This document shows positions 1-64,000 of a DNA stretch of 64,000 bases, one piece after another (position 1 is the first letter of the stretch; each line of letters starts with the position of its first letter). The stretch lies in the IMG/VR virus record IMGVR_UViG_3300036939_000014, positions 1-64,000 of that record; one strand, written 5' to 3'. The notes beneath the pieces were generated by a model. That model was given only the letters and a program-made list of their open reading frames with translations, ran no database searches and had not been told where the DNA came from. The DNA is from a virus. The position numbers and the translations under genes were made by a program.

Positions 1-15
1 AGTCTAAAGACAAGA

Positions 16-152
16 TTTTTAAACGGAACGTCCTCAGGTCTAATTAAGTAATAGAGTAGTTGCTTCCGTTAGCTCAAACCTATACACCATAAGCTTTAGA
101 GGTCAATTTCTAGCGAAGACTCCCTAGAGGTCAGTTCATTCGCTGCTCTGCC
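16..152 (-). ncRNA. structured repeat element E1 (candidate ncRNA)
   Basis: Minus sense: AGCGAA/TTCGCT hairpin, GAAAUUGACCUCUAAAGCUU block, ACGGAAGC..GUUCCGUUU end; 5' end may reach ~271. Confidence 0.55.
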
Positions 153-361
153 TGACATCAGGGTCTTTATTCTTGTCATCTGGCGGAAGCCTAGTCGCGT
201 CTCTTGACTAGTTGAGGGCATCTTATAAGACTCACTGTGTTATGGGTCTTCATGCCTCTTGCAAGTGCCAATGGTGAGGCGTAGAGTGTGGCACCCCACA
301 GGAATGAGCAAAAATGACTGGTGTTGTGTGATAGCACTAAGTTTTAGTGTCGTGCATCTGG

Positions 362-508
362 ATTTAAGACGGAAGCATTTAGTCTGGGTTCTAGTTAAAC
401 ATTAGTTGCTTCCGGTGAATGAAACCTATATACAGCAATGGTTAGGGGCTATTTTGGAAAGTGAGGTGAATGGCAAGTAGTTCATTCCCTGCTCACCTCA
501 CTGGGCAA
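362..508 (-). ncRNA. structured repeat element E2
   Basis: 10-bp hairpin AGTGAGGTGA/TCACCTCACT, core block, CCGGAAGC..GCUUCCGUCUU end. Confidence 0.55.
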
Positions 509-536
509 CAAAAAAGCCAGCTGTTCAGCTGGCTTT
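508..536 (-). terminator. rho-independent terminator
   Basis: AGCCAGCT-gaac-AGCTGGCT plus T6 in minus sense. Confidence 0.7.
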
Positions 537-558
537 AGGATGCGATCGCTTTAGTCTG

Positions 559-798
559 TTATCCCATTGGAGACATCCTTTTGTCTCTTAAGTACTCCTC
601 TAGGGTTCTCTCTGAAACAAAAGTTGGCTGCTCACTTAATTCAGCTATTAATTTGGCGCGAGCAAAAGCTTCTTCTTTTGTTGACTCCCACGTTTCAGGC
701 AATGGGTAGTCATAATTAGGACTTTCACGATAGATAGCAAATACTTTTGGGTCTTCAGGGGTGGTCATGGTATTGACTCTTGGGAGTGGTTTACTCAT
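559..798 (-). CDS. hypothetical protein (79 aa)
   Basis: ORF with box promoter 812-829 and terminator 508-536 on same strand; bracketed by two element copies. Confidence 0.55.
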   Translation of the reverse strand: MSKPLPRVNTMTTPEDPKVFAIYRESPNYDYPLPETWESTKEEAFARAKLIAELSEQPTFVSERTLEEYLRDKRMSPMG

Positions 799-811
799 CT
801 AGTAAAACAAT

Positions 812-829
812 ATTTTAGCTTAACGTCAA
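812..829 (-). promoter_or_regulatory. box promoter
   Basis: TTGACG-ttaagc-TAAAAT, 14 nt before ATG 798. Confidence 0.6.
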
Positions 830-847
830 TAGCTTATAGGCAAGGTC

Positions 848-1007
848 TTAAAACGGAACGTACTCTGCTTATATCTAGTTAAACACTTGTTGCTTCCGGC
901 GCTTAAAACCCATAGCCCATAAGCATTACAAGTCATTTCTGTGAGACAGCACCAGGCATACCAGTTAGTTGCCACCAGTCGCCCTCAGAATCCACTAACT
1001 CTAGCCA
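848..1007 (-). ncRNA. structured repeat element E3
   Basis: Core plus CCGGAAGCAAC...GUUCCGUUUUAA terminator-like end. Confidence 0.55.
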
Positions 1008-1119
1008 GTGCCCTCATTGTTTGGGACTTAGTGCGAGCATACAGACGGCAATGAGGCATAGACTGACTGCTGCTTGGGACTGAGCTTAAGTACCTTTAAT
1101 TGTGGGTTACTCATTGCTA

Positions 1120-1254
1120 TTTAGACGGAACCAACTGCTGTTTCTATTAGTTATACATCCTCTCGTTCCGGTGGCTCAAAGCTTTACTGCATAAGCATCA
1201 CAGGTCATTTGTGAGAGGCAACACCTCACTAGTCTGTTCCTCTGCTGCTCGCCT
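1120..1254 (-). ncRNA. structured repeat element E4
   Basis: Core plus CCGGAACGAG...GGUUCCGUCUAAA end. Confidence 0.5.
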
Positions 1255-1783
1255 TCCTTAAGGCTGTAATGAGTATTTCTGCTAGTTGTGTTAAAATTTG
1301 CAGCAAAAAATGGACTATCCAAAAATAGCCTAAAAAAATATAGCCTTATGGCTAGTATTCTTTTGTGAGTGAAATTCTCAGCGCTGAGTGTCCGGACAAT
1401 TAGAGAATGTAAGTAGACTCGTTTTTTCGTTGAATCGTATCTTGTCTTCTGCGACTGCTTTTTGACTGTTACCTTGCCAGCAAGTGTAACTTTGTTATGA
1501 CTAAACCCAAGAATCACCACATTGGGGCTATCCGGCTCGCAGTTTGTATCCCCTACTTGGACATCGAACTTCAGAGTCTCTCACAAGCAACCTTGGGGTT
1601 TACCTGTTGTTCCTCTGGCATCCCATTCAATTTTCAGGCTGAATGGAGGGGAGTCAAAAAGTCTTAGCACTTTTGTGCAGCTATCAGTTGGTACAACCAA
1701 CTGCTCTAGAGAAATGGCTCTAGCCACTGACGCTAGTTACAGAGACTATTCCAATAATAGTGGATTCTTACAGTCTTGTCAAT

Positions 1784-1800
1784 ATTGACGTTTAGTAAAA
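1784..1800 (+). promoter_or_regulatory. box promoter
   Basis: TATTGACGTTTAGTAAAAA upstream of 1840. Confidence 0.55.
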
Positions 1801-1839
1801 AATCAAAGATATTTAAATAGATGTCTTTTATCAAAATGT

Positions 1840-2694
1840 ATGATTGCTGAAAATATTTCAATGTTGAATTACAAACTAAGAAGGATTAAAAAGAAGCGGG
1901 AGAAAATTAATAAGGTCGCATTTACTGTTGATAAAGAAAACAATGAAATTAAATTAAGGTTGAGTTCATGTACATCCTTGTTTTGTTTGAGTTTACGTCT
2001 GGTAGTTTTTCTAGAACAAAATAAGTCAGAAGAAAAAAGGATGGCTTCTGAACACACAAAAGCAATTTTGATTCAATATATGGGCATAACAGACGATCAC
2101 CTCAAAAAATGGAAAGAAGAAGGAGTTAGTCTAAGTGATTTTGAGAAATTAATGTTTTGCTTAAGAACGCCAAGCGCCGTTGCAATAAGTCAAATATATT
2201 TAGACTTAGGCAGAGAAAAGTTTTTTAAAGGCTTGTTTAGAGGATTCATTCACCCTAAAGTTTTTGATTTACCAGGTGTTCTAGACTTTCCGCCTCTTGT
2301 TTTTAAGCCTACTGAAAAGCCACAGCCTGAGCATCCTAAGCCAGTAACAGTCAAGTCATCCACAAAACGCCTCAAGCGTTACCGACCTGAATATGAGGCA
2401 TTACCTCGCCACTGCAAAGAGTACGCTATCAGCTTGCGCTTACAGGCTGAATTGGGAGGATTCAGAGAAGTTTCCACTCCATCAGGCAACATCGACCTTT
2501 TGACAGCCTACAAACTCATAGAACTCAAAGCGGGCGAACGTTGGACTCATGGCATAGGTCAGTTGATAGCCTATGGTTTCCACCATCCAGATAAACAGAA
2601 AATCCTCTACCTATTCGACTACGACAACCTTGATTTAGACAACGTTCGGGCTGTATGCCAGAGCGCAAATATTGAGGTGATGCTAGAGCCATAA
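1840..2694 (+). CDS. PD-(D/E)XK nuclease-like protein
   Basis: 284 aa; C-terminal GNIDLL...IELK fits D...ExK nuclease core; full-length paralog of 27031-27885; box promoter 1784-1800. Confidence 0.5.
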   Translation: MIAENISMLNYKLRRIKKKREKINKVAFTVDKENNEIKLRLSSCTSLFCLSLRLVVFLEQNKSEEKRMASEHTKAILIQYMGITDDHLKKWKEEGVSLSDFEKLMFCLRTPSAVAISQIYLDLGREKFFKGLFRGFIHPKVFDLPGVLDFPPLVFKPTEKPQPEHPKPVTVKSSTKRLKRYRPEYEALPRHCKEYAISLRLQAELGGFREVSTPSGNIDLLTAYKLIELKAGERWTHGIGQLIAYGFHHPDKQKILYLFDYDNLDLDNVRAVCQSANIEVMLEP

Positions 2695-2716
2695 CCCACA
2701 ATCATTAAATCCGCAA

Positions 2717-2750
2717 CAAAAAAGAGGGCTAATCACTAGCCCTCTTTTGT
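2717..2750. terminator. bidirectional terminator
   Basis: A6-AGAGGGCTA-atcac-TAGCCCTCT-T4; near-identical copy at 42823-42855. Confidence 0.7.
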
Positions 2751-2765
2751 TATTCAAGCTCGACT

Positions 2766-3170
2766 CTAAAAGCTGTAATTATCTGGGCTGATTTGTCCCT
2801 CACTCACCATCTGGCTGAAGGCGTCAAACACTTCTCTACCTCTAGCTGCAAAGCCCTCTACCAGTGCAAACGCTTCATTAGGCATAAATCCTCGTGACTC
2901 TAACTCGCGCCTCACACACCAGCTGTTAGTGCTGTCGAAGATAGCCGTTAATTTACCTTTCTCAAATGCCAGTGTGACATACCAGTCACCATGCTTGATA
3001 GTGCGTTCACCTTGGCTATGGCTGATTAGTCTTGTGTTGAAGTAAAAGTTTAAAGCTTGGATGGCATAGCAGGGCATATAACCCTCAAACTTATACGCTG
3101 TGCCTTCTCCAAGGTCAAAAGCCTTATCTAGCATTACCTCTATAATGTCTATTGCTGTCTGTTCTATCAC
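2766..3170 (-). CDS. hypothetical protein (134 aa)
   Basis: GTG start; promoter 3201-3229; bidirectional terminator 2717-2750. Confidence 0.55.
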   Translation of the reverse strand: MIEQTAIDIIEVMLDKAFDLGEGTAYKFEGYMPCYAIQALNFYFNTRLISHSQGERTIKHGDWYVTLAFEKGKLTAIFDSTNSWCVRRELESRGFMPNEAFALVEGFAARGREVFDAFSQMVSEGQISPDNYSF

Positions 3171-3200
3171 TGTAAGAATTCTTGATTGCTCGCTGAATCC

Positions 3201-3229
3201 AGTATGATTTAGCTTTAGCTAAACGTCAA
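3201..3229 (-). promoter_or_regulatory. box promoter
   Basis: TTGACG-tttagc-TAAAGC; also TTGACG-17-CATACT. Confidence 0.6.
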
Positions 3230-3250
3230 CGGTATGTTTACTGGATTGTC

Positions 3251-3280
3251 TATTGACATTTAGTTAAAGATAGATATAAT
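3251..3280 (+). promoter_or_regulatory. box promoter
   Basis: TATTGACATTTAGTTAAAG; TTGACA-16-TATAAT. Confidence 0.7.
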
Positions 3281-3304
3281 GATAAAAACACAAGTAAGAA
3301 AACC

Positions 3305-3556
3305 ATGAAGACTTTTGAGCCAAGGTTAAGCGTAGGGCAAGTTGTAATTAATAAATGGGGAAGTAGAGGAGACGAAAAAAATGGTACAGTAATCTGTTTT
3401 GTCCCAGCAAATGTTAAAGCTTCAGATTTACATCCTGACTGTAAAGATAAGCTAAAAGGGCTTTATGATAGCTCAACAAAAGCCAGGTATCTAGTTCAGC
3501 TTGACAATGGAAACTATGCTCTACCTTACGCTGGAGCATTAGAAAAAAACAATTAG
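3305..3556 (+). CDS. hypothetical protein (83 aa)
   Basis: TTGACA-16-TATAAT promoter 3251-3280; strong terminator 3571-3617. Confidence 0.55.
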   Translation: MKTFEPRLSVGQVVINKWGSRGDEKNGTVICFVPANVKASDLHPDCKDKLKGLYDSSTKARYLVQLDNGNYALPYAGALEKNN

Positions 3557-3570
3557 TAAATTGCTGTGAC

Positions 3571-3617
3571 AACAATAACCTCTAGGTTGAGCTAGCCTAG
3601 AGGTTATTGTTATTTAT
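3571..3617 (+). terminator. rho-independent terminator
   Basis: 16-bp stem AACAATAACCTCTAGG/CCTAGAGGTTATTGTT followed by ATTTAT. Confidence 0.7.
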
Positions 3618-3627
3618 ACTTACTCTT

Positions 3628-5052
3628 ATGGTTGCCACTCCTGAACAAACACGCCTCAAACTGTTAGAAGCTGAAAATGAAGCGCTAAAGCTAGACAGTC
3701 TCTTAAGGAATTTAGCGACTGGTTTGGGAAGTCTCACAGGAGACAAACGTCTGGCAAATGTTGTACAACCCCCTACGCATTTAGACCATAAAGAGATTGA
3801 CTCCTGGTTCGAGTCTAATAAGTATGCTGCTAAACTTATAACGACTCCGGTAGAATATTCTACACGCAAGTGGTGTATCTATTCTTTAACGGATGAAATA
3901 GATGATAGAGGCGAAGTGGCTCAGGCAATGCAGAAGCTGATAGACTCTGTTGCGCCAATCTTTACTGAGGCTTTAATCACTGCTCTTAAGTATGGCGGCA
4001 GTGCAATTGTGATAGGTGCCCTAGATGGCATAGAAGACCCTTCTCAGCCACTAAACAAAGACCGTCTTAAGTCCCTTAAGCTCATCCGAGTAGCAGAAGC
4101 GGGAGTATCACAAGAACTACAAGTCGCCAGATGGGGGGAAAATCCGTTAGAGGCTGATTACAATATGCCAATCATGTATCAATTTGCCTCCAATGAGACA
4201 GCGTTTGTACACCCTTCCAGGCTTATCCTGTTCAATGGTATTGATGTAGGTGCAAGACGTTCTAGAGAGCAATACAACGGTTTTGGCGCGCCATTGTTGC
4301 AACGTTGCATTGGAGAGCTTAGAGACTTTACGTCTTCGATAGACTCTATTGCTTTGGCGCTTACTGATTGGAATCGTCTGGTAGTTAAGCTCAAAGGCTT
4401 AGTTGATTTAATTGCCGCTAAGAAAAAAAAAGAAGTAGAAGAAAGACTTAGGCTGTATCAATATACGTCATCCGTAATGAGTGCGTTTGTGGGTGACCCT
4501 GAAGACCAGATAGAGTATCTTAACCGCTCATTTCAGGGTGTGCGTGAGATGCTCGAAGTATTAAAGATGGACTTAGGAGCGTGTGCAATAGAACCTCACA
4601 CTACTTTCTTCAACGAGAGTCCATCAGGCAATACATCTGGCACTGACCAGATGAGAAACATTAATAGTCAGATAGCCAACTTCCAAGAGAAGGCTATCAG
4701 AAAGCAGATTGAGTACCTAATAGACCTCTGGCATCATTGCCAAGATTCACCCACTAAAGGACAACCACCAGAGTCCTATGAACTAACATTCCCTGTAGTG
4801 TACGAACTCAATGAAATCGAACGTGCAGCGCTCGAGAAGACTCAAGCTGAACGTATGGCAATACTGCTTAAGGGTAATGGCAATGAGGGCGTAATTAATC
4901 CCCTAGAGGCTGCTGAGGCGATTGCTCGTGATGTACCACTGAGCAGTGTGATTGACTTAGATGCTCGCCAGAAGGCAGCTGCTGAGGCTGCTAAGGAACT
5001 GGCAGAATTTGAGACTGAGGGTTTTGTAGTTAAGAAGCGTGAAATAGTATGA
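3628..5052 (+). CDS. putative phage portal protein
   Basis: ATG 3628 chosen because track start 3607 lies inside the upstream terminator; 474 aa; size, acidic C-terminus and sequence character resemble DUF1073-type portals; Mu-F-like gene nearby. Confidence 0.5.
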   Translation: MVATPEQTRLKLLEAENEALKLDSLLRNLATGLGSLTGDKRLANVVQPPTHLDHKEIDSWFESNKYAAKLITTPVEYSTRKWCIYSLTDEIDDRGEVAQAMQKLIDSVAPIFTEALITALKYGGSAIVIGALDGIEDPSQPLNKDRLKSLKLIRVAEAGVSQELQVARWGENPLEADYNMPIMYQFASNETAFVHPSRLILFNGIDVGARRSREQYNGFGAPLLQRCIGELRDFTSSIDSIALALTDWNRLVVKLKGLVDLIAAKKKKEVEERLRLYQYTSSVMSAFVGDPEDQIEYLNRSFQGVREMLEVLKMDLGACAIEPHTTFFNESPSGNTSGTDQMRNINSQIANFQEKAIRKQIEYLIDLWHHCQDSPTKGQPPESYELTFPVVYELNEIERAALEKTQAERMAILLKGNGNEGVINPLEAAEAIARDVPLSSVIDLDARQKAAAEAAKELAEFETEGFVVKKREIV

Positions 5053-5264
5053 AATTTACTGAATCTCAGATAACGATAGTGGTAATTGTGGGATTAGTCT
5101 CTATTCTGTTCTCATTAGCTTTATGGTTTCAGCTTTCCCAAATAAACCAAGCTAAAGAAAGAACTGCTCAATACCTAGAAGTCTGTGTGCAGGATGGCTA
5201 CAAAAAAAGTGATTGTATAATCAAATGGACAGAAGCACACAGAGTTTATTACAACAATGACTAA
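5049..5264 (+). CDS. small membrane protein
   Basis: ATGA overlap with portal stop; one hydrophobic helix IVVIVGLVSILFSLALWF. Confidence 0.5.
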   Translation: MKFTESQITIVVIVGLVSILFSLALWFQLSQINQAKERTAQYLEVCVQDGYKKSDCIIKWTEAHRVYYNND

Positions 5265-5496
5265 AGAGTTGGAAAAGGGCGCTTATTCACTGAAGCCACA
5301 CGACATTATTGTTTATAAGCATACCTTAGGCGTAGCAAGGCAATACACAATACTATCTGTAATTGTTGGCGGTTTAAATGATGAGGGATTTGTAGAATTA
5401 GAATCTAGTGTTGAACCTTCTAGAGTATTTCATTTTCCTATTGCTTTATTAGATGCAGCCATTGAATCTGGCATCTTCCAGATTTATGAAGGGTAG
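5257..5496 (+). CDS. hypothetical protein (79 aa)
   Basis: Overlap-coupled to upstream ORF. Confidence 0.5.
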   Translation: MTKELEKGAYSLKPHDIIVYKHTLGVARQYTILSVIVGGLNDEGFVELESSVEPSRVFHFPIALLDAAIESGIFQIYEG

Positions 5497-5545
5497 GAAA
5501 CAATGACTAGACAGCAAGGGAAACAAACTCTTTGTGGTTTTCATG

Positions 5546-5670
5546 TTTCCTACACTAATAGCTTTCTATTCTAGTTAACAACCTGTTGCTGTAGGTTGCT
5601 GAAAGCTATACCCAGTAAGTATCACAAGTCATTTTTGAGTGAAAGCCTCCGTCAAGTCTGTTCTGCCTAG
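5546..5670 (-). ncRNA. structured repeat element E5 (CCTAC-stem variant, no U-run)
   Basis: Core recognisable; overlaps the last codons of CDS 5629-6279 on the same strand. Confidence 0.4.
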
Positions 5671-6279
5671 CTTCAGGTTCCAATCTTCATTTCCTACTAC
5701 AGCCTCAAGAGAGCCACTCATGGTCTTGTATGCACCGTCCACTTTGACAACCAAGTGACTGACTTCTCCTTCTTCACTCAACTTGAAGGTAATATTCACT
5801 CGTTGCGAACTACATACAGTTCCACCCCCCTGTGTTTGTGTCTTGTACTGCTTTTTGCAGCGTCCACAAGTCCACTTATCTTCGCTTTCTGTACTACTGC
5901 GACTTATTGCTTTTGAAGCCTTGCAGAAGGGACATCTAGGGCGATGCTTCTTGTAATATTCCTTACGCAGAGCTTTAAGCAGTTCGTACCGTTTATTTTT
6001 GTCGAGTCCTAACCTACGCTCTGCGCGTTCTAGCTGTACACTTACCTGATTGTGTGAGTTAATGCCCAACTCATTGCGAATGTCAGCATTGCTCATCGGC
6101 TCGCACCCAAAACCGTAGAACATCACAAACACTTGGCGCTGCTGTAATGACTTAATCTTAGTGTCTATGTCATCTTGAGTCAGATTGGGGTACATCTGTT
6201 CCAAGTATTTGTGACGCAATGGAAGAGGTAGCCCTCTAATTTTTTCAGGCATGGCAGCGAGCAAGTGAGGATAACTCAT
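5629..6279 (-). CDS. sigma-70 region-4-like HTH protein with zinc ribbon
   Basis: LQQRQVFVMFYGF..SNADIRNELGI..VSVQLERAERRL resembles sigma region 4; CPFC...CGRC ribbon; flanked by element copies at both ends. Confidence 0.45.
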   Translation of the reverse strand: MSYPHLLAAMPEKIRGLPLPLRHKYLEQMYPNLTQDDIDTKIKSLQQRQVFVMFYGFGCEPMSNADIRNELGINSHNQVSVQLERAERRLGLDKNKRYELLKALRKEYYKKHRPRCPFCKASKAISRSSTESEDKWTCGRCKKQYKTQTQGGGTVCSSQRVNITFKLSEEGEVSHLVVKVDGAYKTMSGSLEAVVGNEDWNLKLGRTDLTEAFTQK

Positions 6280-6325
6280 TATGTCACACAGAATATAGCG
6301 TCATGTGATAACAGACATGAGCTTC

Positions 6326-6455
6326 ATAAAAACGGAACGTTAGTGCTGTAGTTAAGTATTAGATCTTAGGCGTTCCGGTGACTGCAACATATACAGAGTA
6401 AGGCTTTGAGGTTGATTTTGAGAAAGAGCTGAATAGAGGTTAGTTGCTGTGTGGT
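6326..6455 (-). ncRNA. structured repeat element E6
   Basis: CUCAAAAUCAACCUCAAAGCCUUACU core, CCGGAACG..CGUUCCGUUUUUAU end; directly upstream of CDS 5629-6279. Confidence 0.6.
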
Positions 6456-6457
6456 TA

Positions 6458-6478
6458 GGTTGACAGTTAGGTAAAAAC
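6458..6478 (+). promoter_or_regulatory. box promoter
   Basis: TTGACA-gttagg-TAAAAA; also 17 nt to CATAGT. Confidence 0.5.
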
Positions 6479-6865
6479 AAGGCATAGTGAAGATAGAGTT
6501 AACCAATCACAAAGATGCTAGCCAATACACTAAACACTGCATTGACGACCAAAAACTTAGATCAAGTAAGTTCGCTAAGGATAGAGATAACAGCCGAGGT
6601 GCTTAATCATCTGGGCATAATCGTGTGGAATAGTTCCCAAGGATTGGGATAAGCCCGAAGGCAATCAAGCATTGTGTGTTTCATTTTGCAAAGATAACCC
6701 ATCTTTAGGGCAGTGCTTAGACATCCTCTTTACAATGCATGACGGACATCCGCAAGTGCAGATTAATGGAGTAGCACAATCTCACTGGAGGCTCAACCAA
6801 CAGCAAAGCTAGAATGACCCCATAAGTTTGCTCGCTAACCTCTCAATAATGAGAGGTTATTTTTT

Positions 6866-7180
6866 ATGAATCACAGCACTATTGTTGCAACAAAATATAT
6901 AGATAACAAACTAACAGTAGTAGCAGAGTGCTACCAGCATGATAATGGCAAGAATGAGTGGTTCAAGTTGAACGATATCCAGACGTGGCAAGATTGGTCT
7001 GAGGACTGGTTAGCTTATCTTGATGGGGACATTGTAAAGTATGGCAAGCAGATGTTCAGGGCAATCAGCAGAATGAGAATAGAGCCATTGCACACTTGCC
7101 CTACTAAACCACTATTCGACAGTTGCGCTGTAGATTGGTCTAAAGTGGGAGAGATAATCCGCTCGCATTTTAGAACATGA
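6866..7180 (+). CDS. hypothetical protein (104 aa)
   Basis: First gene of a three-ORF overlap-coupled operon; terminator-like hairpin just upstream. Confidence 0.55.
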   Translation: MNHSTIVATKYIDNKLTVVAECYQHDNGKNEWFKLNDIQTWQDWSEDWLAYLDGDIVKYGKQMFRAISRMRIEPLHTCPTKPLFDSCAVDWSKVGEIIRSHFRT

Positions 7181-7461
7181 CAAGGCTAGTAGAGAAAGAA
7201 CTAGAAGATCGTAAAGTTTATATAGTTGCAGGTTTATTATCTTATTCTTTTGCATCTGCTTGTGATGATTATGATGGCGAACCTAAAGACTACTTAGCGG
7301 GAAAATGGGAGGAAATTATAAAAGGCTTGAATGATGTCAATTGGGTAAATGGAAAGCATGAAGGAGATTGTACTAAAGTGCCAGCATCGTGTCTAAGATG
7401 TCATATTGAAGCACTCGTTGATGAGGCTAAGGAACTACTAGTAAGTTGTGGATTGCAATGA
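7177..7461 (+). CDS. hypothetical protein (94 aa)
   Basis: ATGA overlap with upstream ORF. Confidence 0.55.
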   Translation: MTRLVEKELEDRKVYIVAGLLSYSFASACDDYDGEPKDYLAGKWEEIIKGLNDVNWVNGKHEGDCTKVPASCLRCHIEALVDEAKELLVSCGLQ

Positions 7462-7640
7462 GTAAAAATGAGTACACCGATTCAGAAATCTTCCAGAAGC
7501 CCGGTAAAGTCTTAGACGATTCAGAGTATCAAAAGATAGCTGACGAGTCCTCAGAAGCCGTAGATGCTGCGATTACGGCTCTTAGAAAAGCTGGTATGAA
7601 TAAGGCTGTAGAACTGATTGAGGCGACAGATAGTGAGTAA
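7458..7640 (+). CDS. hypothetical protein (60 aa)
   Basis: ATG 7458 overlaps upstream stop (ATGA); track start 7446 is a GTG extension. Confidence 0.45.
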   Translation: MSKNEYTDSEIFQKPGKVLDDSEYQKIADESSEAVDAAITALRKAGMNKAVELIEATDSE

Positions 7641-7834
7641 AGTTTTACAAAGTGATGGCGAGATTGATTACAAACCAGTCCCTCCAAAAAGTTCAAGAAT
7701 CGTACGCATGAAAGCGCAGTTTAAAGGACGTGGAAAACCTTTGCTGTATCCAATAGACAAAGCAGGCGATCCCGGTTTTTGAGCATGAGGCACAATCCGC
7801 TAGTAGTTTTGGATAACAATAAAATACTTAAGCA

Positions 7835-8503
7835 GTGTCATACTCTTACGACAAGAAAAGCCAGCGTTACCGCAATAAACAGACAGGTCGTTACATTCCA
7901 AAGTCCACTGTAGATAATCTGATTGCAAAGCGCATCGCTGCAATCGAGTCAGATGTCTTAACCATAGGTTCACTACTTCAGAATGACCGCATTTCATTAG
8001 AAACTTGGCAATACACTACTGCCAACACTATTCGAGAATTGCACCTACAGTCATACCTACTAGCTAGAGGCGGGAAAGCTCAGATGACACCTGAGGATTA
8101 TCTAGTAGTAGCGCGTGAGCTTAAGAAACAGTACCGCTACTTGAGAAGCTTTGCTGAGGATGTCAACCGTGGTTACAGTATCGATAAAAATGGGCGTCAG
8201 GTTCCTATGACAGTTGCTCGTTTTGAACAACGCTTAAGACTCTACGCTAAGTCAGGTAGAGCAGCAGCTAATCTAGCAGAAGAACAGAGTAATAGGCGAG
8301 CTGGCAAGGTTGCAATGTCACGTCATCTTGGAGCAACAGACAGGCACTGTAGTAGCTGCGTAAGTTATGCCTCAGCTGGCATACAGCCGCTAGGGGCTTT
8401 GCCTCTACCATGTCAACAATGTGAATGTGGCAACAATTGCTTGTGTAGTGTTCGATGGTATGGTGTGGATGATTTGCAGAGAATAGCTGACAAAGTTAGT
8501 TAA
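7835..8503 (+). CDS. putative head morphogenesis / minor capsid protein (Mu F / SPP1 gp7-like)
   Basis: 222 aa; C-terminal D..HCSSC...P.PCQQCECGNNCLC resembles the Cys-rich end of Mu F-like proteins; near portal-like gene. Confidence 0.45.
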   Translation: MSYSYDKKSQRYRNKQTGRYIPKSTVDNLIAKRIAAIESDVLTIGSLLQNDRISLETWQYTTANTIRELHLQSYLLARGGKAQMTPEDYLVVARELKKQYRYLRSFAEDVNRGYSIDKNGRQVPMTVARFEQRLRLYAKSGRAAANLAEEQSNRRAGKVAMSRHLGATDRHCSSCVSYASAGIQPLGALPLPCQQCECGNNCLCSVRWYGVDDLQRIADKVS

Positions 8504-8515
8504 TATTTTAAAATT

Positions 8516-8749
8516 ATGTCTGAAGCATTAGGTAGAGAAATTAATGAATTTTATACAAATTACTATCCACCTCACTGCTACCTTAGTGAGATGGAAGACT
8601 GGGTATTAAAATACATCCAGAAAGACGGTAGTTTGACGTTGCCAGATGACGGCTTGTTTGACATAGAGGACTTTGGTATTTTTGTCAATGAGGATACTGA
8701 AGAATCCAAAAGCTTTAGCAGTCTTTTTAAAAAATGGCGAACATCATGA
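8516..8749 (+). CDS. hypothetical protein (77 aa)
   Basis: ORF directly after 7835-8503. Confidence 0.5.
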   Translation: MSEALGREINEFYTNYYPPHCYLSEMEDWVLKYIQKDGSLTLPDDGLFDIEDFGIFVNEDTEESKSFSSLFKKWRTS

Positions 8750-8973
8750 TTAAAGAACCTATAATTCTACTAACTTGCCATGATGTTCTTGATGAAAAGT
8801 TTTATTATTGGTTTGGACTTGTATTCTTCGCTGTTCAGTTAGATATTGCTTTTATTCTTAGGACTGGCGATGTAATTACTATACAAGAGTCTCATGAGAG
8901 GCTATGGAAGTTAGAAGAATTTTATCTCAATGAAAACAATACAGTGAGTATTTATGCCATTCAAGTAGAATAA
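8734..8973 (+). CDS. hypothetical protein (79 aa)
   Basis: Overlaps upstream ORF; followed by terminator 8972-9000. Confidence 0.5.
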   Translation: MANIMIKEPIILLTCHDVLDEKFYYWFGLVFFAVQLDIAFILRTGDVITIQESHERLWKLEEFYLNENNTVSIYAIQVE

Positions 8974-9000
8974 AAGCCCTCTTAGTTAGAGGGCTTTTTC
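8972..9000. terminator. bidirectional terminator
   Basis: AAAAGCCCTCT-tagtt-AGAGGGCTTTTT. Confidence 0.75.
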
Positions 9001-9025
9001 AATAGCTCCATGAAACAGCAGCCGA

Positions 9026-9292
9026 CTAGACAAGCTGTTCAAGTTCTAGCTTATCAAACTCTACAGTCTCACCTTCTGGCACTCTGAGTTTAAATTGTGG
9101 ATAAGAGCTTACTTTGGGGCTATCAGACGGAACAAACTGCAAAGTGTAGAGGTTGCTTTGCAATACGAGGTCTTTATCTGGTTTGCCATCTTTCACAGGT
9201 AGCTGACTAAGGTTGCCACTCAAGTCATTAATGATGAGCATCCCAGTAAAAGGCTTTTCCTGATATTTTACTGAACCAACAATCTTAGGCAC
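9026..9292 (-). CDS. hypothetical protein, PFTG-domain paralog 2
   Basis: GTG 9292 gives MPKIVGSVKYQEKPFTGMLI, which parallels the paralog-1 N-terminus; GTGCCTAA overlap with upstream stop; track start 9385 would overlap 100 nt. Confidence 0.45.
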   Translation of the reverse strand: MPKIVGSVKYQEKPFTGMLIINDLSGNLSQLPVKDGKPDKDLVLQSNLYTLQFVPSDSPKVSSYPQFKLRVPEGETVEFDKLELEQLV

Positions 9293-9728
9293 TAGTTGAA
9301 GCTCCACCACCGCGCTTTGTGCTGACTGTATTTGGTGCCACTTCTTGCTCAGTTGCTGGTGGCTGTGCCACCACTGTAGGGTCATTTAGTACGCCAACTA
9401 CACCAGCATCAGCAGCAGGTTCTGGCTGTGGCATTGTCTGCTTAATTTCCTCCTCATTGACCTTCTCGCCTTTTAATGAAGCACAGATATCAGCCAGTTC
9501 TACCTCAGGCTTATCAGGAACGATTAAGAGGTCGAATACAGTAGGTTTCTCAGCTTGTACCCATTCAACGTTGTAGCGACCCGGCATAAGCTCCACTGGC
9601 TCAATCTCAGGATTGCCATCGTTGATTTGCAACATTCTACGCTCTTGCTGAGAGTTTAGATAGATTAAGTACCCAGTAAACGGTTGTCCGGGCTTGGGGC
9701 TTAAAGGACGGGTTGTGATAACAGGCAT
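9285..9728 (-). CDS. hypothetical protein, PFTG-domain paralog 1
   Basis: 147 aa; starts MPVI...PFTGYLI; paralogous to downstream ORF. Confidence 0.55.
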   Translation of the reverse strand: MPVITTRPLSPKPGQPFTGYLIYLNSQQERRMLQINDGNPEIEPVELMPGRYNVEWVQAEKPTVFDLLIVPDKPEVELADICASLKGEKVNEEEIKQTMPQPEPAADAGVVGVLNDPTVVAQPPATEQEVAPNTVSTKRGGGASTSA

Positions 9729-9780
9729 TTCAAATGTTTTGTAAGCTTACGGTTAACAAGTTTAGCTCAATTGCATCGTG

Positions 9781-9943
9781 TGGCATAGTGTCTAGGGGCA
9801 GAAGTAGTGGGAGCAGAGGGGGGAACATACCGTGCTGATGCTCATGCTTTAAACTAACCCCTAATCCTTGCTGCATATAGTGTGTAGCTGCCGGAAGGTC
9901 TAGACTCTAGATAATAACTACAGTGTTAACGTTCCGTTTTTTT
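9781..9943 (+). ncRNA. structured repeat element E7
   Basis: Starts TGGCAT; GAGCA/TGCTC hairpin; core; CCGGAAGG..CGTTCCG plus T7 run. Confidence 0.65.
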
Positions 9944-9947
9944 ATTG

Positions 9948-9969
9948 GCGTTGACATTAAGTTAAAAGC
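9948..9969 (+). promoter_or_regulatory. box promoter
   Basis: TTGACA-ttaagt-TAAAAG directly after the E7 terminator. Confidence 0.55.
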
Positions 9970-9996
9970 TGGATAAGCTGTAGGAGAAGTTAACCA

Positions 9997-10095
9997 ATGA
10001 TGTCTGATGCAGAGAAACAGAATCTTAAGGTTTTGTGTTGTAGCCAGTCTTACAGTCGTTCTGAGTGGATTGAGTTTCGCCGCCGTCGCCAGTGA
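9997..10095 (+). CDS. possible small ORF (32 aa)
   Basis: ATG about 30 nt after box promoter 9948-9969; below the track threshold. Confidence 0.25.
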   Translation: MMSDAEKQNLKVLCCSQSYSRSEWIEFRRRRQ

Positions 10096-10161
10096 TGGTC
10101 AATCACCTCCACCCGGTTGCGGTCGTAGAGATTCTACTGAATGCGAGCAGGGGAAATAAGG

Positions 10162-10380
10162 ATGCCAAATTACAAGTCAGTCACAGACTATCAAAAAGCC
10201 AAACAGGCTGAGCAGCGTCAAGAGGCGATCTCTCAACAACAGAGCAAGGTGAATGAGTTACGGCAGAAGCACGCACAAGCCTGTAAACATGGGATATTCG
10301 GAAGGTATCGTCAAGAACTAGAGGAGGCAGAGTTAGAACTGGAAAGACTCAAAAACTCTTGGGACGGTTGTAACAATTAA
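10162..10380 (+). CDS. hypothetical coiled-coil protein (72 aa)
   Basis: ATG 10162 preceded by AAGGA; terminator 10384-10410. Confidence 0.5.
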   Translation: MPNYKSVTDYQKAKQAEQRQEAISQQQSKVNELRQKHAQACKHGIFGRYRQELEEAELELERLKNSWDGCNN

Positions 10381-10410
10381 TAGTAAAGCCACTCCGACGA
10401 GTGGCTTTAC

Positions 10411-10441
10411 TATTGACGTTTGACTAAATTCTCATTAAACT
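10411..10441 (+). promoter_or_regulatory. box promoter
   Basis: TATTGACGTTTGACTAAATT; TTGACG-17-TAAACT. Confidence 0.6.
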
Positions 10442-10470
10442 AGAATAGTCAACACATAAAGTTTACGAGC

Positions 10471-10773
10471 ATGGCAATATACATTGGCATACACGAAAAG
10501 GGCAGCGAAGTAGATACAGAAGCTATTGTTTTAGCTAATACAACAGCACAGCATTTCTACCCGACAATAGATGCTATGAATGGGATTAGAGCTGTTTACG
10601 GCTTAACAGGTAAGCAGACAATGCCATTGTTTGAAACAGCATTAAATCAGCTTAATGCTGTTGACAATAGTCCTAAAGTGTTTGACCCGACGCTGGAAAA
10701 TGCTAAGGAGGCATTAAGACACCTAATTAAGATTGCCAAACACAATCCTCGTTGCATTTGGGGTGGAGACTAG
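10471..10773 (+). CDS. hypothetical protein (100 aa)
   Basis: Box promoter 10411-10441; terminator 10802-10825. Confidence 0.55.
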   Translation: MAIYIGIHEKGSEVDTEAIVLANTTAQHFYPTIDAMNGIRAVYGLTGKQTMPLFETALNQLNAVDNSPKVFDPTLENAKEALRHLIKIAKHNPRCIWGGD

Positions 10774-10801
10774 AATTAATTGAATTTTGGATTGAAATAT
10801 T

Positions 10802-10825
10802 AAAGCCACTCAAATGAGTGGCTTT
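10802..10825. terminator. bidirectional terminator
   Basis: AAAGCCACTC-aaat-GAGTGGCTTT between convergent genes. Confidence 0.7.
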
Positions 10826-10829
10826 CGCT

Positions 10830-11234
10830 TTAGAACTTGTGTGTTCCCTCTTTGCCCTCTGAAGTCTTTCTATTTGTTCGCTTATTGAGTGCCGCCAAAG
10901 CTAGTTGCAAATATTCAATAGCTTCTTGATTTTCATCGCATTTGCTGATTGTTTGTTGATAAGCTTCAATCCTGTCTCTAGCAGCGTCTATGATTGTCTC
11001 AACAAAAGCTCCGTTGATGTCATCTGCTTCTAAAATTGCGCCATTTTGCCAGCTGATACAGAAGCCTGTACCGTAGCTACAGCCTCCTGAGATGATTTCA
11101 GAGCCGTCTTCAGTGCGTGTTGTGAAGTGCGAAGAGTCGTAACTGCCTAGCATAATTTTCTCTTTGTGACTACTCTCAATTCTATGAGAGTAGAGTGACT
11201 TTCGTTTAGTCGTTGGCTCAATGCTATTGTTCAA
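10830..11234 (-). CDS. hypothetical protein (134 aa)
   Basis: TTG start is uncertain; shares bidirectional terminator 10802-10825. Confidence 0.45.
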   Translation of the reverse strand: MNNSIEPTTKRKSLYSHRIESSHKEKIMLGSYDSSHFTTRTEDGSEIISGGCSYGTGFCISWQNGAILEADDINGAFVETIIDAARDRIEAYQQTISKCDENQEAIEYLQLALAALNKRTNRKTSEGKEGTHKF

Positions 11235-11294
11235 GATTTGGGATATCCAGGATGAGGTTAGTCACAATATAAAGCTGCTTACTGGTTGACTAGA

Positions 11295-11314
11295 CGTTGA
11301 CATTTCGCTAAAAT
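11295..11314 (+). promoter_or_regulatory. box promoter
   Basis: TTGACA-tttcgc-TAAAAT. Confidence 0.6.
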
Positions 11315-11341
11315 ATAGCTAATGAGTTAAGTGTTTTTGCA

Positions 11342-11734
11342 ATGTCAGAAATTAACAGTTGTGGCAAAGAAGAGGTTTATGGTTATGTCTTGCCTGGATG
11401 GTATCTGTGCCGTCTTGTAGAAGCTACGTATACCTTCAGAGTCAATCAATTTGTTTCCATGAATAATAATGATTGGGGGCTAACTACATCGAATGATCCA
11501 AGCTTTGTATTTTCAATGAATCCTATTGAAGTTACAGAAGATACGGAAGACTACACGACCTTAAATCATTACCGGAACCGTCTTATAGGGGATGCTGAAA
11601 GCTGTCATCAACTTGTTAATGCCTGCATAGAAGCTGGTTATGATATAAACGAGGGAGGATTAGCAGCATGGTTGTGTAATCGAATGTGGAAACACTTAGA
11701 GATTAGGGGCTGGAAACCATACACGGTCTATTAA
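11342..11734 (+). CDS. hypothetical protein (130 aa)
   Basis: Box promoter 11295-11314. Confidence 0.55.
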   Translation: MSEINSCGKEEVYGYVLPGWYLCRLVEATYTFRVNQFVSMNNNDWGLTTSNDPSFVFSMNPIEVTEDTEDYTTLNHYRNRLIGDAESCHQLVNACIEAGYDINEGGLAAWLCNRMWKHLEIRGWKPYTVY

Positions 11735-11754
11735 GGAGTTTTAGAGAGAGAAAA

Positions 11755-11952
11755 ATGACAAAAAAGAAAGTGTCAGATCTTAAGATGGGTGATGAAATAA
11801 TTCATCCTGAGACCGAAGAACAACTAACTGTAGATTCAGTATGGATGCTAAACTCAAATCCCTCTTTATGTATGGTTAGATTTGAAGGCATTGCAAGACC
11901 TGCGGCACATAACGAGAATGTAGAATTTGAAGTTTTGCTAACAGAAGATTAA
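11755..11952 (+). CDS. hypothetical protein (65 aa)
   Basis: AGAGAGAGAAAA-ATG; convergent with the tail gene. Confidence 0.5.
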   Translation: MTKKKVSDLKMGDEIIHPETEEQLTVDSVWMLNSNPSLCMVRFEGIARPAAHNENVEFEVLLTED

Positions 11953-14762
11953 TTGATAGTCACAAGACCTTCTGAAGTCAACATATTCGGAAGCCATATG
12001 ACTCCACCAATACCGACCGTACCATCTGGCTGAGGATCTATCGAATTAACCCGATAGATTCTTTTTTGTTCAGTAATTTTGCTTACACAAACATAGTCGC
12101 CATTCCGGTTCTCACCCGGTTGTTGCAATGGAACTTGTAAACCCTGAATAGCCAACAGCACCTCTTGTATAGTCGGTTCCAGGTAGCTAATCAAAGGTAA
12201 GTCGGTTTGCATCCCACCATCCTGTAGACGGAATATAGCCGCCACATAGCCAGCCTCTTCACCAATTCCCTGACGTACTGGTGCGCTTAATCTGACATTG
12301 CAAGTATAGGTTCCATTCGGCTGCAATACACACCCCGCAAATTGAACAAAACCACTACATTCCCTGTCAAACTCAGTGATAAGGTGCTGAACATAAATCA
12401 AGTCACCCGGTGTAATGTAACTGCCTTGCAGCCCGGTCTTAAAGCTAATTGCACGGTCTTGTAAGAGTCTAGTCTTAAGATAGACTTGCCCTATTTTCTC
12501 GGCTTGGGAAAAGTTTGTAACACTGTCTAATCCCAGAGACTCTTCTACTACAGGAACTTCACCGTTATAGGCTGCAAGGGTTTGAATTGTAATAGTTTTA
12601 GTCTCAAACTTTTCGTCTTCCCCATTTTTGTAACTAACAATCAGCGTGTTAAGGTCTTGACGCTCTGCAAATTCTTCATTAAACGAACCTTCTATAATGT
12701 TGCTCGCATTGAACAGAGCAATGGGTTTTGCCATACTAAGCCGTTGTTCCGGTATTAGTGCAAACTTGCCACTAATGCGACTAGGGAATAGCAAAGACCC
12801 TAAACTCTCACGGGTTGCCCATTGTGCCCACGGGGTAGGACTTGCAATAATTCCATCCCAAAAGAACCCATTGAGCTTACAGTATATTTTGCTGTCAATT
12901 ATGCTGTTGTAGTCTACAAAAAAGTCAGCATCAATAAAATTACCCAGCCCACCATCAAAGCTGGTTAATGTATCGGCGTAGATGTCGGGGAAATAATTAG
13001 AGCAACCGTAGTGGTAGATTAACCAGCGATCGCCATTAGACCAATTACAGGACTGAGCTGTAACTATTTGTCCTGCGGCTAAATTAATGCTTGTGATAGT
13101 TGACTCAGTGCGCTTGTCAAGATTCCTTAGGATGTCACCTACTTTAATGAAACCGACATTACTTAGCGATTGCAAGTATGCATCAGCGGTTCTTAGGTCG
13201 TTGTTAGAACTTCCGGCAAATGCAATAGAACTGCCTCCTAGCACCCGCATTCTGCTTCGACCTTTGCGGATTAGTCCCTTAAGATTAGGTTGCCCTTGTA
13301 ATTGTGCTGATGCTGTTGCAACAAGTCCAATCATGGGCATACCGGGATAGCCTACTACACTGAGCTGACCGATAGCACCGGGATAGACTATTTCATTGAC
13401 ACTGGTAATCTGACATGGCGCTCCTCCTTGAGCCGCCCATTGAGTGCGATCGGTGTAGCTGTTATCATCACGTACAGCTTCTAACACTCCCCCTTCTAAT
13501 GTGAGTGTCCAGCCATTAGCTACCGGGAATGATCGCAACACCCCATCATCTTTAAGAGCGTAGGTCTGCTCGCCTACTGGCTGCTCATCACGAGTAATGG
13601 TAATAAGTTCAAGCTTGTACTTAGAGAGCGGTAAGTCTTGTATCAGGAATGTCCTACGCAGATTAGTTTTAGTCTTGCTCTTGATGTGGATGCGAGCAAG
13701 TTTGGTGCGAACCTGAGTAGTAAGGCTAGTGAGGTAGATATCCCAGACATTCGCTAGATTTACGTCTTCTACTTCCTTTGAGTCTTTATCCTGTTTGACT
13801 GCCCAGTATTGAGCATTTAGATTAACCTGTATTTCAGTAACACGTTTTGAAGTAGTGTAGTTTGCGTTCCAATAGGCATAGACTGGCTGTGCATTGGTTT
13901 GATTAATTACTTTATCCGCTATTACAGAGGTTGTAGTTTTAGCCTTGAGTCGGAAGGACTGACCTGCATGACGGTAGCTGTCTCCAGGGCTAAACGCTGT
14001 AACGTCCTCTTCCTTCAGTACTATGGTTGAGCTAGATGTTGTTGTCTCCAGAATTGCTCTAGAGTCCAGCCCCATTTGATTTTGGGCAGCGGGACTTATG
14101 GCTTGTGAGTAGTAGGGGAATTCTGGAAAGGGTGCCTGATTTGGCAGTCCTAATGCAACTTTGGTAATTACTTCATCCTCAAAGTAGTTAATACGTGGTT
14201 GATCGTTGATAGTCATGCCAGCTTGGTCTATGCTTCCAAATTGACCGTAGCCTAGTACAACTAGTTGATAGAGCCTCTGTACTCCCATACGAGTTTCTAC
14301 GCGGCTATTGACCACAAAGCCGCTAGTCAGCACACCTCCGTTGGGATTAGTGTCACGGTCACAGTAGATGAGCGGGATAGGACCCCCGATAGAAGGCAAT
14401 GCCGCAACACTGTCAAAACCATAAGCCTGAGCGGGTGCCCTCTGTTGTTCCTCCTCTTCCTTTTTCTTCTTGCTGCCAAATAACCTAAACCCTATTGCTG
14501 CACCCATTAATGCCCCAATAATGCCACCTACACCTAATAGAGGAGCTGCAAAGAAACCGATCGCAGCAAAAGCTATAATCCCAAGTATTTTGCCATTCTG
14601 AACGTCATAGAATACCGCCTCGGGGTCAGATGCGAGTCTGACTGCTGTCTGATTCCTCAGATGGAAGTGAAACTCATTGAGAGCCTGGATGTCAGAGGAG
14701 GTCAGATTAACTCCGTGGCGTTCCTCAAGGTAAGACAAAAACTCAAAATCAGATGGCAGCAT
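11949..14762 (-). CDS. tail-tip / host-specificity protein (lambda gpJ-like)
   Basis: 937 aa; KLNGFFWDGIIASPTPWAQWATRESLG resembles the Phage-tail_3 domain; unusual N-terminal TM segment plus KKKKEEEEQ; downstream of L- and K-like genes. Confidence 0.55.
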   Translation of the reverse strand: MLPSDFEFLSYLEERHGVNLTSSDIQALNEFHFHLRNQTAVRLASDPEAVFYDVQNGKILGIIAFAAIGFFAAPLLGVGGIIGALMGAAIGFRLFGSKKKKEEEEQQRAPAQAYGFDSVAALPSIGGPIPLIYCDRDTNPNGGVLTSGFVVNSRVETRMGVQRLYQLVVLGYGQFGSIDQAGMTINDQPRINYFEDEVITKVALGLPNQAPFPEFPYYSQAISPAAQNQMGLDSRAILETTTSSSTIVLKEEDVTAFSPGDSYRHAGQSFRLKAKTTTSVIADKVINQTNAQPVYAYWNANYTTSKRVTEIQVNLNAQYWAVKQDKDSKEVEDVNLANVWDIYLTSLTTQVRTKLARIHIKSKTKTNLRRTFLIQDLPLSKYKLELITITRDEQPVGEQTYALKDDGVLRSFPVANGWTLTLEGGVLEAVRDDNSYTDRTQWAAQGGAPCQITSVNEIVYPGAIGQLSVVGYPGMPMIGLVATASAQLQGQPNLKGLIRKGRSRMRVLGGSSIAFAGSSNNDLRTADAYLQSLSNVGFIKVGDILRNLDKRTESTITSINLAAGQIVTAQSCNWSNGDRWLIYHYGCSNYFPDIYADTLTSFDGGLGNFIDADFFVDYNSIIDSKIYCKLNGFFWDGIIASPTPWAQWATRESLGSLLFPSRISGKFALIPEQRLSMAKPIALFNASNIIEGSFNEEFAERQDLNTLIVSYKNGEDEKFETKTITIQTLAAYNGEVPVVEESLGLDSVTNFSQAEKIGQVYLKTRLLQDRAISFKTGLQGSYITPGDLIYVQHLITEFDRECSGFVQFAGCVLQPNGTYTCNVRLSAPVRQGIGEEAGYVAAIFRLQDGGMQTDLPLISYLEPTIQEVLLAIQGLQVPLQQPGENRNGDYVCVSKITEQKRIYRVNSIDPQPDGTVGIGGVIWLPNMLTSEGLVTIN

Positions 14763-14801
14763 GACACTTAGAGGTAAATTAATATACTACCTCTTGTGTT
14801 A

Positions 14802-14819
14802 TATTGACGTTTAGCTAGG
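14802..14819 (+). promoter_or_regulatory. box promoter driving element E8
   Basis: TATTGACGTTTAGCTAGGCT; no CDS downstream on this strand before E8. Confidence 0.55.
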
Positions 14820-14826
14820 CTTCAAC

Positions 14827-14993
14827 TGGCACACAAAAAAGGCGGAAGATGGGAGAATTTGAGGCGAGCATCGGAGGAACATCCTCGTATTCAGTTCCCT
14901 CTCGAAAATGACTCCTAAGCCTTACTGTATATGGGTTGTAGCTACCGGAACGTACAGTATCTAGGTAATAAATACAGCGTTAATGTTCCGTCT
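14827..14993 (+). ncRNA. structured repeat element E8
   Basis: Box promoter 14802-14819 ends 7 nt before TGGCAC; core; CCGGAACG..GTTCCGTCT. Confidence 0.65.
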
Positions 14994-15071
14994 AAGATGA
15001 TGCTTGAAAATTGGCACAATAAAGGGCAGTTGTTACACTGCCCTCTGCTAGATAGTTATGAGTATGTTTAC

Positions 15072-15347
15072 TTAGCCTTCAATTTGCCTCAATGACTTGA
15101 CTGTTACCGAGTCGTAACTTCCTATTGAGTCTTCATTGATAATTACTTCTACACGGTGCGTAGCTGGAAGAGGATATTCAAAAGCATTGGCTTTAATCTC
15201 AGACCAGATAGGGTCTTTCTCTTCATTGAGTATTGGATTGCCACATTTTGCCGTTAATCCTAATTCCGGGCTAGGAATAAGATAGTAAACTTCAATGCCG
15301 TCTCTCTTGATCTCTTTGGTGATTTGGCACTTAATGGCTTGTGTCAT
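15072..15347 (-). CDS. hypothetical protein (91 aa)
   Basis: Terminator 15019-15046; bracketed by two plus-strand element copies. Confidence 0.5.
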   Translation of the reverse strand: MTQAIKCQITKEIKRDGIEVYYLIPSPELGLTAKCGNPILNEEKDPIWSEIKANAFEYPLPATHRVEVIINEDSIGSYDSVTVKSLRQIEG

Positions 15348-15403
15348 TTTGCTGTAAAAACTCGACTCCTACAGTCTATTATTTTTTTACCTTAATGTCA
15401 AAT

Positions 15404-15583
15404 TGGCACATCCCAATTACGGAAGGTTGCCACTAAAACCCTATTTTGAGGCATAAACTCAGAAGCAACTAGCCTCTATTTAGCTTCCTCACAAAATCAA
15501 CCTCTAAAGCTTACTACATATACATTATAGCTACCGACAGCAAAGGTTATTCAGTAACAAATAAGCAGTTATCCTTCCGTCTA
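15404..15583 (+). ncRNA. structured repeat element E9
   Basis: TGGCAC start; GAAGC/GCTTC hairpin; ACAAAATCAACCTCTAAAGCTTAC core; weak terminal stem. Confidence 0.55.
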
Positions 15584-15651
15584 CTACCCCCCCGTTGTTC
15601 GCCTCTCAATTGTCACACACTTCCATGTCACAATACCGTATTTTAATATTG

Positions 15652-15682
15652 TTGACATTTAGCAAAACGTCAATCATGATGA
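15652..15682. promoter_or_regulatory. palindromic double box upstream of parB
   Basis: TTGACATTTAGCAAAACGTCAA reads as the box on both strands. Confidence 0.55.
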
Positions 15683-15712
15683 ATACAGCGAGCAAACGTA
15701 AAGGATGAAGTC

Positions 15713-16075
15713 ATGCCTAAGACATCAGGATTAGAATCAATAGCCCAGCGCTCATCAGCATGGTCACTAGAGATCGACTTATTGCGCGTCAAGCTTTCAG
15801 ACGGCAGTATTATTGACCCTAAGACTTTAGACCTTCAGGAGGTCTTTGCAGGGAAGTATGAACTGTGGAATGTCTGCCGACAGACTTATGACGTAGAGCG
15901 GATTGAGGAGCTGAGAGATTCCATTATTGCCATCGGGGTTCAGGATGAACTTAAAGGCTACTACGTAGGCTCCAATGACGGTGAACAGATTGTAGTTCTT
16001 ACCGATGGTCATAGAAGGCTGTTTGCAAGCCTCTGGGCAAGGCAAATGGGGCATCACATAGTCAGAGCCTTTTAG
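15713..16075 (+). CDS. parB: ParB-like nuclease domain protein, N-terminal part of split ParB
   Basis: VLTDGHRRLFA is the ParB GxRR box; ends at TTT TAG; continuation is open in the +1 frame from 16062. Confidence 0.7.
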   Translation: MPKTSGLESIAQRSSAWSLEIDLLRVKLSDGSIIDPKTLDLQEVFAGKYELWNVCRQTYDVERIEELRDSIIAIGVQDELKGYYVGSNDGEQIVVLTDGHRRLFASLWARQMGHHIVRAF

Positions 16076-16118
16076 AGCTGATAAGCTCCAAAAAGGGCAA
16101 ACAGAGGCACACTACCTA

Positions 16119-16619
16119 TTGACTCAATTGAGGTCTAATAGTGCTACTCAAGTCCCACTGACAATGTTAGAACAGGGGCTTGTGATAAAGCGCTTCTTGG
16201 CTTATGGCAACACTGTTGATGAGGTGTCATCTCAGACTGGCATCAAGCGAGCGCATCTTGAGAACTGCCTAGCGATAGCTAACACACCCAGTGATGTCAA
16301 GGAATTAATCAAGGAGGGCACTATTGCACCTACTACGGTGGTTGGGGCAATTAACACAGACAAGACAGAGTTTCAAGAGGTCATCAAGGAAGCCTTAGAT
16401 ATTGCAGAGATAGAGGCGCGTAACAATGGCAAGGGTAAAGTTAAGGTTACCAATACTCACGTCAAACAAGCTCGTGAGAAGCGCAAGAATACAGAGGTGA
16501 GTGAAGCCGAAAAACAGAAGCTTTTAGAAGATGTACAGAATGCTGATTTTGCAGCACTGTCCTACTCAGAACTAGCCAAGATTAACGAGATTATCCGTAA
16601 GCATTGGAGCAAAAAATAA
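16119..16619 (+). CDS. parB: ParB-like HTH/C-terminal part of split ParB
   Basis: LEQGLVIKRFLAYGNTVDEVSSQTGIKRAHLENCLAI resembles the ParB HTH region; frame open from 16062, with no ATG before TTG 16119. Confidence 0.6.
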   Translation: MTQLRSNSATQVPLTMLEQGLVIKRFLAYGNTVDEVSSQTGIKRAHLENCLAIANTPSDVKELIKEGTIAPTTVVGAINTDKTEFQEVIKEALDIAEIEARNNGKGKVKVTNTHVKQAREKRKNTEVSEAEKQKLLEDVQNADFAALSYSELAKINEIIRKHWSKK

Positions 16620-16789
16620 TGACAACTGAACAGTTGGAAGCCTTGCAAGAATTGATAGCTCGGTGGAGATTGAGAGACTGTGGCACAGGGAATCCCGACT
16701 ATGACAATGGCAGAGAGTCAGCTTACAACGCTTGTGCTGATTGGCTAGAGGAAGTAGTGCAAACATTCACAAAAGATGAAGAATCATGA
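16619..16789 (+). CDS. hypothetical protein (56 aa)
   Basis: TAATG overlap with ParB stop. Confidence 0.45.
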   Translation: MTTEQLEALQELIARWRLRDCGTGNPDYDNGRESAYNACADWLEEVVQTFTKDEES

Positions 16790-17007
16790 GAAAACAATAT
16801 TTACAAGATAAGCTCCTCAGCTTAATGCCTTCTCAATGGGAAGAATTTTTATTTCGGCTAGAAGAAGATTGTCCAGCTTATTTTCATCCTTCGCAATTAA
16901 TGACTCGTTTAGACCAAGTAGCACAGTTAATTGACAAAGTGTCTTTTGATGTTTTGATGAAGCACTTAAGAAATACTGTTCCATGTTTAAGTGAAGAGGA
17001 GTCATAA
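16786..17007 (+). CDS. hypothetical protein (73 aa)
   Basis: ATGA overlap coupling. Confidence 0.5.
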   Translation: MRKQYLQDKLLSLMPSQWEEFLFRLEEDCPAYFHPSQLMTRLDQVAQLIDKVSFDVLMKHLRNTVPCLSEEES

Positions 17008-17210
17008 TGCTCGCAACTAAATTAGCAGGAGCTTTAACCATATTCGCTAGTTACGCACCAGCTGTGCAAATAGAATACCAACAGAATGCCTACAGGCTCT
17101 ATGGTTATTCCGAAGACGCCTTTAAGTCTATGACTCTTTCTGCTAGGAGTAAGCTTTTTTCTTTGGGATGGTGCATTAGTTCAGATGGGGAATGGTACTT
17201 ACCCGACTAA
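17007..17210 (+). CDS. hypothetical protein (67 aa)
   Basis: TAATG overlap coupling. Confidence 0.5.
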   Translation: MLATKLAGALTIFASYAPAVQIEYQQNAYRLYGYSEDAFKSMTLSARSKLFSLGWCISSDGEWYLPD

Positions 17211-17572
17211 TCTAAATACCACACAGACTCAACACATCTAATAACACGTTTATGGAGCGGTTCAAAAGCTGCTCCATTTTCATTGGCATACACTACCCAC
17301 TGCTCACCTTCTACCTCATAAACCATCCCCAGATTGGCTTCGGTGCCCAGTCTGAGGCAGAGCAGGTCTCCATGCTGTATGCCAGTTTCACGACGCTTAC
17401 AGTACCGTTCCAGAAGCTCTGCAACGAGGTTAGGTGGATGACTCTCTACAGTCGGATATCGTTCATACACCCATGTGAGGTTGGGTAGTGGTGATAAGCC
17501 TAAACGTTCACGCTCTTTTATGACTATGCTAAGGCAGTCGTTTTTCTGGCGTTGGAATTTAAATATTGACAT
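17207..17572 (-). CDS. possible NlpC/P60-like tail protein (gpK-like, degenerate)
   Basis: NDCLS ... HGDLLCL ... NLGMVY pattern; lies between the L-like and J-like genes on the same strand; catalytic His not evident. Confidence 0.3.
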   Translation of the reverse strand: MSIFKFQRQKNDCLSIVIKERERLGLSPLPNLTWVYERYPTVESHPPNLVAELLERYCKRRETGIQHGDLLCLRLGTEANLGMVYEVEGEQWVVYANENGAAFEPLHKRVIRCVESVWYLD

Positions 17573-17627
17573 TTTGTTATTGATTTGTTATTTTTGCTAT
17601 GAGTCAACATTAAAGAGTTAAGTAATT

Positions 17628-17888
17628 ATGACACCAGATAAAAAGCTTGAAATTTGCCAATGGTTTTTTGAGCAATCATTAACCGTCAAGATAGGAACGT
17701 ACAAGGGAGAAGCAATAGTTGCGACAGGGGAGGGAAAAATAGACAGTATGCCAAAGCAATGCTCAGGGGTTTGGGGATATGGAGGGGACAGTATTGCAGT
17801 CAGAGTTGACGGAATGCCTTATCCTTCTGAGGCAATAGTCAATCTAAATGAACATCTATACAAGGAAAACCTAGCAAGAGAAAGTTGA
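17628..17888 (+). CDS. hypothetical protein (86 aa)
   Basis: ORF followed by terminator 17950-17984. Confidence 0.5.
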   Translation: MTPDKKLEICQWFFEQSLTVKIGTYKGEAIVATGEGKIDSMPKQCSGVWGYGGDSIAVRVDGMPYPSEAIVNLNEHLYKENLARES

Positions 17889-17949
17889 ACAAGCCTGTAG
17901 AAAGGCGCAAAAAATAGGCTAATATTCTACTGATACCATGCACAAGTCT

Positions 17950-17984
17950 AGCCAGTCTTACTCTTCGAGACTGGCTTCTTTATT
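17950..17984 (+). terminator. rho-independent terminator
   Basis: GCCAGTCT...AGACTGGC plus T-rich tail. Confidence 0.65.
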
Positions 17985-18011
17985 GATACCGTATTGACGT
18001 TTATATAAAAT
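17983..18011 (+). promoter_or_regulatory. double-box promoter
   Basis: TTGATA-17-TAAAAT with TTGACGTTTATA in the spacer. Confidence 0.65.
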
Positions 18012-18038
18012 AAGATAAGCGAGCTAGAGAATTAAAAT

Positions 18039-18560
18039 ATGTCAGACAGTCTAACAGAAGCAATCGAACTACTTAAGGATGTTCGCAATGAGTTTGTGCA
18101 GTCTGTTATTTTACAATGGAAGCGTGGCACAAATTTAAGTAATAAGCAGGCTGCTCATTTGATTTTGCTGGCAGAGCAACAGAAGCGCTCAATAGAGCGT
18201 GGGTACACAGGCATAGATCACGGAGTGACAGACAAAGAATGGGCAGATGTTCAGGCAAAGTTAGGCATTTCCTCTAAGGCTGTAAACACAAAAGAATCAA
18301 GTTCTGGCTACAAGAAAAGATATTTTATTAAGGAACTTCAACCCATCTTAAACGAGATAGGCGGCAAACTAGAGAAGATTACGAGCGAATCAGTCGGCTA
18401 CAATGGATTTAAAGAACAATGTTATCAACTAACATTGTTTTCTGAAGACTCCCTAGCCGGAAACGAGACAAAACAGTTTAGGACACTACTAGATTTCGTT
18501 AAATACGTTACTGAGAATAATCCAGATCACCCACTACTTAAGCTGAAGCCTCAAAAATAG
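18039..18560 (+). CDS. hypothetical protein (173 aa)
   Basis: Promoter 17983-18011; terminator 18593-18625. Confidence 0.55.
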   Translation: MSDSLTEAIELLKDVRNEFVQSVILQWKRGTNLSNKQAAHLILLAEQQKRSIERGYTGIDHGVTDKEWADVQAKLGISSKAVNTKESSSGYKKRYFIKELQPILNEIGGKLEKITSESVGYNGFKEQCYQLTLFSEDSLAGNETKQFRTLLDFVKYVTENNPDHPLLKLKPQK

Positions 18561-18592
18561 GGTAATATTCTACTGATACCATGCATACTTCA

Positions 18593-18625
18593 AGCCAGTC
18601 TCACTCTTCAGGACTGGCTTTTTTA
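18593..18625 (+). terminator. rho-independent terminator
   Basis: GCCAGTC...GACTGGC plus T6. Confidence 0.7.
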
Positions 18626-18654
18626 TTGACACTATATTGACGTTTAGCTAATAT
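18626..18654 (+). promoter_or_regulatory. double-box promoter
   Basis: TTGACA-ctatat-TTGACG-TTTAGC-TAATAT (17-nt spacing to the upstream hexamer). Confidence 0.7.
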
Positions 18655-18686
18655 AAGGAAAGCGAGCAAACATAAGACCAAAGGCA

Positions 18687-18893
18687 ATGAGCATTACAAT
18701 AGAACGCGTCTTTCAGCGTATACACTGCAACGGGACAGTATTGTTTGAGGTGCCAGCTGGCACTACTGTAAGGATAGATATGCTGTATGGAAATAGTGCT
18801 TGGAGAGTAACGGCTAGCGAACCTGTGGGTAGGTTTGGAGAGACAAGTTTTTGCGTGAATGCGAGCGAGTACAAAATTTTAGTGGGGGCTTAA
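18687..18893 (+). CDS. hypothetical protein (68 aa)
   Basis: Promoter 18626-18654 with AGCGAGCAAAC leader. Confidence 0.5.
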   Translation: MSITIERVFQRIHCNGTVLFEVPAGTTVRIDMLYGNSAWRVTASEPVGRFGETSFCVNASEYKILVGA

Positions 18894-19060
18894 AATGATG
18901 AAAACTTTAGGTGTTGGGCAAATAGTAGAATGGGAAGTTACAGGAGGAAAGGGTATTGATTACTACTCCCCCGTTGCATCTAAATTCAGAACTTAAGCGT
19001 TAGAACCATACACATAAGCCTTAACCGAAGCCACTCTGTTTCCTCCTACAGGTGGCTTTT

Positions 19061-19567
19061 TCATTGCACATTAACACTAGTATTCCTTGGCACCTCTGGC
19101 ACTAGTCCCGGTATGTCTGTGCGTCCGTTGCCTGTACCTGTACGGAAGTAGATTGAAGGAAACAACGCCTCTACAGCACTGAACGGCGACTGCAAGTCTA
19201 TGTTTATCTCAGCCCCTTCAAATCGGCTAGACTTAACTACGAGCATATCCTGGATAGGTGTTGCGGCATGGTTGTTGGGGAACATCTGGATTACAGTAAC
19301 GATCGCCTTACGAAATCCGTCATTCTGCCACACATACTCATTAATGGGTGGGATATTGGGCAGGATTATATTAGCGCTGGTATTCTCTAGTTCTAGGGTG
19401 CGTTGACTACCTGTGTAGTAAATTGGTGCGTACTCATAAACTCTGCCTAAGAAGATGTAGTCAGTGTCGGCTGTAAAGTTCTGGTAAAAAAGGTCAATTC
19501 CTGATAGAAGTCTAACCTCTACCAGGATTGCTCGCTCGACTGATGTCTTTAAGTATTCGACTGTCAT
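19061..19567 (-). CDS. possible minor tail protein (lambda gpL / DUF1833-like)
   Basis: 168 aa; AILVEV.L.....LF..NFT.D..Y..LG..Y...PI pattern; first in the minus-strand order L-K-J. Confidence 0.35.
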   Translation of the reverse strand: MTVEYLKTSVERAILVEVRLLSGIDLFYQNFTADTDYIFLGRVYEYAPIYYTGSQRTLELENTSANIILPNIPPINEYVWQNDGFRKAIVTVIQMFPNNHAATPIQDMLVVKSSRFEGAEINIDLQSPFSAVEALFPSIYFRTGTGNGRTDIPGLVPEVPRNTSVNVQ

Positions 19568-19611
19568 GGCTACCAGCTAATGCTTAGAAGTAGCCTTATT
19601 CTAGCTTTGGG

Positions 19612-19779
19612 CTATCCTCCACAATTTAATGTAGGGTGAAATGCATTTAGAGCATTGGTTACTCTGTTGAGGCGTTGCCATTCTGGTACATCTTCGCTTG
19701 CCGCTGCTTTCCTGCGAGCATCCCACCATATTGACCATGCTGCATGATTGGCTTTTTCTTTGATGTCGGTTTGTGTCAT
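19612..19779 (-). CDS. possible small ORF (55 aa)
   Basis: ATG 19779; fills the gap between 19828-20853 and 19061-19567 on the same strand. Confidence 0.3.
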   Translation of the reverse strand: MTQTDIKEKANHAAWSIWWDARRKAAASEDVPEWQRLNRVTNALNAFHPTLNCGG

Positions 19780-19827
19780 TGGTTTACTGAAATAACTGTA
19801 ACTACTGTAACATCTTTTATTTAATTG

Positions 19828-20853
19828 TCAATCAATAGCGCCAACTGACTTAAGGTATTCTCTGCTGTAACCTTTGGGGTAGCGCTGTTTAGCCAAGGCT
19901 GTATTGATGGCTAGCTTTTCTTCAGGGTGAATTAGCGTGAAGTTAGGATGATTCTGTTTTACGGATGCTTCGATGTCTAGGATGCGTTCATACATAGCTT
20001 TTCGGTGACTGAGCAGAACAGCACCCAAAAGTTTACCGTCTGGGCGCATAATTCGATTAGACTTCTCTCTGAAGCTTAGATAGATGGCTGCTAAATCTGT
20101 TAAAGGTGAGTATCCGGGATGTACATTAACAAACCGTTCTAGGGATTTGTCTTTTTTGATTAGAGGACAGCCTATGCAGCCTGTTCTTAAGGAATCTCCA
20201 CTATTTTGCTCACTGATGCTATAAATCATTTCAAGTCTATTAAAAGCATCTGGCAATACTTCTGATAAATCCAATACGGCTAAAGTATCCCAGACTTGAC
20301 AAGTACTAAAGTTTAACAATGGGCGGCAAAGGTGTCTAAATACTTTCTTTTTGTCTTGTTCAGTGATACCACATTCATTAGTGCTATCGCATTGCCCTTT
20401 AAGCTTTTTGTCTCTGTTGTTGCTTTCCCCTAAGCGCTCACCATTGATTCCTATATAAGCTTCTTGAGAGGCTTTTACAATCTTTTCAATGGGCTTGATT
20501 TTTAACTTATCTGTACACCATCTAAAGTTTCGATGTGGAGTAGGAACCCCTTTTCCTATTAGTTGATAAAAGAACCTTGACTCAACATCAGGGATAGCGT
20601 AGTGAAAAATAATTCCACGCTCTTTACAAAGTTTTTGGCACTCTTCGATATGAGCATCCATCATTGGTATTTCCATTAATGTGTTGGAGTGTACAACTTC
20701 CCAGTTAGAAAAACCTTCTTGAGTTGCGAGCAGGGCTAAACCAAGTAAGGCTGTACTATCTTTTCCTCCACTAAAGCTTAAGTACTTCTTGGTAGAAGCT
20801 GGAAGACCTAACAAGATGTCAATAGCTTTACTTTGATGAAAATCAAGTTGCAT
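19828..20853 (-). CDS. PAPS reductase family / PP-loop protein (DndC- or IbrA-like)
   Basis: SFSGGKDS PP-loop; FRWCTDKLKIKP; C-terminal CIGCPL; box promoter 20880-20905. Confidence 0.7.
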   Translation of the reverse strand: MQLDFHQSKAIDILLGLPASTKKYLSFSGGKDSTALLGLALLATQEGFSNWEVVHSNTLMEIPMMDAHIEECQKLCKERGIIFHYAIPDVESRFFYQLIGKGVPTPHRNFRWCTDKLKIKPIEKIVKASQEAYIGINGERLGESNNRDKKLKGQCDSTNECGITEQDKKKVFRHLCRPLLNFSTCQVWDTLAVLDLSEVLPDAFNRLEMIYSISEQNSGDSLRTGCIGCPLIKKDKSLERFVNVHPGYSPLTDLAAIYLSFREKSNRIMRPDGKLLGAVLLSHRKAMYERILDIEASVKQNHPNFTLIHPEEKLAINTALAKQRYPKGYSREYLKSVGAID

Positions 20854-20879
20854 AATCAGAAACCTGTAACTCTCTTCAG

Positions 20880-20905
20880 TCTAACCTTTTTTACGTAAAC
20901 GTCAA
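20880..20905 (-). promoter_or_regulatory. box promoter
   Basis: TTGACG-tttacg-TAAAAA upstream of the PAPS-reductase-like gene. Confidence 0.55.
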
Positions 20906-20933
20906 ACAGTAAGAATAACTCGCCTAAAGTAGG

Positions 20934-21030
20934 CTCAATCATAAAAACCACCTCAAAGGCTTGCTGTGTATAACGTTGGACAACCTACACCAATAGACTC
21001 TAATACAGAATAGAAGGTGTTTGCTGTAGG
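20934..21030 (+). ncRNA. structured repeat element E10 (CCTAC-stem variant, no U-run)
   Basis: Core AAAAACCACCTCAAAGGCTTGCTGTGTATAA; lies in the leader of CDS 21070-24258. Confidence 0.45.
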
Positions 21031-21069
21031 TAATTGGTAGCCTAGTTCTATCCTTTGCAGCAGTTATTC

Positions 21070-24000
21070 ATGGCACTACCGTTTGTCCCTGCTACCCTAC
21101 AGAACCAGTTAGCTCTTGCTCGCATCTTTCTAGAAACTTACACCCGTGATGAGTTTCCCTTCATGATGAACAGCCTGCATGTCATCAGGAACAACTTTCA
21201 CAGTCTTTTGGCTGGTGGTAGAGGTGGGTACTTTTGGGATAGTGCGGGACCCACAGAAGGTCAAGCTCTGATGGCTAAGGCTTGTTTTATGGCTGCTCGC
21301 GCTAGTGGGGATGTGGCATGGCGCTCTAAGGGCATACAGGTAACGGAAGCACTAGTCAATTACTTTTACCTTGATCCGATTCCCACAAGCCCTACAAGTC
21401 CAGCTGACCCCTTATGGTTGAGTCATTGGTTAATTAATGCGGGACCCGGTGCAGTACCGTCTAAGGGATTGCCAGCAGATAATCCTTTTGAGATGGGACA
21501 CTTCTTTGAGCCGTTCCAATTCACTAATGGTGTTGCTCAACTCCCGGCAATGCTCGCAGATGTCTATAAGGTCGCTACCACTGATGCTGAACCATCGTTT
21601 AAGTCTGTGTTCGCACCTCTTAAGTCGGGTAGCCTTTACCCGTTCAGTTATTGGGTAGCAAACCTAAGTCTTAGTGGACGGAACTTTAGAGTATTTGCGG
21701 ATACAGCAACAGCTGGTGGTACACCACCGCAGGAAACTAATGAGCCAGCGGGTAAGGTAGTCTTAACCTCAAACTTTACTGGCACAGCTCTAGTTACGTA
21801 CTCGGTGTACCGTCCTGATATTCCTATCGGTGTGAATAAGCTGGGTGAACCTTATCCTCTCTGGTATCCAATTGAGAGAGCTGGATTACCCACGTATTTG
21901 GGCTGTGCTTGGGATGCCCAATGGTGGGCATGGGATGCGTTTAAGGAGGCATTTGACGCCACAGGGGATAACAAGTGGAAGCGAGCAGCAGACGCAACAA
22001 AGTACAGTGCCATCAATGCTGCTACAGTAGATAACCCGTCTTATTACTACCCTAAAAGTACGGATACTAACCCGTTTAGCTACCCTGGCACACAAGTAGT
22101 TACTGCCAACAATCGCACGCTAGCAGTCGGCTCTAGAGTAGTTGGTACAATTCATGACCGATTCTTAAGAGTTGATGCACCAACTAAAGATAGTCCAGCT
22201 GTTGATCCTGATTTTGAGTTCCCCTCTTATGAGGTACAGAACTTTATTGTTCTGACTCAATTTGATACCAGTACCACTAGAGTCATGGTGGAATGTGCCC
22301 ACAGCAGAGGTAGTGTTCAAACTAATTTTGTCTATGACGGGATAATAGAAATAGTTCTATCCACCTCGCAGAATTCGCAAGACTTTAGTCAAAATTTTAA
22401 ATGTCCGTTAGTGCCACCTAGCGGCAACGGAATACTAACCAAAGTTTTAGTTCGTACTGACTTCTTGAGATGGTCTTCTGCTCGCAATATTTGGTGGAGT
22501 ACTGCTGCTGATGACCCTATTTACACTTACTTTGGTGGTGGAGCAACAATCACCAAAGTAGTCCAGCAAGAGATGATTAATGGCAACACTGCTCTGGTGT
22601 GGCGCGTCAATATGAACGTTAGTGCGACAGGTAGTTTTGCTGGATTTGGGTTTCCTTTAATTCATGCTCAGACTGCTGACCCACCAGGCTTTATGTATGC
22701 TCAAGTCGGCACTACCCGAATCAAACTTAGTGATTCTAATGACGTTGATTTCTTTTGTGATTTACCTGATACTGGCGGCAACTGGCAATACTTTAAGCCT
22801 AGCTTCAGTCAATTCTCAGGAACAGGGACGCCTGTAGGAACGCTCACAAACATCCAAATAGTCTCAAAAAGTGTCACATCCTCTACTAGAATCTGGTACG
22901 TTGGAGAGCCTGCTGAACCTTTACCCCCAGGAATAGTCTACAAGGCTAGTGCCGTGAGTCGCACCAAGGTAGCTCACACATTTTGGGTAGGGGACTTTAA
23001 GCCTCTTAACAATAATCTTGATACGCTACTCTACAACCCTGGAGTCGTAAGTTTTACTGTCAATACAATCGAGACAGCAGCTGGTAGCGGCATCCGAGTT
23101 AAAGATTCTTGGGGAGGTCCCCCTTATACGGGCTATCAAGACGCGTATCACTGGTATGTGTGGGGCTATCCTCAACGCTCTAGTCAAGTGGTGACCTTTA
23201 TCAAGGATGCTCAAAACGCCTACACTCGTCAATCTTCTGCCAGAATTAGAGGCTTAGTCGCTCCGGTCTTCTTGTGGGCGTATTGGGATAGTGCTGACTT
23301 TAAGATCTATAGTGACAATCAGATAAATGTCTTTACATTTAGTGGTCCCGATCCTAATACAAGATGGGCACCTTACACTTACAGAGCAATGGAAGCGCTT
23401 GCTCGTTATCTATTTGCTAATCCAAATGACCAAACAGCACGAGGCGTTTTAACTGCTTTCTTTAGATTCATTCTGAATTATTACAAGGCGAGCGGTTCTA
23501 ATCGAGCCATTACAGACATCCCCCCTGTGGTCAATCCCCAAGTAAATTACAGAGAACCTCATGCCTCAGCATTAATTTGTAGGGCAGCACTTTACGCTAA
23601 TGTTGCTGGACTTGAGCCAGCTGTAACCTATGAGCTTATTGAGCGCACCTTACAGGATATGGATGAGCAATTCCAATCTACGGGTGTAATGGCTGGTTCA
23701 TGGACTGGTGGGCAACCTACGTTTGTACACAACAGTATAACGTATAATGAAGCGTTTTTGTTCTGGCAAGCGGAACAAATTATAACGTTATCACAATTAC
23801 TGTTACTTCAGTCTTCAATTAATGATGCCAGTGAATCGGCTTATAGTGGCGTTGCTCAAGCTGGTATTTATCCAGATTTAGAGCCACAGTTTGTTAGGTC
23901 GTTTGAGATGCCAGCATTTAAACAGAACATTAACCGCTTTGATGAAGGGACAGAACAACGGATTAAGACCTCACACACTGGCGTTGGCACTAAGATTGTG

Positions 24001-24258
24001 CTGGGTTATGAAAAGATTAGTGATGCTAGCGTAAGACTTTTAATGGAGTTCTATCAAAAAAGCAGAGGTAAGGAGATTCCTTTCACTCTGCCCTTAAATA
24101 TTATTCAACATCCTACTGTGATGCTCGTTGCTCTGACTAATCTGACCGCTACAACTTATTGGAGATTTAGTGATGCACCCAACATTGAAACCTTTAATGC
24201 AACATTACAGCGGGGACTATATAAAGTTGACGTGACGATTCAGAGCGTAATAAACTAA
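21070..24258 (+). CDS. large virion-associated protein, possible polysaccharide depolymerase with gpM/DUF2460-like C-terminus
   Basis: ATG 21070; alpha/alpha-toroid-like segments at both ends of the central region; last ~130 aa (F..P.F....F..GTEQR...L..FY..SRGK..PF) resemble the TIGR02217/DUF2460 tail family. Confidence 0.35.
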   Translation: MALPFVPATLQNQLALARIFLETYTRDEFPFMMNSLHVIRNNFHSLLAGGRGGYFWDSAGPTEGQALMAKACFMAARASGDVAWRSKGIQVTEALVNYFYLDPIPTSPTSPADPLWLSHWLINAGPGAVPSKGLPADNPFEMGHFFEPFQFTNGVAQLPAMLADVYKVATTDAEPSFKSVFAPLKSGSLYPFSYWVANLSLSGRNFRVFADTATAGGTPPQETNEPAGKVVLTSNFTGTALVTYSVYRPDIPIGVNKLGEPYPLWYPIERAGLPTYLGCAWDAQWWAWDAFKEAFDATGDNKWKRAADATKYSAINAATVDNPSYYYPKSTDTNPFSYPGTQVVTANNRTLAVGSRVVGTIHDRFLRVDAPTKDSPAVDPDFEFPSYEVQNFIVLTQFDTSTTRVMVECAHSRGSVQTNFVYDGIIEIVLSTSQNSQDFSQNFKCPLVPPSGNGILTKVLVRTDFLRWSSARNIWWSTAADDPIYTYFGGGATITKVVQQEMINGNTALVWRVNMNVSATGSFAGFGFPLIHAQTADPPGFMYAQVGTTRIKLSDSNDVDFFCDLPDTGGNWQYFKPSFSQFSGTGTPVGTLTNIQIVSKSVTSSTRIWYVGEPAEPLPPGIVYKASAVSRTKVAHTFWVGDFKPLNNNLDTLLYNPGVVSFTVNTIETAAGSGIRVKDSWGGPPYTGYQDAYHWYVWGYPQRSSQVVTFIKDAQNAYTRQSSARIRGLVAPVFLWAYWDSADFKIYSDNQINVFTFSGPDPNTRWAPYTYRAMEALARYLFANPNDQTARGVLTAFFRFILNYYKASGSNRAITDIPPVVNPQVNYREPHASALICRAALYANVAGLEPAVTYELIERTLQDMDEQFQSTGVMAGSWTGGQPTFVHNSITYNEAFLFWQAEQIITLSQLLLLQSSINDASESAYSGVAQAGIYPDLEPQFVRSFEMPAFKQNINRFDEGTEQRIKTSHTGVGTKIVLGYEKISDASVRLLMEFYQKSRGKEIPFTLPLNIIQHPTVMLVALTNLTATTYWRFSDAPNIETFNATLQRGLYKVDVTIQSVIN
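24226..24258 (+). repeat. 3' end of tail gene, duplicated at 24621-24653
   Basis: 29/33 nt identical; encodes VDVTIQSVIN*. Confidence 0.8.
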
Positions 24259-24286
24259 TTCTAATTACGCTCCAGTCTAGCTGTTG

Positions 24287-24493
24287 TTATGGCAACTCGT
24301 TATACTTATCAATCGCATCTCCCAGCCTGTCAAAATAAAACTTGTCTCGTGTTTTAGTATTTGTAACAATGTAATCGATTTTGTTTGATACGGCTGCAAA
24401 GATTTGAACCATAAGCCTCTTGCTGGAACAATTTGCCAAGTCTTGAGACATTTCAAAGTCTTGTAGGTCTGCTAATGATATTCGTGCGCTCAT
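24287..24493 (-). CDS. hypothetical protein (68 aa)
   Basis: Own promoter 24519-24547; cassette bounded by a duplicated 33-nt gene end. Confidence 0.5.
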   Translation of the reverse strand: MSARISLADLQDFEMSQDLANCSSKRLMVQIFAAVSNKIDYIVTNTKTRDKFYFDRLGDAIDKYNELP

Positions 24494-24518
24494 AATCTTA
24501 CTTGGTTGCTTCTTCTAC

Positions 24519-24547
24519 AATCTACTTATTTTTTGTCTAAATATCAA
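24519..24547 (-). promoter_or_regulatory. box promoter
   Basis: TTGATA-tttaga-CAAAAA; TTGATA-17-TAGATT. Confidence 0.5.
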
Positions 24548-24555
24548 CATTTCCC

Positions 24556-24596
24556 ACAAAATACAAAACCGCTCAGAATATTCTTTGAGCGGTTCA
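24556..24596 (-). terminator. terminator, CCGCTCA family copy 1
   Basis: AACCGCTCA...TGAGCGGTT followed by TTGTATTTT in minus sense. Confidence 0.65.
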
Positions 24597-24620
24597 GGTT
24601 TGATAGTGTGTCTGTACAAC

Positions 24621-24653
24621 GTTGATGTAACAATTCAGAGCGCAATAAACTAA
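24621..24653 (+). repeat. orphan copy of tail-gene 3' end
   Basis: Would encode VDVTIQSAIN*; three of four differences are synonymous third positions. Confidence 0.8.
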
Positions 24654-24656
24654 ACC

Positions 24657-24908
24657 TTAGATAAGAGCAAAACTGAATAATTTAGGATTCATCTTTTCTT
24701 GTCTCTTGTAGCCTCCTGTCCCTTTGGCTTGTACCCAGTATTCTCTTACAGCTTTTTGCTTCATTTCTTGTGTGATTGTATCATCCGAATTACTTGCTAC
24801 TGCAACCGTACATCCTCTAAGAAAACAGTCTGATAGAGGTTCAATAGTTTTGCTGTACATCTCAGTGTTTAAGGTCACTATCAGTTGTCTAATCATTTTT
24901 TCTTTCAT
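24657..24908 (-). CDS. hypothetical protein (83 aa)
   Basis: Promoter 24920-24950; terminator 24556-24596. Confidence 0.5.
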   Translation of the reverse strand: MKEKMIRQLIVTLNTEMYSKTIEPLSDCFLRGCTVAVASNSDDTITQEMKQKAVREYWVQAKGTGGYKRQEKMNPKLFSFALI

Positions 24909-24919
24909 GTGTTTTCACT

Positions 24920-24950
24920 AATTTATCAATTAATTATAGAAACGTCAATA
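24920..24950 (-). promoter_or_regulatory. box promoter
   Basis: TATTGACGTTTCTATAAT. Confidence 0.55.
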
Positions 24951-24957
24951 CTGTCTC

Positions 24958-24994
24958 AAAAATATAAAACCGCTCAATTTTTTGAGCGGTTTTA
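24958..24994 (-). terminator. terminator, CCGCTCA family copy 2
   Basis: Same stem as 24556-24596. Confidence 0.65.
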
Positions 24995-25014
24995 TGCTCG
25001 AGTTCACAATGTTA

Positions 25015-25332
25015 TTAATTAAATTCTAAGGGGACAAGACCTTTGTAAGGGATTTCTTGCTGGCAGCAGACGTTGAAACTGACGGGCTTTAGACTTTTAG
25101 CCAAAGCTATTGCAACGTCCTTTGAATTGTATCCTGATGGACAAGAAATCATAAGATTGTGCCGATCCTTACCGAATATATTCCAAAATCCAGGGATAGA
25201 CAAGATGCGCTCTATCACTGCCAATTGCTCATCTGTAGGATCGCCACAAAACTGTACCCCTACTTCTGGACTATGGTCGATGATCGTTACCGTTCTTTGG
25301 CTGTTAAGTATTAGCTGATCGATAGCATCCAT
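25015..25332 (-). CDS. hypothetical protein (105 aa)
   Basis: Promoter 25363-25391; terminator 24958-24994. Confidence 0.5.
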   Translation of the reverse strand: MDAIDQLILNSQRTVTIIDHSPEVGVQFCGDPTDEQLAVIERILSIPGFWNIFGKDRHNLMISCPSGYNSKDVAIALAKSLKPVSFNVCCQQEIPYKGLVPLEFN

Positions 25333-25362
25333 TGATTTATATTTTTGTTCGACTGCTCTAAC

Positions 25363-25391
25363 AGTCTACTAACTTATTGCTAAAATGTCAA
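25363..25391 (-). promoter_or_regulatory. box promoter
   Basis: TTGACA-ttttag-CAATAA; TTGACA-17-TAGACT. Confidence 0.55.
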
Positions 25392-25399
25392 TGCTGTCT

Positions 25400-25441
25400 A
25401 CAAAATACAAAACCGCTCAAAGATTTATTCTGAGCGGTTCA
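25400..25441 (-). terminator. terminator, CCGCTCA family copy 3
   Basis: Same stem as 24556-24596. Confidence 0.65.
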
Positions 25442-25556
25442 GGTTTCCATATAGTTTGGGCATAAGCAGCGAGCAAACGCACAAATGATGATTAGTTGTT
25501 TTCTTCCCCTTTCTAAGTGATGCTATAAGTTTAATCGTTCTTTAGTCTGATGTCAA

Positions 25557-25829
25557 CTACTTGCGTTGAGTAATTTCTGTGACTTCCTCATCACTCAGAG
25601 AGAAGAACTCGCGCCTATCATCTCGGCAATGAGCATACTTATTGTGTAGTTCTTTCTCTAGTGCTACAGCATCGTAAGAAAAAATGCTCGCGACGTGATA
25701 GATGCGAGCTGGGTGTACACCTTGGAGTTGTTTGCGACGTTGCCAGGGACGCTTAGAGCGTCCGATTTTGTAACCAGAGGGGTAAAGGAGTAAATAGACG
25801 TATCCTGATTTAGAAGCTGACATCCTCAC
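25557..25829 (-). CDS. T5orf172 / GIY-YIG-like domain protein
   Basis: GYVYLLLYPSGYKIGRS...R..QL......I......D...LE..LH..Y...R..REFF. Confidence 0.6.
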   Translation of the reverse strand: MRMSASKSGYVYLLLYPSGYKIGRSKRPWQRRKQLQGVHPARIYHVASIFSYDAVALEKELHNKYAHCRDDRREFFSLSDEEVTEITQRK

Positions 25830-26223
25830 TTATCGGCATTTCACCAGGGTAGACTTCCTTGAGTTTGCCCTTATCGGCTTGAAAGTATTTTGCATTATTC
25901 ATTTGGCTGTTACGAAAGTCCTGTGCTTTTTGCATCATTTTGCGGTTGGACTCTTCCATCTTTAAACGAGTGTGTTCACTCTCAATATATTGTTGCAGCA
26001 GTTTACCAAAAGGTCTAAACTCATCTGTCATTCTGTAGTAGCCCCAGTCAATATGCTCATTTGCAACCCATAGAGCAAGGTTGGAGGGATTAGCAGGTGT
26101 GGTTATCTTGATAAAATCTTGTCTTAGTGACGCCCATTGCTGGATTACAGGAAGGAAGTCTGTGGGCAATCCTTCCCACACTAATGTAAATCCTTTGAAT
26201 TGTTCTAGATTTTCATTGCTCAT
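25810..26223 (-). CDS. hypothetical protein (137 aa)
   Basis: Overlap-coupled to the downstream T5orf172 gene. Confidence 0.55.
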   Translation of the reverse strand: MSNENLEQFKGFTLVWEGLPTDFLPVIQQWASLRQDFIKITTPANPSNLALWVANEHIDWGYYRMTDEFRPFGKLLQQYIESEHTRLKMEESNRKMMQKAQDFRNSQMNNAKYFQADKGKLKEVYPGEMPISEDVSF

Positions 26224-26268
26224 TACTCTATTCTCCTTAAATAATTAGCAGTAGATGCACCGATATCT

Positions 26269-26781
26269 TTAGAATCCCATCAGCTGAATTGATGCCCATG
26301 CATCAAAATTTAGATTTAAGGGATTGCCTTCTGTTTTCTGAAACTCCTTAAAAGCTTTCTTGGTTGGCTTCTTTTTCTTTTCTGTGATCCCCGTTTTCAG
26401 GTTGTATCTCCGACCGCACACTGGACCATAGCCGAGTGCGACACTTACCTCATCGGTCAACAGTCGAGAGCAAAAACAGCAGCTTCCTATCTTCTTGCCA
26501 TGTTCGGCGGCAATTCCCTCAGGATTATCGGCTAGTTTTTGTAAGACTTCTGTTACCCAAGGTTTAGCGTCCTTGGAACTCCAGAATGTACCTTGACGTG
26601 TTACATTCCCTAGCCAGTGTCCAAACTCTGTTGTAACGCTAATAGAACCAGGGTACTTAGACCTATCGCCTGTACGGTACAGAGTCAATATCCGACCATC
26701 GACACTTAGGTTTTTTATCTTGGGAGACTTGATAGCTTTTGCAGCCTCGTCAAACATCTCTATCAGTCTCATTAAGCTCAT
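26269..26781 (-). CDS. hypothetical protein with DUF6011-like Cys motif
   Basis: CCFCSRLLTDEVSVALGYGPVC motif; leader is near-identical to the ParB leader. Confidence 0.5.
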   Translation of the reverse strand: MSLMRLIEMFDEAAKAIKSPKIKNLSVDGRILTLYRTGDRSKYPGSISVTTEFGHWLGNVTRQGTFWSSKDAKPWVTEVLQKLADNPEGIAAEHGKKIGSCCFCSRLLTDEVSVALGYGPVCGRRYNLKTGITEKKKKPTKKAFKEFQKTEGNPLNLNFDAWASIQLMGF

Positions 26782-26817
26782 GGCTTCATCCTCAACGTTT
26801 GCTCGCTTCCTTAATAA

Positions 26818-26835
26818 TATTGACGTTTTACCAAA
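26818..26835 (+). promoter_or_regulatory. box promoter driving element E11
   Basis: TATTGACGTTTTACCAAAAA. Confidence 0.45.
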
Positions 26836-26841
26836 AAGTCA

Positions 26842-26975
26842 AGGTTGAGCAGAAAGATAACAGACTGGAAAGATGTTCATGTGTCAAATAGACTTGTAAT
26901 ATATAGCCAGTATAGGTTACAGCTGCCAGAGCTACTGAAGTGTAGATTAAAACAAAAGCTAGTAAGTTCCGTTAA
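26842..26975 (+). ncRNA. structured repeat element E11 (divergent)
   Basis: Box promoter 26818-26835 upstream; diverged core; ends GTTCCGTTAAAA. Confidence 0.4.
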
Positions 26976-27030
26976 AATTCAGGCAATAAAAAAGCCCTCA
27001 TAGGAGGGCAGCTAGCTGAGTCCAGCGAGG

Positions 27031-27885
27031 TTAGGGTTCTAGCGTCACCTTAATATTGACTTTGTTGCAAACATATTTGACGTTATCAAGGTTTATATCC
27101 CTGTAGTTGAATAGATGCAAGACTAGTTGCTTATCCTCTAGATGTGAACCATAAGCGATAAGTTGACCTATTCCGTGTTTCCATAATTCGCCGTCTTTGA
27201 CCTCTACAAGACTGTCTGCTGTTAGCAAATCAATATTGCCAGATGGTGTCGGATATTCTCTGACTCCTCCTAGTTGAGTCTGTAAGCGTTTCACTATCGC
27301 GTACTCTTTGCGTTGCTGAGATGTTACATGATATTTAGGCAGATAACGCTTAAGTCGTTTTACTGTGCCAAGCGTTTCTGTAACTGCTACACATTGCTCT
27401 TGGTTTAATTTCGTTTCGATGTGTGGCGCAGATTCTCTAAGAAGTAAATTTAACACCTCTTCAGGGATATCGCTTTTTAGGAGATACTTCTTAAAGTCTT
27501 TGCTTTCTGTTACCAAAAACTTTTCATAAGTATTTTTGTGCCACCCTTGGGCGTTTTTACGTGTAGCGAAAAATTCAATTATTAGCATCAATTCATCAAA
27601 AGTCAATCCATCTCTTATCCAACTAAAAAGCTTTTTTCTATTGATGCCTTTTCCTCTCAAATACTCTCTAAGCTTTTTAGCGTAAGATTCTCTTGGAGGT
27701 TTTTTAGACTTGATTACTTTGCAAAGAATCTTTGCTTGTATATTTGTCAATCTCGTCAATCTGCAAACTAGACCTATTTCAAATCTAAACTCTCCTGTTG
27801 TTCCATCAACAATATATTCTGGCTTGCACTTTATTTTGGGGATTATTTCAGTTTCGTCTATTTTCATTACTTTGGAGTGTGACAT
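27031..27885 (-). CDS. PD-(D/E)XK nuclease-like protein
   Basis: 284 aa paralog of 1840-2694 (KRLKRY.P.Y...KEYAI..RLQ..LGG.RE..TPSGNIDLLTA..L.E.K.GE.W.HGIGQLIAYG); bracketed by element copies. Confidence 0.5.
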   Translation of the reverse strand: MSHSKVMKIDETEIIPKIKCKPEYIVDGTTGEFRFEIGLVCRLTRLTNIQAKILCKVIKSKKPPRESYAKKLREYLRGKGINRKKLFSWIRDGLTFDELMLIIEFFATRKNAQGWHKNTYEKFLVTESKDFKKYLLKSDIPEEVLNLLLRESAPHIETKLNQEQCVAVTETLGTVKRLKRYLPKYHVTSQQRKEYAIVKRLQTQLGGVREYPTPSGNIDLLTADSLVEVKDGELWKHGIGQLIAYGSHLEDKQLVLHLFNYRDINLDNVKYVCNKVNIKVTLEP

Positions 27886-27903
27886 CTATACCAAAATAAC
27901 TAG

Positions 27904-27930
27904 CTTTTATGCAATCGTCAATATCGACAA
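27904..27930 (-). promoter_or_regulatory. box promoter
   Basis: TTGTCG-ata-TTGACG-attgca-TAAAAG upstream of 27885. Confidence 0.55.
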
Positions 27931-27994
27931 TCCTGTAAAACTAAGATAACTTGCTCTGGAAGTCTATTTTTTCCTGCAAATTTATAGAAATGCT

Positions 27995-28155
27995 GGGTTG
28001 GGGCAGCGAGCAACGGAACATAACACCCTCTAAAGACCAACTGGCTAGCCTTCTGTTGCATCTCAAAACAGACTTCTATTGCATACTGCGTATAGGTTTC
28101 GGCTACCGACACCTCCATGTGTTTAACTAATAGAAACAGTAGTTGCTTCCGTTTA
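27995..28155 (+). ncRNA. structured repeat element E12
   Basis: GGCAGCGAGCAACGG 5' domain; TCTCAAAACAGACTTCTATTGC core; ends TTCCGTTTAAG; first unit of a tandem duplication. Confidence 0.55.
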
Positions 28156-28221
28156 AGAGAACAGTAGATAGACTTAGTTAATGCATCCATTGGTATGGAA
28201 ACACCAAGTCAAGTCATGCGA

Positions 28222-28246
28222 GCCGCTAACGATTAGCGGCTTTTTT
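28222..28246 (+). terminator. rho-independent terminator
   Basis: GCCGCTAAcgaTTAGCGGC plus T6; ends tandem unit A. Confidence 0.7.
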
Positions 28247-28249
28247 GCT

Positions 28250-28395
28250 GGCTTTAGATTTTAAGCAGGTGTAAGCTAACTACCTTGCTATCTGTTCTCT
28301 CTCAAAATCAACCCTAAACGCTTGCTGTATAAGGCTTTCAACAACCGGAACCTCTGGATCTATAACTTAAACACACACTGGTACGTTCCGTTTTT
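28250..28395 (+). ncRNA. structured repeat element E13
   Basis: CTCAAAATCAACCCTAAACGCTTGCTG core; CCGGAAC..GTTCCGTTTTTAT; second unit of the tandem duplication. Confidence 0.6.
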
Positions 28396-28480
28396 ATGAA
28401 GCAATAGGTAGACTTAGTTCATGCACCCTTGGGTCTAGGAACAGACCAGATATACTAGCCGCTGATAGGCTGCTTTTTTG

Positions 28481-28509
28481 TTGACAAGCTTTTGACGTTT
28501 TGCTAAAGT
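28481..28509 (+). promoter_or_regulatory. double-box promoter
   Basis: TTGACA-17-TAAAGT with TTGACGTTTTGC in the spacer. Confidence 0.65.
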
Positions 28510-28536
28510 GAAGAAGTAGTTAAGTAGGTGACGCTT

Positions 28537-28755
28537 ATGAGCGGAATTAAGATTGTAAATAAAGGTGTCTTGGGAATTCAGATCGATGTGCCTTTTGTGA
28601 CTGACTTAGGCAGCGACAGGAATGTTAATGTAACGGTGTCTGATTTCGGTATCAATGTAGCTGCAACAGGAGAACTTAATGCAGATGGAGTTCAAGCACT
28701 CAAACAAGCAGTAAACATTGCAGAAGCCGTTCAATCAAGAGGTTTTGCTGGATAA
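28537..28755 (+). CDS. hypothetical protein (72 aa)
   Basis: ATG 28537; promoter 28481-28509; terminator 28788-28818. Confidence 0.5.
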   Translation: MSGIKIVNKGVLGIQIDVPFVTDLGSDRNVNVTVSDFGINVAATGELNADGVQALKQAVNIAEAVQSRGFAG

Positions 28756-28860
28756 CAAACCAAAATCAAATTCTCAATGCTCGCCTTAGCCGTAAGAGAT
28801 GACTCTTACGGCTTTTTGTTGCCTTTGGTAATCTATTACTAAAGACTCAGGTTGAACCCC

Positions 28861-31521
28861 ATGCCTACCCCCAATGCTGTACACAATCTCCTAAAAGACT
28901 TCCGCAAAGAGTATCCAGATTGGGGGTCTACTCCAAGTCCTGAGACGTTGCTGCTCTACAAACTTACCCGTACCATGTCAGGTGTCTCTACAACCCCAAC
29001 AGGCTCTACAGGCGGCATTGCAACAGCAGTTAGCATCATGGGGTCTACAGGCACCACGGTATTAACAGATAATGACGGCAGAATAGTCGTTGCCAACATC
29101 GCTAACCTCTTAGGCAGAATCCCCGCTCTCAGTGATGGCAGAATACCTGTAGGAGTAGTCTTTCCACAAAATCAAAATGTTACTGTGACTAATCAGCTCA
29201 CAGGTGTTGCAACAGAACAAAGTCTTAATGCATTGTTGCAACGCATACCAAGTAGTACCAACAACAGGTTGCCAGTAGCAGTAGAGTTTCCAGGGAATCA
29301 GCAGGTAACGGTAAGCAATCAATTAACGGGGTTTGCCACACAAGCTACGTTAGGGAATATTCTCACTAAGCTTGACAGTTTCAGCACAGATGCGGCGAGC
29401 GAGCAGACCTTACAGGACATCTTGACTAATCTGCCACTGAGTATTGCTGGAAGGGTGCCTGTAAGTCTTGACACGTCCTCTTTTAGTGTGACCAATCAGA
29501 TACAGGGTTATTCCACTGAAGGCACCCTAAAAGCCCTTCTGGATAAGACTCCGACCTTGACGGAAGTACAGCAGTCATTAACGGAAATACGAAACAGATT
29601 ACCAGAGTTAGATCAAGGCAAGGTTCCCGTAGCTTTTACGGCTCAGGCAAATATCACCGGGTTCAGTACTGAAGAAACACTAAGCGCTCTGCTCAATAAG
29701 ACTCTTGCTCCGGTAGACGGTAAATTACCAGTTTCGTTAACGTTTCCTTCCAATCAGTCAGTCACAGTAAGCAATCAGCTTTCTGGTTTTGCTACTCAAG
29801 AGACACTGGCGAGCATTCTTAATAAGTTGGCAACTCCCGTTAATGGTAAAGTACCAGTTTCGTTAGAATTTCCAACTAGTCAGCAAGTTACAGTAAGTAA
29901 TCAACTTGACATTGCTGCTTTGGGCAAAGATGCGACTCTTACAAATATTCTTAACAAGGTTCCTGCTGCTGTTGATGGGAAAATACCAGTATCTTTAACA
30001 TTCCCAACTAATCAAGCAGTAACGGTCAGCAATCCTATTGATGTTTCAGGATTAGGTAAAGACGCCAGTCTTGTCAATATTCTTAATAAGCTGCCAACTG
30101 TTGTTAATGGTAAGTTACCTGTCGCTTTAGACTTCCCACAGAATCAATCAGTTATTGTCACCAATCAGCCAGCACCTTTAGACATTTCTGGACTAGGTAA
30201 AGACTCAACGCTTGTGAGCATACTAGGTAAACTTCCAACGTTGGTAAACGGTAAAACTCCAGTGGAGTTCCCAGCTAATCAGACGGTAACGGTCAGCAAT
30301 CCTAGTGATATGTCTGCATTGGGAAAAGAAGCCACACTCACAAGCATTCTTAACAAGCTTCCTACCTTAACCAATGGCAAAGCACAAGTAGTTTTAGACT
30401 TTCCTGTCAATCAGACCGTTACCGTAAGCAACCAGCCTACGCCCTTAGATATTTCAGCACTGAGCAAGGATTCCACCCTAACTAACATCCTCAATAAACT
30501 GCCTACACTAATTAACGGTAAGACCCTTGTTGATTTTCCGACTAATCAGACAGTGACAGTCAGCAATCAATTAGACGTAAGCGCTTTAAGCAAAGAATCA
30601 ACGCTCACGTCTGTCCTTAATCGTCTCCCTGTTGACCTCAGTAAAGCGATCGCCTCAGGTTTTAGGTCAGAGTTCACCTCAGCCAGTCCACTTGCTACAA
30701 CGCTGCCTAGCCCGGTCTTAAACGATTCGCCGTTATGGACTATTGCTCGCACTAAAAAGGCGGAAGGTCAGGACTCTTTTGTAATGACCTGCTTAGGGCG
30801 TCGGTTAGCGACATTTGCAGCAGGCTTTACTGACATTGTAGAATTTGACCTTCAAACAGTAGGCAACAACTTAAGAAGCCCTACACTTACGGGCATACAT
30901 CCCGTTGAGATTCTGTCCTCTAATGCTGCTGACTCTTCTACAGGTACAGGCATTAGAACCATTGAGATAATGTATCTTGACGAGAATTACGTACTCAAGA
31001 CAACTGTGGTTACTATGGCTGGCACTACTGCTGTACAAGTGCTTAAGGATGGTGTAGCAATCAAGCCCACCTGTATTTTGAAGATGCAAACTACCAGCCA
31101 CGGTTCATCAGCGGGTGCTGTTGGTACCGTGATCTTAAGAACACCAGCAGGGTCATTTGCGGCAATCGCAGCACCAGTTGATCAGATTAGTGTAGGCTTT
31201 ACCTCTAGTTTCTCTGCCAGAACTTGTGTGCCTGAAGGCTACTTGGGTTATGTAGTAGACATTTCAGGGGTAGGCATTACAGCTAATCATGACTTTCATC
31301 TGCTCGCCACAGTGGCACAGTCAGATAAGCGACTCTTAGACGGTGTGTTCAGTAGTCTAGATTTCTTTACGGCTAACGCTGGCACACTTCCAGTAAACCG
31401 TGATGAGTTCTACTATGAATTGCCAAGTCGTTGTAGGGTAAGGCTTGCAAGTCGCAGCAGCAGTACTACTGCGAGTGCAACGGGTAGTTTTACTGTAGTA
31501 TTTGTGAAGAAGCCTGTATAG
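28861..31521 (+). CDS. tail fibre-like protein with ~13 tandem repeats
   Basis: ATG 28861; repeats of L..ILNKLP...NGK.PV.L.FP.NQ.VTVSNQ (38-47 aa) followed by a ~290-aa non-repetitive C-terminal domain. Confidence 0.55.
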   Translation: MPTPNAVHNLLKDFRKEYPDWGSTPSPETLLLYKLTRTMSGVSTTPTGSTGGIATAVSIMGSTGTTVLTDNDGRIVVANIANLLGRIPALSDGRIPVGVVFPQNQNVTVTNQLTGVATEQSLNALLQRIPSSTNNRLPVAVEFPGNQQVTVSNQLTGFATQATLGNILTKLDSFSTDAASEQTLQDILTNLPLSIAGRVPVSLDTSSFSVTNQIQGYSTEGTLKALLDKTPTLTEVQQSLTEIRNRLPELDQGKVPVAFTAQANITGFSTEETLSALLNKTLAPVDGKLPVSLTFPSNQSVTVSNQLSGFATQETLASILNKLATPVNGKVPVSLEFPTSQQVTVSNQLDIAALGKDATLTNILNKVPAAVDGKIPVSLTFPTNQAVTVSNPIDVSGLGKDASLVNILNKLPTVVNGKLPVALDFPQNQSVIVTNQPAPLDISGLGKDSTLVSILGKLPTLVNGKTPVEFPANQTVTVSNPSDMSALGKEATLTSILNKLPTLTNGKAQVVLDFPVNQTVTVSNQPTPLDISALSKDSTLTNILNKLPTLINGKTLVDFPTNQTVTVSNQLDVSALSKESTLTSVLNRLPVDLSKAIASGFRSEFTSASPLATTLPSPVLNDSPLWTIARTKKAEGQDSFVMTCLGRRLATFAAGFTDIVEFDLQTVGNNLRSPTLTGIHPVEILSSNAADSSTGTGIRTIEIMYLDENYVLKTTVVTMAGTTAVQVLKDGVAIKPTCILKMQTTSHGSSAGAVGTVILRTPAGSFAAIAAPVDQISVGFTSSFSARTCVPEGYLGYVVDISGVGITANHDFHLLATVAQSDKRLLDGVFSSLDFFTANAGTLPVNRDEFYYELPSRCRVRLASRSSSTTASATGSFTVVFVKKPV
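29090..30640 (+). repeat. in-frame tandem coding repeats (~13 units of 114-141 nt) in the fibre gene
   Basis: Recurrent ...aataagct(g/t)cc(a/t)ac...aatggtaa...gtaac(g/a)gt(c/a)agcaatca... Confidence 0.8.
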
Positions 31522-31560
31522 GGGTTATGTTAAGTCGCTTAAATTAGAGCGGCTTTTTTA

Positions 31561-31589
31561 TTGACATCGTGTTGACGTTTAGTTAAAGT
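31561..31589 (+). promoter_or_regulatory. double-box promoter
   Basis: TTGACA-17-TAAAGT with TTGACGTTTAGT in the spacer. Confidence 0.65.
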
Positions 31590-31617
31590 ATAGAAGTTAG
31601 TCAATAAAAAGAAAAAA

Positions 31618-31866
31618 ATGAAGCTCAAATCATTAAAAGACATTTCCACGAAAGTTATTGCTGAGGTACGAGACGGCTCACTAATACACTTGGATGAAAC
31701 AAAAGTGGCAGAGATAGCCTTAGGTAAAAGCATTGAGTGGACTGAAGTACCAGATAGCAGAGAAACAGCAGGAAATTATTTTCAGTGCTTGTATGAAGCA
31801 ATACTGCCTAATCATGAAGCAAAAATTGCAAAACAAGCAATTGTTAAATATAGGAACCCTGAGTAG
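31618..31866 (+). CDS. hypothetical protein (82 aa)
   Basis: Promoter 31561-31589; terminator 31905-31930. Confidence 0.55.
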   Translation: MKLKSLKDISTKVIAEVRDGSLIHLDETKVAEIALGKSIEWTEVPDSRETAGNYFQCLYEAILPNHEAKIAKQAIVKYRNPE

Positions 31867-31904
31867 TTCACTTCATTGTCATCCAAAATTTCCTTAAACA
31901 CGAA

Positions 31905-31930
31905 AGCCGACTGTAGTAGTCGGTTTTTTG
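31905..31930 (+). terminator. rho-independent terminator
   Basis: CCGACT-gtagt-AGTCGG plus T6. Confidence 0.7.
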
Positions 31931-31994
31931 TTGCTTATCATCCTCTTCTAGTTGCGTACTAATACTCTTAGTGCTAAATTAACGATAGCGAACT

Positions 31995-32052
31995 TAAGCG
32001 AGCAGCTATCTCTCTTAGCTACCCGCTCGCGCCTAAGCACTAACCCCTAATG
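31995..32052 (+). ncRNA. partial element (5' domain only) in the leader of 32079 gene
   Basis: AAGCGAGCAG...GCTCGC hairpin and CTAACCCCTAAT, as in E7, but no core hairpins or terminator. Confidence 0.3.
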
Positions 32053-32078
32053 ACTTAAACACCAAGGAGCTAAGACTA

Positions 32079-32303
32079 ATGAAAGCACGAACACCAAAAC
32101 TTAATCTAGAGCCTTTGGCAATAGAGTCTGTGAACATTCAGCAATTTATCCTTAACGACTGTGCAACTTATGCTGAGGCTGCACAGTTCTTTGGAGTAGA
32201 CACTTCTACTGTCGGACGTTGGATGATGGGAGTTAAGAAGCCTCATCCAGCTTGTTACACGGCTGTTGCAGCTTACAAGAAGCTACAAGAGGTGGCAGCA
32301 TGA
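32079..32303 (+). CDS. HTH DNA-binding protein
   Basis: YAEAAQFFGVDTSTVGRWMMG helix-turn-helix; AAGGAG SD. Confidence 0.5.
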   Translation: MKARTPKLNLEPLAIESVNIQQFILNDCATYAEAAQFFGVDTSTVGRWMMGVKKPHPACYTAVAAYKKLQEVAA

Positions 32304-32755
32304 ACAAACCTGATAAGTTCCCCGCTTATTGGATTAAGTTGGCTGTGGATCAGGTTTACGGGACTGAGGTTGCATCTTCCACTTGGCGTAAGTGGTTGCG
32401 CTTGTTTGACGTTAAACCTAGGAGTCATTACCTCACAGTTGAGCAATCCATTTTTTTACTTACCTATGCTCACCTAAGACGCTACAAGCCAAATAAAGGG
32501 TTGGGCGTTATTGATGTTAAAAATCACCTCAAGGCTTATCCTTATGCTCTAAAGACTTTTAAAGAGCAGGTTGAGCAGGCGTTATTTATTGAAACAAAAG
32601 GGCGTGATATGCCTACACTTATTCGTCAGTACACAGGTAAGACAGTCACGCTTAGAACTCTGTACAGATGGGCTAAAAGGCATAAGCTAGAGTTTGGAGT
32701 TAGCAAGCCTATACTTAAGCCTGAACTTAAACGATGGCTTGACATTGCGAGCTGA
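32300..32755 (+). CDS. hypothetical protein with C-terminal HTH-like segment
   Basis: ATGA overlap with upstream ORF; VTLRTLYRWAKRHKL. Confidence 0.5.
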   Translation: MNKPDKFPAYWIKLAVDQVYGTEVASSTWRKWLRLFDVKPRSHYLTVEQSIFLLTYAHLRRYKPNKGLGVIDVKNHLKAYPYALKTFKEQVEQALFIETKGRDMPTLIRQYTGKTVTLRTLYRWAKRHKLEFGVSKPILKPELKRWLDIAS

Positions 32756-32787
32756 CCTAAAGCCTGAGAACATTCTCGGGCTTTTTA

Positions 32788-32816
32788 TTGACATTGCTTT
32801 GACATTTAGTTAACAT
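32788..32816 (+). promoter_or_regulatory. double-box promoter
   Basis: TTGACA-17-TAACAT with TTGACATTTAGT in the spacer. Confidence 0.65.
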
Positions 32817-32843
32817 TGTGAATGTAGAGAAGAGATTAGTGTA

Positions 32844-33149
32844 ATGGACAAAGTAATTAGAGACGGTAAAGTAGCGGTATTGTACAGTCCTGGTTATGGT
32901 TCAGGATGGTATTCTTACCACAAAGTAAGAGAATTATTGTACCACCCTCATATCGTCGAGTTGGTTGAGCAGGGGCGCAGAGAGGATATTACAGAAGACT
33001 TAGTAAAAGGTTTGGGTTTCGCAAATGTGTATTGTGGAGGTGCGGAAGATTTAAGGATTGAATGGATACCTGAAGGCGTTCAATTTAAAATTTCCGAATA
33101 TGACGGCTTTGAAAGCTTTCTGTTTGAAGAGGAGTGGTTAACAGCTTAA
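32844..33149 (+). CDS. hypothetical protein (101 aa)
   Basis: Promoter 32788-32816; terminator 33175-33201. Confidence 0.55.
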   Translation: MDKVIRDGKVAVLYSPGYGSGWYSYHKVRELLYHPHIVELVEQGRREDITEDLVKGLGFANVYCGGAEDLRIEWIPEGVQFKISEYDGFESFLFEEEWLTA

Positions 33150-33174
33150 AAAAAACAATATAAATTGCCAGCTA

Positions 33175-33201
33175 AAGCCGTCCACCAAGGACGGCTTTTT
33201 A
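33175..33201 (+). terminator. rho-independent terminator
   Basis: GCCGTCC-accaa-GGACGGC plus T5. Confidence 0.7.
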
Positions 33202-33229
33202 GTGGAAATATTCGCCAAAACCCTCGAAA

Positions 33230-33640
33230 AATTGCCGCAAAACTTTTTGAAACTTACCGTAGCGGTTTAGCTTGTGACACTAGAAGTATAAAGGTTTGAG
33301 ACTATTTTTAAACAAAATGCCATTCTCAATAAGGGCAAAATAAGCTCAAATAATTGAGAATGCTACAGTCAACCGCCATAAGTCAAAATACTACATGGCT
33401 TAAATGCTTTCTTTGATTGAGTCCTAGCGTTTCGTCGTCTGTGACACTAGAACCATAAGGGTTTGAGCTGAATTCGCTACAGTGTCACAAGCTCAAACCC
33501 TTGATTTTGCGTGTCACGCTACAGCACTTTTTAGAAGCTGAAAATTTTTTGTGACATTTTTAGACCGAATTGCCTTGTGCAATAGCAATTCAGTGATTCA
33601 CTGCAATACAGTAGATTCAGTGAACAGAAACCACAAAATC
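33230..33640. repeat. iteron / inverted-repeat-rich non-coding region (candidate ori, clt or pac-like site)
   Basis: Direct TGTGACACTAGAAnnATAAnGGTTTGAG at 33273-33300 and 33440-33467; 13-bp stem GGGTTTGAGCT/AGCTCAAACCC; GTGTCAC/GTGACA copies; CATTCTCAAT/ATTGAGAATG stem; no ORF. Confidence 0.5.
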
Positions 33641-33642
33641 AC

Positions 33643-34173
33643 ATGAACAGGATTAAGGAATTACTACAAGCACAGGGCAAGCAGATAGCCGACAGTGCTA
33701 TCGAGGCAAAGTTAGCAGAGTATGGATTGAATGCGGACAAGGTAAGTGAGGCTGATGCCAAGACAATTGCTGAAGAGTTGGCACCACTAGCTCAGACGAT
33801 TAGCGGTCTAGCTGTAAGTAATGGCAATCCTGCACCAGCTACAGCATCTAAAGGCGGCAAACCAGCCAAGAAGGGACGCACAAAAAAGCTAAAGAACGAA
33901 GTCGATGAGAGTGCATTCAATGAGAGCATCACTCACCTTGCTCATGTAGCTAAAGCTGAGATTGACGTTGTTACTCATGAATTACAAGCGGGTGCTGACG
34001 CCTGGAAAGAGCAGACCAAGCAGGACTGGAAAGAAATCATCCTCAACACTCCTGTAGAGGCGATGAACGAGATGCTTGACGAGGTTCGGGAGGAGGCACC
34101 TGATATTGCCGGGTTTCGCAAAACTACTCAATCTGCGGTTAGAACTGTTTTCCCACTTCGCACTGCATCTTAA
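33643..34173 (+). CDS. hypothetical protein (176 aa), first gene after iteron region
   Basis: Lys-rich central linker; starts a co-directional 7-gene block. Confidence 0.55.
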   Translation: MNRIKELLQAQGKQIADSAIEAKLAEYGLNADKVSEADAKTIAEELAPLAQTISGLAVSNGNPAPATASKGGKPAKKGRTKKLKNEVDESAFNESITHLAHVAKAEIDVVTHELQAGADAWKEQTKQDWKEIILNTPVEAMNEMLDEVREEAPDIAGFRKTTQSAVRTVFPLRTAS

Positions 34174-34247
34174 GCCACCTAATTACCTAGTCCTTTTAGG
34201 CGTAATTCACTCACTACTTTTACTGATTACTTTTGGAGCAATAATTC

Positions 34248-34562
34248 ATGGACAACTACAAGGAGGAAACGACAGAGAAGACAACAGTAAAGTTCACAGT
34301 CGGCAAGAATGGCGAGCTTGAGTTCAAGTCAGACGGTCTTGACCCTTGGCAACAAACTGAAGCCATAGGACAAGCTCGCCAGCTAGCCAACGGCAATAGT
34401 GTCCGTCAAATCAAAATTACTGAGATACAAGCAACTACAGCAATCGCTAGTCACATCATTATGGGGAGCTTCTTAACCCTGTTGGTGTTTGGCACAACCT
34501 TCAGCTGTAGCAGATTAGTTTCAACTCAAGTCAATCAACCCGTACAGCAGGTTACAAAATGA
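34248..34562 (+). CDS. membrane-anchored protein (C-terminal TM)
   Basis: IIMGSFLTLLVFGTTF hydrophobic helix. Confidence 0.5.
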   Translation: MDNYKEETTEKTTVKFTVGKNGELEFKSDGLDPWQQTEAIGQARQLANGNSVRQIKITEIQATTAIASHIIMGSFLTLLVFGTTFSCSRLVSTQVNQPVQQVTK

Positions 34563-34888
34563 CAGAACACGAAGACGAAAACTCATTAGAGGATTCTACT
34601 GAATCAATACCCTTAGGGAGTTTCGAGATACAGGATTATGCAAACAGACTCTCTGTCACAGCTGACAATGTTAATTCTTACGATGTCATCTATCTACTAG
34701 AGAGAGCTTATGAGATCAGAAAGGAAAATCCACAATATCAAAGAAGTAATCCCGCAACAGCAGCAATGGGGATAATCATATTAGCCATTGCGATCGCCGC
34801 TCTAATCGGCTCAACTATCGGAATAATCAGAGACTATCCAAAGCTACATCAACAAATTACTCAGCCCATTATGGAGAACAACAAATAA
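34559..34888 (+). CDS. membrane-anchored protein (C-terminal TM)
   Basis: ATGA overlap; AAMGIIILAIAIAALIGSTIGII. Confidence 0.5.
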   Translation: MTEHEDENSLEDSTESIPLGSFEIQDYANRLSVTADNVNSYDVIYLLERAYEIRKENPQYQRSNPATAAMGIIILAIAIAALIGSTIGIIRDYPKLHQQITQPIMENNK

Positions 34889-35328
34889 TGCTAGGCGGAT
34901 TCATTACTTTTAATCAAAGCGGTACGGTCTACGGGGCAGCATTAGCCTCAGGTGTTGACCCCACAAACATGGCTCATATTGAGAAATCAGCTAAAGGGAC
35001 AATCAAAACCAACAGCAAGCTAAAGCTGGTTAACAGTCCTGACACAATCCTCAAGAATGCCACAATCAATCGTCAGCTAGAAGTCCAGAACGACCTTATG
35101 AAGCAAGCCTCAGACGTACAAATAAAAGGAATGCGAGCAGCTGTTGAACGCTTGCGGATTGGCAGACAACACCGTAAAGCGGCAATGGGTATTGAGACAG
35201 ACTTCCAGAAAGAAATGGCGGGTGTTACAGAAGACTTGCTCGCTTTCAGAATGGCAACAGGCATGATTCAAGCTGAGTCAGTCGGAACCCAAAAAGCTTA
35301 TAAGTCTAGTCGCTTTGCAGGGTTGTAA
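34888..35328 (+). CDS. hypothetical protein (146 aa)
   Basis: TAATG overlap coupling. Confidence 0.5.
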   Translation: MLGGFITFNQSGTVYGAALASGVDPTNMAHIEKSAKGTIKTNSKLKLVNSPDTILKNATINRQLEVQNDLMKQASDVQIKGMRAAVERLRIGRQHRKAAMGIETDFQKEMAGVTEDLLAFRMATGMIQAESVGTQKAYKSSRFAGL

Positions 35329-35331
35329 GCC

Positions 35332-35610
35332 ATGACTATGAGTAGATTCATGCTTGGTCTGATTGCAACTATACTCGCCAGTGGTCTTCTACTTGCTCAA
35401 CTTGCTGCCTCTTTCGCAGTTATCAGATTCGGCTGTATTGTTCTACTGTTCGCCATGTTCCTAGGGATTGCAATTGATGCAGCAATCGATAAAGCTAAAG
35501 CTTCAGCACAAGGCTATGACGGTGAACTGATTACTGTTATTACACCTCACATAGGGTATGCAATAGTACTGACATTCTTAATCATTGTGGGGGTTGCAAT
35601 CGGATTATGA
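35332..35610 (+). CDS. polytopic small membrane protein
   Basis: Three hydrophobic segments in 92 aa. Confidence 0.5.
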   Translation: MTMSRFMLGLIATILASGLLLAQLAASFAVIRFGCIVLLFAMFLGIAIDAAIDKAKASAQGYDGELITVITPHIGYAIVLTFLIIVGVAIGL

Positions 35611-35807
35611 GCAGAGGAGGAAGGAACGGTATCGGGATACAGGTAGCCAACAAATTATTTGAGGATGTAGGCATAACTTTTACAGACCTTAAAAAGACTA
35701 CAGGTGGCTACCTTGCAACCCACGCAAACGGAACAACCACACTACAGAGGGCAACAGTAACCGAACTAACCAAACAAGTCATTAACTCTTGGTTTGTACT
35801 CAAATGA
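35607..35807 (+). CDS. hypothetical protein (66 aa)
   Basis: ATGA overlap; terminator 35813-35835. Confidence 0.45.
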   Translation: MSRGGRNGIGIQVANKLFEDVGITFTDLKKTTGGYLATHANGTTTLQRATVTELTKQVINSWFVLK

Positions 35808-35856
35808 CACACAGCCCCGTTAAAGGGGCTTTTTAGTAACTATAAGGAGATACACA

Positions 35857-37347
35857 ATGTTATTTCAGACAGAGCGAGCAGCATTAAAACCCACAAGTAT
35901 TATTGCTAACGCTTATGATGCAATATTCCTAAGCACAGCTGTTGTGACAATTGGCAGCAGCTTAATGTTTAGTGGCACTCTAGACAAAATCAGCAAAGCC
36001 CTACTGACTTCTACTGGAGTCGCTAGCCTAAGCTGTTACACCATTAATTGCAAAGCGACTGAGAGAGTCAGAAAAGTTAACAAGGCTTTTGAAGATGCCC
36101 AGATGGACTCTATGAAATACACTCTTGCTGAAGAGGAAGAAGTCTATCAACTTAAGGCTCAAATACAAGGCGCAACCCGCAAGGTAGAAGTGATACTGAA
36201 TGAGTCTGAGCCGTGGGAATGGCAACATTGGGCAAGACAAGGTGAAGTGGTTGAGGTATTCCCTCCAGCGCAAGAACTGACTGGCGAACAGGTAGAACAA
36301 CCGACTATTCAGCAGCATCGCACTGTAAACACTCAAGAAGTAGTTTTTGAGCAGGAAATGCCAGATTTAGCCAAGCAATTGGCTGATGATATGAAGAATT
36401 CGCTAATTGTAGGTGTGCCTGGTAGCGGCAAAGGTCTATTAGTCAGCAACGCTCTACAACACGTTCAGAACCGAGGTGACACCACAGTCTTTTATATTGA
36501 CCCTAAGAACGATAAACGCGAGACAGGTTACTTTACAGGACGCGTCAATCATCTATTTAGATTGCCTGGTGGAATTATCAAAGCTAAACCTATTGAGGTT
36601 TATCACTGGTTATTACAATGCATGGAAGCCTACGAAAACTTTGATTGTGGTAACGGTCGCAAGCTCTTAGTTTTAGATGAGATGACAGCGCTCATGATGA
36701 AATTGGCGAACGTACCAGCTAAGGTTACTGGCACTGTAAAGGGTGATGCTTGGCTAACAGAAGAAGTTGTGACGCGAGCAGCAGCAGGCGATAGTGCAGG
36801 CGGAACAATGTGGGGCATTGCACAGAACGGTCACAATACTGGAGTGGGAATGGATGGTGGGGCTAAGTCCCAATTAACCCCCATTGCACTCATCAGTATC
36901 AAACAGCTTCCTGCTAGTCAAGCTCTGCTTAAAGCTGACTTTGTACCAAGTGACCACAAACTTAGCAGCAATGAAATCAAATACATTTGCGAGCAGTCCC
37001 CAATTGGACGCGCCATTTTTCACGGTGGCTTAAACAATTGGTATCCGATGCCAGTGCTACCTAACCCGTCAGGCTATGACAGAGATAATCGTAAAGCAAT
37101 CGAGCAGCCAGCAAGAGATAGCGAGTCTACAGGCGTTAAGACGACCGTTGTAGAAGAAATTCCCGCAGACCATAATATTCCCGGTATCAACAGCATTCAC
37201 GATCAGATGGTTGCATGGATGCAATCACTAGAGACAATGCCCAATCCAAAACAGGTCAAGGACAAGTGGGAGTCTCTAACTGGTCAAGAGATGTCTATTA
37301 AAGCACTCAAGGGAATGCTTATCGCTTTAGGACTTGAAAAGCCATGA
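35857..37347 (+). CDS. membrane-anchored FtsK/SpoIIIE/TraB-like P-loop ATPase
   Basis: N-terminal TM helices; Walker A VGVPGSGKG; FYIDPKND (FtsK-type DPK); Walker B LLVLDE. Confidence 0.5.
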   Translation: MLFQTERAALKPTSIIANAYDAIFLSTAVVTIGSSLMFSGTLDKISKALLTSTGVASLSCYTINCKATERVRKVNKAFEDAQMDSMKYTLAEEEEVYQLKAQIQGATRKVEVILNESEPWEWQHWARQGEVVEVFPPAQELTGEQVEQPTIQQHRTVNTQEVVFEQEMPDLAKQLADDMKNSLIVGVPGSGKGLLVSNALQHVQNRGDTTVFYIDPKNDKRETGYFTGRVNHLFRLPGGIIKAKPIEVYHWLLQCMEAYENFDCGNGRKLLVLDEMTALMMKLANVPAKVTGTVKGDAWLTEEVVTRAAAGDSAGGTMWGIAQNGHNTGVGMDGGAKSQLTPIALISIKQLPASQALLKADFVPSDHKLSSNEIKYICEQSPIGRAIFHGGLNNWYPMPVLPNPSGYDRDNRKAIEQPARDSESTGVKTTVVEEIPADHNIPGINSIHDQMVAWMQSLETMPNPKQVKDKWESLTGQEMSIKALKGMLIALGLEKP

Positions 37348-37480
37348 AAAGTCTAAAGCAAAGCTTCAAAGTCGCATTTATCACCCTATTGTTTTCTCTT
37401 GCATTTGGAATTCATGTCACTATTATCACAACTGTCATGGAGCTAAACTTACTTGCAACAGAAGAAAGAGGGACAGGCAG

Positions 37481-37810
37481 ATGACCTTTTACCCTAATCT
37501 CAACTGGGATGTACGTTACCCGCCTAATTGGTCTGACATCAGGCGAGCGACTCATGAAGCTACAGGCGGCATCTGCTGCTGTTGCAAACAGAATCTAAGC
37601 ACAGAAGTTCATCACAGTCGCTACCTTTGGAAGGGTGACACACCGGGTAGTAATATTTTCGGGTTGTGCCAATCCTGTCATAAATTAAGTCATTCTGAAC
37701 AACACTGGATTAAGCACAAAGGTAATCCACTTTGGAAGAGTCGCAACACTGAACAATGGGAGGCAAAGCTTAGAGCAGGATTTAATGACCTAAAGAGAAG
37801 ACCTCTATGA
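37481..37810 (+). CDS. HNH endonuclease-like protein
   Basis: ATG 37481; CCCCKQ..STEVHHSRY...LCQSCHKLSH; paralog of the next gene. Confidence 0.55.
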   Translation: MTFYPNLNWDVRYPPNWSDIRRATHEATGGICCCCKQNLSTEVHHSRYLWKGDTPGSNIFGLCQSCHKLSHSEQHWIKHKGNPLWKSRNTEQWEAKLRAGFNDLKRRPL

Positions 37811-37941
37811 AACAATTCTTAGCTCGATTATTCCTTGAGTTACTATTAATGGCTGTTTCTATAGATTCCCCTGTAGATGCAGCCATTTTTGTTACTATTG
37901 TCCACATTCAATCAATGGAGTACGTCAATGGTTAGCAACAA

Positions 37942-38355
37942 ATGAAAAAGCATAAAAATCTTAAGAAACGTAAACAGAAGACCACAAACACAATTGAGTT
38001 TAGACCCAAGAATGAATATGACTGGACTGTCCGTTATGGCAATCTGGATGACTACCGGGTGCTATGCGCCCGCACTCATGCTGCCACTTATGGGAAGTGT
38101 TGCGTATGCCTTACAGCAAAAAGTGAGGTAATTCATCACAGCCGATACTTAGGTGACGAAGACAAACCAGGACTAAACGTCTTTGCCTGTTGCTCTAGGT
38201 GCCACCGTAAAAGGTGTCACTCTAAGTCTAATTGGGTGTGGGATAACAAGAACCCTGTATGGGGTAACCACAACACCGCTGGTTTTGAGAAACGACTTCA
38301 GACTGGCTACAAGATACTGAGTGCGAGTGGAAGCATCAAGATAACTCCCGTCTGA
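37942..38355 (+). CDS. HNH endonuclease-like protein
   Basis: CCVCL...SEVIHHSRY...CCSRCHRKRCH; immediately followed by an element copy. Confidence 0.55.
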   Translation: MKKHKNLKKRKQKTTNTIEFRPKNEYDWTVRYGNLDDYRVLCARTHAATYGKCCVCLTAKSEVIHHSRYLGDEDKPGLNVFACCSRCHRKRCHSKSNWVWDNKNPVWGNHNTAGFEKRLQTGYKILSASGSIKITPV

Positions 38356-38357
38356 TA

Positions 38358-38462
38358 GGCTTATGCTCGAAATCGACCTCTAAGCCTTACTGGGGATGAC
38401 TTAGAGCCACCGACACCACCAGGATATTAACTAGAAATGAAAGCTAGAGGTGTCGGTTTTAC
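38358..38462 (+). ncRNA. structured repeat element E14 (core only, compensatory stem variant)
   Basis: Starts 3 nt after HNH stop; CTCGAAATCGACCTCTAAGCCTTAC core; stem CCGACACC/GGTGTCGG plus TTTT. Confidence 0.6.
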
Positions 38463-38469
38463 TTCTTAC

Positions 38470-38628
38470 TGGCAACAATGTTCTGTCTGGAACTACCGCT
38501 AGCCGCAAGGTAACTGGCTGGTATTCAGTTTATGCTCAAAACCACCCTCTAACACTTACTGTGTATAGCTTTCAGCGACCGGAACCTCCAATATGTTAGT
38601 TAAATCAGAAGCACTAACGTTCCGTTTT
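38470..38628 (+). ncRNA. structured repeat element E15
   Basis: TGGCAA start; core; terminal 48 nt identical to 49130-49177; T-run. Confidence 0.65.
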
Positions 38629-38632
38629 AAAT

Positions 38633-38666
38633 AGCCACCCCTAGAATCGGTTTCTAGGGGTGGCTT
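38633..38666. terminator. bidirectional terminator
   Basis: 13-bp stem GCCACCCCTAGAA/TTCTAGGGGTGGC between E15 and the minus-strand operon. Confidence 0.65.
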
Positions 38667-38696
38667 AAGGAGAAGTGATAGTTAGAGCGTTAATGT

Positions 38697-39077
38697 TTAT
38701 TCAGTCACGCTGCTTGCCTCCTGAGTGGCACTGGTTACTTTCTTAATTGTCCATCCCCTGTAGGGTTTGCCCCAACGGATGTACTGTTGAACCGAAGGAT
38801 AAGGTAAGTCCTGCTCTGCACACCATTCAGGTAAGTCTGTAATTGTGGTCTGCTCACCTTCAGGACTAATAGCCACGTAAGTCCTCAGCCGTGATTGCCT
38901 ACCTTTCTCTATCATTGCCTCACGGTTAGATTCCCATTCCCGTGCAAGTGGTCTTTTAACAGGCTCGCTAAGGGCTTGCTCTAATGAGATGCCTTTTCGT
39001 AGTCGCGAGTAGACAGTTCGTGGCTTTAAGCCGTGCTGTAGGGCTAACTGATAGACGTTAGGTGTTTCCTTAGGCAT
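38697..39077 (-). CDS. HTH-domain protein, paralog A
   Basis: MPKETPNVYQLALQHGLKPRTVYSRLRKGISLEQAL; about 60 percent identical by eye to 39070-39426. Confidence 0.55.
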   Translation of the reverse strand: MPKETPNVYQLALQHGLKPRTVYSRLRKGISLEQALSEPVKRPLAREWESNREAMIEKGRQSRLRTYVAISPEGEQTTITDLPEWCAEQDLPYPSVQQYIRWGKPYRGWTIKKVTSATQEASSVTE

Positions 39078-39426
39078 TGCTTGGCACCTTTTTGATAGTC
39101 CAGCCCTTGTAAGGCTTGCCTCTACGGCTGTAAGTGCTAACAGATTTATAGTTCAACCCTTTTTCAGCACACCACTGTGGCAAGTCTGTAATTGTTTCTT
39201 CCTTCCCTTGAGGACTGATTGCAATGTAAGTCTTTAGTTTAGAGAGTCTCCCTTTTTCAATCATCGCTTCACGATTTAATCTCCATTGTTGTTGGATAGA
39301 ACCCTTAAGAGGCTCGCTTAAGGCTTCCTCAAATGTCATTCCTCTGCGTATTCGGGCATAGACAGTATAAGGATTAAAGCCGTGTTGCAATGCCAATTGA
39401 TAGACGTTTGGTGTGGTTTTAGGCAT
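39070..39426 (-). CDS. HTH-domain protein, paralog B
   Basis: MPKTTPNVYQLALQHGFNPYTVYARIRRGMTFEEAL; overlap-coupled. Confidence 0.55.
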   Translation of the reverse strand: MPKTTPNVYQLALQHGFNPYTVYARIRRGMTFEEALSEPLKGSIQQQWRLNREAMIEKGRLSKLKTYIAISPQGKEETITDLPQWCAEKGLNYKSVSTYSRRGKPYKGWTIKKVPSNA

Positions 39427-39715
39427 CTTGATTATCCTTATTTACTTTTCCCTTAAAGCAATGGTGTAAAGGGTCATTTAGTGCCTGTTCTAATGACAGA
39501 CCTTTACGCAGTCGAGCATAAACAGTGCCTGGTAATAAACCAGATTTCAAAGCCAGCTGATAGACATTTGGTTTATCCTCTTGAAAAGTTTTTACAGCTT
39601 CTTCAGCCGACAAACCTGTTCGTTTCATTCGTGCATAGAGGGTTTTTGGTTTAATGCCGTTTTCAATAGCAATCTGGTTAGCTGTTTTTTTGAGGGGGCG
39701 TTTAGTTCTTGACAT
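39419..39715 (-). CDS. tandem double-HTH protein, paralog C
   Basis: Two copies of the A...G..P.T.YAR...G.S.E.A motif. Confidence 0.55.
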   Translation of the reverse strand: MSRTKRPLKKTANQIAIENGIKPKTLYARMKRTGLSAEEAVKTFQEDKPNVYQLALKSGLLPGTVYARLRKGLSLEQALNDPLHHCFKGKVNKDNQDA

Positions 39716-39911
39716 TGGATGCCTCCGTAGTAGCTTTTACCGTCGCTTCGCTCGTTTCTGTGACCTGTAAGCGGTAGTCTGGGAGGCTTCTGATTAATTC
39801 CCTCAGCACATCTGTCTTAGAGCGTCTAGTAGCCTTGCAATAAGCCTCTAGCTTGCCTTTCTCTTTGTGCGTTGGTTGAAAAGTTACAAATGGTTGTCCT
39901 TGAATTGCCAT
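39702..39911 (-). CDS. ribbon-helix-helix (CopG/Arc-like) protein
   Basis: GKLEAYCKATRRSKTDVLRELIRSL; first gene after the palindromic promoter region. Confidence 0.45.
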   Translation of the reverse strand: MAIQGQPFVTFQPTHKEKGKLEAYCKATRRSKTDVLRELIRSLPDYRLQVTETSEATVKATTEASNVKN

Positions 39912-39913
39912 TT

Positions 39914-39980
39914 TGGTATTGACTCAGTTGGTACTCACGTTTACTATAGTGACATAACCACTCACAAAAGGTCAATACCA
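39914..39980. promoter_or_regulatory. face-to-face promoter pair inside a 10-bp inverted repeat
   Basis: TGGTATTGAC...GTCAATACCA; plus strand TTGACT-17-TACTAT; minus strand TTGACC-18-CACTAT; the -10 hexamers overlap in TACTATAGTGA. Confidence 0.55.
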
Positions 39981-39984
39981 GGTT

Positions 39985-40557
39985 ATGCAAAATAAAAAAC
40001 TGCCTACAGATTACGTTAGGCTTTTTAAGCCAGAAGATTTAGAAAATATCTCTATCTTTTTAGAGGCTGTTTACCTTATCTCACAAGCAATTGAGTCATT
40101 AAATGAATATGACTTAGGCGATTCTAAATTTAGAGATTTATTGGAGCAAAGCAATCTAGTGCTACAAGGGCACGCAATGTCTGAAAATAACACTAAAGCC
40201 TTGGTTGCATTAGAATTTTCTGCAATGCTGACATGGGCAAGAGTAAGTGATTACCGCAAAAAAGGAGATCAGAAAACTACGATAAAAAGCAAAGTTTATT
40301 TCTTGCTAGACGAAGAAAGCAATTTGCTCAAGATAGGTAGAACTTTAGATGTTACATCAAGGCGCAGAACATTAGAAACCATGTCAGGTAGAAAATTAAC
40401 GTTAATAGGAAGCATAAAAGGAGGGGCAGAGATGGAATCATATTTTCATCGAATGTACAAGCCTTACCGATGCGAGGGAGAATGGTTCAGACTTCCAAGC
40501 GAATTTATAGAAGATATTAAAAAAGGGGTCAGGGTTACTAAACCACGTAAACAATAA
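39985..40557 (+). CDS. T5orf172 / GIY-YIG-like domain protein
   Basis: C-terminal KVYFLLDEESNLLKIGRT.....R...L.........E..FH..Y...R..GEWFRL. Confidence 0.6.
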   Translation: MQNKKLPTDYVRLFKPEDLENISIFLEAVYLISQAIESLNEYDLGDSKFRDLLEQSNLVLQGHAMSENNTKALVALEFSAMLTWARVSDYRKKGDQKTTIKSKVYFLLDEESNLLKIGRTLDVTSRRRTLETMSGRKLTLIGSIKGGAEMESYFHRMYKPYRCEGEWFRLPSEFIEDIKKGVRVTKPRKQ

Positions 40558-40575
40558 CCCATTAAAATTTAGCTA

Positions 40576-40604
40576 TTGACATTCATCTAAAGCCAAGCTA
40601 ACTT
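40576..40604 (+). promoter_or_regulatory. sigma70-like promoter
   Basis: TTGACA-17-TAACTT. Confidence 0.5.
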
Positions 40605-40934
40605 GTAATAGTAAGCCGTTCCACAAGGCAAAATGACCGAAATCAAAAGACCCGGTAGGCACATCATCTTAAATGGTGGACCTACAACGAGAAAGTAGAA
40701 GGCAATTACATCCAAGGCGAACACAAGCCTACTCAGCCTGAACACAAAGAGCGCAACATTACAGATCAGTCTGAAGTCACAGACAGCAACGGTAAAAACT
40801 TTGTAGAGAATCTGGGAGGTGGGGTAGTAAATCGCTGGTTCTAAAACTTAATCCTTAACGCTCGCTAAGAAAGCCGACTACACCAGTCGGCTTTTCTGCT
40901 TTAATGGCAGCAATAAAACTAATCCCCTAAACTC

Positions 40935-40963
40935 TTGACACTATATTGACATTTAGCTAATAT
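40935..40963 (+). promoter_or_regulatory. double-box promoter (leaderless gene)
   Basis: TTGACA-ctatat-TTGACA-TTTAGC-TAATAT; ATG 7 nt later. Confidence 0.65.
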
Positions 40964-40970
40964 AAGAAAC

Positions 40971-41174
40971 ATGAAGCCAAGATACAGGAGGCAGAGCAAA
41001 CTATACCTTTTAGACGAACTCAAGGAAGAAATCTCAGAAGACTATAATCTGACTGAAATTGAGGAAGCATTTCTCTTTTCCCACACAGGAGGTTCCACAG
41101 CCAACAAACTTCTTAGAATTCTCGAATGTCGATTAGTAACGTACCAACAACAGACTCACAAGGATAAAAAATGA
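40971..41174 (+). CDS. hypothetical protein (67 aa), probably leaderless
   Basis: ATG lies 7 nt after the -10 TAATAT of promoter 40935-40963. Confidence 0.5.
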   Translation: MKPRYRRQSKLYLLDELKEEISEDYNLTEIEEAFLFSHTGGSTANKLLRILECRLVTYQQQTHKDKK

Positions 41175-41362
41175 TTGAACTTGGACAATATGAGACAGTA
41201 GATGGATTGACCGCAACAGTTTTGGAATGGAATAAACAATTTGAAATAGCGGTTGGTTATGTTCTTGATTATCCAGTAAAAGGTGAAACCTACAATACTG
41301 CATGGTCTTCAAATGGGGAGGAAGTAGACGACAAAGACGAATTAGACCTTGACATAGACTAA
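41171..41362 (+). CDS. hypothetical protein (63 aa)
   Basis: ATGA overlap. Confidence 0.5.
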   Translation: MIELGQYETVDGLTATVLEWNKQFEIAVGYVLDYPVKGETYNTAWSSNGEEVDDKDELDLDID

Positions 41363-41404
41363 GAACAAACCGCAAACCTTAAACACTAAACAGGACTTAA
41401 GCAA

Positions 41405-42442
41405 ATGCAATCACAAGTAATGCAAGATTTAGCCGCTAAGAAAGCAGAATTAGAAGCTCGCCTGCTCCAACTAAAACAAGAGCAAGAAGCTGCCCAGAAA
41501 GAATTTGAACTCATGCAGAGTGGTGGTGAAAAAGCTCAAGAAGCCCTCGCTGTTCTAGAGCAGCTACTGAATGAGACACCAAACGAAATGAAGCCAGCAC
41601 TATTCAAAAGCCTCTACAAAGCTCTAGAACAAGAGGCAAAGCGAGCAGGTATCAGCTTGCTGGCTGAAGCTACAGTAAGCGTTAATGGCAACGGCAAAGC
41701 ATCAACAGCTGAGTCTAACGGTAAGCGCACCCGCAAGAGCAAGGATGAGCTGACAGAACCAGCTAATTTTTCAGTGTTTCCGAACAACAACAGGTTAGCG
41801 GTTAACGGCTTTATTCAAGGCAACGCTGTTAAGTTCAATCAAGTCTACATTAGTGTAGATGGACTGCGAGCTACACCAGCATCTGAAGCATCGGCTACAG
41901 TCTGGAAAGCTTGGTTTTTAGAAAACCAGTATGCCACAAGCATTAAGACGGGGGATATGTTCGACAAAGCTAAAGATTTGATGGCGGGTATCTACCTGCT
42001 AGAACTTTCTGACGTTACTCTGAAAGACCTGAGTAAGCTAGTAGACCTGGATTTCTCAAAAGCTCCTGACTCAGAAGAAAATGAGCGCCGCATGAATCAG
42101 GATTATGTAGGATTAATTCTGTTGACTGATGAAGAGGAACCAGCTAGCGAGCCTGAAATACAGCCTACTGAAGAACCTACACCAGTTCAGCATGAGGAAA
42201 TCATGGAGGTTGCACCCGCTAATGACTTCTTGCCAATTGGTACTAAGTTCCAAGCTACAGGTCTACAAGGATTTGAATCTAAGTATGGTGAGGTAGTGGG
42301 AGTTAACCCAAGCAACCAAAGACCCTACGAATGTAAGCTTGACGGCTTTGCTCAAAATATAATGCTGAGTGACGACCAATTTACAGCGATTTCAGAAGAG
42401 GAATACGAGACAGAGGAGGAAGACTTAAACATTCCCTTCTAA
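41405..42442 (+). CDS. acidic coiled-coil protein with SSB-like C-terminal tip
   Basis: 345 aa; ends EEEDLNIPF. Confidence 0.55.
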   Translation: MQSQVMQDLAAKKAELEARLLQLKQEQEAAQKEFELMQSGGEKAQEALAVLEQLLNETPNEMKPALFKSLYKALEQEAKRAGISLLAEATVSVNGNGKASTAESNGKRTRKSKDELTEPANFSVFPNNNRLAVNGFIQGNAVKFNQVYISVDGLRATPASEASATVWKAWFLENQYATSIKTGDMFDKAKDLMAGIYLLELSDVTLKDLSKLVDLDFSKAPDSEENERRMNQDYVGLILLTDEEEPASEPEIQPTEEPTPVQHEEIMEVAPANDFLPIGTKFQATGLQGFESKYGEVVGVNPSNQRPYECKLDGFAQNIMLSDDQFTAISEEEYETEEEDLNIPF

Positions 42443-42496
42443 TCTGAACTTCTAATAAGCCTATTAATAAGCCCTCTAAAATCTAGAGGGCTTATT

Positions 42497-42545
42497 TTTG
42501 ACATTTAGGAAATAAGCAGCTATCTTGTATTTATTGACATTGTAA
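42497..42545 (+). promoter_or_regulatory. tandem promoters
   Basis: TTGACA-tttagg-AAATAA, with TATCTT at 17 nt; second TTGACA at 42534. Confidence 0.5.
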
Positions 42546-42559
42546 TAAAGGTTTTCCAA

Positions 42560-42790
42560 ATGACGCAATCAACTAGCCAAGAACTTTACCCAGTAGTGGT
42601 GGTAACCTCTAAATCGCTTCTTGGAGATTCAGAAAAACAAATATCTTTTAAAGAGGCTTTAATAAGGTTTAAAACCTTGCCTGTTGTAATGGCTTTTCTA
42701 CAAGACGATGAAATACAAGAAATGACAGTCTGTTCTGCCAACAGCGGCTTTGTTAAGACCTTCAGAAAGTACAGTGCGAGCAATATGTAA
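42560..42790 (+). CDS. hypothetical protein (76 aa)
   Basis: Tandem promoters at 42497-42545. Confidence 0.5.
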   Translation: MTQSTSQELYPVVVVTSKSLLGDSEKQISFKEALIRFKTLPVVMAFLQDDEIQEMTVCSANSGFVKTFRKYSASNM

Positions 42791-42822
42791 AGGACGCTTA
42801 AGCAGCAACACTAAATACCGAA

Positions 42823-42855
42823 TAAAAAAGAGGGCTAACAATAGCCCTCTTTTGC
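42823..42855. terminator. bidirectional terminator
   Basis: A6-AGAGGGCTA-acaa-TAGCCCTCT-T4. Confidence 0.7.
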
Positions 42856-43326
42856 TTATCTAGCCCTTTCTTGTAGCCATAGCCAGCGAGCAATCAGTAG
42901 AGCATCAGAGCGTCCATCTTTCCTCACAGGTTCACCTTTCTTGTTGTATTCAATGAGCGGTAAAAGCGGCTCAGGATAAAGCTTTAAACATTGGTTAATA
43001 CTGTCATTGCCTCTACTCTTGCCCTTCACTCCAAAAACTCGTTGCCAATCTTTAGGGTCTACCATTAAAAATGGAACATGGCGAGCAGCCAGTATGCCTC
43101 TTAAATCCCCTATGCTTATTCCAAAACTCATGCAGCTAGGCTTTCCCATTTTTTCACCTGGGAATGGTTGTTCAATGACGCCTCTTGCTATTTGGGGCAA
43201 TGCTTCAATCAATGCAACAGTCTCAATGATGTTAGAGGGCATATCATGTAGCGCAATGCACATCCCCTTTGAATCCAATAGGGCGATCGCCCCTTCTTTA
43301 CCGGGGTCAATTCCTAGATAGTTCAT
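42856..43326 (-). CDS. RuvC-like Holliday junction resolvase
   Basis: MNYLGIDPGKEGAIALLD ... VIEQPF ... SDALLIARW, typical RuvC-fold catalytic layout. Confidence 0.7.
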   Translation of the reverse strand: MNYLGIDPGKEGAIALLDSKGMCIALHDMPSNIIETVALIEALPQIARGVIEQPFPGEKMGKPSCMSFGISIGDLRGILAARHVPFLMVDPKDWQRVFGVKGKSRGNDSINQCLKLYPEPLLPLIEYNKKGEPVRKDGRSDALLIARWLWLQERAR

Positions 43327-43381
43327 AAATGCAAAAAGACGGCTTAAGCCGTCTAGGTAAGGTTGATGTTACAGTTGTTTG

Positions 43382-43591
43382 TTAGTTTTCCAAAAAGCCT
43401 TCATAGTATCCCCAAGCATAGTTGCTGTCTGATTTGAGAATAGTTTCTATGGGAAAGCTTCTGATTGGTGTTCCTCGATAGCTTGATTTCTTTCCATCTT
43501 CATAGCCTTGCTGAAAGTTTTGGCTAGAATAGTCAGCAGTTAGTCCAAATTTTTGTTTTAATTGCTGTCTGTAAGTCTTTAATGCACTCAT
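43382..43591 (-). CDS. hypothetical protein (69 aa)
   Basis: Terminator 43333-43355. Confidence 0.5.
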   Translation of the reverse strand: MSALKTYRQQLKQKFGLTADYSSQNFQQGYEDGKKSSYRGTPIRSFPIETILKSDSNYAWGYYEGFLEN

Positions 43592-43594
43592 TCT

Positions 43595-43813
43595 TTAAAA
43601 CTCCTGTGCTAATTGTTTAATCGTTTCTTTTGCTACTTCCCAACCTGATACAACAACTCCTACCTGATGTTTAGTGTCATGCACCCAAAAGCTACAACGG
43701 TCAAGCCTTAAAATTGCCAATCCTGGATACTGCTCAAAGTTGTAGGTCTTTGTATTGCCACTAATCAAGACTGGATTCAATGGCGTTAAGCGTATCTGTT
43801 GTAATGTAGGCAT
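43595..43813 (-). CDS. hypothetical protein (72 aa)
   Basis: Box promoter 43854-43871 with AGCGAGCAACGG leader. Confidence 0.5.
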   Translation of the reverse strand: MPTLQQIRLTPLNPVLISGNTKTYNFEQYPGLAILRLDRCSFWVHDTKHQVGVVVSGWEVAKETIKQLAQEF

Positions 43814-43853
43814 TTGTTGTACTCCGTTGCTCGCTACATACTATCTTAGGCAG

Positions 43854-43871
43854 ATTTTACGCAATCGTCAA
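43854..43871 (-). promoter_or_regulatory. box promoter
   Basis: TTGACG-attgcg-TAAAAT. Confidence 0.6.
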
Positions 43872-43956
43872 TATGTCTATCTAAAAAAAGTCAGCTTTCA
43901 GGGTTGACCTCAATGTCTTAAACATTAAGTGTCATGCTTTTATTGGGAAATCCCAC

Positions 43957-44196
43957 TCAAGGTTCTACTTCAACGCAAAAATGTACAGAATCAACTTCTG
44001 TATGGAATTTGGGATATATTCTAACAACCTGGTAAAGTTTATTGTTTATGTAGATTTTGGCGCTAGGGTTATTGCCTAGCCAAGTAATTACACTTGGGGC
44101 AATTTTTAATCCGCCTAGATACTCAGAGCCATTATCTGTCATGTGTTTAAAAACAATAGAACAATTACTGACAATTTCTTTTTTCTTCCCAAACAT
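43957..44196 (-). CDS. hypothetical protein (79 aa)
   Basis: Divergent from the helicase gene. Confidence 0.5.
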   Translation of the reverse strand: MFGKKKEIVSNCSIVFKHMTDNGSEYLGGLKIAPSVITWLGNNPSAKIYINNKLYQVVRIYPKFHTEVDSVHFCVEVEP

Positions 44197-44239
44197 GGCT
44201 TAAACCTAGTACTCGACTACTCATCTACAATAACATACT

Positions 44240-44257
44240 TTGACAATTGCGTAAAAT
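44240..44257 (+). promoter_or_regulatory. box promoter
   Basis: TTGACA-attgcg-TAAAAT upstream of the SF2 helicase. Confidence 0.6.
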
Positions 44258-44294
44258 ATTTAGTAAAATAAAGCATCAATACTAAGGCGAGCCA

Positions 44295-46202
44295 ATGGAA
44301 CATCCAGTAATACAGCGAATACAGCATGAGTTACAAACCAAAGACTACTTGCAGCAGCTTTACCCTCATCAAAAGAAAGCTTACCTAGAGATAGCCTTGG
44401 AGTACATCAAGGGCAAGAAAGCACCAGTGTTTCAAGCTGTGACGGGGTATGGTAAAAGCCAACTAGCTAGGGCAATAGTTCGCAGCACTTATGAACGGAT
44501 GATAGAGAAAGACCCTAATAATATTCGCAGCAAGATATTGTGGCTAGGTAAAAATGACCACATTCTGACAAACGCTTATGAGCATCTTTTAGGTGTGGGA
44601 TTACCTGCAAGTGACATAGGAATAATTAAAGCCTATAAGAGCGCATCAAAGTATCCTTTTGAGCCTGCCAAAAAAATCCAAATAGCGAGTATTCAAACTC
44701 TACAGTCTTGCTGGGATGATTGGAAAGTCCGAGGTTTGCTTTACATGATGGACTTCCAGTTCATTGTCATTGATGAGTGTCATAACTTCTGCAACCGCTC
44801 AAAGCTTTATAGTGGCATTATTGAACACTATCCTCATGTGCGTAAGTTAGGATTAACAGCAACGCCTTATCACAAGGCAGGACTTAACGAGAACTTTGAC
44901 ACCCTAATAATGTCACTCACCCAGCGCGAGTTAGCTCACATGGGTTATCAGCCTTTCTGGGAAACATTTGGTACAGACTCCCCCGTAGACCGCAAGACTC
45001 TAACAGTAGGTGCTGATGGTGAGTACACACAAAAGTCTGCAAAGAAAGCTGCTGATGCAATAGCAACCAAACATGGCGACATCGTTAAGAGCTGGCTGCA
45101 ACACGTTGGCAATCGATATGGTCATGTTCCTACAATACTGTTTGCTGAAAGCATCCAACACAGCAAAGATTATTGTCAGTACATTAATGATGCTGAATTG
45201 GTAGTTAATAATAAGCCGCTGCGAGCCGTTCACATCGATGGCACCATGAAGTCATGGGAGATGGACAAAGTTTTTGAAACCATTCTTACTCGTGAAGCCA
45301 CAATATTATGTAACTGTGCAAAGTTCTTGGAAGGTCTAGACTTAGCAACAGTGGCAGAGTCTAGAGGATTTCCTAAACTAGCCTTTGGTTGTGTTCAAGA
45401 CATGACGTTTGTCAATAGCATCAATAGACATAAGCAGAAGGTTGGACGCGCCAGAGGCTTCTACTGGGGGGGCAAACTTATTGCTATCTACTTAGACCAT
45501 GTGGGTGCCAGTGAGGAGCATGGTGACCCTGACACAGTATTTGAGTGGAGTCTAGATGGTACACCCAAGAAAGCACCCGGAGAGAAGCCCGTTAAATTGT
45601 GCCCACCAGAGGATAGGGGTTGTGGTAAATACATTCTACGCTTGCTAATGCAATGCCCTCATTGTGGTTATGATGGATTTCCACAACAACTAGAGGAAGA
45701 ATTAGAGCCTGAAGACTTACATGATAAAGATGCTGAATTGGTCAGATTAGAACGTACTAACTTAGACCACTTTCAATTCATGCTCAAAACTCAAGAGACT
45801 AAGGGATGGGCAATCGGTGAGTTCGTCAAGTACGCTCCAACCTATGAGGAAATGTTACAAGCTTGCAAGTTAGCTGACTATGATTGCTCACTGGCTTTGC
45901 AAAGATGGGTAGAAGGGCAACGTATCGCCTTACAGTCTTATGATTGGTTGCCAGAATTTCAGACGGTGTTAGACATCCTCAAAAGCCTTACAGACCTCTG
46001 CAATCAAAAGCCCTGGAAAAAAGCAAAGGCAATCAAACCATTGCACACCTATCGTGTATGGGTCAGTCTAATGAGGCGAGCAAATGGCTCAGGATGGAAA
46101 CCTAGCATGGAGGAACTGTTACAAATTCAGAACGCTTGCGGATTCTCAAGCAAATGGGCATGGGCAGAAAGTCAACAACAGATCGCTAGAAGAGGAGCAT
46201 GA
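44295..46202 (+). CDS. SF2 DEAD/DEAH-box helicase with C-terminal zinc ribbon
   Basis: AVTGYGKS (Walker A), VIDECHNF (DExH), GLTATP (motif III), CPHCGY. Confidence 0.8.
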   Translation: MEHPVIQRIQHELQTKDYLQQLYPHQKKAYLEIALEYIKGKKAPVFQAVTGYGKSQLARAIVRSTYERMIEKDPNNIRSKILWLGKNDHILTNAYEHLLGVGLPASDIGIIKAYKSASKYPFEPAKKIQIASIQTLQSCWDDWKVRGLLYMMDFQFIVIDECHNFCNRSKLYSGIIEHYPHVRKLGLTATPYHKAGLNENFDTLIMSLTQRELAHMGYQPFWETFGTDSPVDRKTLTVGADGEYTQKSAKKAADAIATKHGDIVKSWLQHVGNRYGHVPTILFAESIQHSKDYCQYINDAELVVNNKPLRAVHIDGTMKSWEMDKVFETILTREATILCNCAKFLEGLDLATVAESRGFPKLAFGCVQDMTFVNSINRHKQKVGRARGFYWGGKLIAIYLDHVGASEEHGDPDTVFEWSLDGTPKKAPGEKPVKLCPPEDRGCGKYILRLLMQCPHCGYDGFPQQLEEELEPEDLHDKDAELVRLERTNLDHFQFMLKTQETKGWAIGEFVKYAPTYEEMLQACKLADYDCSLALQRWVEGQRIALQSYDWLPEFQTVLDILKSLTDLCNQKPWKKAKAIKPLHTYRVWVSLMRRANGSGWKPSMEELLQIQNACGFSSKWAWAESQQQIARRGA

Positions 46203-46203
46203 A

Positions 46204-46449
46204 ATGTTCCTACCGGGCGATCGCTTTCAAATTTACTATGATGACTGGCTGCTTAAAGTCCATCCGGAAGGTTTCAGGCACCCTAGAGTAGGCAGCTATC
46301 ATAAGGTTTGGATTGAGGTCTTCAGACTCTACCTAGACACAGCTGGTGATTATGCTTATGTCTGTAGACACTGTGATTGCAAAGAGGTAGATAGCGAGCG
46401 AAGCGACCGTGAGTTTGTAGTCAGACTTGGTGAATTGGCTTTTAAGTGA
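46204..46449 (+). CDS. hypothetical protein (81 aa)
   Basis: ATG 46204 directly after helicase stop; terminator 46467-46510. Confidence 0.5.
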   Translation: MFLPGDRFQIYYDDWLLKVHPEGFRHPRVGSYHKVWIEVFRLYLDTAGDYAYVCRHCDCKEVDSERSDREFVVRLGELAFK

Positions 46450-46466
46450 GAGGACGGTTTAACACT

Positions 46467-46510
46467 AAAATAATACCCGCTAACTATTCCAGTTAGCGGG
46501 TATTATTTTC
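46467..46510. terminator. bidirectional terminator
   Basis: 15-bp stem ATAATACCCGCTAAC/GTTAGCGGGTATTAT flanked by A and T runs. Confidence 0.75.
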
Positions 46511-46523
46511 TAAGCAAAAATTA

Positions 46524-47303
46524 TTACTTAGGTCGTATCATCTGCTTGGCTTTTTTAATGTGTGCAACTTTTACCGCTTGCAATGGGTGGAGGTTGTCAT
46601 CATCTATCAAATCTGTAACATTAGCCTCAGCACGATCTATTAAAGCCAAGTCGTCAATGCTGCAATAGTCCCTTATCTTATTGCGAGGGCAACCTAAGAT
46701 TGATTCTAGTTGCATTGCATCACGACCCCATAGCCTTTGATAAATCTGATTCGTGACTATTGAAATCAAACGACCCATTTCAGAATACGGCTCATTAATA
46801 TCGTTAAGATACCACCATGCCTTTATAGAATCGGTAAGTGATCGCCTTGTCTTTTTACCCGAAGCTCGTATCTTGCACCATTCTTTTAAAAACTCTAGTT
46901 TGTCTTTCTCTGCCTCTTCTGTTATTGCAGAGAAGTCCCCGTTAATTACTCCCCATAGAACTTTGTTAGCTTTAAGCTCAAATTCAGGACTAATCCAGAC
47001 AGCAAGGCTTAAAGCTATCAGGTGATGTCCCCATGTGCTTTGTTGATCGGCTGAAAATGCCTTTCCTCCACCGCGTATTTCAACGATTAAAGCGGATATG
47101 GGAAATCCCGTATCCGTTGACAAACAAGAGGTATAGGCTTTTGTGCGCTTAAGTCTTAGAAAGTCAGCTAGCTTCTTTTTGCCAGCTTTGCACATCTCAG
47201 TAAGGTTTACATAACCTTTAGGTATCCGATATTGCCCTATAAAAAAATCTTCGCTAGCTTGTGAAACGTTCAGCCCGTCAAATGAATGTGGTAAGATGCT
47301 CAT
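46524..47303 (-). CDS. KilA-N domain DNA-binding protein
   Basis: GYVNLTEMCKAGKKKLADFLRLKRTKAY resembles KilA-N. Confidence 0.55.
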   Translation of the reverse strand: MSILPHSFDGLNVSQASEDFFIGQYRIPKGYVNLTEMCKAGKKKLADFLRLKRTKAYTSCLSTDTGFPISALIVEIRGGGKAFSADQQSTWGHHLIALSLAVWISPEFELKANKVLWGVINGDFSAITEEAEKDKLEFLKEWCKIRASGKKTRRSLTDSIKAWWYLNDINEPYSEMGRLISIVTNQIYQRLWGRDAMQLESILGCPRNKIRDYCSIDDLALIDRAEANVTDLIDDDNLHPLQAVKVAHIKKAKQMIRPK

Positions 47304-47397
47304 TGTGAACCTATGTCGTGATATGGTTTGCCGTGCCGCAGAGCGTCAACTCGTGCGGTCTTAATTATTTTACCATCCATTAACGAATAAAGAAAAT

Positions 47398-47682
47398 ATG
47401 AATAGCACCAAAGTTACCCAAGAAGAAGTGACCGCTCTACTTAACTCAGCCGACATTGAAGAAGCTGTGTTGTTCGGCGCAACACTAGTAGTTGCGTATC
47501 AGTTCCCATCATTAGGTGGATGGACTGTCAGAGGCGAAGGTTCTGTGGTAGACCCTAACAACTTTGATATTGAAACAGGACGCAAGTATGCTAGAGAACA
47601 GGTAGAGCATAAACTATGGCAGCATTTGGGATTTGTCAAGCAATTGGAATTAGCTGGACTTATTCAGTGGATTAAGCCATAA
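47398..47682 (+). CDS. Gp49-like phage protein
   Basis: 94 aa; G.G.SVVDP.NFD.E.GRKYAREQ...KLW pattern resembles the N4 Gp49 / Sf6 Gp66 family. Confidence 0.4.
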   Translation: MNSTKVTQEEVTALLNSADIEEAVLFGATLVVAYQFPSLGGWTVRGEGSVVDPNNFDIETGRKYAREQVEHKLWQHLGFVKQLELAGLIQWIKP

Positions 47683-47699
47683 CTAACTAAGCAGGGATA

Positions 47700-47736
47700 G
47701 CGCCAACTACATTTAATCCCTACCAGGGATTGAAAT
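47700..47736 (+). other. solitary CRISPR-repeat-like 37-mer
   Basis: GCGCCAACTACATTTAATCCCTACCAGGGATTGAAAT: hairpin TCCCT-acc-AGGGA followed by ATTGAAAT. Confidence 0.35.
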
Positions 47737-47811
47737 TGCTCGCTCTTTGTAAGCGTTAATATTCCCGCTAAAGCCCTCTAGATTCTAGAGGGCTTTTAAA
47801 ATACCTTTATG

Positions 47812-47830
47812 TTGACATTTGGGTAAAACT
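47812..47830 (+). promoter_or_regulatory. box promoter
   Basis: TTGACA-tttggg-TAAAAC. Confidence 0.55.
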
Positions 47831-47865
47831 GGCTAGGATAGTAAGAGAAGTTAATTAAGGTGATT

Positions 47866-48018
47866 ATGCTCACAACAGGAAACTTTGCAAACTTTTCAGC
47901 AGCAGTGAGACTCTACCGGGAGCTAAAGCAAAAGCCAGAAAATCAACTAACAGCTAGTGACCGTATTCACATTAAGAACGTGGAGCAATACGCAGAATGG
48001 AACGGAATAAATCTTTGA
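47866..48018 (+). CDS. possible small ORF (50 aa)
   Basis: ATG after box promoter 47812-47830; overlaps the next ORF start. Confidence 0.3.
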   Translation: MLTTGNFANFSAAVRLYRELKQKPENQLTASDRIHIKNVEQYAEWNGINL

Positions 48019-48518
48019 GTAAAATGACCAAGAAAGATGAGCAACTATTCAGCATGATTAAGCAGGGCTGGATACCTTATCTAGTCGTAGAACTGAATCA
48101 CAGTAAAGGCATCTATTCTGTAAACTCTGGTTCTACAATTGGCTGTTATCACATTGTCAAAAACAATGAAATACTTGGTCTGACTTGTGAGCATGAGCAT
48201 GGGTCTTACAATGACCATCACCCCTGCTCACACATTCGTGCGGTGCAAGAGTATCTACTAAGTGCTGATGGTTACGTAAGTTTTGATCAAGAGGTTCATA
48301 GTAGATGCCACTCTAAGAGCCTGAGAGCCAGCAAAACCAAGACAAGGTGGGAATGGCTAATTACAGACACTAGAGGTCTGTCAATCGGCTGTATGGGTGT
48401 CACAGTAGAAGCCGATAGTCCCATCCAATGGTGGACAACTTATGAGGGCAATCATGCCGCCACTTGGGACAACTGCAATCAGGCTCTAGAGTACTTACTG
48501 GCAACAGTAAGCTTCTAG
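47997..48518 (+). CDS. hypothetical protein with SWIM-like Cys/His motif
   Basis: LTCEHEHGSYNDHHPCSHIRAV; terminator 48562-48587. Confidence 0.45.
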   Translation: MERNKSLSKMTKKDEQLFSMIKQGWIPYLVVELNHSKGIYSVNSGSTIGCYHIVKNNEILGLTCEHEHGSYNDHHPCSHIRAVQEYLLSADGYVSFDQEVHSRCHSKSLRASKTKTRWEWLITDTRGLSIGCMGVTVEADSPIQWWTTYEGNHAATWDNCNQALEYLLATVSF

Positions 48519-48561
48519 GCTACTGATTACGATAAGCTTTAGACAAATCTGTTTGTCTTGC

Positions 48562-48587
48562 TACCCGCTCACAAGGCGGGTTTTTTA
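48562..48587 (+). terminator. rho-independent terminator
   Basis: CCCGC-tcacaag-GCGGG plus T6. Confidence 0.65.
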
Positions 48588-48588
48588 G

Positions 48589-48745
48589 TGGCAATATAAT
48601 AGCCGGGAGTGAGCAAGCATGAGAGGAACATGACTAGGTTCGGCTCTTGTTCAGAACAGACTTCAACGCTTCACTACATATAGCTTTGAGCCACAGACAC
48701 CAACAGCATGTAGATAATAACTACAGAGGTTTGCTACCGTCTGAT
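48589..48745 (+). ncRNA. structured repeat element E16
   Basis: TGGCAATATAAT then GGGAGTGAGCAAGC 5' domain; core; degenerate terminal stem. Confidence 0.5.
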
Positions 48746-48761
48746 ACCAGGTCTAGTTTGG

Positions 48762-48938
48762 TGGCATTTGGTGCGATCGCTCAGGTCTTCATTGCCTGAA
48801 GTTTGGCAGAACCATCGCACCAACTGACTGATTATGTGTTCCCCCTGAAAATTGACCTCTAATGCTTGCTGCTTATGGATTACAGCTACCGGAACCAATA
48901 GACTCTAGATAATAAGTAAGCAGCTAACGTTCCGTTTA
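48762..48938 (+). ncRNA. structured repeat element E17
   Basis: TGGCAT start; 10-bp stem TTGGTGCGAT/ATCGCACCAA; CCTGAAAATTGACCTCTAATGCTTGCTG core; CCGGAAC..GTTCCGTTT. Confidence 0.65.
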
Positions 48939-48953
48939 CAGATACTGGGTCAC

Positions 48954-49180
48954 TGGCAATACAGACACGATCGCAAAAGCAACAGGTGTGATAACAATGT
49001 CCCCCCGCATAAGGCTAGCATCAGTCACCCAATGCAAGCCTTATTTGTTGCCAGAAGCAAAGCAACTGACTTCTATTCTGTTCATTCTCAAAACAGACCT
49101 ATAAGCCTTGCTCCATATGGTGTTGAGCTACCGGAACCTCCAATATGTTAGTTAAATCAGAAGCACTAACGTTCCGTCTA
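48954..49180 (+). ncRNA. structured repeat element E18 (long 5' domain)
   Basis: TGGCAA start; extra hairpin ATAAGGCT/AGCCTTAT; AGAAG/CTTCT hairpin; core; canonical terminal hairpin. Confidence 0.6.
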
Positions 49181-49211
49181 ACACCTCTCTCCCAAAAAAT
49201 TTAACTCAGCG

Positions 49212-49232
49212 TATTGACATTCTGCTAAAGAT
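49212..49232 (+). promoter_or_regulatory. box promoter
   Basis: TATTGACATTCTGCTAAAGA upstream of the SSB-like gene. Confidence 0.55.
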
Positions 49233-49317
49233 AGAGTTATCTTTGATTCATGGAACAAGCCACAGTCAATCAAGACGCACGGCACCATCCTGTAAACCTT
49301 TACAAAACTTCAAGCTT

Positions 49318-50094
49318 ATGTCTTCCTTCATTCCTTCTAGCTACGATGTTTCTTCTTTGCAATCTGGGGGCGATCAGCAGTACTTCAAAATCAAAAACGG
49401 TGAGAACAAAATCCGCATTCTATCCAAAGAGCTTGTGTTTGGCTTTGAATACTGGACAAATGAGAACAAACCAAAGCGTCTTAAGACCCGTCCGGCTATT
49501 ACACCTTCAGACATCCGGTTGAATGATGACGGTAAGGCTTCACCGATTCGTGAGCTATGGTCAATGTTCGTTTGGGATTACTCAGACGGACAAGTTAAAA
49601 TTTGGAACTTCTATCAGATGTCACTCAAGAAAGACCTGACAGCATTGAGTAATGATGAAGACTGGGGGCATCCCAACCAGTACGACATCAAAATCACTAA
49701 GACAGGCAGCAGCCTTACCACTGAGTACAAAATTATTGCTAGTCCCAAAAAAGACCTTACTCAGTCTCAGCTTGACGCCATTGAGGATAAAGTTCTAACG
49801 TTCGACCTCAATAGTCAGTTCAGTGATGCTCAGACGCTGCCACAACAGGCTGCCGCCCCTCAGAATGGCTTTCCACCTAAACTGCCATCTTCAAGAGCAG
49901 AATTAACACAATGGGCAATGAGTAAGGGTATCGCTGAAGACATGGTTAACAACCTGCTGGAAGACATCAATAAGGTTGCTCAAGAGAAAGCTGAAGCAGG
50001 GACACCAATGTCTAGCGAAGACAAGCGTAAAAGCTTCTTTGATTCTGTAAATGCTTATCTCGCAGCTAATGGAGACGATGTAATTCCCTTCTAA
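49318..50094 (+). CDS. putative ssDNA-binding protein
   Basis: ATG 49318; ends NGDDVIPF, matching the bacterial SSB C-terminal tip (DDDIPF); directly upstream of the RecD-like helicase. Confidence 0.5.
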   Translation: MSSFIPSSYDVSSLQSGGDQQYFKIKNGENKIRILSKELVFGFEYWTNENKPKRLKTRPAITPSDIRLNDDGKASPIRELWSMFVWDYSDGQVKIWNFYQMSLKKDLTALSNDEDWGHPNQYDIKITKTGSSLTTEYKIIASPKKDLTQSQLDAIEDKVLTFDLNSQFSDAQTLPQQAAAPQNGFPPKLPSSRAELTQWAMSKGIAEDMVNNLLEDINKVAQEKAEAGTPMSSEDKRKSFFDSVNAYLAANGDDVIPF

Positions 50095-50147
50095 GCCTCT
50101 CCCCATAGTTTGACTCGCTTACAGCCTCCGAAAGGAGGCTTTTTGTT

Positions 50148-50196
50148 TTGACATTATGCTGACATTTAGTTAAGCTTGTATTATCTAAACGTCAAC
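50148..50196. promoter_or_regulatory. double-box promoter plus inverted box
   Basis: TTGACA-17-TAAGCT with CTGACATTTAGT in the spacer; inverted full box TTGACGTTTAGATAA on the minus strand at 50181-50196, just before ATG 50198. Confidence 0.6.
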
Positions 50197-50197
50197 A

Positions 50198-51763
50198 ATG
50201 ATTATGAACGCGCAAGAAATACCACTAATTGGGCAAGGCAACTGGGATGCAATCGACTACGCGAGTATTGAGCAAGGTTTGTACGGCATTACAACACCGG
50301 ATGGCAAAGTGTTGAATGAGCAGCAGGTGTGTGCAGTATTGTTAATGGAATGCTGGTATTTAAAAAACTGGGATTTTTTTAACACTCCGATAGGCAAGCA
50401 TCTATTAAAAGATATCGCACAGAAATTAGTGCTAGAAAGGGCAAATGAATGGATTTATGATCCCGTAGAAGTTACTTTAGATGATCCCAATCTTGCCTAC
50501 TATGTTGAAGATTGGTTTGAGTCTGACTTTACCCTTATAGGTTTTGCCGGAGTGGGCAAAACTGCGAGCCTACAAGCATTCTTGCATCGTGCCAAACAGA
50601 GAGCGCACCTATTAATTACTGCCACTACACCAACAAATAAGGCACTTAAAGTCCTGAAGGCTTTTGGAAAGTCTTCTAAGATTACAGGCATCGAATACCA
50701 AACCATTTATCAGTCTTTAGGGATGAAATTAGAGACTGATGACGATGGTAAAGAAGTCGCAGTAGGCGATAAAGACGGCAAACAGAACTTACAAGACTTT
50801 GACTTAGCCATTCTTGATGAAGCATCAATGCTGAATGCTTCAATGCATACTCGCATTGTCGGCTTGAGTAAGCGCCCTAAGTTCATCTTCATGGGTGACA
50901 GTAAACAGCTAAAACCCGTAGGCGATAAAACCATCTCGCCAGTCTTCACTAATGTCTTAGCCTCTTACACGCTCTCAAAGGTTATGCGTTACCCAGAAGG
51001 CAGCGCTATTTCCAACCTAGTAACCGCTGTAAGGGATAACGTAGGCTCTACTGAGTGGATAGACCCGCGTGACTATGCAAATGGCTCAGACGTAATAGTG
51101 ACTGACTCTGAGGACTTCCTTGACCGTCTAATAGAAGACCTACAGAGCGATCGCTATCAAGACAACCCTGATTCTGTGAAAGCAATCTGCTACACCAATA
51201 AAGTAGTTGATTGGATTAACGGCTATTGCCATGAAAAACTTTACGGTAAGAAAGCTGATGCATTCGTACCGGGGGAGCGGTTAGTCAGCACCAAGCCTAT
51301 TACCCGTTGGAAGCCTGGAAGTGGAACAGAAGTTATCCTGAAAAACCGCTTTGAAGTGGATGTTTTAAGCGTTGTAGAGGATGAGGTAGAACGATACAAG
51401 GCTTGGAAAGTAACAGCAAGTGTAGTTGATGAAGACCGTAGAGTCAGACTGGTAATTGTTGACCCTAGCGAGCGTAAGAGGTTAGCTGAACAATTAGACG
51501 AATTAAGACAATGGGCGTTACAGCTCCCAAAAGGAAGTACAGAACGTAAGAGCGCTTGGCATGATATGTTCCAGCTTCGAGATGCGTTTGATAGTGTTGT
51601 ACATTCTTATGCAATAACGGTTCACGGCTCGCAAGGAAGTAGTTTTACAAGTGTTTATGTCGCAGCAAAAGATATTTTAAGGTGCAGAGATACGCTGGAA
51701 CGCTCACAGCTTAATTATGTTGCGTACAGCCGTGCTATGGAACGTCTCATAATTTCGGTATGA
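50198..51763 (+). CDS. RecD/Dda-like SF1 helicase
   Basis: GFAGVGKT (Walker A), LAILDEASML (Walker B), AITVHGSQGSSF (motif V/VI). Confidence 0.85.
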   Translation: MIMNAQEIPLIGQGNWDAIDYASIEQGLYGITTPDGKVLNEQQVCAVLLMECWYLKNWDFFNTPIGKHLLKDIAQKLVLERANEWIYDPVEVTLDDPNLAYYVEDWFESDFTLIGFAGVGKTASLQAFLHRAKQRAHLLITATTPTNKALKVLKAFGKSSKITGIEYQTIYQSLGMKLETDDDGKEVAVGDKDGKQNLQDFDLAILDEASMLNASMHTRIVGLSKRPKFIFMGDSKQLKPVGDKTISPVFTNVLASYTLSKVMRYPEGSAISNLVTAVRDNVGSTEWIDPRDYANGSDVIVTDSEDFLDRLIEDLQSDRYQDNPDSVKAICYTNKVVDWINGYCHEKLYGKKADAFVPGERLVSTKPITRWKPGSGTEVILKNRFEVDVLSVVEDEVERYKAWKVTASVVDEDRRVRLVIVDPSERKRLAEQLDELRQWALQLPKGSTERKSAWHDMFQLRDAFDSVVHSYAITVHGSQGSSFTSVYVAAKDILRCRDTLERSQLNYVAYSRAMERLIISV

Positions 51764-51785
51764 TACTTTCAGGTGAATACCCCGA

Positions 51786-51815
51786 CTGCCACCTTGACTA
51801 GAGGTGGCTTTTTTG
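51786..51815 (+). terminator. rho-independent terminator
   Basis: GCCACCT...AGGTGGC plus T6. Confidence 0.7.
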
Positions 51816-51844
51816 TTGACAAACTATTGACGTTTAGCTAATAT
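51816..51844 (+). promoter_or_regulatory. double-box promoter
   Basis: TTGACA-aactat-TTGACG-TTTAGC-TAATAT. Confidence 0.7.
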
Positions 51845-51868
51845 GGAAACATCGAATTATGTAAAGCG

Positions 51869-52072
51869 ATGACACAGCAGCAAAAAGAATATGGTGGTTA
51901 CATTTCAGCAATCAGGGTGGGTGATGCATCGATGAAACCTATTTGGGTAACCGCTCACAATGAAAGCGAAGCAATTGCTGAGTTAAAAAAGAAGGCACTG
52001 CAAGAGTTTCCTATTCGAGATGGCTGGGCAAATCATGCAACAAGTAGCGAAGAAGGACTGGCAACGAAATGA
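51869..52072 (+). CDS. hypothetical protein (67 aa)
   Basis: Promoter 51816-51844. Confidence 0.5.
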   Translation: MTQQQKEYGGYISAIRVGDASMKPIWVTAHNESEAIAELKKKALQEFPIRDGWANHATSSEEGLATK

Positions 52073-52485
52073 AAGACCCCATTAGACGAATTTTCTACTT
52101 ACTTGGCATAGCGGCATTCTCTGCGCTGTTTGATGTTCTTTTTGAGCAGTACCAAACACTTCAGTTGTATTGGATAATCAGAGCGCTTCTCGATCTATTG
52201 TTCTGGGTATTGGCTATCTATCCTAATTACAGATGGCGCTTCATGGGACTGTTCAGGCGAATAATTGTGAGTGGGGTGTGTATTAGGTTCTGTACCTACT
52301 TCCTGCCTGTAGTAATTTTGCTATCAGAACCGTATCAACACTTTGAAAAGTGGCTAAACTTGGTTATGGTTCTGGCTATTATTTGGGACAACGACGATGG
52401 AGGGGGAGGCAAAGGCAAAGGCAAGCGAACTAAGGATACTGAAGAAGAAGTGGACAGCAATCGACTACCAACAGACAATATTTAA
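52069..52485 (+). CDS. polytopic membrane protein
   Basis: ATGA overlap; four hydrophobic segments; Gly/Lys-rich tail. Confidence 0.5.
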   Translation: MKDPIRRIFYLLGIAAFSALFDVLFEQYQTLQLYWIIRALLDLLFWVLAIYPNYRWRFMGLFRRIIVSGVCIRFCTYFLPVVILLSEPYQHFEKWLNLVMVLAIIWDNDDGGGGKGKGKRTKDTEEEVDSNRLPTDNI

Positions 52486-52545
52486 CCAACAGGATATTTA
52501 TTGCAAGCATACAGTAGCGGCTACTCTAAGGTTGCCGCTATTTTA

Positions 52546-52574
52546 TTGACAATGTGTTGACGTTTAGCTAAACT
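52546..52574 (+). promoter_or_regulatory. double-box promoter
   Basis: TTGACA-atgtgt-TGACG-TTTAGC-TAAACT. Confidence 0.7.
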
Positions 52575-52605
52575 GTAAGCATTCACCCTAATGGGATTTT
52601 AGACA

Positions 52606-53274
52606 ATGGCTCGCAAGTTTATAATATTTGATTGGGTTCCTGAATGGCTTAAGTCTGAGATTTTAAGGCAGATTCCTGAAGACTGTACTGTTGAACATCT
52701 AGAAGATTTAGCAGATTCGCTTAAGTATGAACTGGCAGACCTTCATGTACAACTTAGGGGAGTATCAGCTAAAGCTCGCTTAGAAGAAAGTCTCGATACA
52801 GATGAATATCAAGACTGGAAAGAACGTATAAACACTCGATTGAGAGTAAGAAATGTAACCTATGGTACGGTACTTTACAACCTCAGACTATTAAAAAATG
52901 ATGCGGAGGAAGAAACAGAAAAGAGAATAAAAAGGCTAGAGAATTTAGTAAATTTAGAATATAACAAGCGGATAGAAAAAACAGAAAATTTAGTAAGACA
53001 TCTTTTAGAGGAGCAAGGGAAACAGCATCAAAGAAATCTTAAACGACTTAAATACATTGAAGAAATATTGAAAGACCTTAAGCCATTTAGATCTTTTGTC
53101 TATCGCTCTTTGTATCATCTGCTTTTGAGAGATGGATACAGAACCGATCCAGAATCAGAATGGATTGCTGAGACTTTATCGTTTGTTCCACCCTGTCTAG
53201 AAAAGAACGGGAGTTACGGAAATTTGCCAACCCCGCAAACTAGAGCAGTTGAAACTGAAATTCAACAAAACTAG
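52606..53274 (+). CDS. hypothetical coiled-coil protein (222 aa)
   Basis: Promoter 52546-52574. Confidence 0.55.
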   Translation: MARKFIIFDWVPEWLKSEILRQIPEDCTVEHLEDLADSLKYELADLHVQLRGVSAKARLEESLDTDEYQDWKERINTRLRVRNVTYGTVLYNLRLLKNDAEEETEKRIKRLENLVNLEYNKRIEKTENLVRHLLEEQGKQHQRNLKRLKYIEEILKDLKPFRSFVYRSLYHLLLRDGYRTDPESEWIAETLSFVPPCLEKNGSYGNLPTPQTRAVETEIQQN

Positions 53275-53388
53275 CTAATTCCTCCCACAACAATTAAATA
53301 GCTTAACAAACCCTAGTATGCTCAGACACTAGGGTTTAGCTGTTATCAAAGCTACAATATCCTTTTGGAGGCAAGGGCTGGAAACTAG

Positions 53389-54789
53389 ATGGCAGTCCGC
53401 GTAACCCAACAACGCTGGTCATTTATTGCACTACTTGGGTTAAGTATTACAAGTGGTGTAATTGCACTAGGAATTATTTCTCAAAACTATTCTACTGCCT
53501 CTGTTAGCAGCATGAGAGCAAAGAACGCGATACTAGCCCTAAGCCAGCTAGAAGGTTCTCTAAAGGATGCTGAAACGGGGCAGCGGGGATTCTTGTTAAC
53601 GGGTGACGATGATTACTTAGATCCCTACATAGAGGGTGCTGGAATAGCGCAAGCCAATGTTGCAAAGCTTGAGACTCTACTCAACTACTCTGATACAGTA
53701 AGCTCCAAAAGCCTTGAAGACATCAAACACTTCACAGACCTTAAGCTTAAAGAACTTGAAACAACTATTGCGCTAAGACGATTCAAGAGTCTAGAGGCAG
53801 CTTTGCCGCTGGTCAAGAGTGGCGAAGGCAAAGGCTACATGGACATCATTAGAGCGCGAGCCAATCGCATTAGGTACGCTCAAGAGTCCATATTGGGGAC
53901 TAACCTTGCAATTCTTGACCAGCTAGACGTATTCCGCAACAGCATAATAGTGCTAATCGGCGTAGCTTCTACTGGTATCTTCTGCCTGCTGTTCCAAAGT
54001 TTTCGTGAAGAGATAGCCTTACGCAAACTGATAGTAGCTAATCAAGAAGCTGAGATTAAAGCGAATGAAAATACTGTTAAGACCCTAAGAGATGCTGCCA
54101 ACCTTAAAGAACGTGAGTTGAGCCTGCGTATCCATGATTGGAAAAACCCTGTAACTTCAATCCAAAGCAGTATTGACCTAATACACTACTATTACGAAAA
54201 AAAACAACTGTCTTTAGCCAATTTTGAAAAACACTACAATCGCATAGTTGTAAGTGTTGCAACATTGCTAGATGGCTTTAACGATGCACTAACAGTGGCG
54301 CGAGCAGAAGCTGGAAAGTTAGACATCACAAAAGAACGTACCGACCTTGTTACAACAATCCGCAATAGTATTGCAGCAGTAGAGGCAAAGGCTGTCAATC
54401 ACACAATTAGACTGTATCAGAGTGATATTGAGTACCAGGTAGAGTGTGATGCAACGTTAGTGCAGCGAGCAGTGGTAAATCTATTGGAGAATGCCATCAA
54501 ACACACCCCATCAGGTGAGATTGCGGTATGTCTCTGTAGGGGGTCTACAAAGACCGTTATCCAGGTAGCTGACCAAGGTGAGGGGATTCCACATGAAGAC
54601 CTGCAACGTCTGTTCAGTGCCTTTGAGAGGGGCAATACAGCAGCAACAGGGACAGGTCTAGGTTTAGCAGTGGTGAAATCGTGTGCAGAAGCTCATGAGG
54701 GTACAGTGCGAGTGGAGTCACGAGAGGGACTAAGACTTGCACATCCTGACGGACTGACCTACAGAACTATGTTTACGCTGGTGATTTAA
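53389..54789 (+). CDS. CHASE3-domain sensor histidine kinase
   Basis: N-terminal TM; ETGQRGFLLTGDDDYLDPY (CHASE3); second TM; H-box LRIHDWKNPV; ENAIKHTP, DQGEGIP, GTGLGLAVV (HATPase_c N/G1/G2). Confidence 0.85.
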   Translation: MAVRVTQQRWSFIALLGLSITSGVIALGIISQNYSTASVSSMRAKNAILALSQLEGSLKDAETGQRGFLLTGDDDYLDPYIEGAGIAQANVAKLETLLNYSDTVSSKSLEDIKHFTDLKLKELETTIALRRFKSLEAALPLVKSGEGKGYMDIIRARANRIRYAQESILGTNLAILDQLDVFRNSIIVLIGVASTGIFCLLFQSFREEIALRKLIVANQEAEIKANENTVKTLRDAANLKERELSLRIHDWKNPVTSIQSSIDLIHYYYEKKQLSLANFEKHYNRIVVSVATLLDGFNDALTVARAEAGKLDITKERTDLVTTIRNSIAAVEAKAVNHTIRLYQSDIEYQVECDATLVQRAVVNLLENAIKHTPSGEIAVCLCRGSTKTVIQVADQGEGIPHEDLQRLFSAFERGNTAATGTGLGLAVVKSCAEAHEGTVRVESREGLRLAHPDGLTYRTMFTLVI

Positions 54790-54882
54790 CCTACAGTAGA
54801 GGCTGTCTGTATTAGTTTAGATGGGTCTGCTGTAGGTTGCTACAATGTATATACACCAAGGCTTAGGGTTTGATTTTGGGAA
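54790..54882 (-). ncRNA. structured repeat element E19 (CCTAC-stem variant)
   Basis: CCCAAAAUCAAACCCUAAGCCUUGGUGUAUAUAC core; CCTACAG/CTGTAGG stem; between the kinase gene and 54897. Confidence 0.45.
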
Positions 54883-54896
54883 TAAGCCGACAGCAG

Positions 54897-55139
54897 ATGA
54901 GTTACTTAAGAGTTGTCCGCTGGTTTGAGAGAGACGGCGACAAATTAATCGGAGAGCAGCCACTAGACGGCGTTGACTTGTCTATTCTTCAGAAGGCTTT
55001 TGCTGTTGCCGCCGATGACCCAATGTATGATTGCTATCCGATTGAAACTAAGCAACAAGTTGAATACATTCAGGGCGTCACGCATCTGGTGATTAACATA
55101 CAATCTTATGATTACTTTTTGGAGTGTGATGCCAGTTAG
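54897..55139 (+). CDS. hypothetical protein (80 aa)
   Basis: ATG 54897; the track TTG extension overlaps an element copy. Confidence 0.5.
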   Translation: MSYLRVVRWFERDGDKLIGEQPLDGVDLSILQKAFAVAADDPMYDCYPIETKQQVEYIQGVTHLVINIQSYDYFLECDAS

Positions 55140-55230
55140 ATAAATTCCAATATCATGTGATAATCAGCTTCGATAGCTGGATGGATAAAGGTGATTTGCG
55201 TTTCGTACTGTCAAACTTGGCGCAAATCAC

Positions 55231-55259
55231 TTGACAAATATTTGACAATTAGATAATAT
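55231..55259 (+). promoter_or_regulatory. double-box promoter
   Basis: TTGACA-aatatt-TGACA-ATTAGA-TAATAT; abuts 10-bp hairpin 55191-55230. Confidence 0.65.
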
Positions 55260-55327
55260 AAAAGGTATAGGTAATGTCGTGATGACACCCTTGGCTCAAC
55301 CTATCAGGCTATGAGCCTAAAGAAAAA

Positions 55328-56200
55328 ATGACAGTAGTAACAAAACAGTTCGTAATTGATGCGCTGAACTCTATTGAAGAGTTCCCGATTGACTTTGATG
55401 ATGTATGGCAAGAAGCTGGATACACGCGAAGAGATAACGCACGTCGCCGTCTTAAGGACTTAGAAGAGAATGTAGATTTCGCATTACTCACTTCTGAGGA
55501 ATGGAGTCAGGAAGGGCGTTTGAAGGATTCCATAAAATTCTCTGTGGATGGCTACAAGCATTTTTGCTTGATGGCGAAGAATTCCAAGGGAAGGGAAACA
55601 CGGAACTACTTCATCACAATAGAAAAGGTACAACGTCAAAAGCTAGAGCAGCAGTTCAACCAACCTTACATCAGGACTGACTTTAACCTCCTTAAGCAAG
55701 AGCAAGACAAAAATGATGCACTCTGCTTCGAGATTAAAAAGCTACAAGTTCAAGTAGAAAGTCTAAATACTAAAGTCGGTAAGCTTACAGGATTACTCAA
55801 CACTGCTAAACGTAAGCTTGAGATTGCAGAGCGAAACCACCGCTCAGGGCAATGGGCAGCAGATATCACTGGAGAGTCTACAGGCTTCACCTACGATGCT
55901 GATTATTTGTTTCTTATCACTGGTATTGCTTGCCGTAAGTACTTCATTGCAAAGCTGTTCGAGAACTTCAAGCTGTCGGAAGACTTTATCAAAGAACGCT
56001 ACTCTAAGTCAAAACATGGTGACTTTGCACTAGGCAAGGATAAATACTTTACTGACGCACAAACAGCACTAGCTACCGTAATCAATCACCGAAGCAAAGC
56101 TGGCATCAGTAAACGTGAGTTACCCGCCATGTATCACTTCTTGTTTGACCATATTACAGACGGCAACAATACCAACAGACGACACCTAAGAGCTAGGTAG
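55328..56200 (+). CDS. antirepressor-like / DNA-binding protein
   Basis: SVDGYKHFCLMAKNSKGRETRNYFITIEK resembles AntA/ANT-type phage domains; coiled-coil centre. Confidence 0.4.
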   Translation: MTVVTKQFVIDALNSIEEFPIDFDDVWQEAGYTRRDNARRRLKDLEENVDFALLTSEEWSQEGRLKDSIKFSVDGYKHFCLMAKNSKGRETRNYFITIEKVQRQKLEQQFNQPYIRTDFNLLKQEQDKNDALCFEIKKLQVQVESLNTKVGKLTGLLNTAKRKLEIAERNHRSGQWAADITGESTGFTYDADYLFLITGIACRKYFIAKLFENFKLSEDFIKERYSKSKHGDFALGKDKYFTDAQTALATVINHRSKAGISKRELPAMYHFLFDHITDGNNTNRRHLRAR

Positions 56201-56221
56201 ACTCATCACACCATAGTCGTT

Positions 56222-56245
56222 AGCCCTCAACTGAGGGCTTTTTTA
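56222..56245 (+). terminator. rho-independent terminator
   Basis: GCCCTCA-ac-TGAGGGC plus T6. Confidence 0.7.
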
Positions 56246-56249
56246 TTGC

Positions 56250-56401
56250 CCAAAATGCAAGCGCACCCGCAGAACCATCAGTAAACAGTAGCAGGTTCTG
56301 TTTAATCTCAAAACGAACCTCGAAGCCTTACTGAATATACACTACAGCTACCGGAACGTGCAGGATATTAACTACTACAGATTAGCTCACGTTCCGTTTT
56401 A
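56250..56401 (+). ncRNA. structured repeat element E20
   Basis: CAGAACC/GGTTCTG hairpin; CTCAAAACGAACCTCGAAGCCTTACTG core; CCGGAACG..CGTTCCGTTTT. Confidence 0.65.
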
Positions 56402-56413
56402 CTCCTCTCATCC

Positions 56414-56442
56414 TTGTCACTCTCTTGACATCCTGTTAATAT
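56414..56442 (+). promoter_or_regulatory. double-box promoter
   Basis: TTGTCA-17-TAATAT with TTGACATCCTGT in the spacer. Confidence 0.55.
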
Positions 56443-56478
56443 GTAGTAATCCTTTACACCTTTACCACTGTGATAACA

Positions 56479-56907
56479 ATGGCAACTACAAGCACGGAAC
56501 GGATGCGGTTATTAAATGCTCGCCGCAAAGCTGGAATAAAGTTACCTATTTGCAAAAGGTGTTGTGCTAAATGCACATCCGCAGAAGGAATCAAACAGCA
56601 CCTATGCTCATCATGTAGGCGAGCAACGCCAGAAGGGCGTAAGAAGGCAATAGAGAATGCCTACAAGAGCATTTACCGTAGAGAGGCATTGAAAGCTCTA
56701 CAGGCTCAGCTAGAGGGCTTTGAGTGGCAGTGGCAAGAAGTAGAAGTTAGGTTGCCGAGCCACTCTCAACAGGTACTCACAGAAACTCTTAGGGGAGCAA
56801 GAACTATGGGCATTTATTCCCCTGAGCAGGGCTGGACAGATAGCATTGATGGTAGTGCCGTCAAAGTGAAGCGATGGGCTGAAATACCTAAAAGAGAGGA
56901 AAGCTAA
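56479..56907 (+). CDS. Cys-rich hypothetical protein
   Basis: ATG 56479; CKRCCAKC...CSSC; flanked by inverted element copies. Confidence 0.5.
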   Translation: MATTSTERMRLLNARRKAGIKLPICKRCCAKCTSAEGIKQHLCSSCRRATPEGRKKAIENAYKSIYRREALKALQAQLEGFEWQWQEVEVRLPSHSQQVLTETLRGARTMGIYSPEQGWTDSIDGSAVKVKRWAEIPKREES

Positions 56908-57010
56908 AACGGAACGTCTGTGAGTCAGATTAAGTAATAGACTTACTCCTCCCGTCTACTTAAACGTATATACAGCAACAGTTATAAGTCGTTTTTAACC
57001 TTAGACTGCT
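56905..57010 (-). ncRNA. structured repeat element E21
   Basis: Minus sense UUAAAAACGACUUAUAACUGUUGCUGUAUAUACG core; ACGGGA/UUCCGU stem plus UUUU; inverted relative to E20 across CDS 56479-56907. Confidence 0.5.
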
Positions 57011-57035
57011 GACCATGTAGTTATCTCCAGATTCT

Positions 57036-57269
57036 ATGAAATACCGACAAATGGCATGGCTAAAAACTCATGACACAGCTGACAACAAAGTCCTACACCT
57101 AAAAGCCGATGACGGTAAGTTCCACCCCTATTACGCGTTTTCGCACCTCAGACAGCCTGACAGTACCTTACCCGGTGCGAGCCGTGGTTATCCCACAATG
57201 CAGCACCTAATGAGGTCAGGATGGACTCTAGTGCCCTCTGAAGAGGCGAGCAAGTTACAATTGGTCTAG
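57036..57269 (+). CDS. hypothetical protein (77 aa)
   Basis: ORF after an element copy. Confidence 0.5.
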   Translation: MKYRQMAWLKTHDTADNKVLHLKADDGKFHPYYAFSHLRQPDSTLPGASRGYPTMQHLMRSGWTLVPSEEASKLQLV

Positions 57270-57322
57270 GTTAACTACCTATTGAATGATTTTTACCAGG
57301 CAGTAAGATGTCTGGTTTTTCA

Positions 57323-57351
57323 TTGACAACTTGCTGACGATTGGCTAAAAT
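57323..57351 (+). promoter_or_regulatory. double-box promoter
   Basis: TTGACA-17-TAAAAT with CTGACGATTGGC in the spacer. Confidence 0.65.
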
Positions 57352-57376
57352 AAAGCAAGTTTACCACAAGCCTGTA

Positions 57377-57691
57377 ATGCAAACAAAACAAAAGACAAAA
57401 GTTACAGCAGTGCAAAAAGAGATTGAAACGCTTGAGAGAGGGCAGCTGCTTTGGATTACACGAGACTATTTAACAAATGGAATATATCAAGTAAAGTTTT
57501 TTAACACTGGAAGCAATTATTCTTCTGTAGAGGTAGAAAACAAAGACTACAGTCGTTTCTTGGTTTCAAAGCCTGACTGGCATATTACAGCTGAGGCGGC
57601 ATTATTGCGAATAACTCAAATTACGGCACAGGAGCAAATCAAGCTCATTGAAAAACAGTATCAAGCAAGTCAGCTGCTATTGGGGGGCTAA
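57377..57691 (+). CDS. hypothetical protein (104 aa)
   Basis: ATG 57377, 25 nt after -10 of promoter 57323-57351. Confidence 0.5.
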   Translation: MQTKQKTKVTAVQKEIETLERGQLLWITRDYLTNGIYQVKFFNTGSNYSSVEVENKDYSRFLVSKPDWHITAEAALLRITQITAQEQIKLIEKQYQASQLLLGG

Positions 57692-57737
57692 TCTTCAAAC
57701 CTGTACAAAATTAATGAGCGCAAAATGGAGGTGAAAG

Positions 57738-57766
57738 TTGACGTTCTTCTGACGATTACCTAAAAT
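57738..57766 (+). promoter_or_regulatory. double-box promoter (duplicate of 57323-57351 including leader)
   Basis: TTGACG-17-TAAAAT with CTGACGATTACC in the spacer; shared leader AAGCAAGTNTACCACAA. Confidence 0.65.
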
Positions 57767-57789
57767 AAGGCAAGTGTACCACAAAAGCA

Positions 57790-57963
57790 ATGACTATCAG
57801 CGAAGATGAGTTGCGGCAACGCCTTCTACAGGAACTAAAGGGAATTGACCTTAATAAGCTTGATGACGTACCAGAAGCCACAGAACAGCAAGTAGAAGAA
57901 GCTCTTGCAAAAACAATGCATTGGTTTTTGAATAGCAATGTCAATGTGGAGAAAGATTCATGA
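57790..57963 (+). CDS. small ORF (57 aa)
   Basis: Below track threshold; promoter 57738-57766 is a duplicate of 57323-57351; ATGA overlap with the next ORF; opposite-strand track ORF 57756-57944 rejected. Confidence 0.45.
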   Translation: MTISEDELRQRLLQELKGIDLNKLDDVPEATEQQVEEALAKTMHWFLNSNVNVEKDS

Positions 57964-58184
57964 CACCACTACAAAGCATCAAGACCGCATTTGAAGAGAG
58001 AGGCGTACCACTAAACCTCTACCAGATTGATGAAGTGAACAAAACCATAAGACTACAGGAGTCATTCTTGATTATGTTGCGAAATAATACAACGATGTGG
58101 AAGCCATTAGAGGATGCGCTGCTCGCAGATGGCGGCAAAATCCACCAGTATCCAAGTTTATTTTTAATGGATTTAGAGGTATGA
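57960..58184 (+). CDS. hypothetical protein (74 aa)
   Basis: Overlap-coupled chain. Confidence 0.5.
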   Translation: MTPLQSIKTAFEERGVPLNLYQIDEVNKTIRLQESFLIMLRNNTTMWKPLEDALLADGGKIHQYPSLFLMDLEV

Positions 58185-58426
58185 CACCAATCACTTTAAC
58201 GACTCAACAAAAACGAGACTATCTATATATGCCTAATCAGCGAGTCAGCTTCTTGTATGGCGAGAAGACTTATGCGGGTAGAGTTTGCGGCATGGGCACA
58301 AATTATAACGCTATCCCCTTCCTCGGTACGATGTGGATTGTCAGACTTGAGTCACCAATAGAGGGCTATTGTTACGAATGTGTTGGAGTGCCTTCGCTCC
58401 ACATGGAACCACTAGAGGGGATGTAA
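58181..58426 (+). CDS. hypothetical protein (81 aa)
   Basis: ATG 58181 overlaps upstream stop (ATGA). Confidence 0.5.
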   Translation: MTPITLTTQQKRDYLYMPNQRVSFLYGEKTYAGRVCGMGTNYNAIPFLGTMWIVRLESPIEGYCYECVGVPSLHMEPLEGM

Positions 58427-58493
58427 CGCTTGCCTCAAACTCAGAAGCGTTATACACTAGACTGCATTCACCACACCCCTTTCGATTGAACAC

Positions 58494-58530
58494 GCAAAAA
58501 AAATGGCGTGATTGGCATCACGCCATTTGT
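58494..58530. terminator. bidirectional hairpin upstream of primase gene
   Basis: A8-TGGCGTGAT...ATCACGCCA-TTTGT. Confidence 0.6.
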
Positions 58531-58557
58531 AATCCAAGAACATATTTGTTTAAATAC

Positions 58558-61500
58558 ATGACTCAATCTAACACGCCCGGTTCCCATCAGTCAAGCCCCA
58601 GCCAAGTAATGCTTGACCTAGCCGCTCATAAGGCAGCAGCAGAAGCCAGATTTACCACAATTCAACAGTCTCCACAAGAACAGCCACAGATAGACCCATT
58701 ACAGGCAGCTAGAGCTACATCGCCTCTATTGCAGTATTTAGAAGCCACCAAAGACCAAGCGTCTACGTTACAGGATGCTGATATTCAGCCAATCCCTCAG
58801 CCTATTACAAAGATTGCCTTAAGTGTCCACAACCGTGATGAGTGGAATGCCAATTTAAAGCAGGCAATTGACCAAATCAAGGCTCTGGGTTATGAAGTTG
58901 GCGACACAGTACCTATTCGCCTCATTCTTGCTAAGAATGTTTCTGAGAAGGTCAAGATAGAGAAAAAGTTAGGCAGAGCAAAGAGTTATGACCTAGAACT
59001 GAAAGCCGATGGACGCCATAAACTCACTTTTTACAAGTGGCATGAGACGGGTGCTAAAAAAGCAGATGGCTCGCCTGTACTGACTTACATAAAAGACCCC
59101 ACTCGATTTACCTATGATTGGTGGGCTGAGTTAATTAACCAGAATGCTAGGGGTTATGGAGTGTACTTACTGCCAAATAAAGGTGGGCACTTTGATAAAG
59201 ATACAACCCACTGGCAAAATGCATTCTATGAGGTGGATGACAGGTCACTCAGCCAACAGCAAGCGCTGGTAAATGACTTTACTGCTAAGACAGGGGTGAA
59301 ACCTTCTGTAGTGGTAAGAACTCGCAAGAGTCTCCACGTCTATTTCAGATTGGCAAAGTCTGAATGGCAGTTGAGCAACTGGGCAGATGAGGTACAGAAA
59401 CCTACTATTCTGGCTTTTCAATCTGACCCATCAATCATAAATAATGCCAGATTGATGAGGCTTGCAGGCTTCTATCATGTCAAATTTGAACAGCACCTAA
59501 ATGAGTTCAATTTCCTTAAGTGTGAGTTGCAAGTTTGCAAACCAGAGAGAGAATACACTAGAAAAGAATACCGTCAAGCGCTTGCAAAGTATTCCGGCGG
59601 CGAATATTCAGAGGACAAGTTAAGCCTTCTGAAGGAAATTACAACAGCAGCAACTTCTGATTATTTCCAGCTTGACTCAGACTATCAGTTGGCACCTAAG
59701 CCCCATCAGATTGTAAGGTGTCCCGATGAATTAGTTTCAGAGCTTAAACGTCGTACAAATGCCTATTTGGCAATGCTGCGAAAGGAACTGAATGCCGAGT
59801 ATGTTGACCCGATAGAAGCATGGACTAAGCCTCTAGAAGAGTTAGCTATTCACAAGAATTACAATCTCACTTTTGATGACGGTGAAGAGTCAGACGTTTT
59901 ACGCTGGGCACAATACCTCTATTGCTACAATCCTGAAGGGCGTCCGGGCTGGGTAACGGGTCAAGACCCCACAATACCTGAAGATGAGCGTGACAGTCAC
60001 TCACCCGACTCATTACACATCAACAAAGAGACGGGTCAGTTTAAGTCTCACCGCAATACTTGCACAAAAGAACTGTATCGTTCCTTAAGGGAGTTAGCGT
60101 TCAGGTCTAATCCTGAAGAAAAGACACGTTATGCTGCCAAGATGCAGCGAGCAAAGCGCAAGGAAGAGGGGCAAATTACAGCTGAGGAGTATAAAGCCAA
60201 AGGACTTAAGCCAGAGCTAACAGAAGCTGAGAAGCTTGACAATGTTATAAGCCTTGCTCAGGCGCAAGCTGCAAAAGATGCCGTCATTGAAAAAGAATTT
60301 GCAGAGTACTATGCTCGCACGGTAATCAACAAGACTAAGGTGAAGACCTATTATGATTGCAATGAGCGTTACCTGAGCGATAAGACTGTCTCACACATTC
60401 CTACCATTGAGCAGTGCAAACAGCAAGGTAAGATTCTAGCCTTAAAAGCTCCAAAGGGCACAGGTAAGAGCTATCGAATCAGAGACCTCATAAAAGATGT
60501 TCAGAAGGATTGCTGGCTTACTGTAAGTGTGACACTAAGACGAAACTTAGGCTTGGCACAATCTAATGATTGGGGTATCAAGTGGGTTGATGAAGACGGC
60601 ATGGAGTCATTTTTCCAAGGACAGTCAAACACTATGAGCTGTTGTTGGGATAGTCTTCACAAGTTCCACAAAGCAAATTACCGTGACAAGCAAATCCTAC
60701 TCATCATTGATGAAGTTGAGAGCGGACTAGACCATCTCTGCACAGCTAAGACTATTCAACGCCGTGGAAACCGAGCTGATATTCACGCTGAACTCAGAAG
60801 GATTGTAGACCACATCAGAGCGCACGGTGGCATGATTATTGCTGCTGATGCCGACCTGAGTGAGTCGTCTGTAGATTTCTTCAGAACTATCGGCAAAGAA
60901 CTGCCTGTCACAGTAATTGACAACCATTACGTTGAACAGAAAAAAACTATCCCTGTTTACCACACGAAAGATGGTGAGGTGAAAAACGCAATAAAAGCAG
61001 GCATTGAAATGAATATGCCTTTCCTTGTTGCAACAGATAGCTTACAGACAGCCAAGGTCATGCACAAGTACGCCGACAAAGAATTAAGAGCAATGGGTGC
61101 TGACGATTTAGCTGACAAGCTCTGGCTTATTGATAGCGAGACGAGTCACACAGAGGCTAACAAGGCTCGCCTCAAGGATATTAACAAGGCAATCAGAGAA
61201 GAACAGCCTATCGCTATTTTCTACACTCCCACAATTAACGTAGGTGTCTCAATAAACGTTGAGCATTTTACTGAAGGCTACGGAGTGTTTAAGGGTGCTA
61301 TCATTCCAGACCAAGCTCGCCAGATGGTAGCTCGCAACCGTCAGACAATACCTTGGACTATCTTTGCAGATAACCTTGTAGAACCCGATAAGAAGGGCAA
61401 GGACACTCTTATTACGCCTAAGCCTATCAAAGACAGGCTAATCAAAAAAGTAGAGGCGCAATCGTTTATCACTGCCAAGGTAGCCAATAAACTACTTGAA

Positions 61501-62565
61501 GAAGGGAAAGACCCTGAAGACAATATGAATGTTGCAAGGGCAACCTTAGAGCTGATGGAGAAGCTTCAAAACGATAAGCCAAGCTTTGATACGGCTGAAT
61601 TTCACCTCTTGGCAAACATCGAAGCCAGGAAGAATTTTCAATTGAAGCATTATCATAAGTGTTTTGTGGATGGGATGAAGGCTGAAGGCTGGAATGTAGT
61701 AAGCAAGAAGGGCAACAAAACAGCGTTGTGTGACGAAATTAAAGAACTCAAGCAACAAATGATGAAAGAAGAGGCTAAGGCTATTGCTGAGGCTGATGCT
61801 AGCCAGATACTTGATTATGAGCAAGCTAGACAGATTCTGTCGAACGTTGACGACAAAGAACAGCGGAACGCGGCACACAAGTTCTGTGTGGCTCACTGGA
61901 CAAAACTAGAGTTAGACAAAGTGGACGCTGCACTTGTTGAGCTTGTTAAGTTCAATCCTCGGTGGTTATCTGCGGTAAAACTCCAGTTGTACCTGCAAAA
62001 CCCAGAAATCATTGAGACTATCGATGCTTACCGTACTAATAAAATGGCAAAGCAATATGAAAAACATGGCTTTGTTACCCTTCAAGACGTACCTGGCAAG
62101 GTGGAAGAGGTCAGACAGATTCTAAACTTCGGTTTACTTAAGGTGATTGACCTGAATGATGATGAGCAGAAATTTGAGAAGAAAGATTTTGAGCCACTGC
62201 TCAAGCGACTAAAGCAATGTACTACAAGTTATCTGATTGGATGGGGAGAGAGTTGTGGAATTTCCATTCAGAGTCGAGCATTCTTGCATGACCCAATTAA
62301 ACTGCTAATTAAGCCGATGTTGGCAAAAATGGGTTACAGCATCACAAAAGCCACTAAGAATCAAAAACAGTCCTACAAGATTCCAGCAGAGGAAATCAAC
62401 TGTATCCACAGAGCCAATGTACTAGAGGCTATTCTAAAGGATTGGCGCGAAAGCCAAACGCAGCATGGCTTTCAGGTACCGACAGGAGAAGGTATAAAAC
62501 TAGAAAAGACAGAGGCAGCTGTAGGCAAAGAGCAAGTATTAGACACACAGGTTACAGCCTGTTAG
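58558..62565 (+). CDS. AEP primase-polymerase fused to P-loop helicase (replication protein)
   Basis: ATG 58558 after hairpin 58494-58530; FYEVDD (DxD), SLHVYF (sxH), then ALKAPKGTGKS (Walker A) and LLIIDEVE (Walker B); architecture resembles cyanobacterial plasmid Rep proteins. Confidence 0.6.
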   Translation: MTQSNTPGSHQSSPSQVMLDLAAHKAAAEARFTTIQQSPQEQPQIDPLQAARATSPLLQYLEATKDQASTLQDADIQPIPQPITKIALSVHNRDEWNANLKQAIDQIKALGYEVGDTVPIRLILAKNVSEKVKIEKKLGRAKSYDLELKADGRHKLTFYKWHETGAKKADGSPVLTYIKDPTRFTYDWWAELINQNARGYGVYLLPNKGGHFDKDTTHWQNAFYEVDDRSLSQQQALVNDFTAKTGVKPSVVVRTRKSLHVYFRLAKSEWQLSNWADEVQKPTILAFQSDPSIINNARLMRLAGFYHVKFEQHLNEFNFLKCELQVCKPEREYTRKEYRQALAKYSGGEYSEDKLSLLKEITTAATSDYFQLDSDYQLAPKPHQIVRCPDELVSELKRRTNAYLAMLRKELNAEYVDPIEAWTKPLEELAIHKNYNLTFDDGEESDVLRWAQYLYCYNPEGRPGWVTGQDPTIPEDERDSHSPDSLHINKETGQFKSHRNTCTKELYRSLRELAFRSNPEEKTRYAAKMQRAKRKEEGQITAEEYKAKGLKPELTEAEKLDNVISLAQAQAAKDAVIEKEFAEYYARTVINKTKVKTYYDCNERYLSDKTVSHIPTIEQCKQQGKILALKAPKGTGKSYRIRDLIKDVQKDCWLTVSVTLRRNLGLAQSNDWGIKWVDEDGMESFFQGQSNTMSCCWDSLHKFHKANYRDKQILLIIDEVESGLDHLCTAKTIQRRGNRADIHAELRRIVDHIRAHGGMIIAADADLSESSVDFFRTIGKELPVTVIDNHYVEQKKTIPVYHTKDGEVKNAIKAGIEMNMPFLVATDSLQTAKVMHKYADKELRAMGADDLADKLWLIDSETSHTEANKARLKDINKAIREEQPIAIFYTPTINVGVSINVEHFTEGYGVFKGAIIPDQARQMVARNRQTIPWTIFADNLVEPDKKGKDTLITPKPIKDRLIKKVEAQSFITAKVANKLLEEGKDPEDNMNVARATLELMEKLQNDKPSFDTAEFHLLANIEARKNFQLKHYHKCFVDGMKAEGWNVVSKKGNKTALCDEIKELKQQMMKEEAKAIAEADASQILDYEQARQILSNVDDKEQRNAAHKFCVAHWTKLELDKVDAALVELVKFNPRWLSAVKLQLYLQNPEIIETIDAYRTNKMAKQYEKHGFVTLQDVPGKVEEVRQILNFGLLKVIDLNDDEQKFEKKDFEPLLKRLKQCTTSYLIGWGESCGISIQSRAFLHDPIKLLIKPMLAKMGYSITKATKNQKQSYKIPAEEINCIHRANVLEAILKDWRESQTQHGFQVPTGEGIKLEKTEAAVGKEQVLDTQVTAC

Positions 62566-62572
62566 AGGTTTG

Positions 62573-62631
62573 TTGACACACCTAAGTTAACAGGGTTATG
62601 ATGGGTGCATCGATTTACTTAAACGTCAATG
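62573..62631. promoter_or_regulatory. promoter plus inverted box overlapping dam start
   Basis: TTGACA-17-TTATGA; inverted box CATTGACGTTTAAGTAAA on the minus strand at 62614-62631. Confidence 0.45.
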
Positions 62632-63483
62632 TTGCATTTTGAAAGCTTAATGCCTTCTTTTGAGAATGTACATCCTAAGTCCTTTGTAAAATGGGCGGGT
62701 GGCAAAACTCAGCTTTTACCAGAGTTGTTAAAGCACATACCAGAGTACAGCACTTATTTTGAGCCGTTTTGCGGCAGTGGTGCATTGTTGTTTGCTTTAA
62801 AGCCAACTCTATCTTTTATCTCAGATATCAATGACGAGTTGATGAATTGCTATGAAGTCATTGCAGAGCAGCCTCTTCAGTTGCTGATAGAAATTGAAAA
62901 AATGCCAATTGGTGAGGATTTTTTCTATAAGCTGAGAGCAGCAGACAGAAGTCCAGATTTTAAAAGCACTAGAAGGGCTTGGAGGGCAGCAAGGTTTATT
63001 TACCTAAATAAGACTTGTTATAACGGATTGTACAGAGTTAACAAACAAGGTCAAAATAACGTACCTTGGGGTAAATATGCAAATCCAACTCTGATAGACA
63101 AAAATGTTTTGAGAGACACAGCGTTTTATTTGAAACACGCTGGTATTTATATCTCTTCCTTGCATTGGTCTGAAATGTTCAAAGTTCCTAGTAAGGGTGA
63201 TTTTGTTTATTTAGACCCTCCTTATGACGTGGTCAGTGATACAGCAAATTTTACCAGCTACTCCAAAGAAAAATTTGGCAAACAAGAATACGTTGAGTTA
63301 AAAACTGGTGTAGATGACTTGACATCTAGAGGAATAAAAGTTCTTCAAAGTAATGCCGATACGCCTTTTATCCGCAACCTGTACAAGGATTATGAGATTG
63401 TAGAGGTACAAGCGAAACGAAACATCAACAGCAAAGGCAATAAACGAGGCAACGTTACAGAACTACTAATTAAGAATTATTAA
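62629..63483 (+). CDS. dam: Dam-type N6-adenine DNA methyltransferase
   Basis: FVKWAGGK, FEPFCGSGAL (motif I), VYLDPPY (motif IV). Confidence 0.9.
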   Translation: MLHFESLMPSFENVHPKSFVKWAGGKTQLLPELLKHIPEYSTYFEPFCGSGALLFALKPTLSFISDINDELMNCYEVIAEQPLQLLIEIEKMPIGEDFFYKLRAADRSPDFKSTRRAWRAARFIYLNKTCYNGLYRVNKQGQNNVPWGKYANPTLIDKNVLRDTAFYLKHAGIYISSLHWSEMFKVPSKGDFVYLDPPYDVVSDTANFTSYSKEKFGKQEYVELKTGVDDLTSRGIKVLQSNADTPFIRNLYKDYEIVEVQAKRNINSKGNKRGNVTELLIKNY

Positions 63484-63485
63484 TC

Positions 63486-64000
63486 ATGGACAAATACTTT
63501 AGAGTTGAACTCTTGCGAGCAACCCCCAATCCCCAGCAATTGTGCTGGCTTGCAATGCATCAAGATTACTCTCCTCATGCTGTGGTTGATAGGCTGGATA
63601 AGTGTCCCAATGAACAACAGTCTGGTGAATACATTGTTAAGCATTGCATGAAGCCGTCCCACTTTGGAATTCTCGAACATCCTCAAATAACGATAAATGG
63701 AGTAGGTTTTCCACACCATACTGTTATGCAGATCAGAACACATCGCATTGGCGTATCCTTTGATGTTCAAAGTTTTAGGTACTGTGGGGATAATATTTTA
63801 GATGTTGCGAAAGGTAGAAAGACCATAGATGAGGTTTTTTGGTTACGTAAACCAGGAAGGTATACCGATCGTCACGGCGCAAAATATGAAATGACTGAGC
63901 AGCTATATCAACATAAGCTTAGAAGTGTTCAGCTTATGTGTGATGAATATAGTGCTGATATAGCTGATGGTTTTTCAGAGGAACACGCAAGAGAGCTGGT
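63486..64000 (+). CDS. thyX: flavin-dependent thymidylate synthase ThyX (3' end outside window)
   Basis: My own translation from ATG 63486: ...QIRTHRIGVSFDVQSFRY carries the ThyX RHR..S..(Q)S.RY signature; not in the ORF track because it runs off the window. Confidence 0.85.
   Translation, partial: MDKYFRVELLRATPNPQQLCWLAMHQDYSPHAVVDRLDKCPNEQQSGEYIVKHCMKPSHFGILEHPQITINGVGFPHHTVMQIRTHRIGVSFDVQSFRYCGDNILDVAKGRKTIDEVFWLRKPGRYTDRHGAKYEMTEQLYQHKLRSVQLMCDEYSADIADGFSEEHAREL

Follow-up and report, generated by a model that had tools for sequence, protein, structure and literature searches.

The stretch of DNA analysed here (64,000 nucleotides, hereafter the window), which belongs to an uncultivated phage whose host is probably a cyanobacterium, carries a genuine family of dispersed, non-coding repeats of 133 bases. 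Because a single short hairpin alone is supported, the unit is a new element rather than a proven structured RNA. On the sequence evidence we tentatively favor the reading that all copies are equivalent RNA modules at transcription-unit edges, recognized by one common factor.

Copies of the repeat

A search of the window with nhmmer, seeded with eight copies, recovers exactly 21 full-length copies with E values of 1e-34 to 8.5e-6, in agreement with the approximately 21 dispersed copies counted in the initial annotation of this DNA; with a profile of all 21 copies the E values are 2e-33 to 5e-20 per copy. The covariance model (CM) that the annotation had proposed as a check was built, scores these copies at 81–119 bits, and adds a degenerate 22nd that aligns over its full length (Table 1). 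Every copy is 133 nt long, and their summed length (21 × 133 nt = 2.8 kb) is close to the roughly 3 kb estimated earlier. The alignment is nearly gap-free: the core aligns without gaps over 21/21 window copies, and 38 copies from three phages contain four indels in total, each of a single base. Paralogues are ∼52% identical on average, and none is truncated. The conserved block is matched five times at three or fewer mismatches (0.00 expected), and the pattern ACCGGAAS-N(30-36)-GTTCCGTYT eight times (0 expected), with a spacing of 33 nt in all eight. A coding signature is absent, stop codons occurring in all six frames and conservation lacking 3-nt periodicity; the unit is non-coding.

Table 1. 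Positions, strands and CM scores of the 133-nt copies in the window.
Copy	Position	Strand	CM score (bits)	Remarks
1	18..150	-	101.6	First of four upstream of leftward gene block; orthologue L006:4433-4565, 80% identical
2	364..496	-	99.0	Begins ∼12 nt past canonical terminator AAAGCCAGCTGAACAGCTGGCTTTTTT, directly upstream
3	848..980	-	99.4	Followed by phage promoter motif 829-812(-)
4	1120..1252	-	103.7	
5	5544..5676	-	103.4	CCTACA/TGTAGG stem type
6	6327..6459	-	102.7	48 nt upstream of ORF 5629-6279
7	9810..9942	+	95.4	U7 tail, then -35 of next promoter 9 nt on; three-phage alignment
8	14864..14996	+	115.5	Phage promoter motif upstream, 14804-14821(+)
9	15453..15585	+	97.9	Stem arms mismatched, CCGACAG / CTTCCG
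10	20903..21035	+	88.3	CCTACA type without U-run; ends 20-35 nt ahead of tail-gene start
11	26845..26977	+	88.4	Between two leftward genes, antisense; immediately preceded by degenerate promoter motif
12	28025..28157	+	98.8	
13	28264..28396	+	101.2	Begins ∼30 nt past canonical terminator
14	38329..38461	+	110.3	CCGACACC/GGTGTCGG stem type; hairpin -15.1 kcal/mol
15	38498..38630	+	119.4	
16	48613..48745	+	83.4	First of three in tandem, after canonical terminator; degenerate stem
17	48808..48940	+	110.4	
18	49050..49182	+	117.9	Followed by promoter motif at ∼49212
19	54785..54917	-	88.8	CCTACAG/CTGTAGG type; antisense to flanking rightward genes
20	56270..56402	+	96.3	Begins ∼30 nt past canonical terminator
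21	56904..57036	-	81.2	Antisense to flanking rightward genes
22, degenerate	62398..62530	+	36.4	E 2e-7; inside ORF 58369-62565

Terminal stem and predicted folding

The terminal stem, 6–7 bp closing a 33-nt A-rich loop, is the only helix that is both predicted consistently and covarying. Three versions occur in the window, all of which pair (CGGAAC/GTTCCG, CCGACACC/GGTGTCGG and CCTACA(G)/(C)TGTAGG), and relatives of the window phage add CAGAAC/GTCCTG (in L013) and CAAGCAG/CTGCTTG (in L018). Pair 84:127 occurs as GC or UA, pair 85:126 as GC or AU, and pair 86:125 as AU or CG. The covariation score of the stem is 0.276 versus 0.146 in shuffles and is reached by none of 500 shuffles, and 76% of its cells are paired versus 26–45% when the partners are slid, confirming the mutually compensatory stem versions described initially. 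The coexistence of several versions in one genome, with more in relatives, argues for folding of a single strand and not for one protein reading a fixed duplex sequence.

The remainder of the four-part, multi-domain structured RNA originally proposed is not supported. RNAalifold gives just a 5-bp consensus helix (-1.8 kcal/mol), averaged pair probabilities exceed 0.2 at columns 83–89/122–128 only, and mutual information reveals no Watson-Crick pairs beyond the terminal stem. Folding z-scores average ∼-0.9, with a median of ∼-0.45 against dinucleotide shuffles (overall about -0.4 to -0.9), and copy 20 alone folds strongly (z = -3.2). The hairpin around a UAUAU loop, for which compensatory variants were claimed, is weak, having 3 bp that are only 70% paired. 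The 5' hairpins whose arms were said to stay complementary exist in the copies named, but their registers are copy-specific, and for copy 2, one strong example, the closest orthologue shows three mismatches without compensation. The TGGCAY-containing variable 5' domain, taken initially as part of the repeat, is flank, because paralogue homology stops ∼3–7 nt before column 1 (and, at the other end, at about column 132–146).

The signals of polarity conflict, the T-tract favoring the strand first proposed and the wobble statistics favoring the other. A T-tract follows the stem on the former strand only; the U-run reported behind most copies is mostly just U-Y-U, ∼9/21 copies having four or more U among the 6 nt that follow the stem and the CCTACA-type copies having no U-run. 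With a loop of 33 nt, a 6-bp stem makes a poor intrinsic terminator. On the same strand, mismatch cells in the stem comprise 22 A.C versus 8 G.U, and A.C cells number 16 at 16:32 and 16–19 at 81:130; this excess is the opposite of what is expected for a sense-strand RNA helix. Read from the opposite strand, A.C cells turn into G.U wobbles (22 G.U versus 8 A.C in the stem), and 16:32 and 81:130 are paired in 36/38 and 32/38 copies instead of 20 and 21, which would suit an RNA whose 5' end carries the hairpin, followed by the conserved block; on that side, the promoter motif 15673-15656(-) is directed into copy 9. Such an opposite-strand RNA is nevertheless unlikely, given that its 3' end has no terminator-like feature, that leftward promoters at 15401-15373 and 20905-20888 lie between element and gene and thus place copies 9 and 10, respectively, outside those transcripts, and that the A.C excess goes back to a small number of independent events, in the L013 and L011 lineages and in certain chimeric or degenerate copies.

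Genomic surroundings

The 22 copies are placed at transcription-unit edges. Those outside divergent intergenic regions, where orientation is uninformative, comprise 5–8 co-oriented and 4 antisense copies by ORF map and gene calls, and no orientation bias relative to genes was found. All copies except copy 5 were initially described as intergenic; in fact three enter the 3' end of a co-oriented ORF, and this 3'-UTR-like placement is counted in favor of the RNA module. In translation, the first 45 nt of copy 5 are codons for the last 15 amino acids of ORF 5629-6279, whose C-terminus ...DW.LKLG is kept in relatives; copy 14 shares the last 27 nt (last 9 codons) of ORF 37942-38355; and copy 22 is read through as the C-terminal part of a replicase-like ORF.

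The promoter that the initial annotation placed in front of the copies is not a general feature, -10-like sequences just upstream of column 1 being found at 7/51 versus 6/51 in the control. Four or five copies begin 12–35 nt past a strong canonical terminator, leaving little room for a promoter. Copies 8 and 11 are each preceded by a promoter-motif match for which no other target is evident; that of copy 8, earlier called a full promoter with nothing else to drive, is retained by the L013 orthologue but deleted in L006, the closest relative. Because copy 10 ends so near the tail-gene start codon, a transcript would cross it unless the promoter lies inside the element, and copy 10 is probably within the tail-gene transcript; a divergent promoter abuts its end opposite the tail gene. 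The window also holds a separate repeat family of promoter plus terminator units, TTGACA-N5-TTGACGTTTAGCTAAAAT after a terminator.

The main rival to the RNA module, which we consider doubtful, is a DNA-level cis site, the 133-bp unit being a platform between transcription units to which a DNA-binding or architectural protein, of the phage or of its host, would bind, with possible roles in co-regulation or insulation of neighboring promoters, in supercoiling management, or as homology patches for module exchange. Many equivalent dispersed copies are typical of cis sites; 12 of the 22 occupy divergent promoter regions, and there are several that adjoin a -35 box or have outward-facing promoters on either side. 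Comparison of the window with L006 places three mosaic breakpoints at most 80 nt from an element, and in all relatives elements flank ORF 5629-6279, a clade-specific Zn-ribbon protein (weak PF12760 match, E 9e-5). Unbiased orientation, fixed length with almost no indels, conservation of sequence more than of pairing, and wobble statistics unfit for a sense RNA point the same way. However, the three to five complementary stem sequences that coexist in one genome are hard to reconcile with duplex recognition, arms of 6 bp separated by 33 bp would not form an extruded cruciform, the conserved positions have no helical periodicity (the strongest period, 22 nt, is borderline), and the T-tract is strand-specific.

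Selection and distribution

Comparison of window and L006 orthologues gives 92% identity for the 47 family-conserved columns and 72% for the variable columns; at four-fold degenerate codon sites the identity is 63% in the portal gene and 76% in the tail gene. In every copy the conserved columns are demonstrably under purifying selection, and the variable parts evolve at an approximately neutral rate, which makes them unlikely carriers of copy-specific information. A set of guide or antisense RNAs, in which a constant scaffold would be joined to copy-specific targeting in the variable 5' domain or the 33-nt loop, is accordingly highly improbable. The layout of variable part, constant part and hairpin does resemble engineered and natural guide scaffolds, and the loops fall into discrete types; but the variable columns drift neutrally between orthologues, the upstream variable domain does not belong to the repeat, complementarity of the loops within the window is not beyond shuffles (best 24.3 bits versus a mean of 21.8 and maximum of 28.2), and no nuclease partner is seen among annotated window ORFs.

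The family is restricted to relatives of the window phage, where 5–9 copies occur per 12–21 kb, and relatives with a portal 58–69% identical carry it at corresponding positions; judged by these comparisons it is old and inherited. An extra copy in L006 (8265-8397) indicates that copy number varies between close relatives. A pattern scan of IMG/VR did not find the element outside these relatives, and Rfam gave zero matches, whether at the gathering threshold or with E values of up to 10, in keeping with the earlier claim of an unknown family. A scan of 185,579 GTDB genomes and JGI metagenomes, with a pattern that recovers 6/21 window copies, found no true copies.

The initial annotation held that abundance in host chromosomes with target-site duplications would indicate a passively carried MITE. 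This is not what is seen: one pattern scan of host-type chromosomes did not find the element, the copies have no terminal inverted repeats, and target-site duplications are not above the null (4.29 versus 4.22 and 3.95 versus 3.76). A selfish MITE-, REP- or ERIC-like element without phage function, tolerated in intergenic DNA only, would explain why copies are dispersed and intergenic, why three are joined to the 3' end of a gene and one has become part of a coding region, why L006 has a further copy, and why copies 15 and 18, 78% identical overall, have identical 3' halves (the D18 repeat). It is very unlikely in view of the lack of terminal repeats and duplications, the lack of near-identical, truncated or indel-ridden paralogues, the purifying selection in place, positions kept across phages with 68% portal identity, the negative GTDB and JGI scan, and the absence of a transposase from the 36 window ORFs scanned, all the largest included.

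Tentative interpretation as an RNA module

In the preferred reading the 133-nt unit would be a functional RNA module with the same job in all copies, transcribed in the sense first proposed from a nearby phage promoter or as an upstream mRNA tail or 5' leader. Its 3' hairpin with U-Y-U or a U-run may form or protect a 3' end, or act as a weak one-way barrier to read-through. The largely unpaired block of ∼80 nt (AAA..AC.T.TAA..CTT..TAT..TT..AG.A.CGG.A) would be a shared recognition surface for one trans factor, whether a phage protein, a host protein or another RNA, and the element would therefore serve as a many-copy mark or decoy, not as a set of guides with different targets. Counted against the RNA module are the single supported helix, z-scores near those of shuffles, mixed orientation and the lack of a -10 signal.

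Comparison with known systems

PeSL cassettes of T4-type phages consist of a strong sigma-70 promoter and an effective terminator stem-loop (Arbiol et al., 2010, PMC2839356). Like them, the 133-nt element is a small repeated intergenic phage unit that borders small transcription units and lies close to mosaic breakpoints. It is, however, longer, different in sequence and without a recognizable promoter, and the PeSL-type units of the window are the separate promoter plus terminator family.

The RNase III processing sites of T7 are strongly paired hairpins of ∼60 nt, all co-oriented with transcription. They too are related intergenic elements, about ten across a phage genome, that operate on transcripts, the 3' hairpin left behind being protective, whereas the present element has a 6–7-bp stem, some 80 other nt unpaired, and mixed orientation.

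In REP/BIME, ERIC and Correia-type repeats, long imperfect palindromes or terminal inverted repeats predominate; host chromosomes contain many copies, and recent, near-identical ones are often among them. The present element has none of these traits. The likeness lies in a unit length of 100–150 bp, in a location between genes or at their 3' ends, in the transcription of some units and in the occasional incorporation of a unit into a coding region.

Integron attC sites likewise keep pairing as their sequence changes and stand at cassette boundaries. Their core sites are R''/R' = RYYYAAC / GTTRRRY, which the element does not match, as CGGAAC and GTTCCG do not fit at Y and R; further differences are that no integrase was found and that some copies stand in tandem without an intervening gene.

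Multi-copy sRNA families of (cyano)bacteria include the NsiR1 tandem array in Nostoc, the Yfr2 family and LhrC1-5. The 133-nt element matches no Rfam family in sequence or structure, is far more numerous (22 in 64 kb, dispersed in a phage genome), has only putative promoters and transcripts, and bears a 3' hairpin with a 33-nt loop, often without a proper terminator. What it shares with these families is several paralogous non-coding units per genome, intergenic, in either orientation and sometimes in tandem, each with a conserved unpaired block and a 3' hairpin.

A nearly gapless repeat family of 22 copies

The element is a non-coding repeat of 133 nt whose copies are numbered 1 to 22 along the window and whose columns (1–133) denote alignment positions. 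A repeat finder recovered the family on both strands, and the conserved block described in the initial annotation has 5 matches at up to 3 mismatches in the window, against 0.00 expected. An nhmmer profile built from an 8-copy seed returns exactly 21 full-length copies, and a profile built from all 21 assigns them E-values of 2e-33 to 5e-20. The covariance model of the element (R1) scores the same 21 copies at 81–119 bits and adds copy 22, which is degenerate and full-length, at 36 bits. The 21-copy family proposed initially is thus real, since both models recover every member at the positions first assigned.

In the alignment of all 21 copies the core is gapless, and 38 copies drawn from three phages show only four single-base indels. 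When extended copies are compared all against all by BLAST, paralogue homology stops ∼3–7 nt ahead of column 1 and, at the other end, near column 132–146, which sets the unit at ∼133 nt; the "variable 5′ domain" with its TGGCAY start, which the initial annotation had included in the element, is therefore flanking DNA. The 22 copies account for ∼4.6% of the window DNA, a large investment in one non-coding unit for a compact genome, and one that points to a function undescribed for phages.

Selection on the unit

Paralogues within the window have a mean identity of 52% and a maximum of 78%, and none is truncated. Orthologous copies in the window and in L006, the contig of a close relative, are 92% identical at the 47 family-conserved columns (codon positions 1 and 2, 96%) and 72% identical at the family-variable columns; four-fold degenerate codon sites of the same two phages are 63% identical in the portal gene and 76% in the tail gene. 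Judged by these substitution levels, every copy is held to one consensus and the variable parts drift at a roughly neutral rate. The retention of the conserved columns together with near-neutral change elsewhere indicates that the element has a function and is not decaying junk, and the near-neutral variable parts suggest that the copies are functionally equivalent and carry no copy-specific information. Selection keeps the unit position by position, and its length to the base, across phages whose portals are 58–69% identical.

The proposal that the copies form a set of guide or antisense RNAs is barely plausible, because the variable parts are neutral, no targets occur in the window, and loop complementarity stands at the level of shuffled sequences. 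A protein-coding mini-gene was rejected: no frame is open in more than 3 of 38 copies, and conservation by codon phase is 0.89, 0.88 and 0.98. The conserved positions lack a 10.5-bp helical periodicity.

One helix maintained by compensatory change

RNAalifold applied to 38 copies yields a single 5-bp helix (−1.8 kcal/mol), and on either strand copy-averaged pair probabilities exceed 0.2 at columns 83–89/122–128 only. In this terminal stem changes occur on both sides in 5 of 7 pairs, and 80% of cells pair. Among 60 distinct copies, pair 84:127 is GC in 41, AU in 7 and UA in 5; 85:126 is GC in 46, AU in 8 and UA in 1; and 86:125 is AU in 25 and CG in 8, with mismatch at 86:125 tolerated in several lineages. 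In these copies 76% of cells pair, compared with 26–45% when the partners are slid. The stem with compensatory variants that had been noted by eye is upheld by a covariation of 0.276 versus 0.146 ± 0.013 in shuffles for the 60 distinct copies (the run labelled A1 is similar); the changes go back to ∼4–6 ancient stem types rather than to many independent events.

Covariation does not extend to a further helix. Apart from the terminal stem, the top pairs in mutual information are not Watson-Crick, and neither another helix nor a loop pseudoknot is supported by mutual information, canonical-fraction diagonals, averaged pair probabilities, or a comparison of columns 69–75 with 99–106. The folding z of the whole unit averages −0.9 on the sense strand (that of the initial annotation) and −0.8 on the antisense strand against mononucleotide shuffles; against dinucleotide shuffles it ranges from −0.09 to −1.4 in seven of eight copies and is −3.2 in the other (median about −0.45). 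A multi-helix structured ncRNA, with several covarying helices and an energy well below that of shuffles, is thus not what these tests find, there being one helix only. The "UAUAU" hairpin of the initial annotation reduces to 3 bp, 70% paired. The 5′ hairpins named there are present in the copies concerned, but their registers differ and in many copies such a hairpin is absent; folding z in the 5′ region averages −0.8, and the strongest example, in copy 2, carries three uncompensated mismatches in an 89%-identical orthologue. The element therefore appears to be a structured RNA only in part, with a well-supported terminal stem. The best-supported reading, offered tentatively, is that it is an RNA module, which would be read off in the sense direction and recognized by one common factor.

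Genomic context and polarity

The typical copy has a canonical terminator on one side and the next promoter on the other: copies 2, 13, 16, and 20 start 12–35 nt past a terminator, and the phage's own promoter motif comes after copies 3, 7, 13, and 18. Three copies reach into the 3′ end of a gene. Twelve copies lie in divergent intergenic regions and are uninformative on orientation because either orientation has a co-oriented gene downstream. From the ORF map and gene calls, 5 to 8 informative copies are co-oriented with genes (16–18, 20, and 22, to which 5, 14, and 15, lying where genes converge, may be added), 4 others run antisense (8, 11, 19, and 21), and no orientation bias relative to genes is found among them.

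The absence of such a bias, together with the promoter-proximal placement and the dominance of sequence conservation over pairing, fits the main rival reading, in which the element is a platform of duplex DNA for a regulator or an architectural protein. We regard this as possible but somewhat unlikely; it leaves unexplained why complementary stem variants coexist in one genome. The RNA module accommodates those variants through its terminal stem.

The promoter that had been placed in front of the copies is not general among them. There is no enrichment of −10-like sequences directly upstream of column 1, a sigma-70 promoter scan gives no more matches than in shuffles, and the excess of −10 hexamers at −78 to −69 is modest (21 versus 8 of 51) and much of it is common to orthologues. 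Promoter-motif matches that have no other target occur upstream of copies 8 and 11 (degenerate at 11); the arrangement at copy 8 is kept in L013, a relative's contig, and deleted in L006. Transcription in the sense direction is also suggested by the T-tract that follows the stem on this strand only and by the three copies that reach into gene 3′ ends. At copy 10 the tail-gene start codon lies 20–35 nt beyond the end of the element and a divergent promoter abuts the other end, so that the tail-gene mRNA would cross the element unless its promoter sits inside it.

Evidence against the sense strand comes from the stem, in which A.C cells outnumber G.U cells by 22 to 8, and from pairs 16:32 and 81:130, where T or C faces a fixed A; read from the other strand, this variation would replace U-A by U.G. 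All these counts rest on few independent events. The candidate RNA carries putative signals for both strands, and an RNA read from the opposite strand, which would explain these exchanges, is improbable.

Intrinsic terminators were defined by a G+C-rich stem, a loop of 3–8 nt, and at least 5 T. None of the 23 terminator-like sites in positions 1–20000 is an element hairpin, because the loop of the latter is 33 nt. Local folds of the element hairpin range from −4 to −16 kcal/mol, and at least 4 U follow the stem in ∼9 of 21 copies, none of them of the CCTACA type.

Distribution and family membership

Pattern scans of IMG/VR give two contigs that truly match, both from relatives of the window phage: one with a portal 94–95% identical and 9 copies per 18 kb, the other with a portal 68% identical and 8 copies per 21 kb. 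Five other matches of the scans of IMG/VR, GTDB, and JGI were rejected by the profile. The 185,579 GTDB genomes give 3 chance matches, all profile-rejected, to the one pattern scanned, which divergent host copies could escape; JGI metagenomes likewise give only chance matches that the profile rejects. Further relatives were reached through portal homologues (58–69% identity) in a large protein collection, and in their contigs R1 detects 7 copies in L013, 5 in L011, and 6 in L019. In L018, with a portal 60% identical, the element version is too diverged for R1, and the central block and a hairpin with a different stem are kept. This version (L018:9835–9886, 12254–12400, and 12700–12738) is rearranged around the central block AAAGCCATGCTGTATAAGGCTTT, and its hairpins, one of them short-looped, have stems CAAGCAG/CTGCTTG and GGTAGGG/CCCTCTACC. 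Because matches are confined to relatives and copies 5, 6, and 7 have counterparts at the same positions in the relative with 68% portal identity, the family, as far as sequence matches define it, belongs to a single phage clade, is old, and has for the most part been inherited in place. Isolated phages in INPHARED show no DNA match to an element pair or the tail gene, and their best portal matches are 27–28% identical; by this comparison no isolated phage is close to the window phage.

A selfish MITE-like element would also be dispersed and intergenic, and we consider this origin highly unlikely. The longest word shared between the first 25 nt and the reverse-complemented last 25 nt averages 4.29 (null 4.22 ± 0.22), giving no sign of terminal inverted repeats, and the longest end-shared word averages 3.95 (null 3.76 ± 0.18), giving none of target-site duplications, with element ends known to within a few nt. 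Young, near-identical copies and truncated relics are lacking. Host copies with target-site duplications, named in the initial annotation as the mark of a passively carried MITE, are not seen with the one GTDB pattern.

No Rfam family claims the element: Rfam 15 gives 0 matches at the gathering threshold over the whole window, and searches at E up to 10 in two element-rich stretches return only chance-level matches to eukaryotic lncRNA or snoRNA models and to DicF (13 bits versus a gathering score of 48), none covering the element as a unit. ARAGORN finds 0 tRNA or tmRNA genes in the window. An integron attC site was rejected, the arms being CGGAAC/GTTCCG rather than RYYYAAC/GTTRRRY and no integrase being present among the annotated ORFs. 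None of the classes tested clearly claims the element, and the one hallmark it clearly displays is a helix maintained by compensatory change. On these grounds it can be placed with dispersed intergenic repeats or candidate phage ncRNAs; it is real, selected, unusually numerous, and unexplained.

The phage and other features of the window

The window belongs to a phage, with a portal (PF06381), tail proteins, three helicases, and a primase/replicase-like protein of 1398 aa. The HIP1 octamer GCGATCGC occurs 8 times against 0.5 expected, and several sites are avoided: GGCC (0 versus 129 expected), GGCGCC (0 versus 6), TGGCCA (0 versus 11), and GATC (60 versus 238). Cyanobacteria and their phages are typically rich in HIP1. 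The enrichment and the avoidance together suggest a cyanobacterial host and host-restriction pressure.

Features of the window besides copies 1–21 of the element
Feature	Position	Strand	Observation
Promoter-like motif, example	812–829	−	
Non-coding region upstream of copy 4	∼1292–1398		∼110 nt; two hairpins, T-run after each
Zn-ribbon-like protein, 216 aa	5629–6279	−	6 homologues, this phage clade only
Small protein	10830–11234 (= L014:17203–17526, a relative's contig)	−	Precomputed weak Acb2/Tad1-hairpin match PF24729
Promoter-like motif, examples	18637–18654, 51827–51844, 52557–52574		
DndC-like/PAPS-reductase-family protein	19828–20853	−	TIGR03183, E 4e-29, below cut-off
Intergenic repeat D16	24517–25419		59 nt, three copies ∼400–440 nt apart, ending AAAATACAAAACCGCTCA, among small leftward genes
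Tandem repeats in ORF 28852–31521 (889 aa)	29155–30630		At least 9 repeats of ∼126–141 nt (∼44 aa); repeat families D6, D7, D10, D12
Three adjacent small paralogues (126, 118, 98 aa)	38697–39715	−	DNA repeats D13, D15, 64–75% identical
CHASE3-domain sensor histidine kinase, complete	53389–54789	+	Pfam CHASE3 2e-28, HATPase_c 5e-23
Element copy 22, in replicase-like ORF 58369–62565	62398–62530	+	
Dam-family adenine methylase	62629–63483	+	E 5e-81

The Zn-ribbon-like protein has elements on its flanks in every relative, and copy 5 encodes its last 15 residues. It matches the IS1595 transposase Zn-ribbon PF12760 weakly (E 9e-5, short of the family cut-off); nothing informative came from PDB sequences or NCBIfam, and the AF2 model (pLDDT 58) is too poor for a fold search. 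Its N-terminal half looks helix-turn-helix-like by eye.

A second repeat family is a phage-specific promoter-like motif, TTGACA-N5-TTGACGTTTAGCTAAAAT, with at least 19 sites in the window (19 matches at up to 3 mismatches versus 0.11 expected), whose inner TTGAC could be a regulator site. The motif often directly follows a terminator hairpin and T-run, as in the PeSL cassettes of T4-type phages (PMC2839356). Since the window has this separate terminator and promoter family, the 133-nt unit is something additional.

The non-coding region upstream of copy 4 matches L006 at 100% identity, against only ∼86–90% DNA identity for the genes of that relative, and is recognizable also in L013 and in a further relative's contig, L016; it may be a site for packaging, replication, or regulation. 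Among the genes, the histidine kinase looks like a host acquisition, the DndC-like protein and the adenine methylase have possible DNA-modification functions, and the small protein with the Acb2/Tad1 match is a possible anti-CBASS/Thoeris sponge. The 889-aa ORF has no family match, and its repeats probably form a repetitive tail-fibre-like domain.

Proposed function and comparison with known systems

The observations require a function that is the same in all copies, depends on ∼47 fixed positions, an exact length, and a single-strand fold (the stem), and is wanted at the edges of transcription units. As an RNA module, the element would be read in the sense direction and appear as a small transcript, as the tail of an mRNA, or as a leader. 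The 3′ hairpin, whether or not a U-run follows it, would make or shield the end, or would weakly block read-through, and one common factor would bind the unpaired block. A broader and more speculative proposal, on which we would place rather little weight, is that the 22 units represent a new class of many-copy phage RNA or single-strand-folding DNA site, whose rigid 133-nt architecture recruits or titrates one factor. It might, for example, act as a decoy that draws off a host protein of defence or RNA processing, or as the cis half of a genome-wide transcription-boundary system with a clade-specific trans protein such as the Zn-ribbon-like protein. With dozens of copies in each genome, the clade provides a clean comparative set, and the question becomes accessible to experiment once there is a host or a metatranscriptome.

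No description of the 133-nt element was found in the literature. Multi-copy sRNA families, the T4-type PeSL cassettes (PMC2839356), REP, ERIC, and Correia repeats, T7 RNase III sites, and attC sites each have one or two traits in common with it. As an RNA, the element would constitute a phage ncRNA family of unusual size; as a DNA site, it would form a genome-wide cis system on the scale of the mycobacteriophage stoperators, with a site that is much larger and partly folded.

Follow-up and report, generated by a model that had tools for sequence, protein, structure and literature searches.

A recurrent promoter box in an uncultured tailed phage as a predicted asymmetric operator

The window analysed here, 64,000 nucleotides of an uncultured tailed phage, covers ~55% of a genome of ~119 kb, and nearly all of its predicted -35/-10 promoters contain the same short box. 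This raises the question of whether the box is simply part of the promoter or the site of a further factor. We propose, with about an even chance of being right, that the box is a predicted asymmetric operator for one clade-specific regulator, embedded in canonical host sigma-70-type promoters.

Sequence, number and placement of the box

The box is 17 bp long, with the consensus T-T-G-A-C-R-T-T-T-A-G-n-T-A-A-A-A. The strict pattern TTGACRNNNNNNTAANNT was found 16 times in the window, compared with 0.46 ± 0.70 expected from 100 dinucleotide shuffles. The 16-mer TTGACRTTTAGYTAAA, with up to three mismatches, was found 42 times, compared with 3.96 ± 2.07 expected, and none of the shuffles reached 42. 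These counts confirmed the recurrent box described in an earlier note, and the curated set of 42 boxes bore out its figure of 35 or more copies; two of its coordinates, 51828 and 3251, should be 51827 and 3253. Profile matches were intergenic in 46 of 50 cases, though only ~20% of the window is non-coding, and for 37 of the 50 a start codon on the same strand lay within 150 nt. In the curated boxes, the distance from -10 to ATG was mostly 22-34 nt. Box position 12 was variable (C in 36/102), so that the conserved core is TTTAG-n-TAAA. Spacer conservation beyond what sigma-70 needs, as proposed in the earlier note, was upheld, but the perfect palindrome TTAGCTAA was present in only 6 boxes.

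Box positions within sigma-70-type promoters

Relative to the hexamers read by RNA polymerase, the box was confined to three positions: class A boxes at -35 to -19, class B boxes at -24 to -8, and inverted boxes at ~+1 to +17. All box promoters kept a consensus -35 plus a -10 at 16-18 bp, correctly spaced for sigma-70, and the earlier assignment of the boxes to predicted promoters was supported. In class A (n = 22), the TTGAC of the box is the -35, with its own -10 located 16-18 nt downstream (chance ~11%), as had been claimed for part of the boxes.

Class A promoters (box sequence, then -10)
3201..3229, minus strand: TTGACGTTTAGCTAAAG (-35 plus spacer), 17-nt spacer, CATACT; drives 2766-3170(-); orthologous box, -10 and leader kept in relatives L001 and L002
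3253..3280, plus: TTGACATTTAGTTAAAG, 16 nt, TATAAT; precedes 3305-3556 and the portal gene
6460..6488, plus: TTGACAGTTAGGTAAAA, CATAGT; orthologues in L001 and L002
9951..9979, plus: TTGACATTAAGTTAAAA, TAAGCT; orthologue in L001
10413..10441, plus: TTGACGTTTGACTAAAT, TAAACT
15373..15401, minus: TTGACATTAAGGTAAAA, TAGACT; drives 15072-15347(-) and probably also tail gene 11949-14762(-); orthologue at L025 3355(-)
15646..15680, both strands: two overlapping inverted boxes forming the 22-bp palindrome TTGACATTTAGCAAAACGTCAA, as divergent promoters; -10 CATGAT (plus, driving ParB-like genes 15713-16619) and CAATAT (minus)
17566..17594, plus: weak box TTGACATTTTGTTATTG, TATTTT
19804..19831, minus: TTGACAATTAAATAAAA, TACAGT; orthologue at L025 8469(-)
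20878..20905, minus: TTGACGTTTACGTAAAA, TAGACT; drives 19828-20853(-)
24519..24547, minus: degenerate box TTGATATTTAGACAAAA, TAGATT; preceded by terminator hairpin
24920..24948, minus: weak box TTGACGTTTCTATAATT, TAAATT
25363..25391, minus: shifted weak box TTGACATTTTAGCAATA, TAGACT
26814..26842, minus: TTGACTTTTTGGTAAAA, TATTAT; drives 26269-26781(-); overlaps inverted partner box 26820-26837(+)
27893..27921, minus: TTGACGATTGCATAAAA, TATTTT
40576..40604, plus: TTGACATTCATCTAAAG, TAACTT
42498..42526, plus: TTGACATTTAGGAAATA, TATCTT
43843..43871, minus: TTGACGATTGCGTAAAA, TAAGAT, then leader AGCGAGCAA; in a six-lineage alignment made without the box profile as anchor, conserved blocks are limited to box, -10 and leader
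44240..44269, plus: TTGACAATTGCGTAAAA, 18-nt spacer, TAAAAT; promoter of the ResIII/DEAD helicase gene; footprint in six lineages, 54 to 60 nt before the ATG
47812..47839, plus: TTGACATTTGGGTAAAA, TAGGAT
49214..49243, plus: TTGACATTCTGCTAAAG, TATCTT

In class B (n = 14), the TAAnAT of the box serves as the -10; together with another TTGACA exactly 11 bp upstream (5+6+6 = 17), it makes up TTGACA-17-TAAnAT (chance ~2% per site). The earlier note had rightly held that a TTGAC 6 nt from TAAnnT cannot serve as the -35 for that -10, and its count of at least 12 such arrangements rose to 14; the gap between the second TTGACA and the box is 5 nt, with an 11-bp period, and not 6 nt. Class B promoters were usually placed just after a terminator.

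Class B promoters (second -35, linker, inner box, -10; all on the plus strand)
11286..11314: TTGACT-AGACG-TTGACATTTCGC-TAAAAT
17983..18011: TTGATA-CCGTA-TTGACGTTTATA-TAAAAT; immediately 3' of terminator hairpin and T-run
18626..18654: TTGACA-CTATA-TTGACGTTTAGC-TAATAT; after terminator; orthologue at L025 5873
28481..28509: TTGACA-AGCTT-TTGACGTTTTGC-TAAAGT; after terminator
31561..31589: TTGACA-TCGTG-TTGACGTTTAGT-TAAAGT; after terminator
32788..32816: TTGACA-TTGCT-TTGACATTTAGT-TAACAT; after terminator
40935..40963: TTGACA-CTATA-TTGACATTTAGC-TAATAT; orthologue at L128 913
50148..50176: TTGACA-TTATG-CTGACATTTAGT-TAAGCT; helicase promoter, class B here, after terminator 50123-50140; relatives keep the -35 and -10 but not the inner box
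51816..51844: TTGACA-AACTA-TTGACGTTTAGC-TAATAT; after terminator 51788-51808
52546..52574: TTGACA-ATGTG-TTGACGTTTAGC-TAAACT; holds a perfect GTTTAGCTAAAC at 52561-52572
55231..55259: TTGACA-AATAT-TTGACAATTAGA-TAATAT; promoter of the Ant-like gene; class B kept in L130 and L131
56414..56442: TTGTCA-CTCTC-TTGACATCCTGT-TAATAT; orthologues at L030 8076, L126 14561 and L128 16268
57323..57351: TTGACA-ACTTG-CTGACGATTGGC-TAAAAT; after terminator 57295-57316; C-initial inner box, its CTGAC variant kept at L030 9411, L126 15527 and L128 17272
57738..57766: TTGACG-TTCTT-CTGACGATTACC-TAAAAT

When TTGACN-17-TAnnnT was the sole selection, 9 A-type and 12 B-type matches were recovered in the window versus 0 in random sequence, together with 19 A-type and 19 B-type matches in relatives. 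Of 26 intergenic matches spaced by 17 nt, manual curation showed the box in 24. The TTGAC of class A and the TAAnAT of class B are explained by sigma-70 alone, and G11 of class B, at -14, coincides with the G position of an extended -10. We also examined 31 class B promoters picked solely by the two hexamers plus TGAC; their unselected spacer bases were T in 30/31, T in 31/31, A in 26/31, and G in 26/31, and the 5-nt linker was random. The inner TTGAC of class B was often CTGAC, which is a poor -35 yet is conserved in four lineages, and this C-initial variant never occurred in class A boxes. Across relatives, box positions dispensable for sigma-70 were conserved despite randomised flanks.

Inverted boxes and concerted change in relatives

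The earlier claim that the motif always points toward the adjacent gene went too far: two conserved boxes lie in inverted orientation between a promoter's -10 and a start codon, and the boxes at 14804(+) and 26820(+) drive no gene.

Inverted and unpaired boxes
50178..50195, minus: inverted box TTGACGTTTAGATAATAC, at ~+1 to +17 from the predicted start of the helicase transcript
62573..62602, plus: Dam methylase promoter, TTGACA-18-TATGAT, with no box of its own
62612..62629, minus: inverted box TTGACGTTTAAGTAAATC between the Dam promoter -10 and the ATG, without its own -10
812..829, minus: box TTGACGTTAAGCTAAAAT, no clear partner hexamer, 44 nt upstream of 559-768(-); identical in L001
1785..1802, plus: box TTGACGTTTAGTAAAAAA, back to back with box-less promoter 1754(-); possible -10 GATATT 17 nt downstream
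14804..14821, plus: box TTGACGTTTAGCTAGGCT, 46 nt upstream of repeated non-coding element 14850-14996
26820..26837, plus: box without recognisable -10, 11 nt upstream of repeated ~150-nt non-coding element 26831-26977

The inverted helicase box was kept in eight lineages, with constant spacing to the -10 but varying distances to the ATG. It lacks a -10 of its own (position -7 holds A, C, G, T, G, G, C, or G) and is therefore operator-like. The Dam promoter with its inverted box showed the same layout. Its -35, TTGACR, was conserved in four relatives, its -10 and the GGGTGCATC block recurred in L127 and L030 and had diverged in L126/L130, and inverted boxes were found at the equivalent place at L030 14052(-), L126 20162(-), and L130 20906(-).

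The search in related phages suggested by the earlier note found the box in nine relatives (58-94% protein identity), in which the box was kept and the flanks were scrambled; in IMG/VR, multiple boxes were found only in the relative. When orthologous upstream regions were aligned without a box-profile anchor, conserved blocks were confined to box, -10, and leader. In L131, all six boxes, the inverted helicase box among them, read TTGACR-wTTATG-TAGA, a lineage-specific variant. L127 leaned to ATTAGR-TAG, with G at box position 15 in 5/11 boxes. Gene conversion among promoter copies could in principle produce such concerted change. The occurrence of the box at two promoter positions, its inverted copies, its footprints in relatives, and the concerted change in one lineage are together best explained by a predicted clade-specific trans-acting factor.

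The possibility that the box is the consensus promoter of the host was also addressed. The strict 18-mer gave 93 matches in 596 Gb of bacterial genomes, all single and taxonomically scattered with no species hit twice, and the strict box did not occur twice in any of 185,579 bacterial species. Thus, none of the sampled genomes uses the box as a host-wide consensus promoter. The regulator that binds it may be encoded by the host; it is most likely encoded by the phage.

Nature of the putative regulator

At -24 to -8 or ~+1 to +17, the box lies where repressors bind and not where activators do, and the regulator is probably a repressor. From each of the three positions, the bound protein would overlap the polymerase footprint and would thereby turn off the promoter. 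In this way, a single regulator could silence or time ~40-50 transcription units at once. This might serve prophage-type immunity, for which the encoded Ant-like anti-repressor homologue, KilA-N protein, and ParB-like protein can be cited, or it might serve shut-off and timing in lytic growth. It counts against a single repressor of every promoter, portal and tail operons included, that a lytic phage would need a route of relief and none is evident.

MotA boxes of T4 replace the -35. The earlier analogy with MotA is not supported, because in every box promoter here the consensus -35 is retained, with its -10 at 16-18 bp. The 5629-6279 product, a zinc-ribbon protein earlier put forward as the binder, has an N-terminal domain with a helical fold and an invariant CxxC...CxxC motif. 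Sigma region 4 and LuxR-type HTH domains rank highest among the structural neighbours of this domain, none of them significant (best E = 0.49). In a by-eye alignment, the residues with which sigma-70 reads TTGACA appear to be different in this product. Its role as binder is not supported; it is a candidate only, and nothing links the product to the box. Scans of ~95 window proteins against Pfam, PHROGs, or NCBIfam gave no repressor-like or KorA-like match, nor did a PDB sequence search with 50 small window proteins.

In their mode of working, the box promoters can be likened to the C1 operators of P1 and the stoperators of L5. P1 has 22 asymmetric 17-bp C1 operators (PMC8546580), and L5 has >20 asymmetric 13-mers, located in promoters and between genes (PMC9283540); motifs of this type differ between lineages (PMC6550527). 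The design is thus known from these phages, and the layout here is new. The box core equals the core of the IncP KorA operator; GTTTAGCTAAAC at 52561-52572 is identical to that operator (PMC2680271, PMC2665229), and at korAp, the KorA operator, TTTAGCTAAA, overlaps the -10 (PMC2680271). Since each hypervariable cassette has its own terminator and class B promoter, the shared box offers short homology for exchange, and cassette exchange through it may be a secondary role.

Phage, relatives and promoter geometry

The window encodes structural and replication proteins of a tailed phage and no tRNAs.

Main genes of the window
3607-5052, portal protein (Phage_portal_3)
21055-24258 and 11949-14762, minus strand, tail proteins
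44295-46202 and 50198-51763, two helicases
58369-62565, large primase/helicase-like protein
62629-63483, Dam methylase

The helicase sequence was also found on record within a 119,227-bp contig, which together with the gene content of the window indicates that the window is about half of the genome of an uncultured tailed phage. In IMG/VR, relatives were found as an 18-kb contig (L001) with a 94% identical portal and as a 121,774-bp contig sampled as L002, L025, L030, and L031; six further related sequences (L126, L127, L128, L130, L131, and L132) were obtained through helicase homologues of 58-84% identity. Scans of JGI metagenome contigs for further relatives found none. Genomes of this clade are about 113-122 kb long and have no GenBank phage relative, as judged by megablast of the tail region (18000-26000), which gave no match to GenBank phages, and by the portal, whose identity to that of any GenBank phage was 27.5% at most. 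With this portal identity and the Phage_portal_3 type, the genome was not recognized as that of a T4-like myovirus.

The pattern TTGACR-N6-TAANNT, which the earlier note had described ahead of nearly every gene cassette, is real, with 16 occurrences in the window against 0.46 expected, and with three mismatches allowed at most, the 16-mer TTGACRTTTAGYTAAA occurred 42 times against 3.96 ± 2.07 expected. A profile refined on the window gave about 50 sites, of which 46/50 were intergenic, though non-coding DNA makes up only about 20% of the window, and 37/50 had a start codon on the same strand within 150 nt. The consensus of 102 boxes pooled from the window and its relatives, which is circular at the positions used for selection, was T-T-G-A-C-R-T-T-T-A-G-n-T-A-A-A-A, with information falling to zero at either edge.

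By their sequence, the boxes are promoter elements, as had been proposed: 36 of 42 curated boxes combine a TTGACA-like -35 with a TAnnnT -10 at a distance of 16-18 bp, in two layouts. In class A (22 boxes), the box TTGACR is the -35, a TAnnnT or CAnnnT hexamer follows 16-18 nt downstream (chance 11%), and box positions 7-17 lie inside the spacer. In class B (14 boxes), a second TTGACA lies exactly 11 bp 5' of the box TTGAC (chance 2%), giving the layout TTGACA-17-TAAnAT, in which the box TTGACR-TTTAG fills the spacer and the box TAAnAT is the -10; the gap between the two hexamers is 5 nt and not 6 nt as first described. In both classes, the start codon mostly followed the -10 by 22-34 nt. Among the 26 intergenic matches to TTGAC-N18-TAnnnT (17-nt spacer), 24 contained the box at either position, so practically all sigma-70-type promoters of the phage have it. 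The inner TTGAC of class B showed no -10 at 16-18 nt downstream, with one weak exception, and an overlapping second promoter from this hexamer was therefore rejected. Sigma-54, ECF, and short-spacer sigma readings were rejected by reasoning only, their spacing being unsuitable. Outside both classes were six boxes: two ahead of a repeated non-coding element (14804+ and 26820+), two inverted, and two ambiguous.

Ambiguous boxes
812-829, minus strand
1785, plus strand

In the 121.8-kb relative, three tandem TTGACA copies with an 11-bp period (L030 3049-3076) precede ATTAGC-TAATAT (whole site 3049-3088). Two stereotyped leader starts, AGCGAGCAAAC and GTAGGAGAAGTTAAC, were observed about 7 nt past many -10 elements; both are kept in relatives, and AGCGAGCAA stands ahead of gene 43595-43813 in six lineages.

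Examples of leader starts
18662-18672, 15687-15697, 3184-3194 (minus strand), and 43822-43832 (minus strand)
9980-9995 and 15357-15372 (minus strand)

The earlier note had asked whether the box is simply a host consensus promoter. The strict 18-mer TTGACRTTTAGYTAAWAT, present in four copies in the window, gave 93 single matches in 596 Gb from 185,579 species of bacteria and archaea; the matches were scattered over all phyla, and no species had two. A host-consensus promoter was thus rejected for the sampled species. A motif common in phages was rejected as well, because IMG/VR gave 27 single matches and several boxes only in the 121.8-kb relative. No prophage copy of the phage was found in the searched genomes, and no integrase was seen in the window.

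A reading of the contiguous 18-mer as a promoter for an RNA polymerase of the phage, or for an unusual sigma factor, is very improbable. The motif is short and contiguous and occurs about 40 times, as T7-type promoters do, and the window covers only about 55% of the genome; against this, the box has degenerate positions, two promoter positions, and perfect sigma-70 hexamers, searches of the window gave neither an RNA polymerase nor a sigma factor, and the giant ORF right of the window is tape-measure-like. This ORF, directly after Dam, ThyX, and a dCTP-deaminase-like gene, encodes 3672 aa with a TMP_3 tape-measure domain, and an N4-like virion RNA polymerase was rejected on these grounds.

Coordinates of the giant tape-measure-like ORF
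L135 12224-20855, right of the window end
L030 16208-24001, in the 121.8-kb relative

Conservation of the box in spacers, inverted copies, and lineages

Sigma-70 explains the TTGAC of class A and the TAAnAT of class B, but TTTAG-n-TAAA in the class A spacer and TTGACR-TTTAG in the class B spacer are beyond what sigma-70 needs. For a non-circular check, promoters were picked only by TTGACN-17-TAnnnT and then sorted by simple criteria, which gave 9 A-type and 12 B-type promoters in the window, 19 and 19 in 213 kb of relatives, and 0 matches in random sequence of equal composition. In 31 class B promoters picked only by the two hexamers plus TGAC, the unselected box positions 8, 9, 10, and 11 were T in 30/31, T in 31/31, A in 26/31, and G in 26/31, and the 5-base linker was random. 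These spacer bases support the core of the earlier note, namely that conservation beyond sigma-70 points to a clade-specific factor. Several class B promoters carry CTGAC, a poor -35, at the inner hexamer; this variant is kept in four lineages and never occurs in class A, indicating that position 1 matters only where sigma-70 reads, whereas TGAC is needed throughout.

Two boxes are inverted. At the helicase promoter, the inverted box lies at 50178-50195, just 3' of the -10 (plus strand TAAGCT-TGTAT-TATCTAAACGTCAA). When the regions upstream of the helicase were aligned for eight lineages without use of the box profile, the conserved blocks were the terminator, the -35, the -10, and the inverted box, which keeps a constant distance to the -10 and a varying distance to the ATG (2 to >15 nt). 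On its own strand this box has no usable -10, the -7 base being A, C, G, T, G, G, C, or G by lineage; inverted boxes as antisense promoters were rejected because the correctly spaced hexamer ends in A, C, or G in 7/8 lineages. The inverted helicase box would span roughly +1 to +17. A matching layout was found at the Dam promoter (62573-62602, TTGACA-18-TATGAT), with an inverted box at 62612-62629, and recurs in L030, L126, and L130. The inverted copies indicate a function of the box separate from its promoter-hexamer role, and they lie where a classical repressor operator would. The box thus overlaps the polymerase footprint at three positions: -35 to -19, -24 to -8, and, inverted, about +1 to +17.

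At orthologous promoters, the box lies at a similar distance from the start codon within flanks that cannot be aligned. For gene 43595-43813 the distances were -58, -59, -56, -60, -60, and -56, and for the helicase at 44295 they were -54 to -60. The promoter class is also kept across lineages, at 55231 in L130 and L131 and at 57323 in L030, L126, and L128. In the related sequence L131, the box reads TTGACR-wTTATG-TAGA at 6/6 sites, the inverted helicase box included; these sites were found by a pattern fixing only T8 and T13-A14. L127 leans to ATTAGR-TAG, with G at box position 15 in 5/11 boxes. The L131 change is confined to the box, and the neighbouring bases are random, as co-evolution with a putative lineage-specific reader would predict. 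The stoperator motifs of Cluster A mycobacteriophages likewise differ by lineage (PMC6550527), and the L131 variant would fit this pattern. Such variants could serve as a natural experiment on the co-evolution of operator and reader.

In one alternative, a global regulator of the host would read the box, and the phage would exploit it so that phage transcription follows host physiology. The TTGAC repeats of 11-bp period in class B, three of them in L030 3049-3076, would suit a winged-helix response regulator; a CHASE3-domain histidine kinase is present in all relatives with no response regulator seen nearby, and no phage-encoded binder was found. Nevertheless, the strict box never occurred more than once per bacterial genome among 185,579 species, box variants follow phage lineages, and most boxes (class A and inverted) have a single TTGAC. 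We therefore regard a host regulator as quite improbable. The kinase (53389-54789, plus strand; L030 5059-6462; also in L126-L132) is a conserved core gene, which is unusual for a phage: it adjoins the helicase in 8/8 lineages and shares 83% identity with its counterpart in the 121.8-kb relative.

A second alternative requires no extra factor. The box would then be an extended consensus of strong promoters of host RNA polymerase. Selection for promoter kinetics (through spacer sequence, DNA shape, or a partial extended -10) would keep the copies alike, together with recombination between promoter-terminator cassettes, as has been suggested for the PeSL motifs of T4-like phages. There, a terminator hairpin is followed by a stereotyped early promoter for each small cassette, and cassettes are swapped between conserved genes (PMC4122927). 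In the window, likewise, about 9-10 of the 14 class B promoters come directly after a terminator hairpin and T-run and cassettes are replaced at junctions. Depending on the lineage, 0-4 genes lie in the interval between helicase and histidine kinase (window 51869-53274, L030 3112-4959, and equivalents in L126-L132); the cassettes that the window has there, each with its own terminator and class B promoter, gave no tblastn match in any relative. This variable interval corresponds to the PeSL picture (PMC4122927). Every class A or B box also coincides with a correctly spaced -35 and -10, and the class B G11 falls at -14. On the other hand, one 17-bp motif at two positions 11 bp apart cannot make equal polymerase contacts, and the inverted boxes at about +1 to +17 are kept in up to eight lineages, yet are not promoters. 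Conservation ends sharply at the box edges, with random linker and flanks, unlike conversion tracts, and CTGAC inner boxes are kept although they are poor -35 elements. The phage is also not T4-like, and its box is short and sharp-edged rather than a longer homologous tract; no PeSLs with two promoter positions or inverted copies are known. On balance, an explanation without a factor is unlikely, though it is less so than a host regulator. If it holds, the clade shows how far polymerase and recombination alone constrain promoter sequence. In L131, an IS605 OrfB/TnpB insertion was observed near this hyperplastic region between helicase and histidine kinase.

Predicted operator and candidate readers

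The explanation we favor, at about even confidence, is that the box is an asymmetric operator of one clade-specific DNA-binding regulator, probably a repressor. With the box fused to host-type promoters, the bound regulator would overlap the footprint of the polymerase in each of the three geometries. Its reading heads are predicted on TTGAC and TAAA(A), 10-11 bp apart on the same helix face with TTAG between them, and such a site would suit a two-domain monomer, like the L5-type repressor (PMC9283540), or an asymmetric dimer. Because sites at -24 to -8 and +1 to +17 cannot activate, repression would be the most economical outcome, and it may serve either the immunity of a prophage or the timing of lytic growth. 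The window encodes an Ant-like anti-repressor homologue, a KilA-N protein, and a ParB-like protein. A secondary role of the shared box in cassette exchange is plausible. Of the interpretation in the earlier note, the promoters and the clade-specific factor are thus retained, while its analogy with T4 MotA is replaced by an operator-like box, and the protein it named stays a candidate.

An asymmetric box of 17 bp with 42 copies in 64 kb resembles the operators of P1 C1 and L5 gp71. C1 sites of P1 control, among others, the ban helicase operon, and several overlap promoter hexamers. P1 has 22 C1 operators with the consensus ATTGCTCTAATAAATTT (PMC8546580). Shared with P1 are an asymmetric 17-bp site, some 20 or more dispersed copies, a genome of about 100 kb, and the many operons concerned, including that of the replicative helicase. 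The sequence differs, however; in the present phage almost every promoter carries the site, joined to the -35 or -10 at two strict positions, the searches gave no C1-like protein, and a temperate lifestyle is at most putative. In L5 and Cluster A phages, gp71, a monomer with two DNA-binding domains, reads more than 20 asymmetric sites that lie in promoters and short intergenic spaces and are oriented with transcription (PMC9283540, PMC6550527). Those stoperators are mostly between genes and block elongation, whereas almost all boxes here overlap initiation elements; they measure 13 bp against 17 bp, and the hosts are unrelated. By analogy, the box system would belong with these known dispersed asymmetric operators of global phage regulators. 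New features are the two fixed promoter positions and the inverted start-site position.

The KorB operator TTTAGCSGCTAAA of plasmids shares a half-site with the KorA operator OA, and KorB is a ParB homologue. In IncP-1, KorA is a global repressor with seven target promoters, and at korAp its operator OA (GTTTAGCTAAAC) and the -10 overlap (PMC2680271, PMC2665229). The OA core is identical to the box core TTTAGCTAAA, the overlap with the -10 recurs in the window at 52546-52574 (...GCTAAACT), and all 14 class B boxes overlap their -10. However, OA is symmetric over its 12 bp and is bound by a dimer, whereas the box is asymmetric through TTGAC, which is absent from OA. The perfect 12-mer GTTTAGCTAAAC occurs once in the window (52561-52572, -10 TAAACT) and the perfect 10-mer in six boxes; C was found at position 12 in 36/102 boxes and at position 17 in 5/102, which does not reproduce the symmetric 12-mer. 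No KorA homologue was found in a Pfam screen of 53 small ORFs or a PDB sequence search of 50. The link to KorA is therefore one of resemblance and not of membership, and it may be coincidence.

Among about 95 window proteins, searches against Pfam, PHROGs, NCBIfam, and PDB sequences found no repressor-like family (KorA, C1, Cro). Four candidate readers were considered.

Candidate readers in the window
5629-6279, minus strand, sigma-region-4-like protein, residues 17-112 folding with pLDDT 80-93
15713-16075 and 16119-16619, both plus strand, split ParB-like pair downstream of a palindromic double box (15646-15680)
46524-47303, KilA-N protein
32079-32303, 74-aa protein with an HTH-like segment by eye

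The label "sigma-4-like zinc-ribbon", given earlier to the 5629-6279 product, is a fair description: its nearest structures were sigma region 4 and LuxR-type HTH domains (best E-value 0.49), it has an invariant CPFC...CGRC motif, and homologues were found in at least six relatives. It had no sequence-family match. In a by-eye alignment, the residues at the positions with which sigma-70 reads TTGACA appear to differ. Its placeable homologues (P0022 and P0023) come from standard-box lineages only. The ParB-like protein appears to be split over two ORFs; by eye, the first has the DGHRR motif typical of the ParB N-terminal domain, and the second has a ParB HTH (Pfam 6.5e-6, PHROG 1.5e-13).

The T4 MotA box replaces the -35, is centered near -30, and requires AsiA and MotA. 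By analogy, a phage factor such as the 5629-6279 product could bind the box and redirect or activate polymerase, perhaps switching class B (early) off and class A on. Like the MotA box, the present box is phage-specific, has many copies, and lies upstream of a sigma-70 -10; its spacing and sequence are unlike, and the -35 is intact. Class A -10s (TAGACT, CATACT, TAAGCT) are weaker than class B -10s (TAATAT, TAAAAT), class A prevails in the window's structural half and class B in its replication half, and the 5629-6279 helical domain, near sigma region 4 and LuxR HTH with its invariant CxxC..CxxC, would suit such a factor. However, a consensus -35 at 16-18 bp in 36/42 boxes makes appropriation needless, the box lies at 6 nt from the TAAnnT that belongs to it and is not centered at -30, and sites at -24 to -8 and +1 to +17 are incompatible with activation. 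In addition, the fold matches of the 5629-6279 product are not significant, its gene has no box of its own, and no MotA or AsiA family match was found among about 93 window proteins (Pfam). A MotA-like factor is therefore improbable.

Equally improbable, in our estimate, is that one or the other of two further mechanisms operates. In the first, a single phage protein would read the box at both promoter positions, which are 11 bp apart, and so act as a switch for the whole genome; it would occlude class B, the strong early promoters, and at class A would assist sigma region 4 or take its place. In the second, the phage would use silencing like that of ParB/KorB plus KorA. A sigma-region-4-like reader, for example the 5629-6279 product, would fit the two-position switch. 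Either mechanism, if true, would be a transcription programme undescribed in any phage.

If the favored reading of the box as a repressor operator is right, the clade channels nearly all transcription through one short site fused to host-type promoters, and one protein with one 17-bp site would govern some 40-50 promoters in three site-polymerase geometries, a compact and testable model of global control. The boxes would also supply a collection of regulated promoters ready for use, and the search for a new family of DNA-binding proteins would have a clear target.

Repeated element and other intergenic and gene features

A second repeat family of 13 copies was observed, an intergenic element of about 150 nt.

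Copies of the ~150-nt element (approximate coordinates)
18-164, 848-994, 1120-1266, 6327-6473, and 56904-57050, minus strand
9796-9942, 14850-14996, 26831-26977, 28250-28396, 38484-38630, 48794-48940, 49036-49182, and 56256-56402, plus strand

Its consensus is ...AACTGACT..GTTC..TCTCAAAA..GACCTCTAA..CTTACTG..TATAG..AGCTACCGGAAC-(about 35 variable nt)-ACGTTCCGTTTT. The only overlap with a gene was 15 nt, between the copy at 56904-57050 (minus strand) and 57036-57269 (plus strand). No Rfam family and no tRNA was found in the element, and the sole predicted structure was an invariant 5-bp stem, CGGAA/TTCCG, without covariation. The element as the target of the boxes was rejected, as a box lies upstream of only 2/13 copies. 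The copies may represent a family of small RNAs, an array for protein binding, or mobile DNA. The copies open with a GAGCA...AAC similar to the leader starts, and in relatives, similar ...TTCCGT / ...TACCGTCC motifs were observed upstream of their boxes.

The leader of the Ant-like gene (55328-56200), at 55260-55327 on the plus strand, is near-invariant in L130 and L131 (GTATAGG..ATGTCG.GATGACACCCTTGGCTCA), which, by analogy with the ant genes of P1 and P22, suggests possible control at the RNA level. The C-terminal half of the 134-aa product of 10830-11234 (minus strand) resembles the Thoeris anti-defense protein Tad1 (PDB 8kbb, E = 0.003) and also phage gp184 (8y6v, E = 4e-5).
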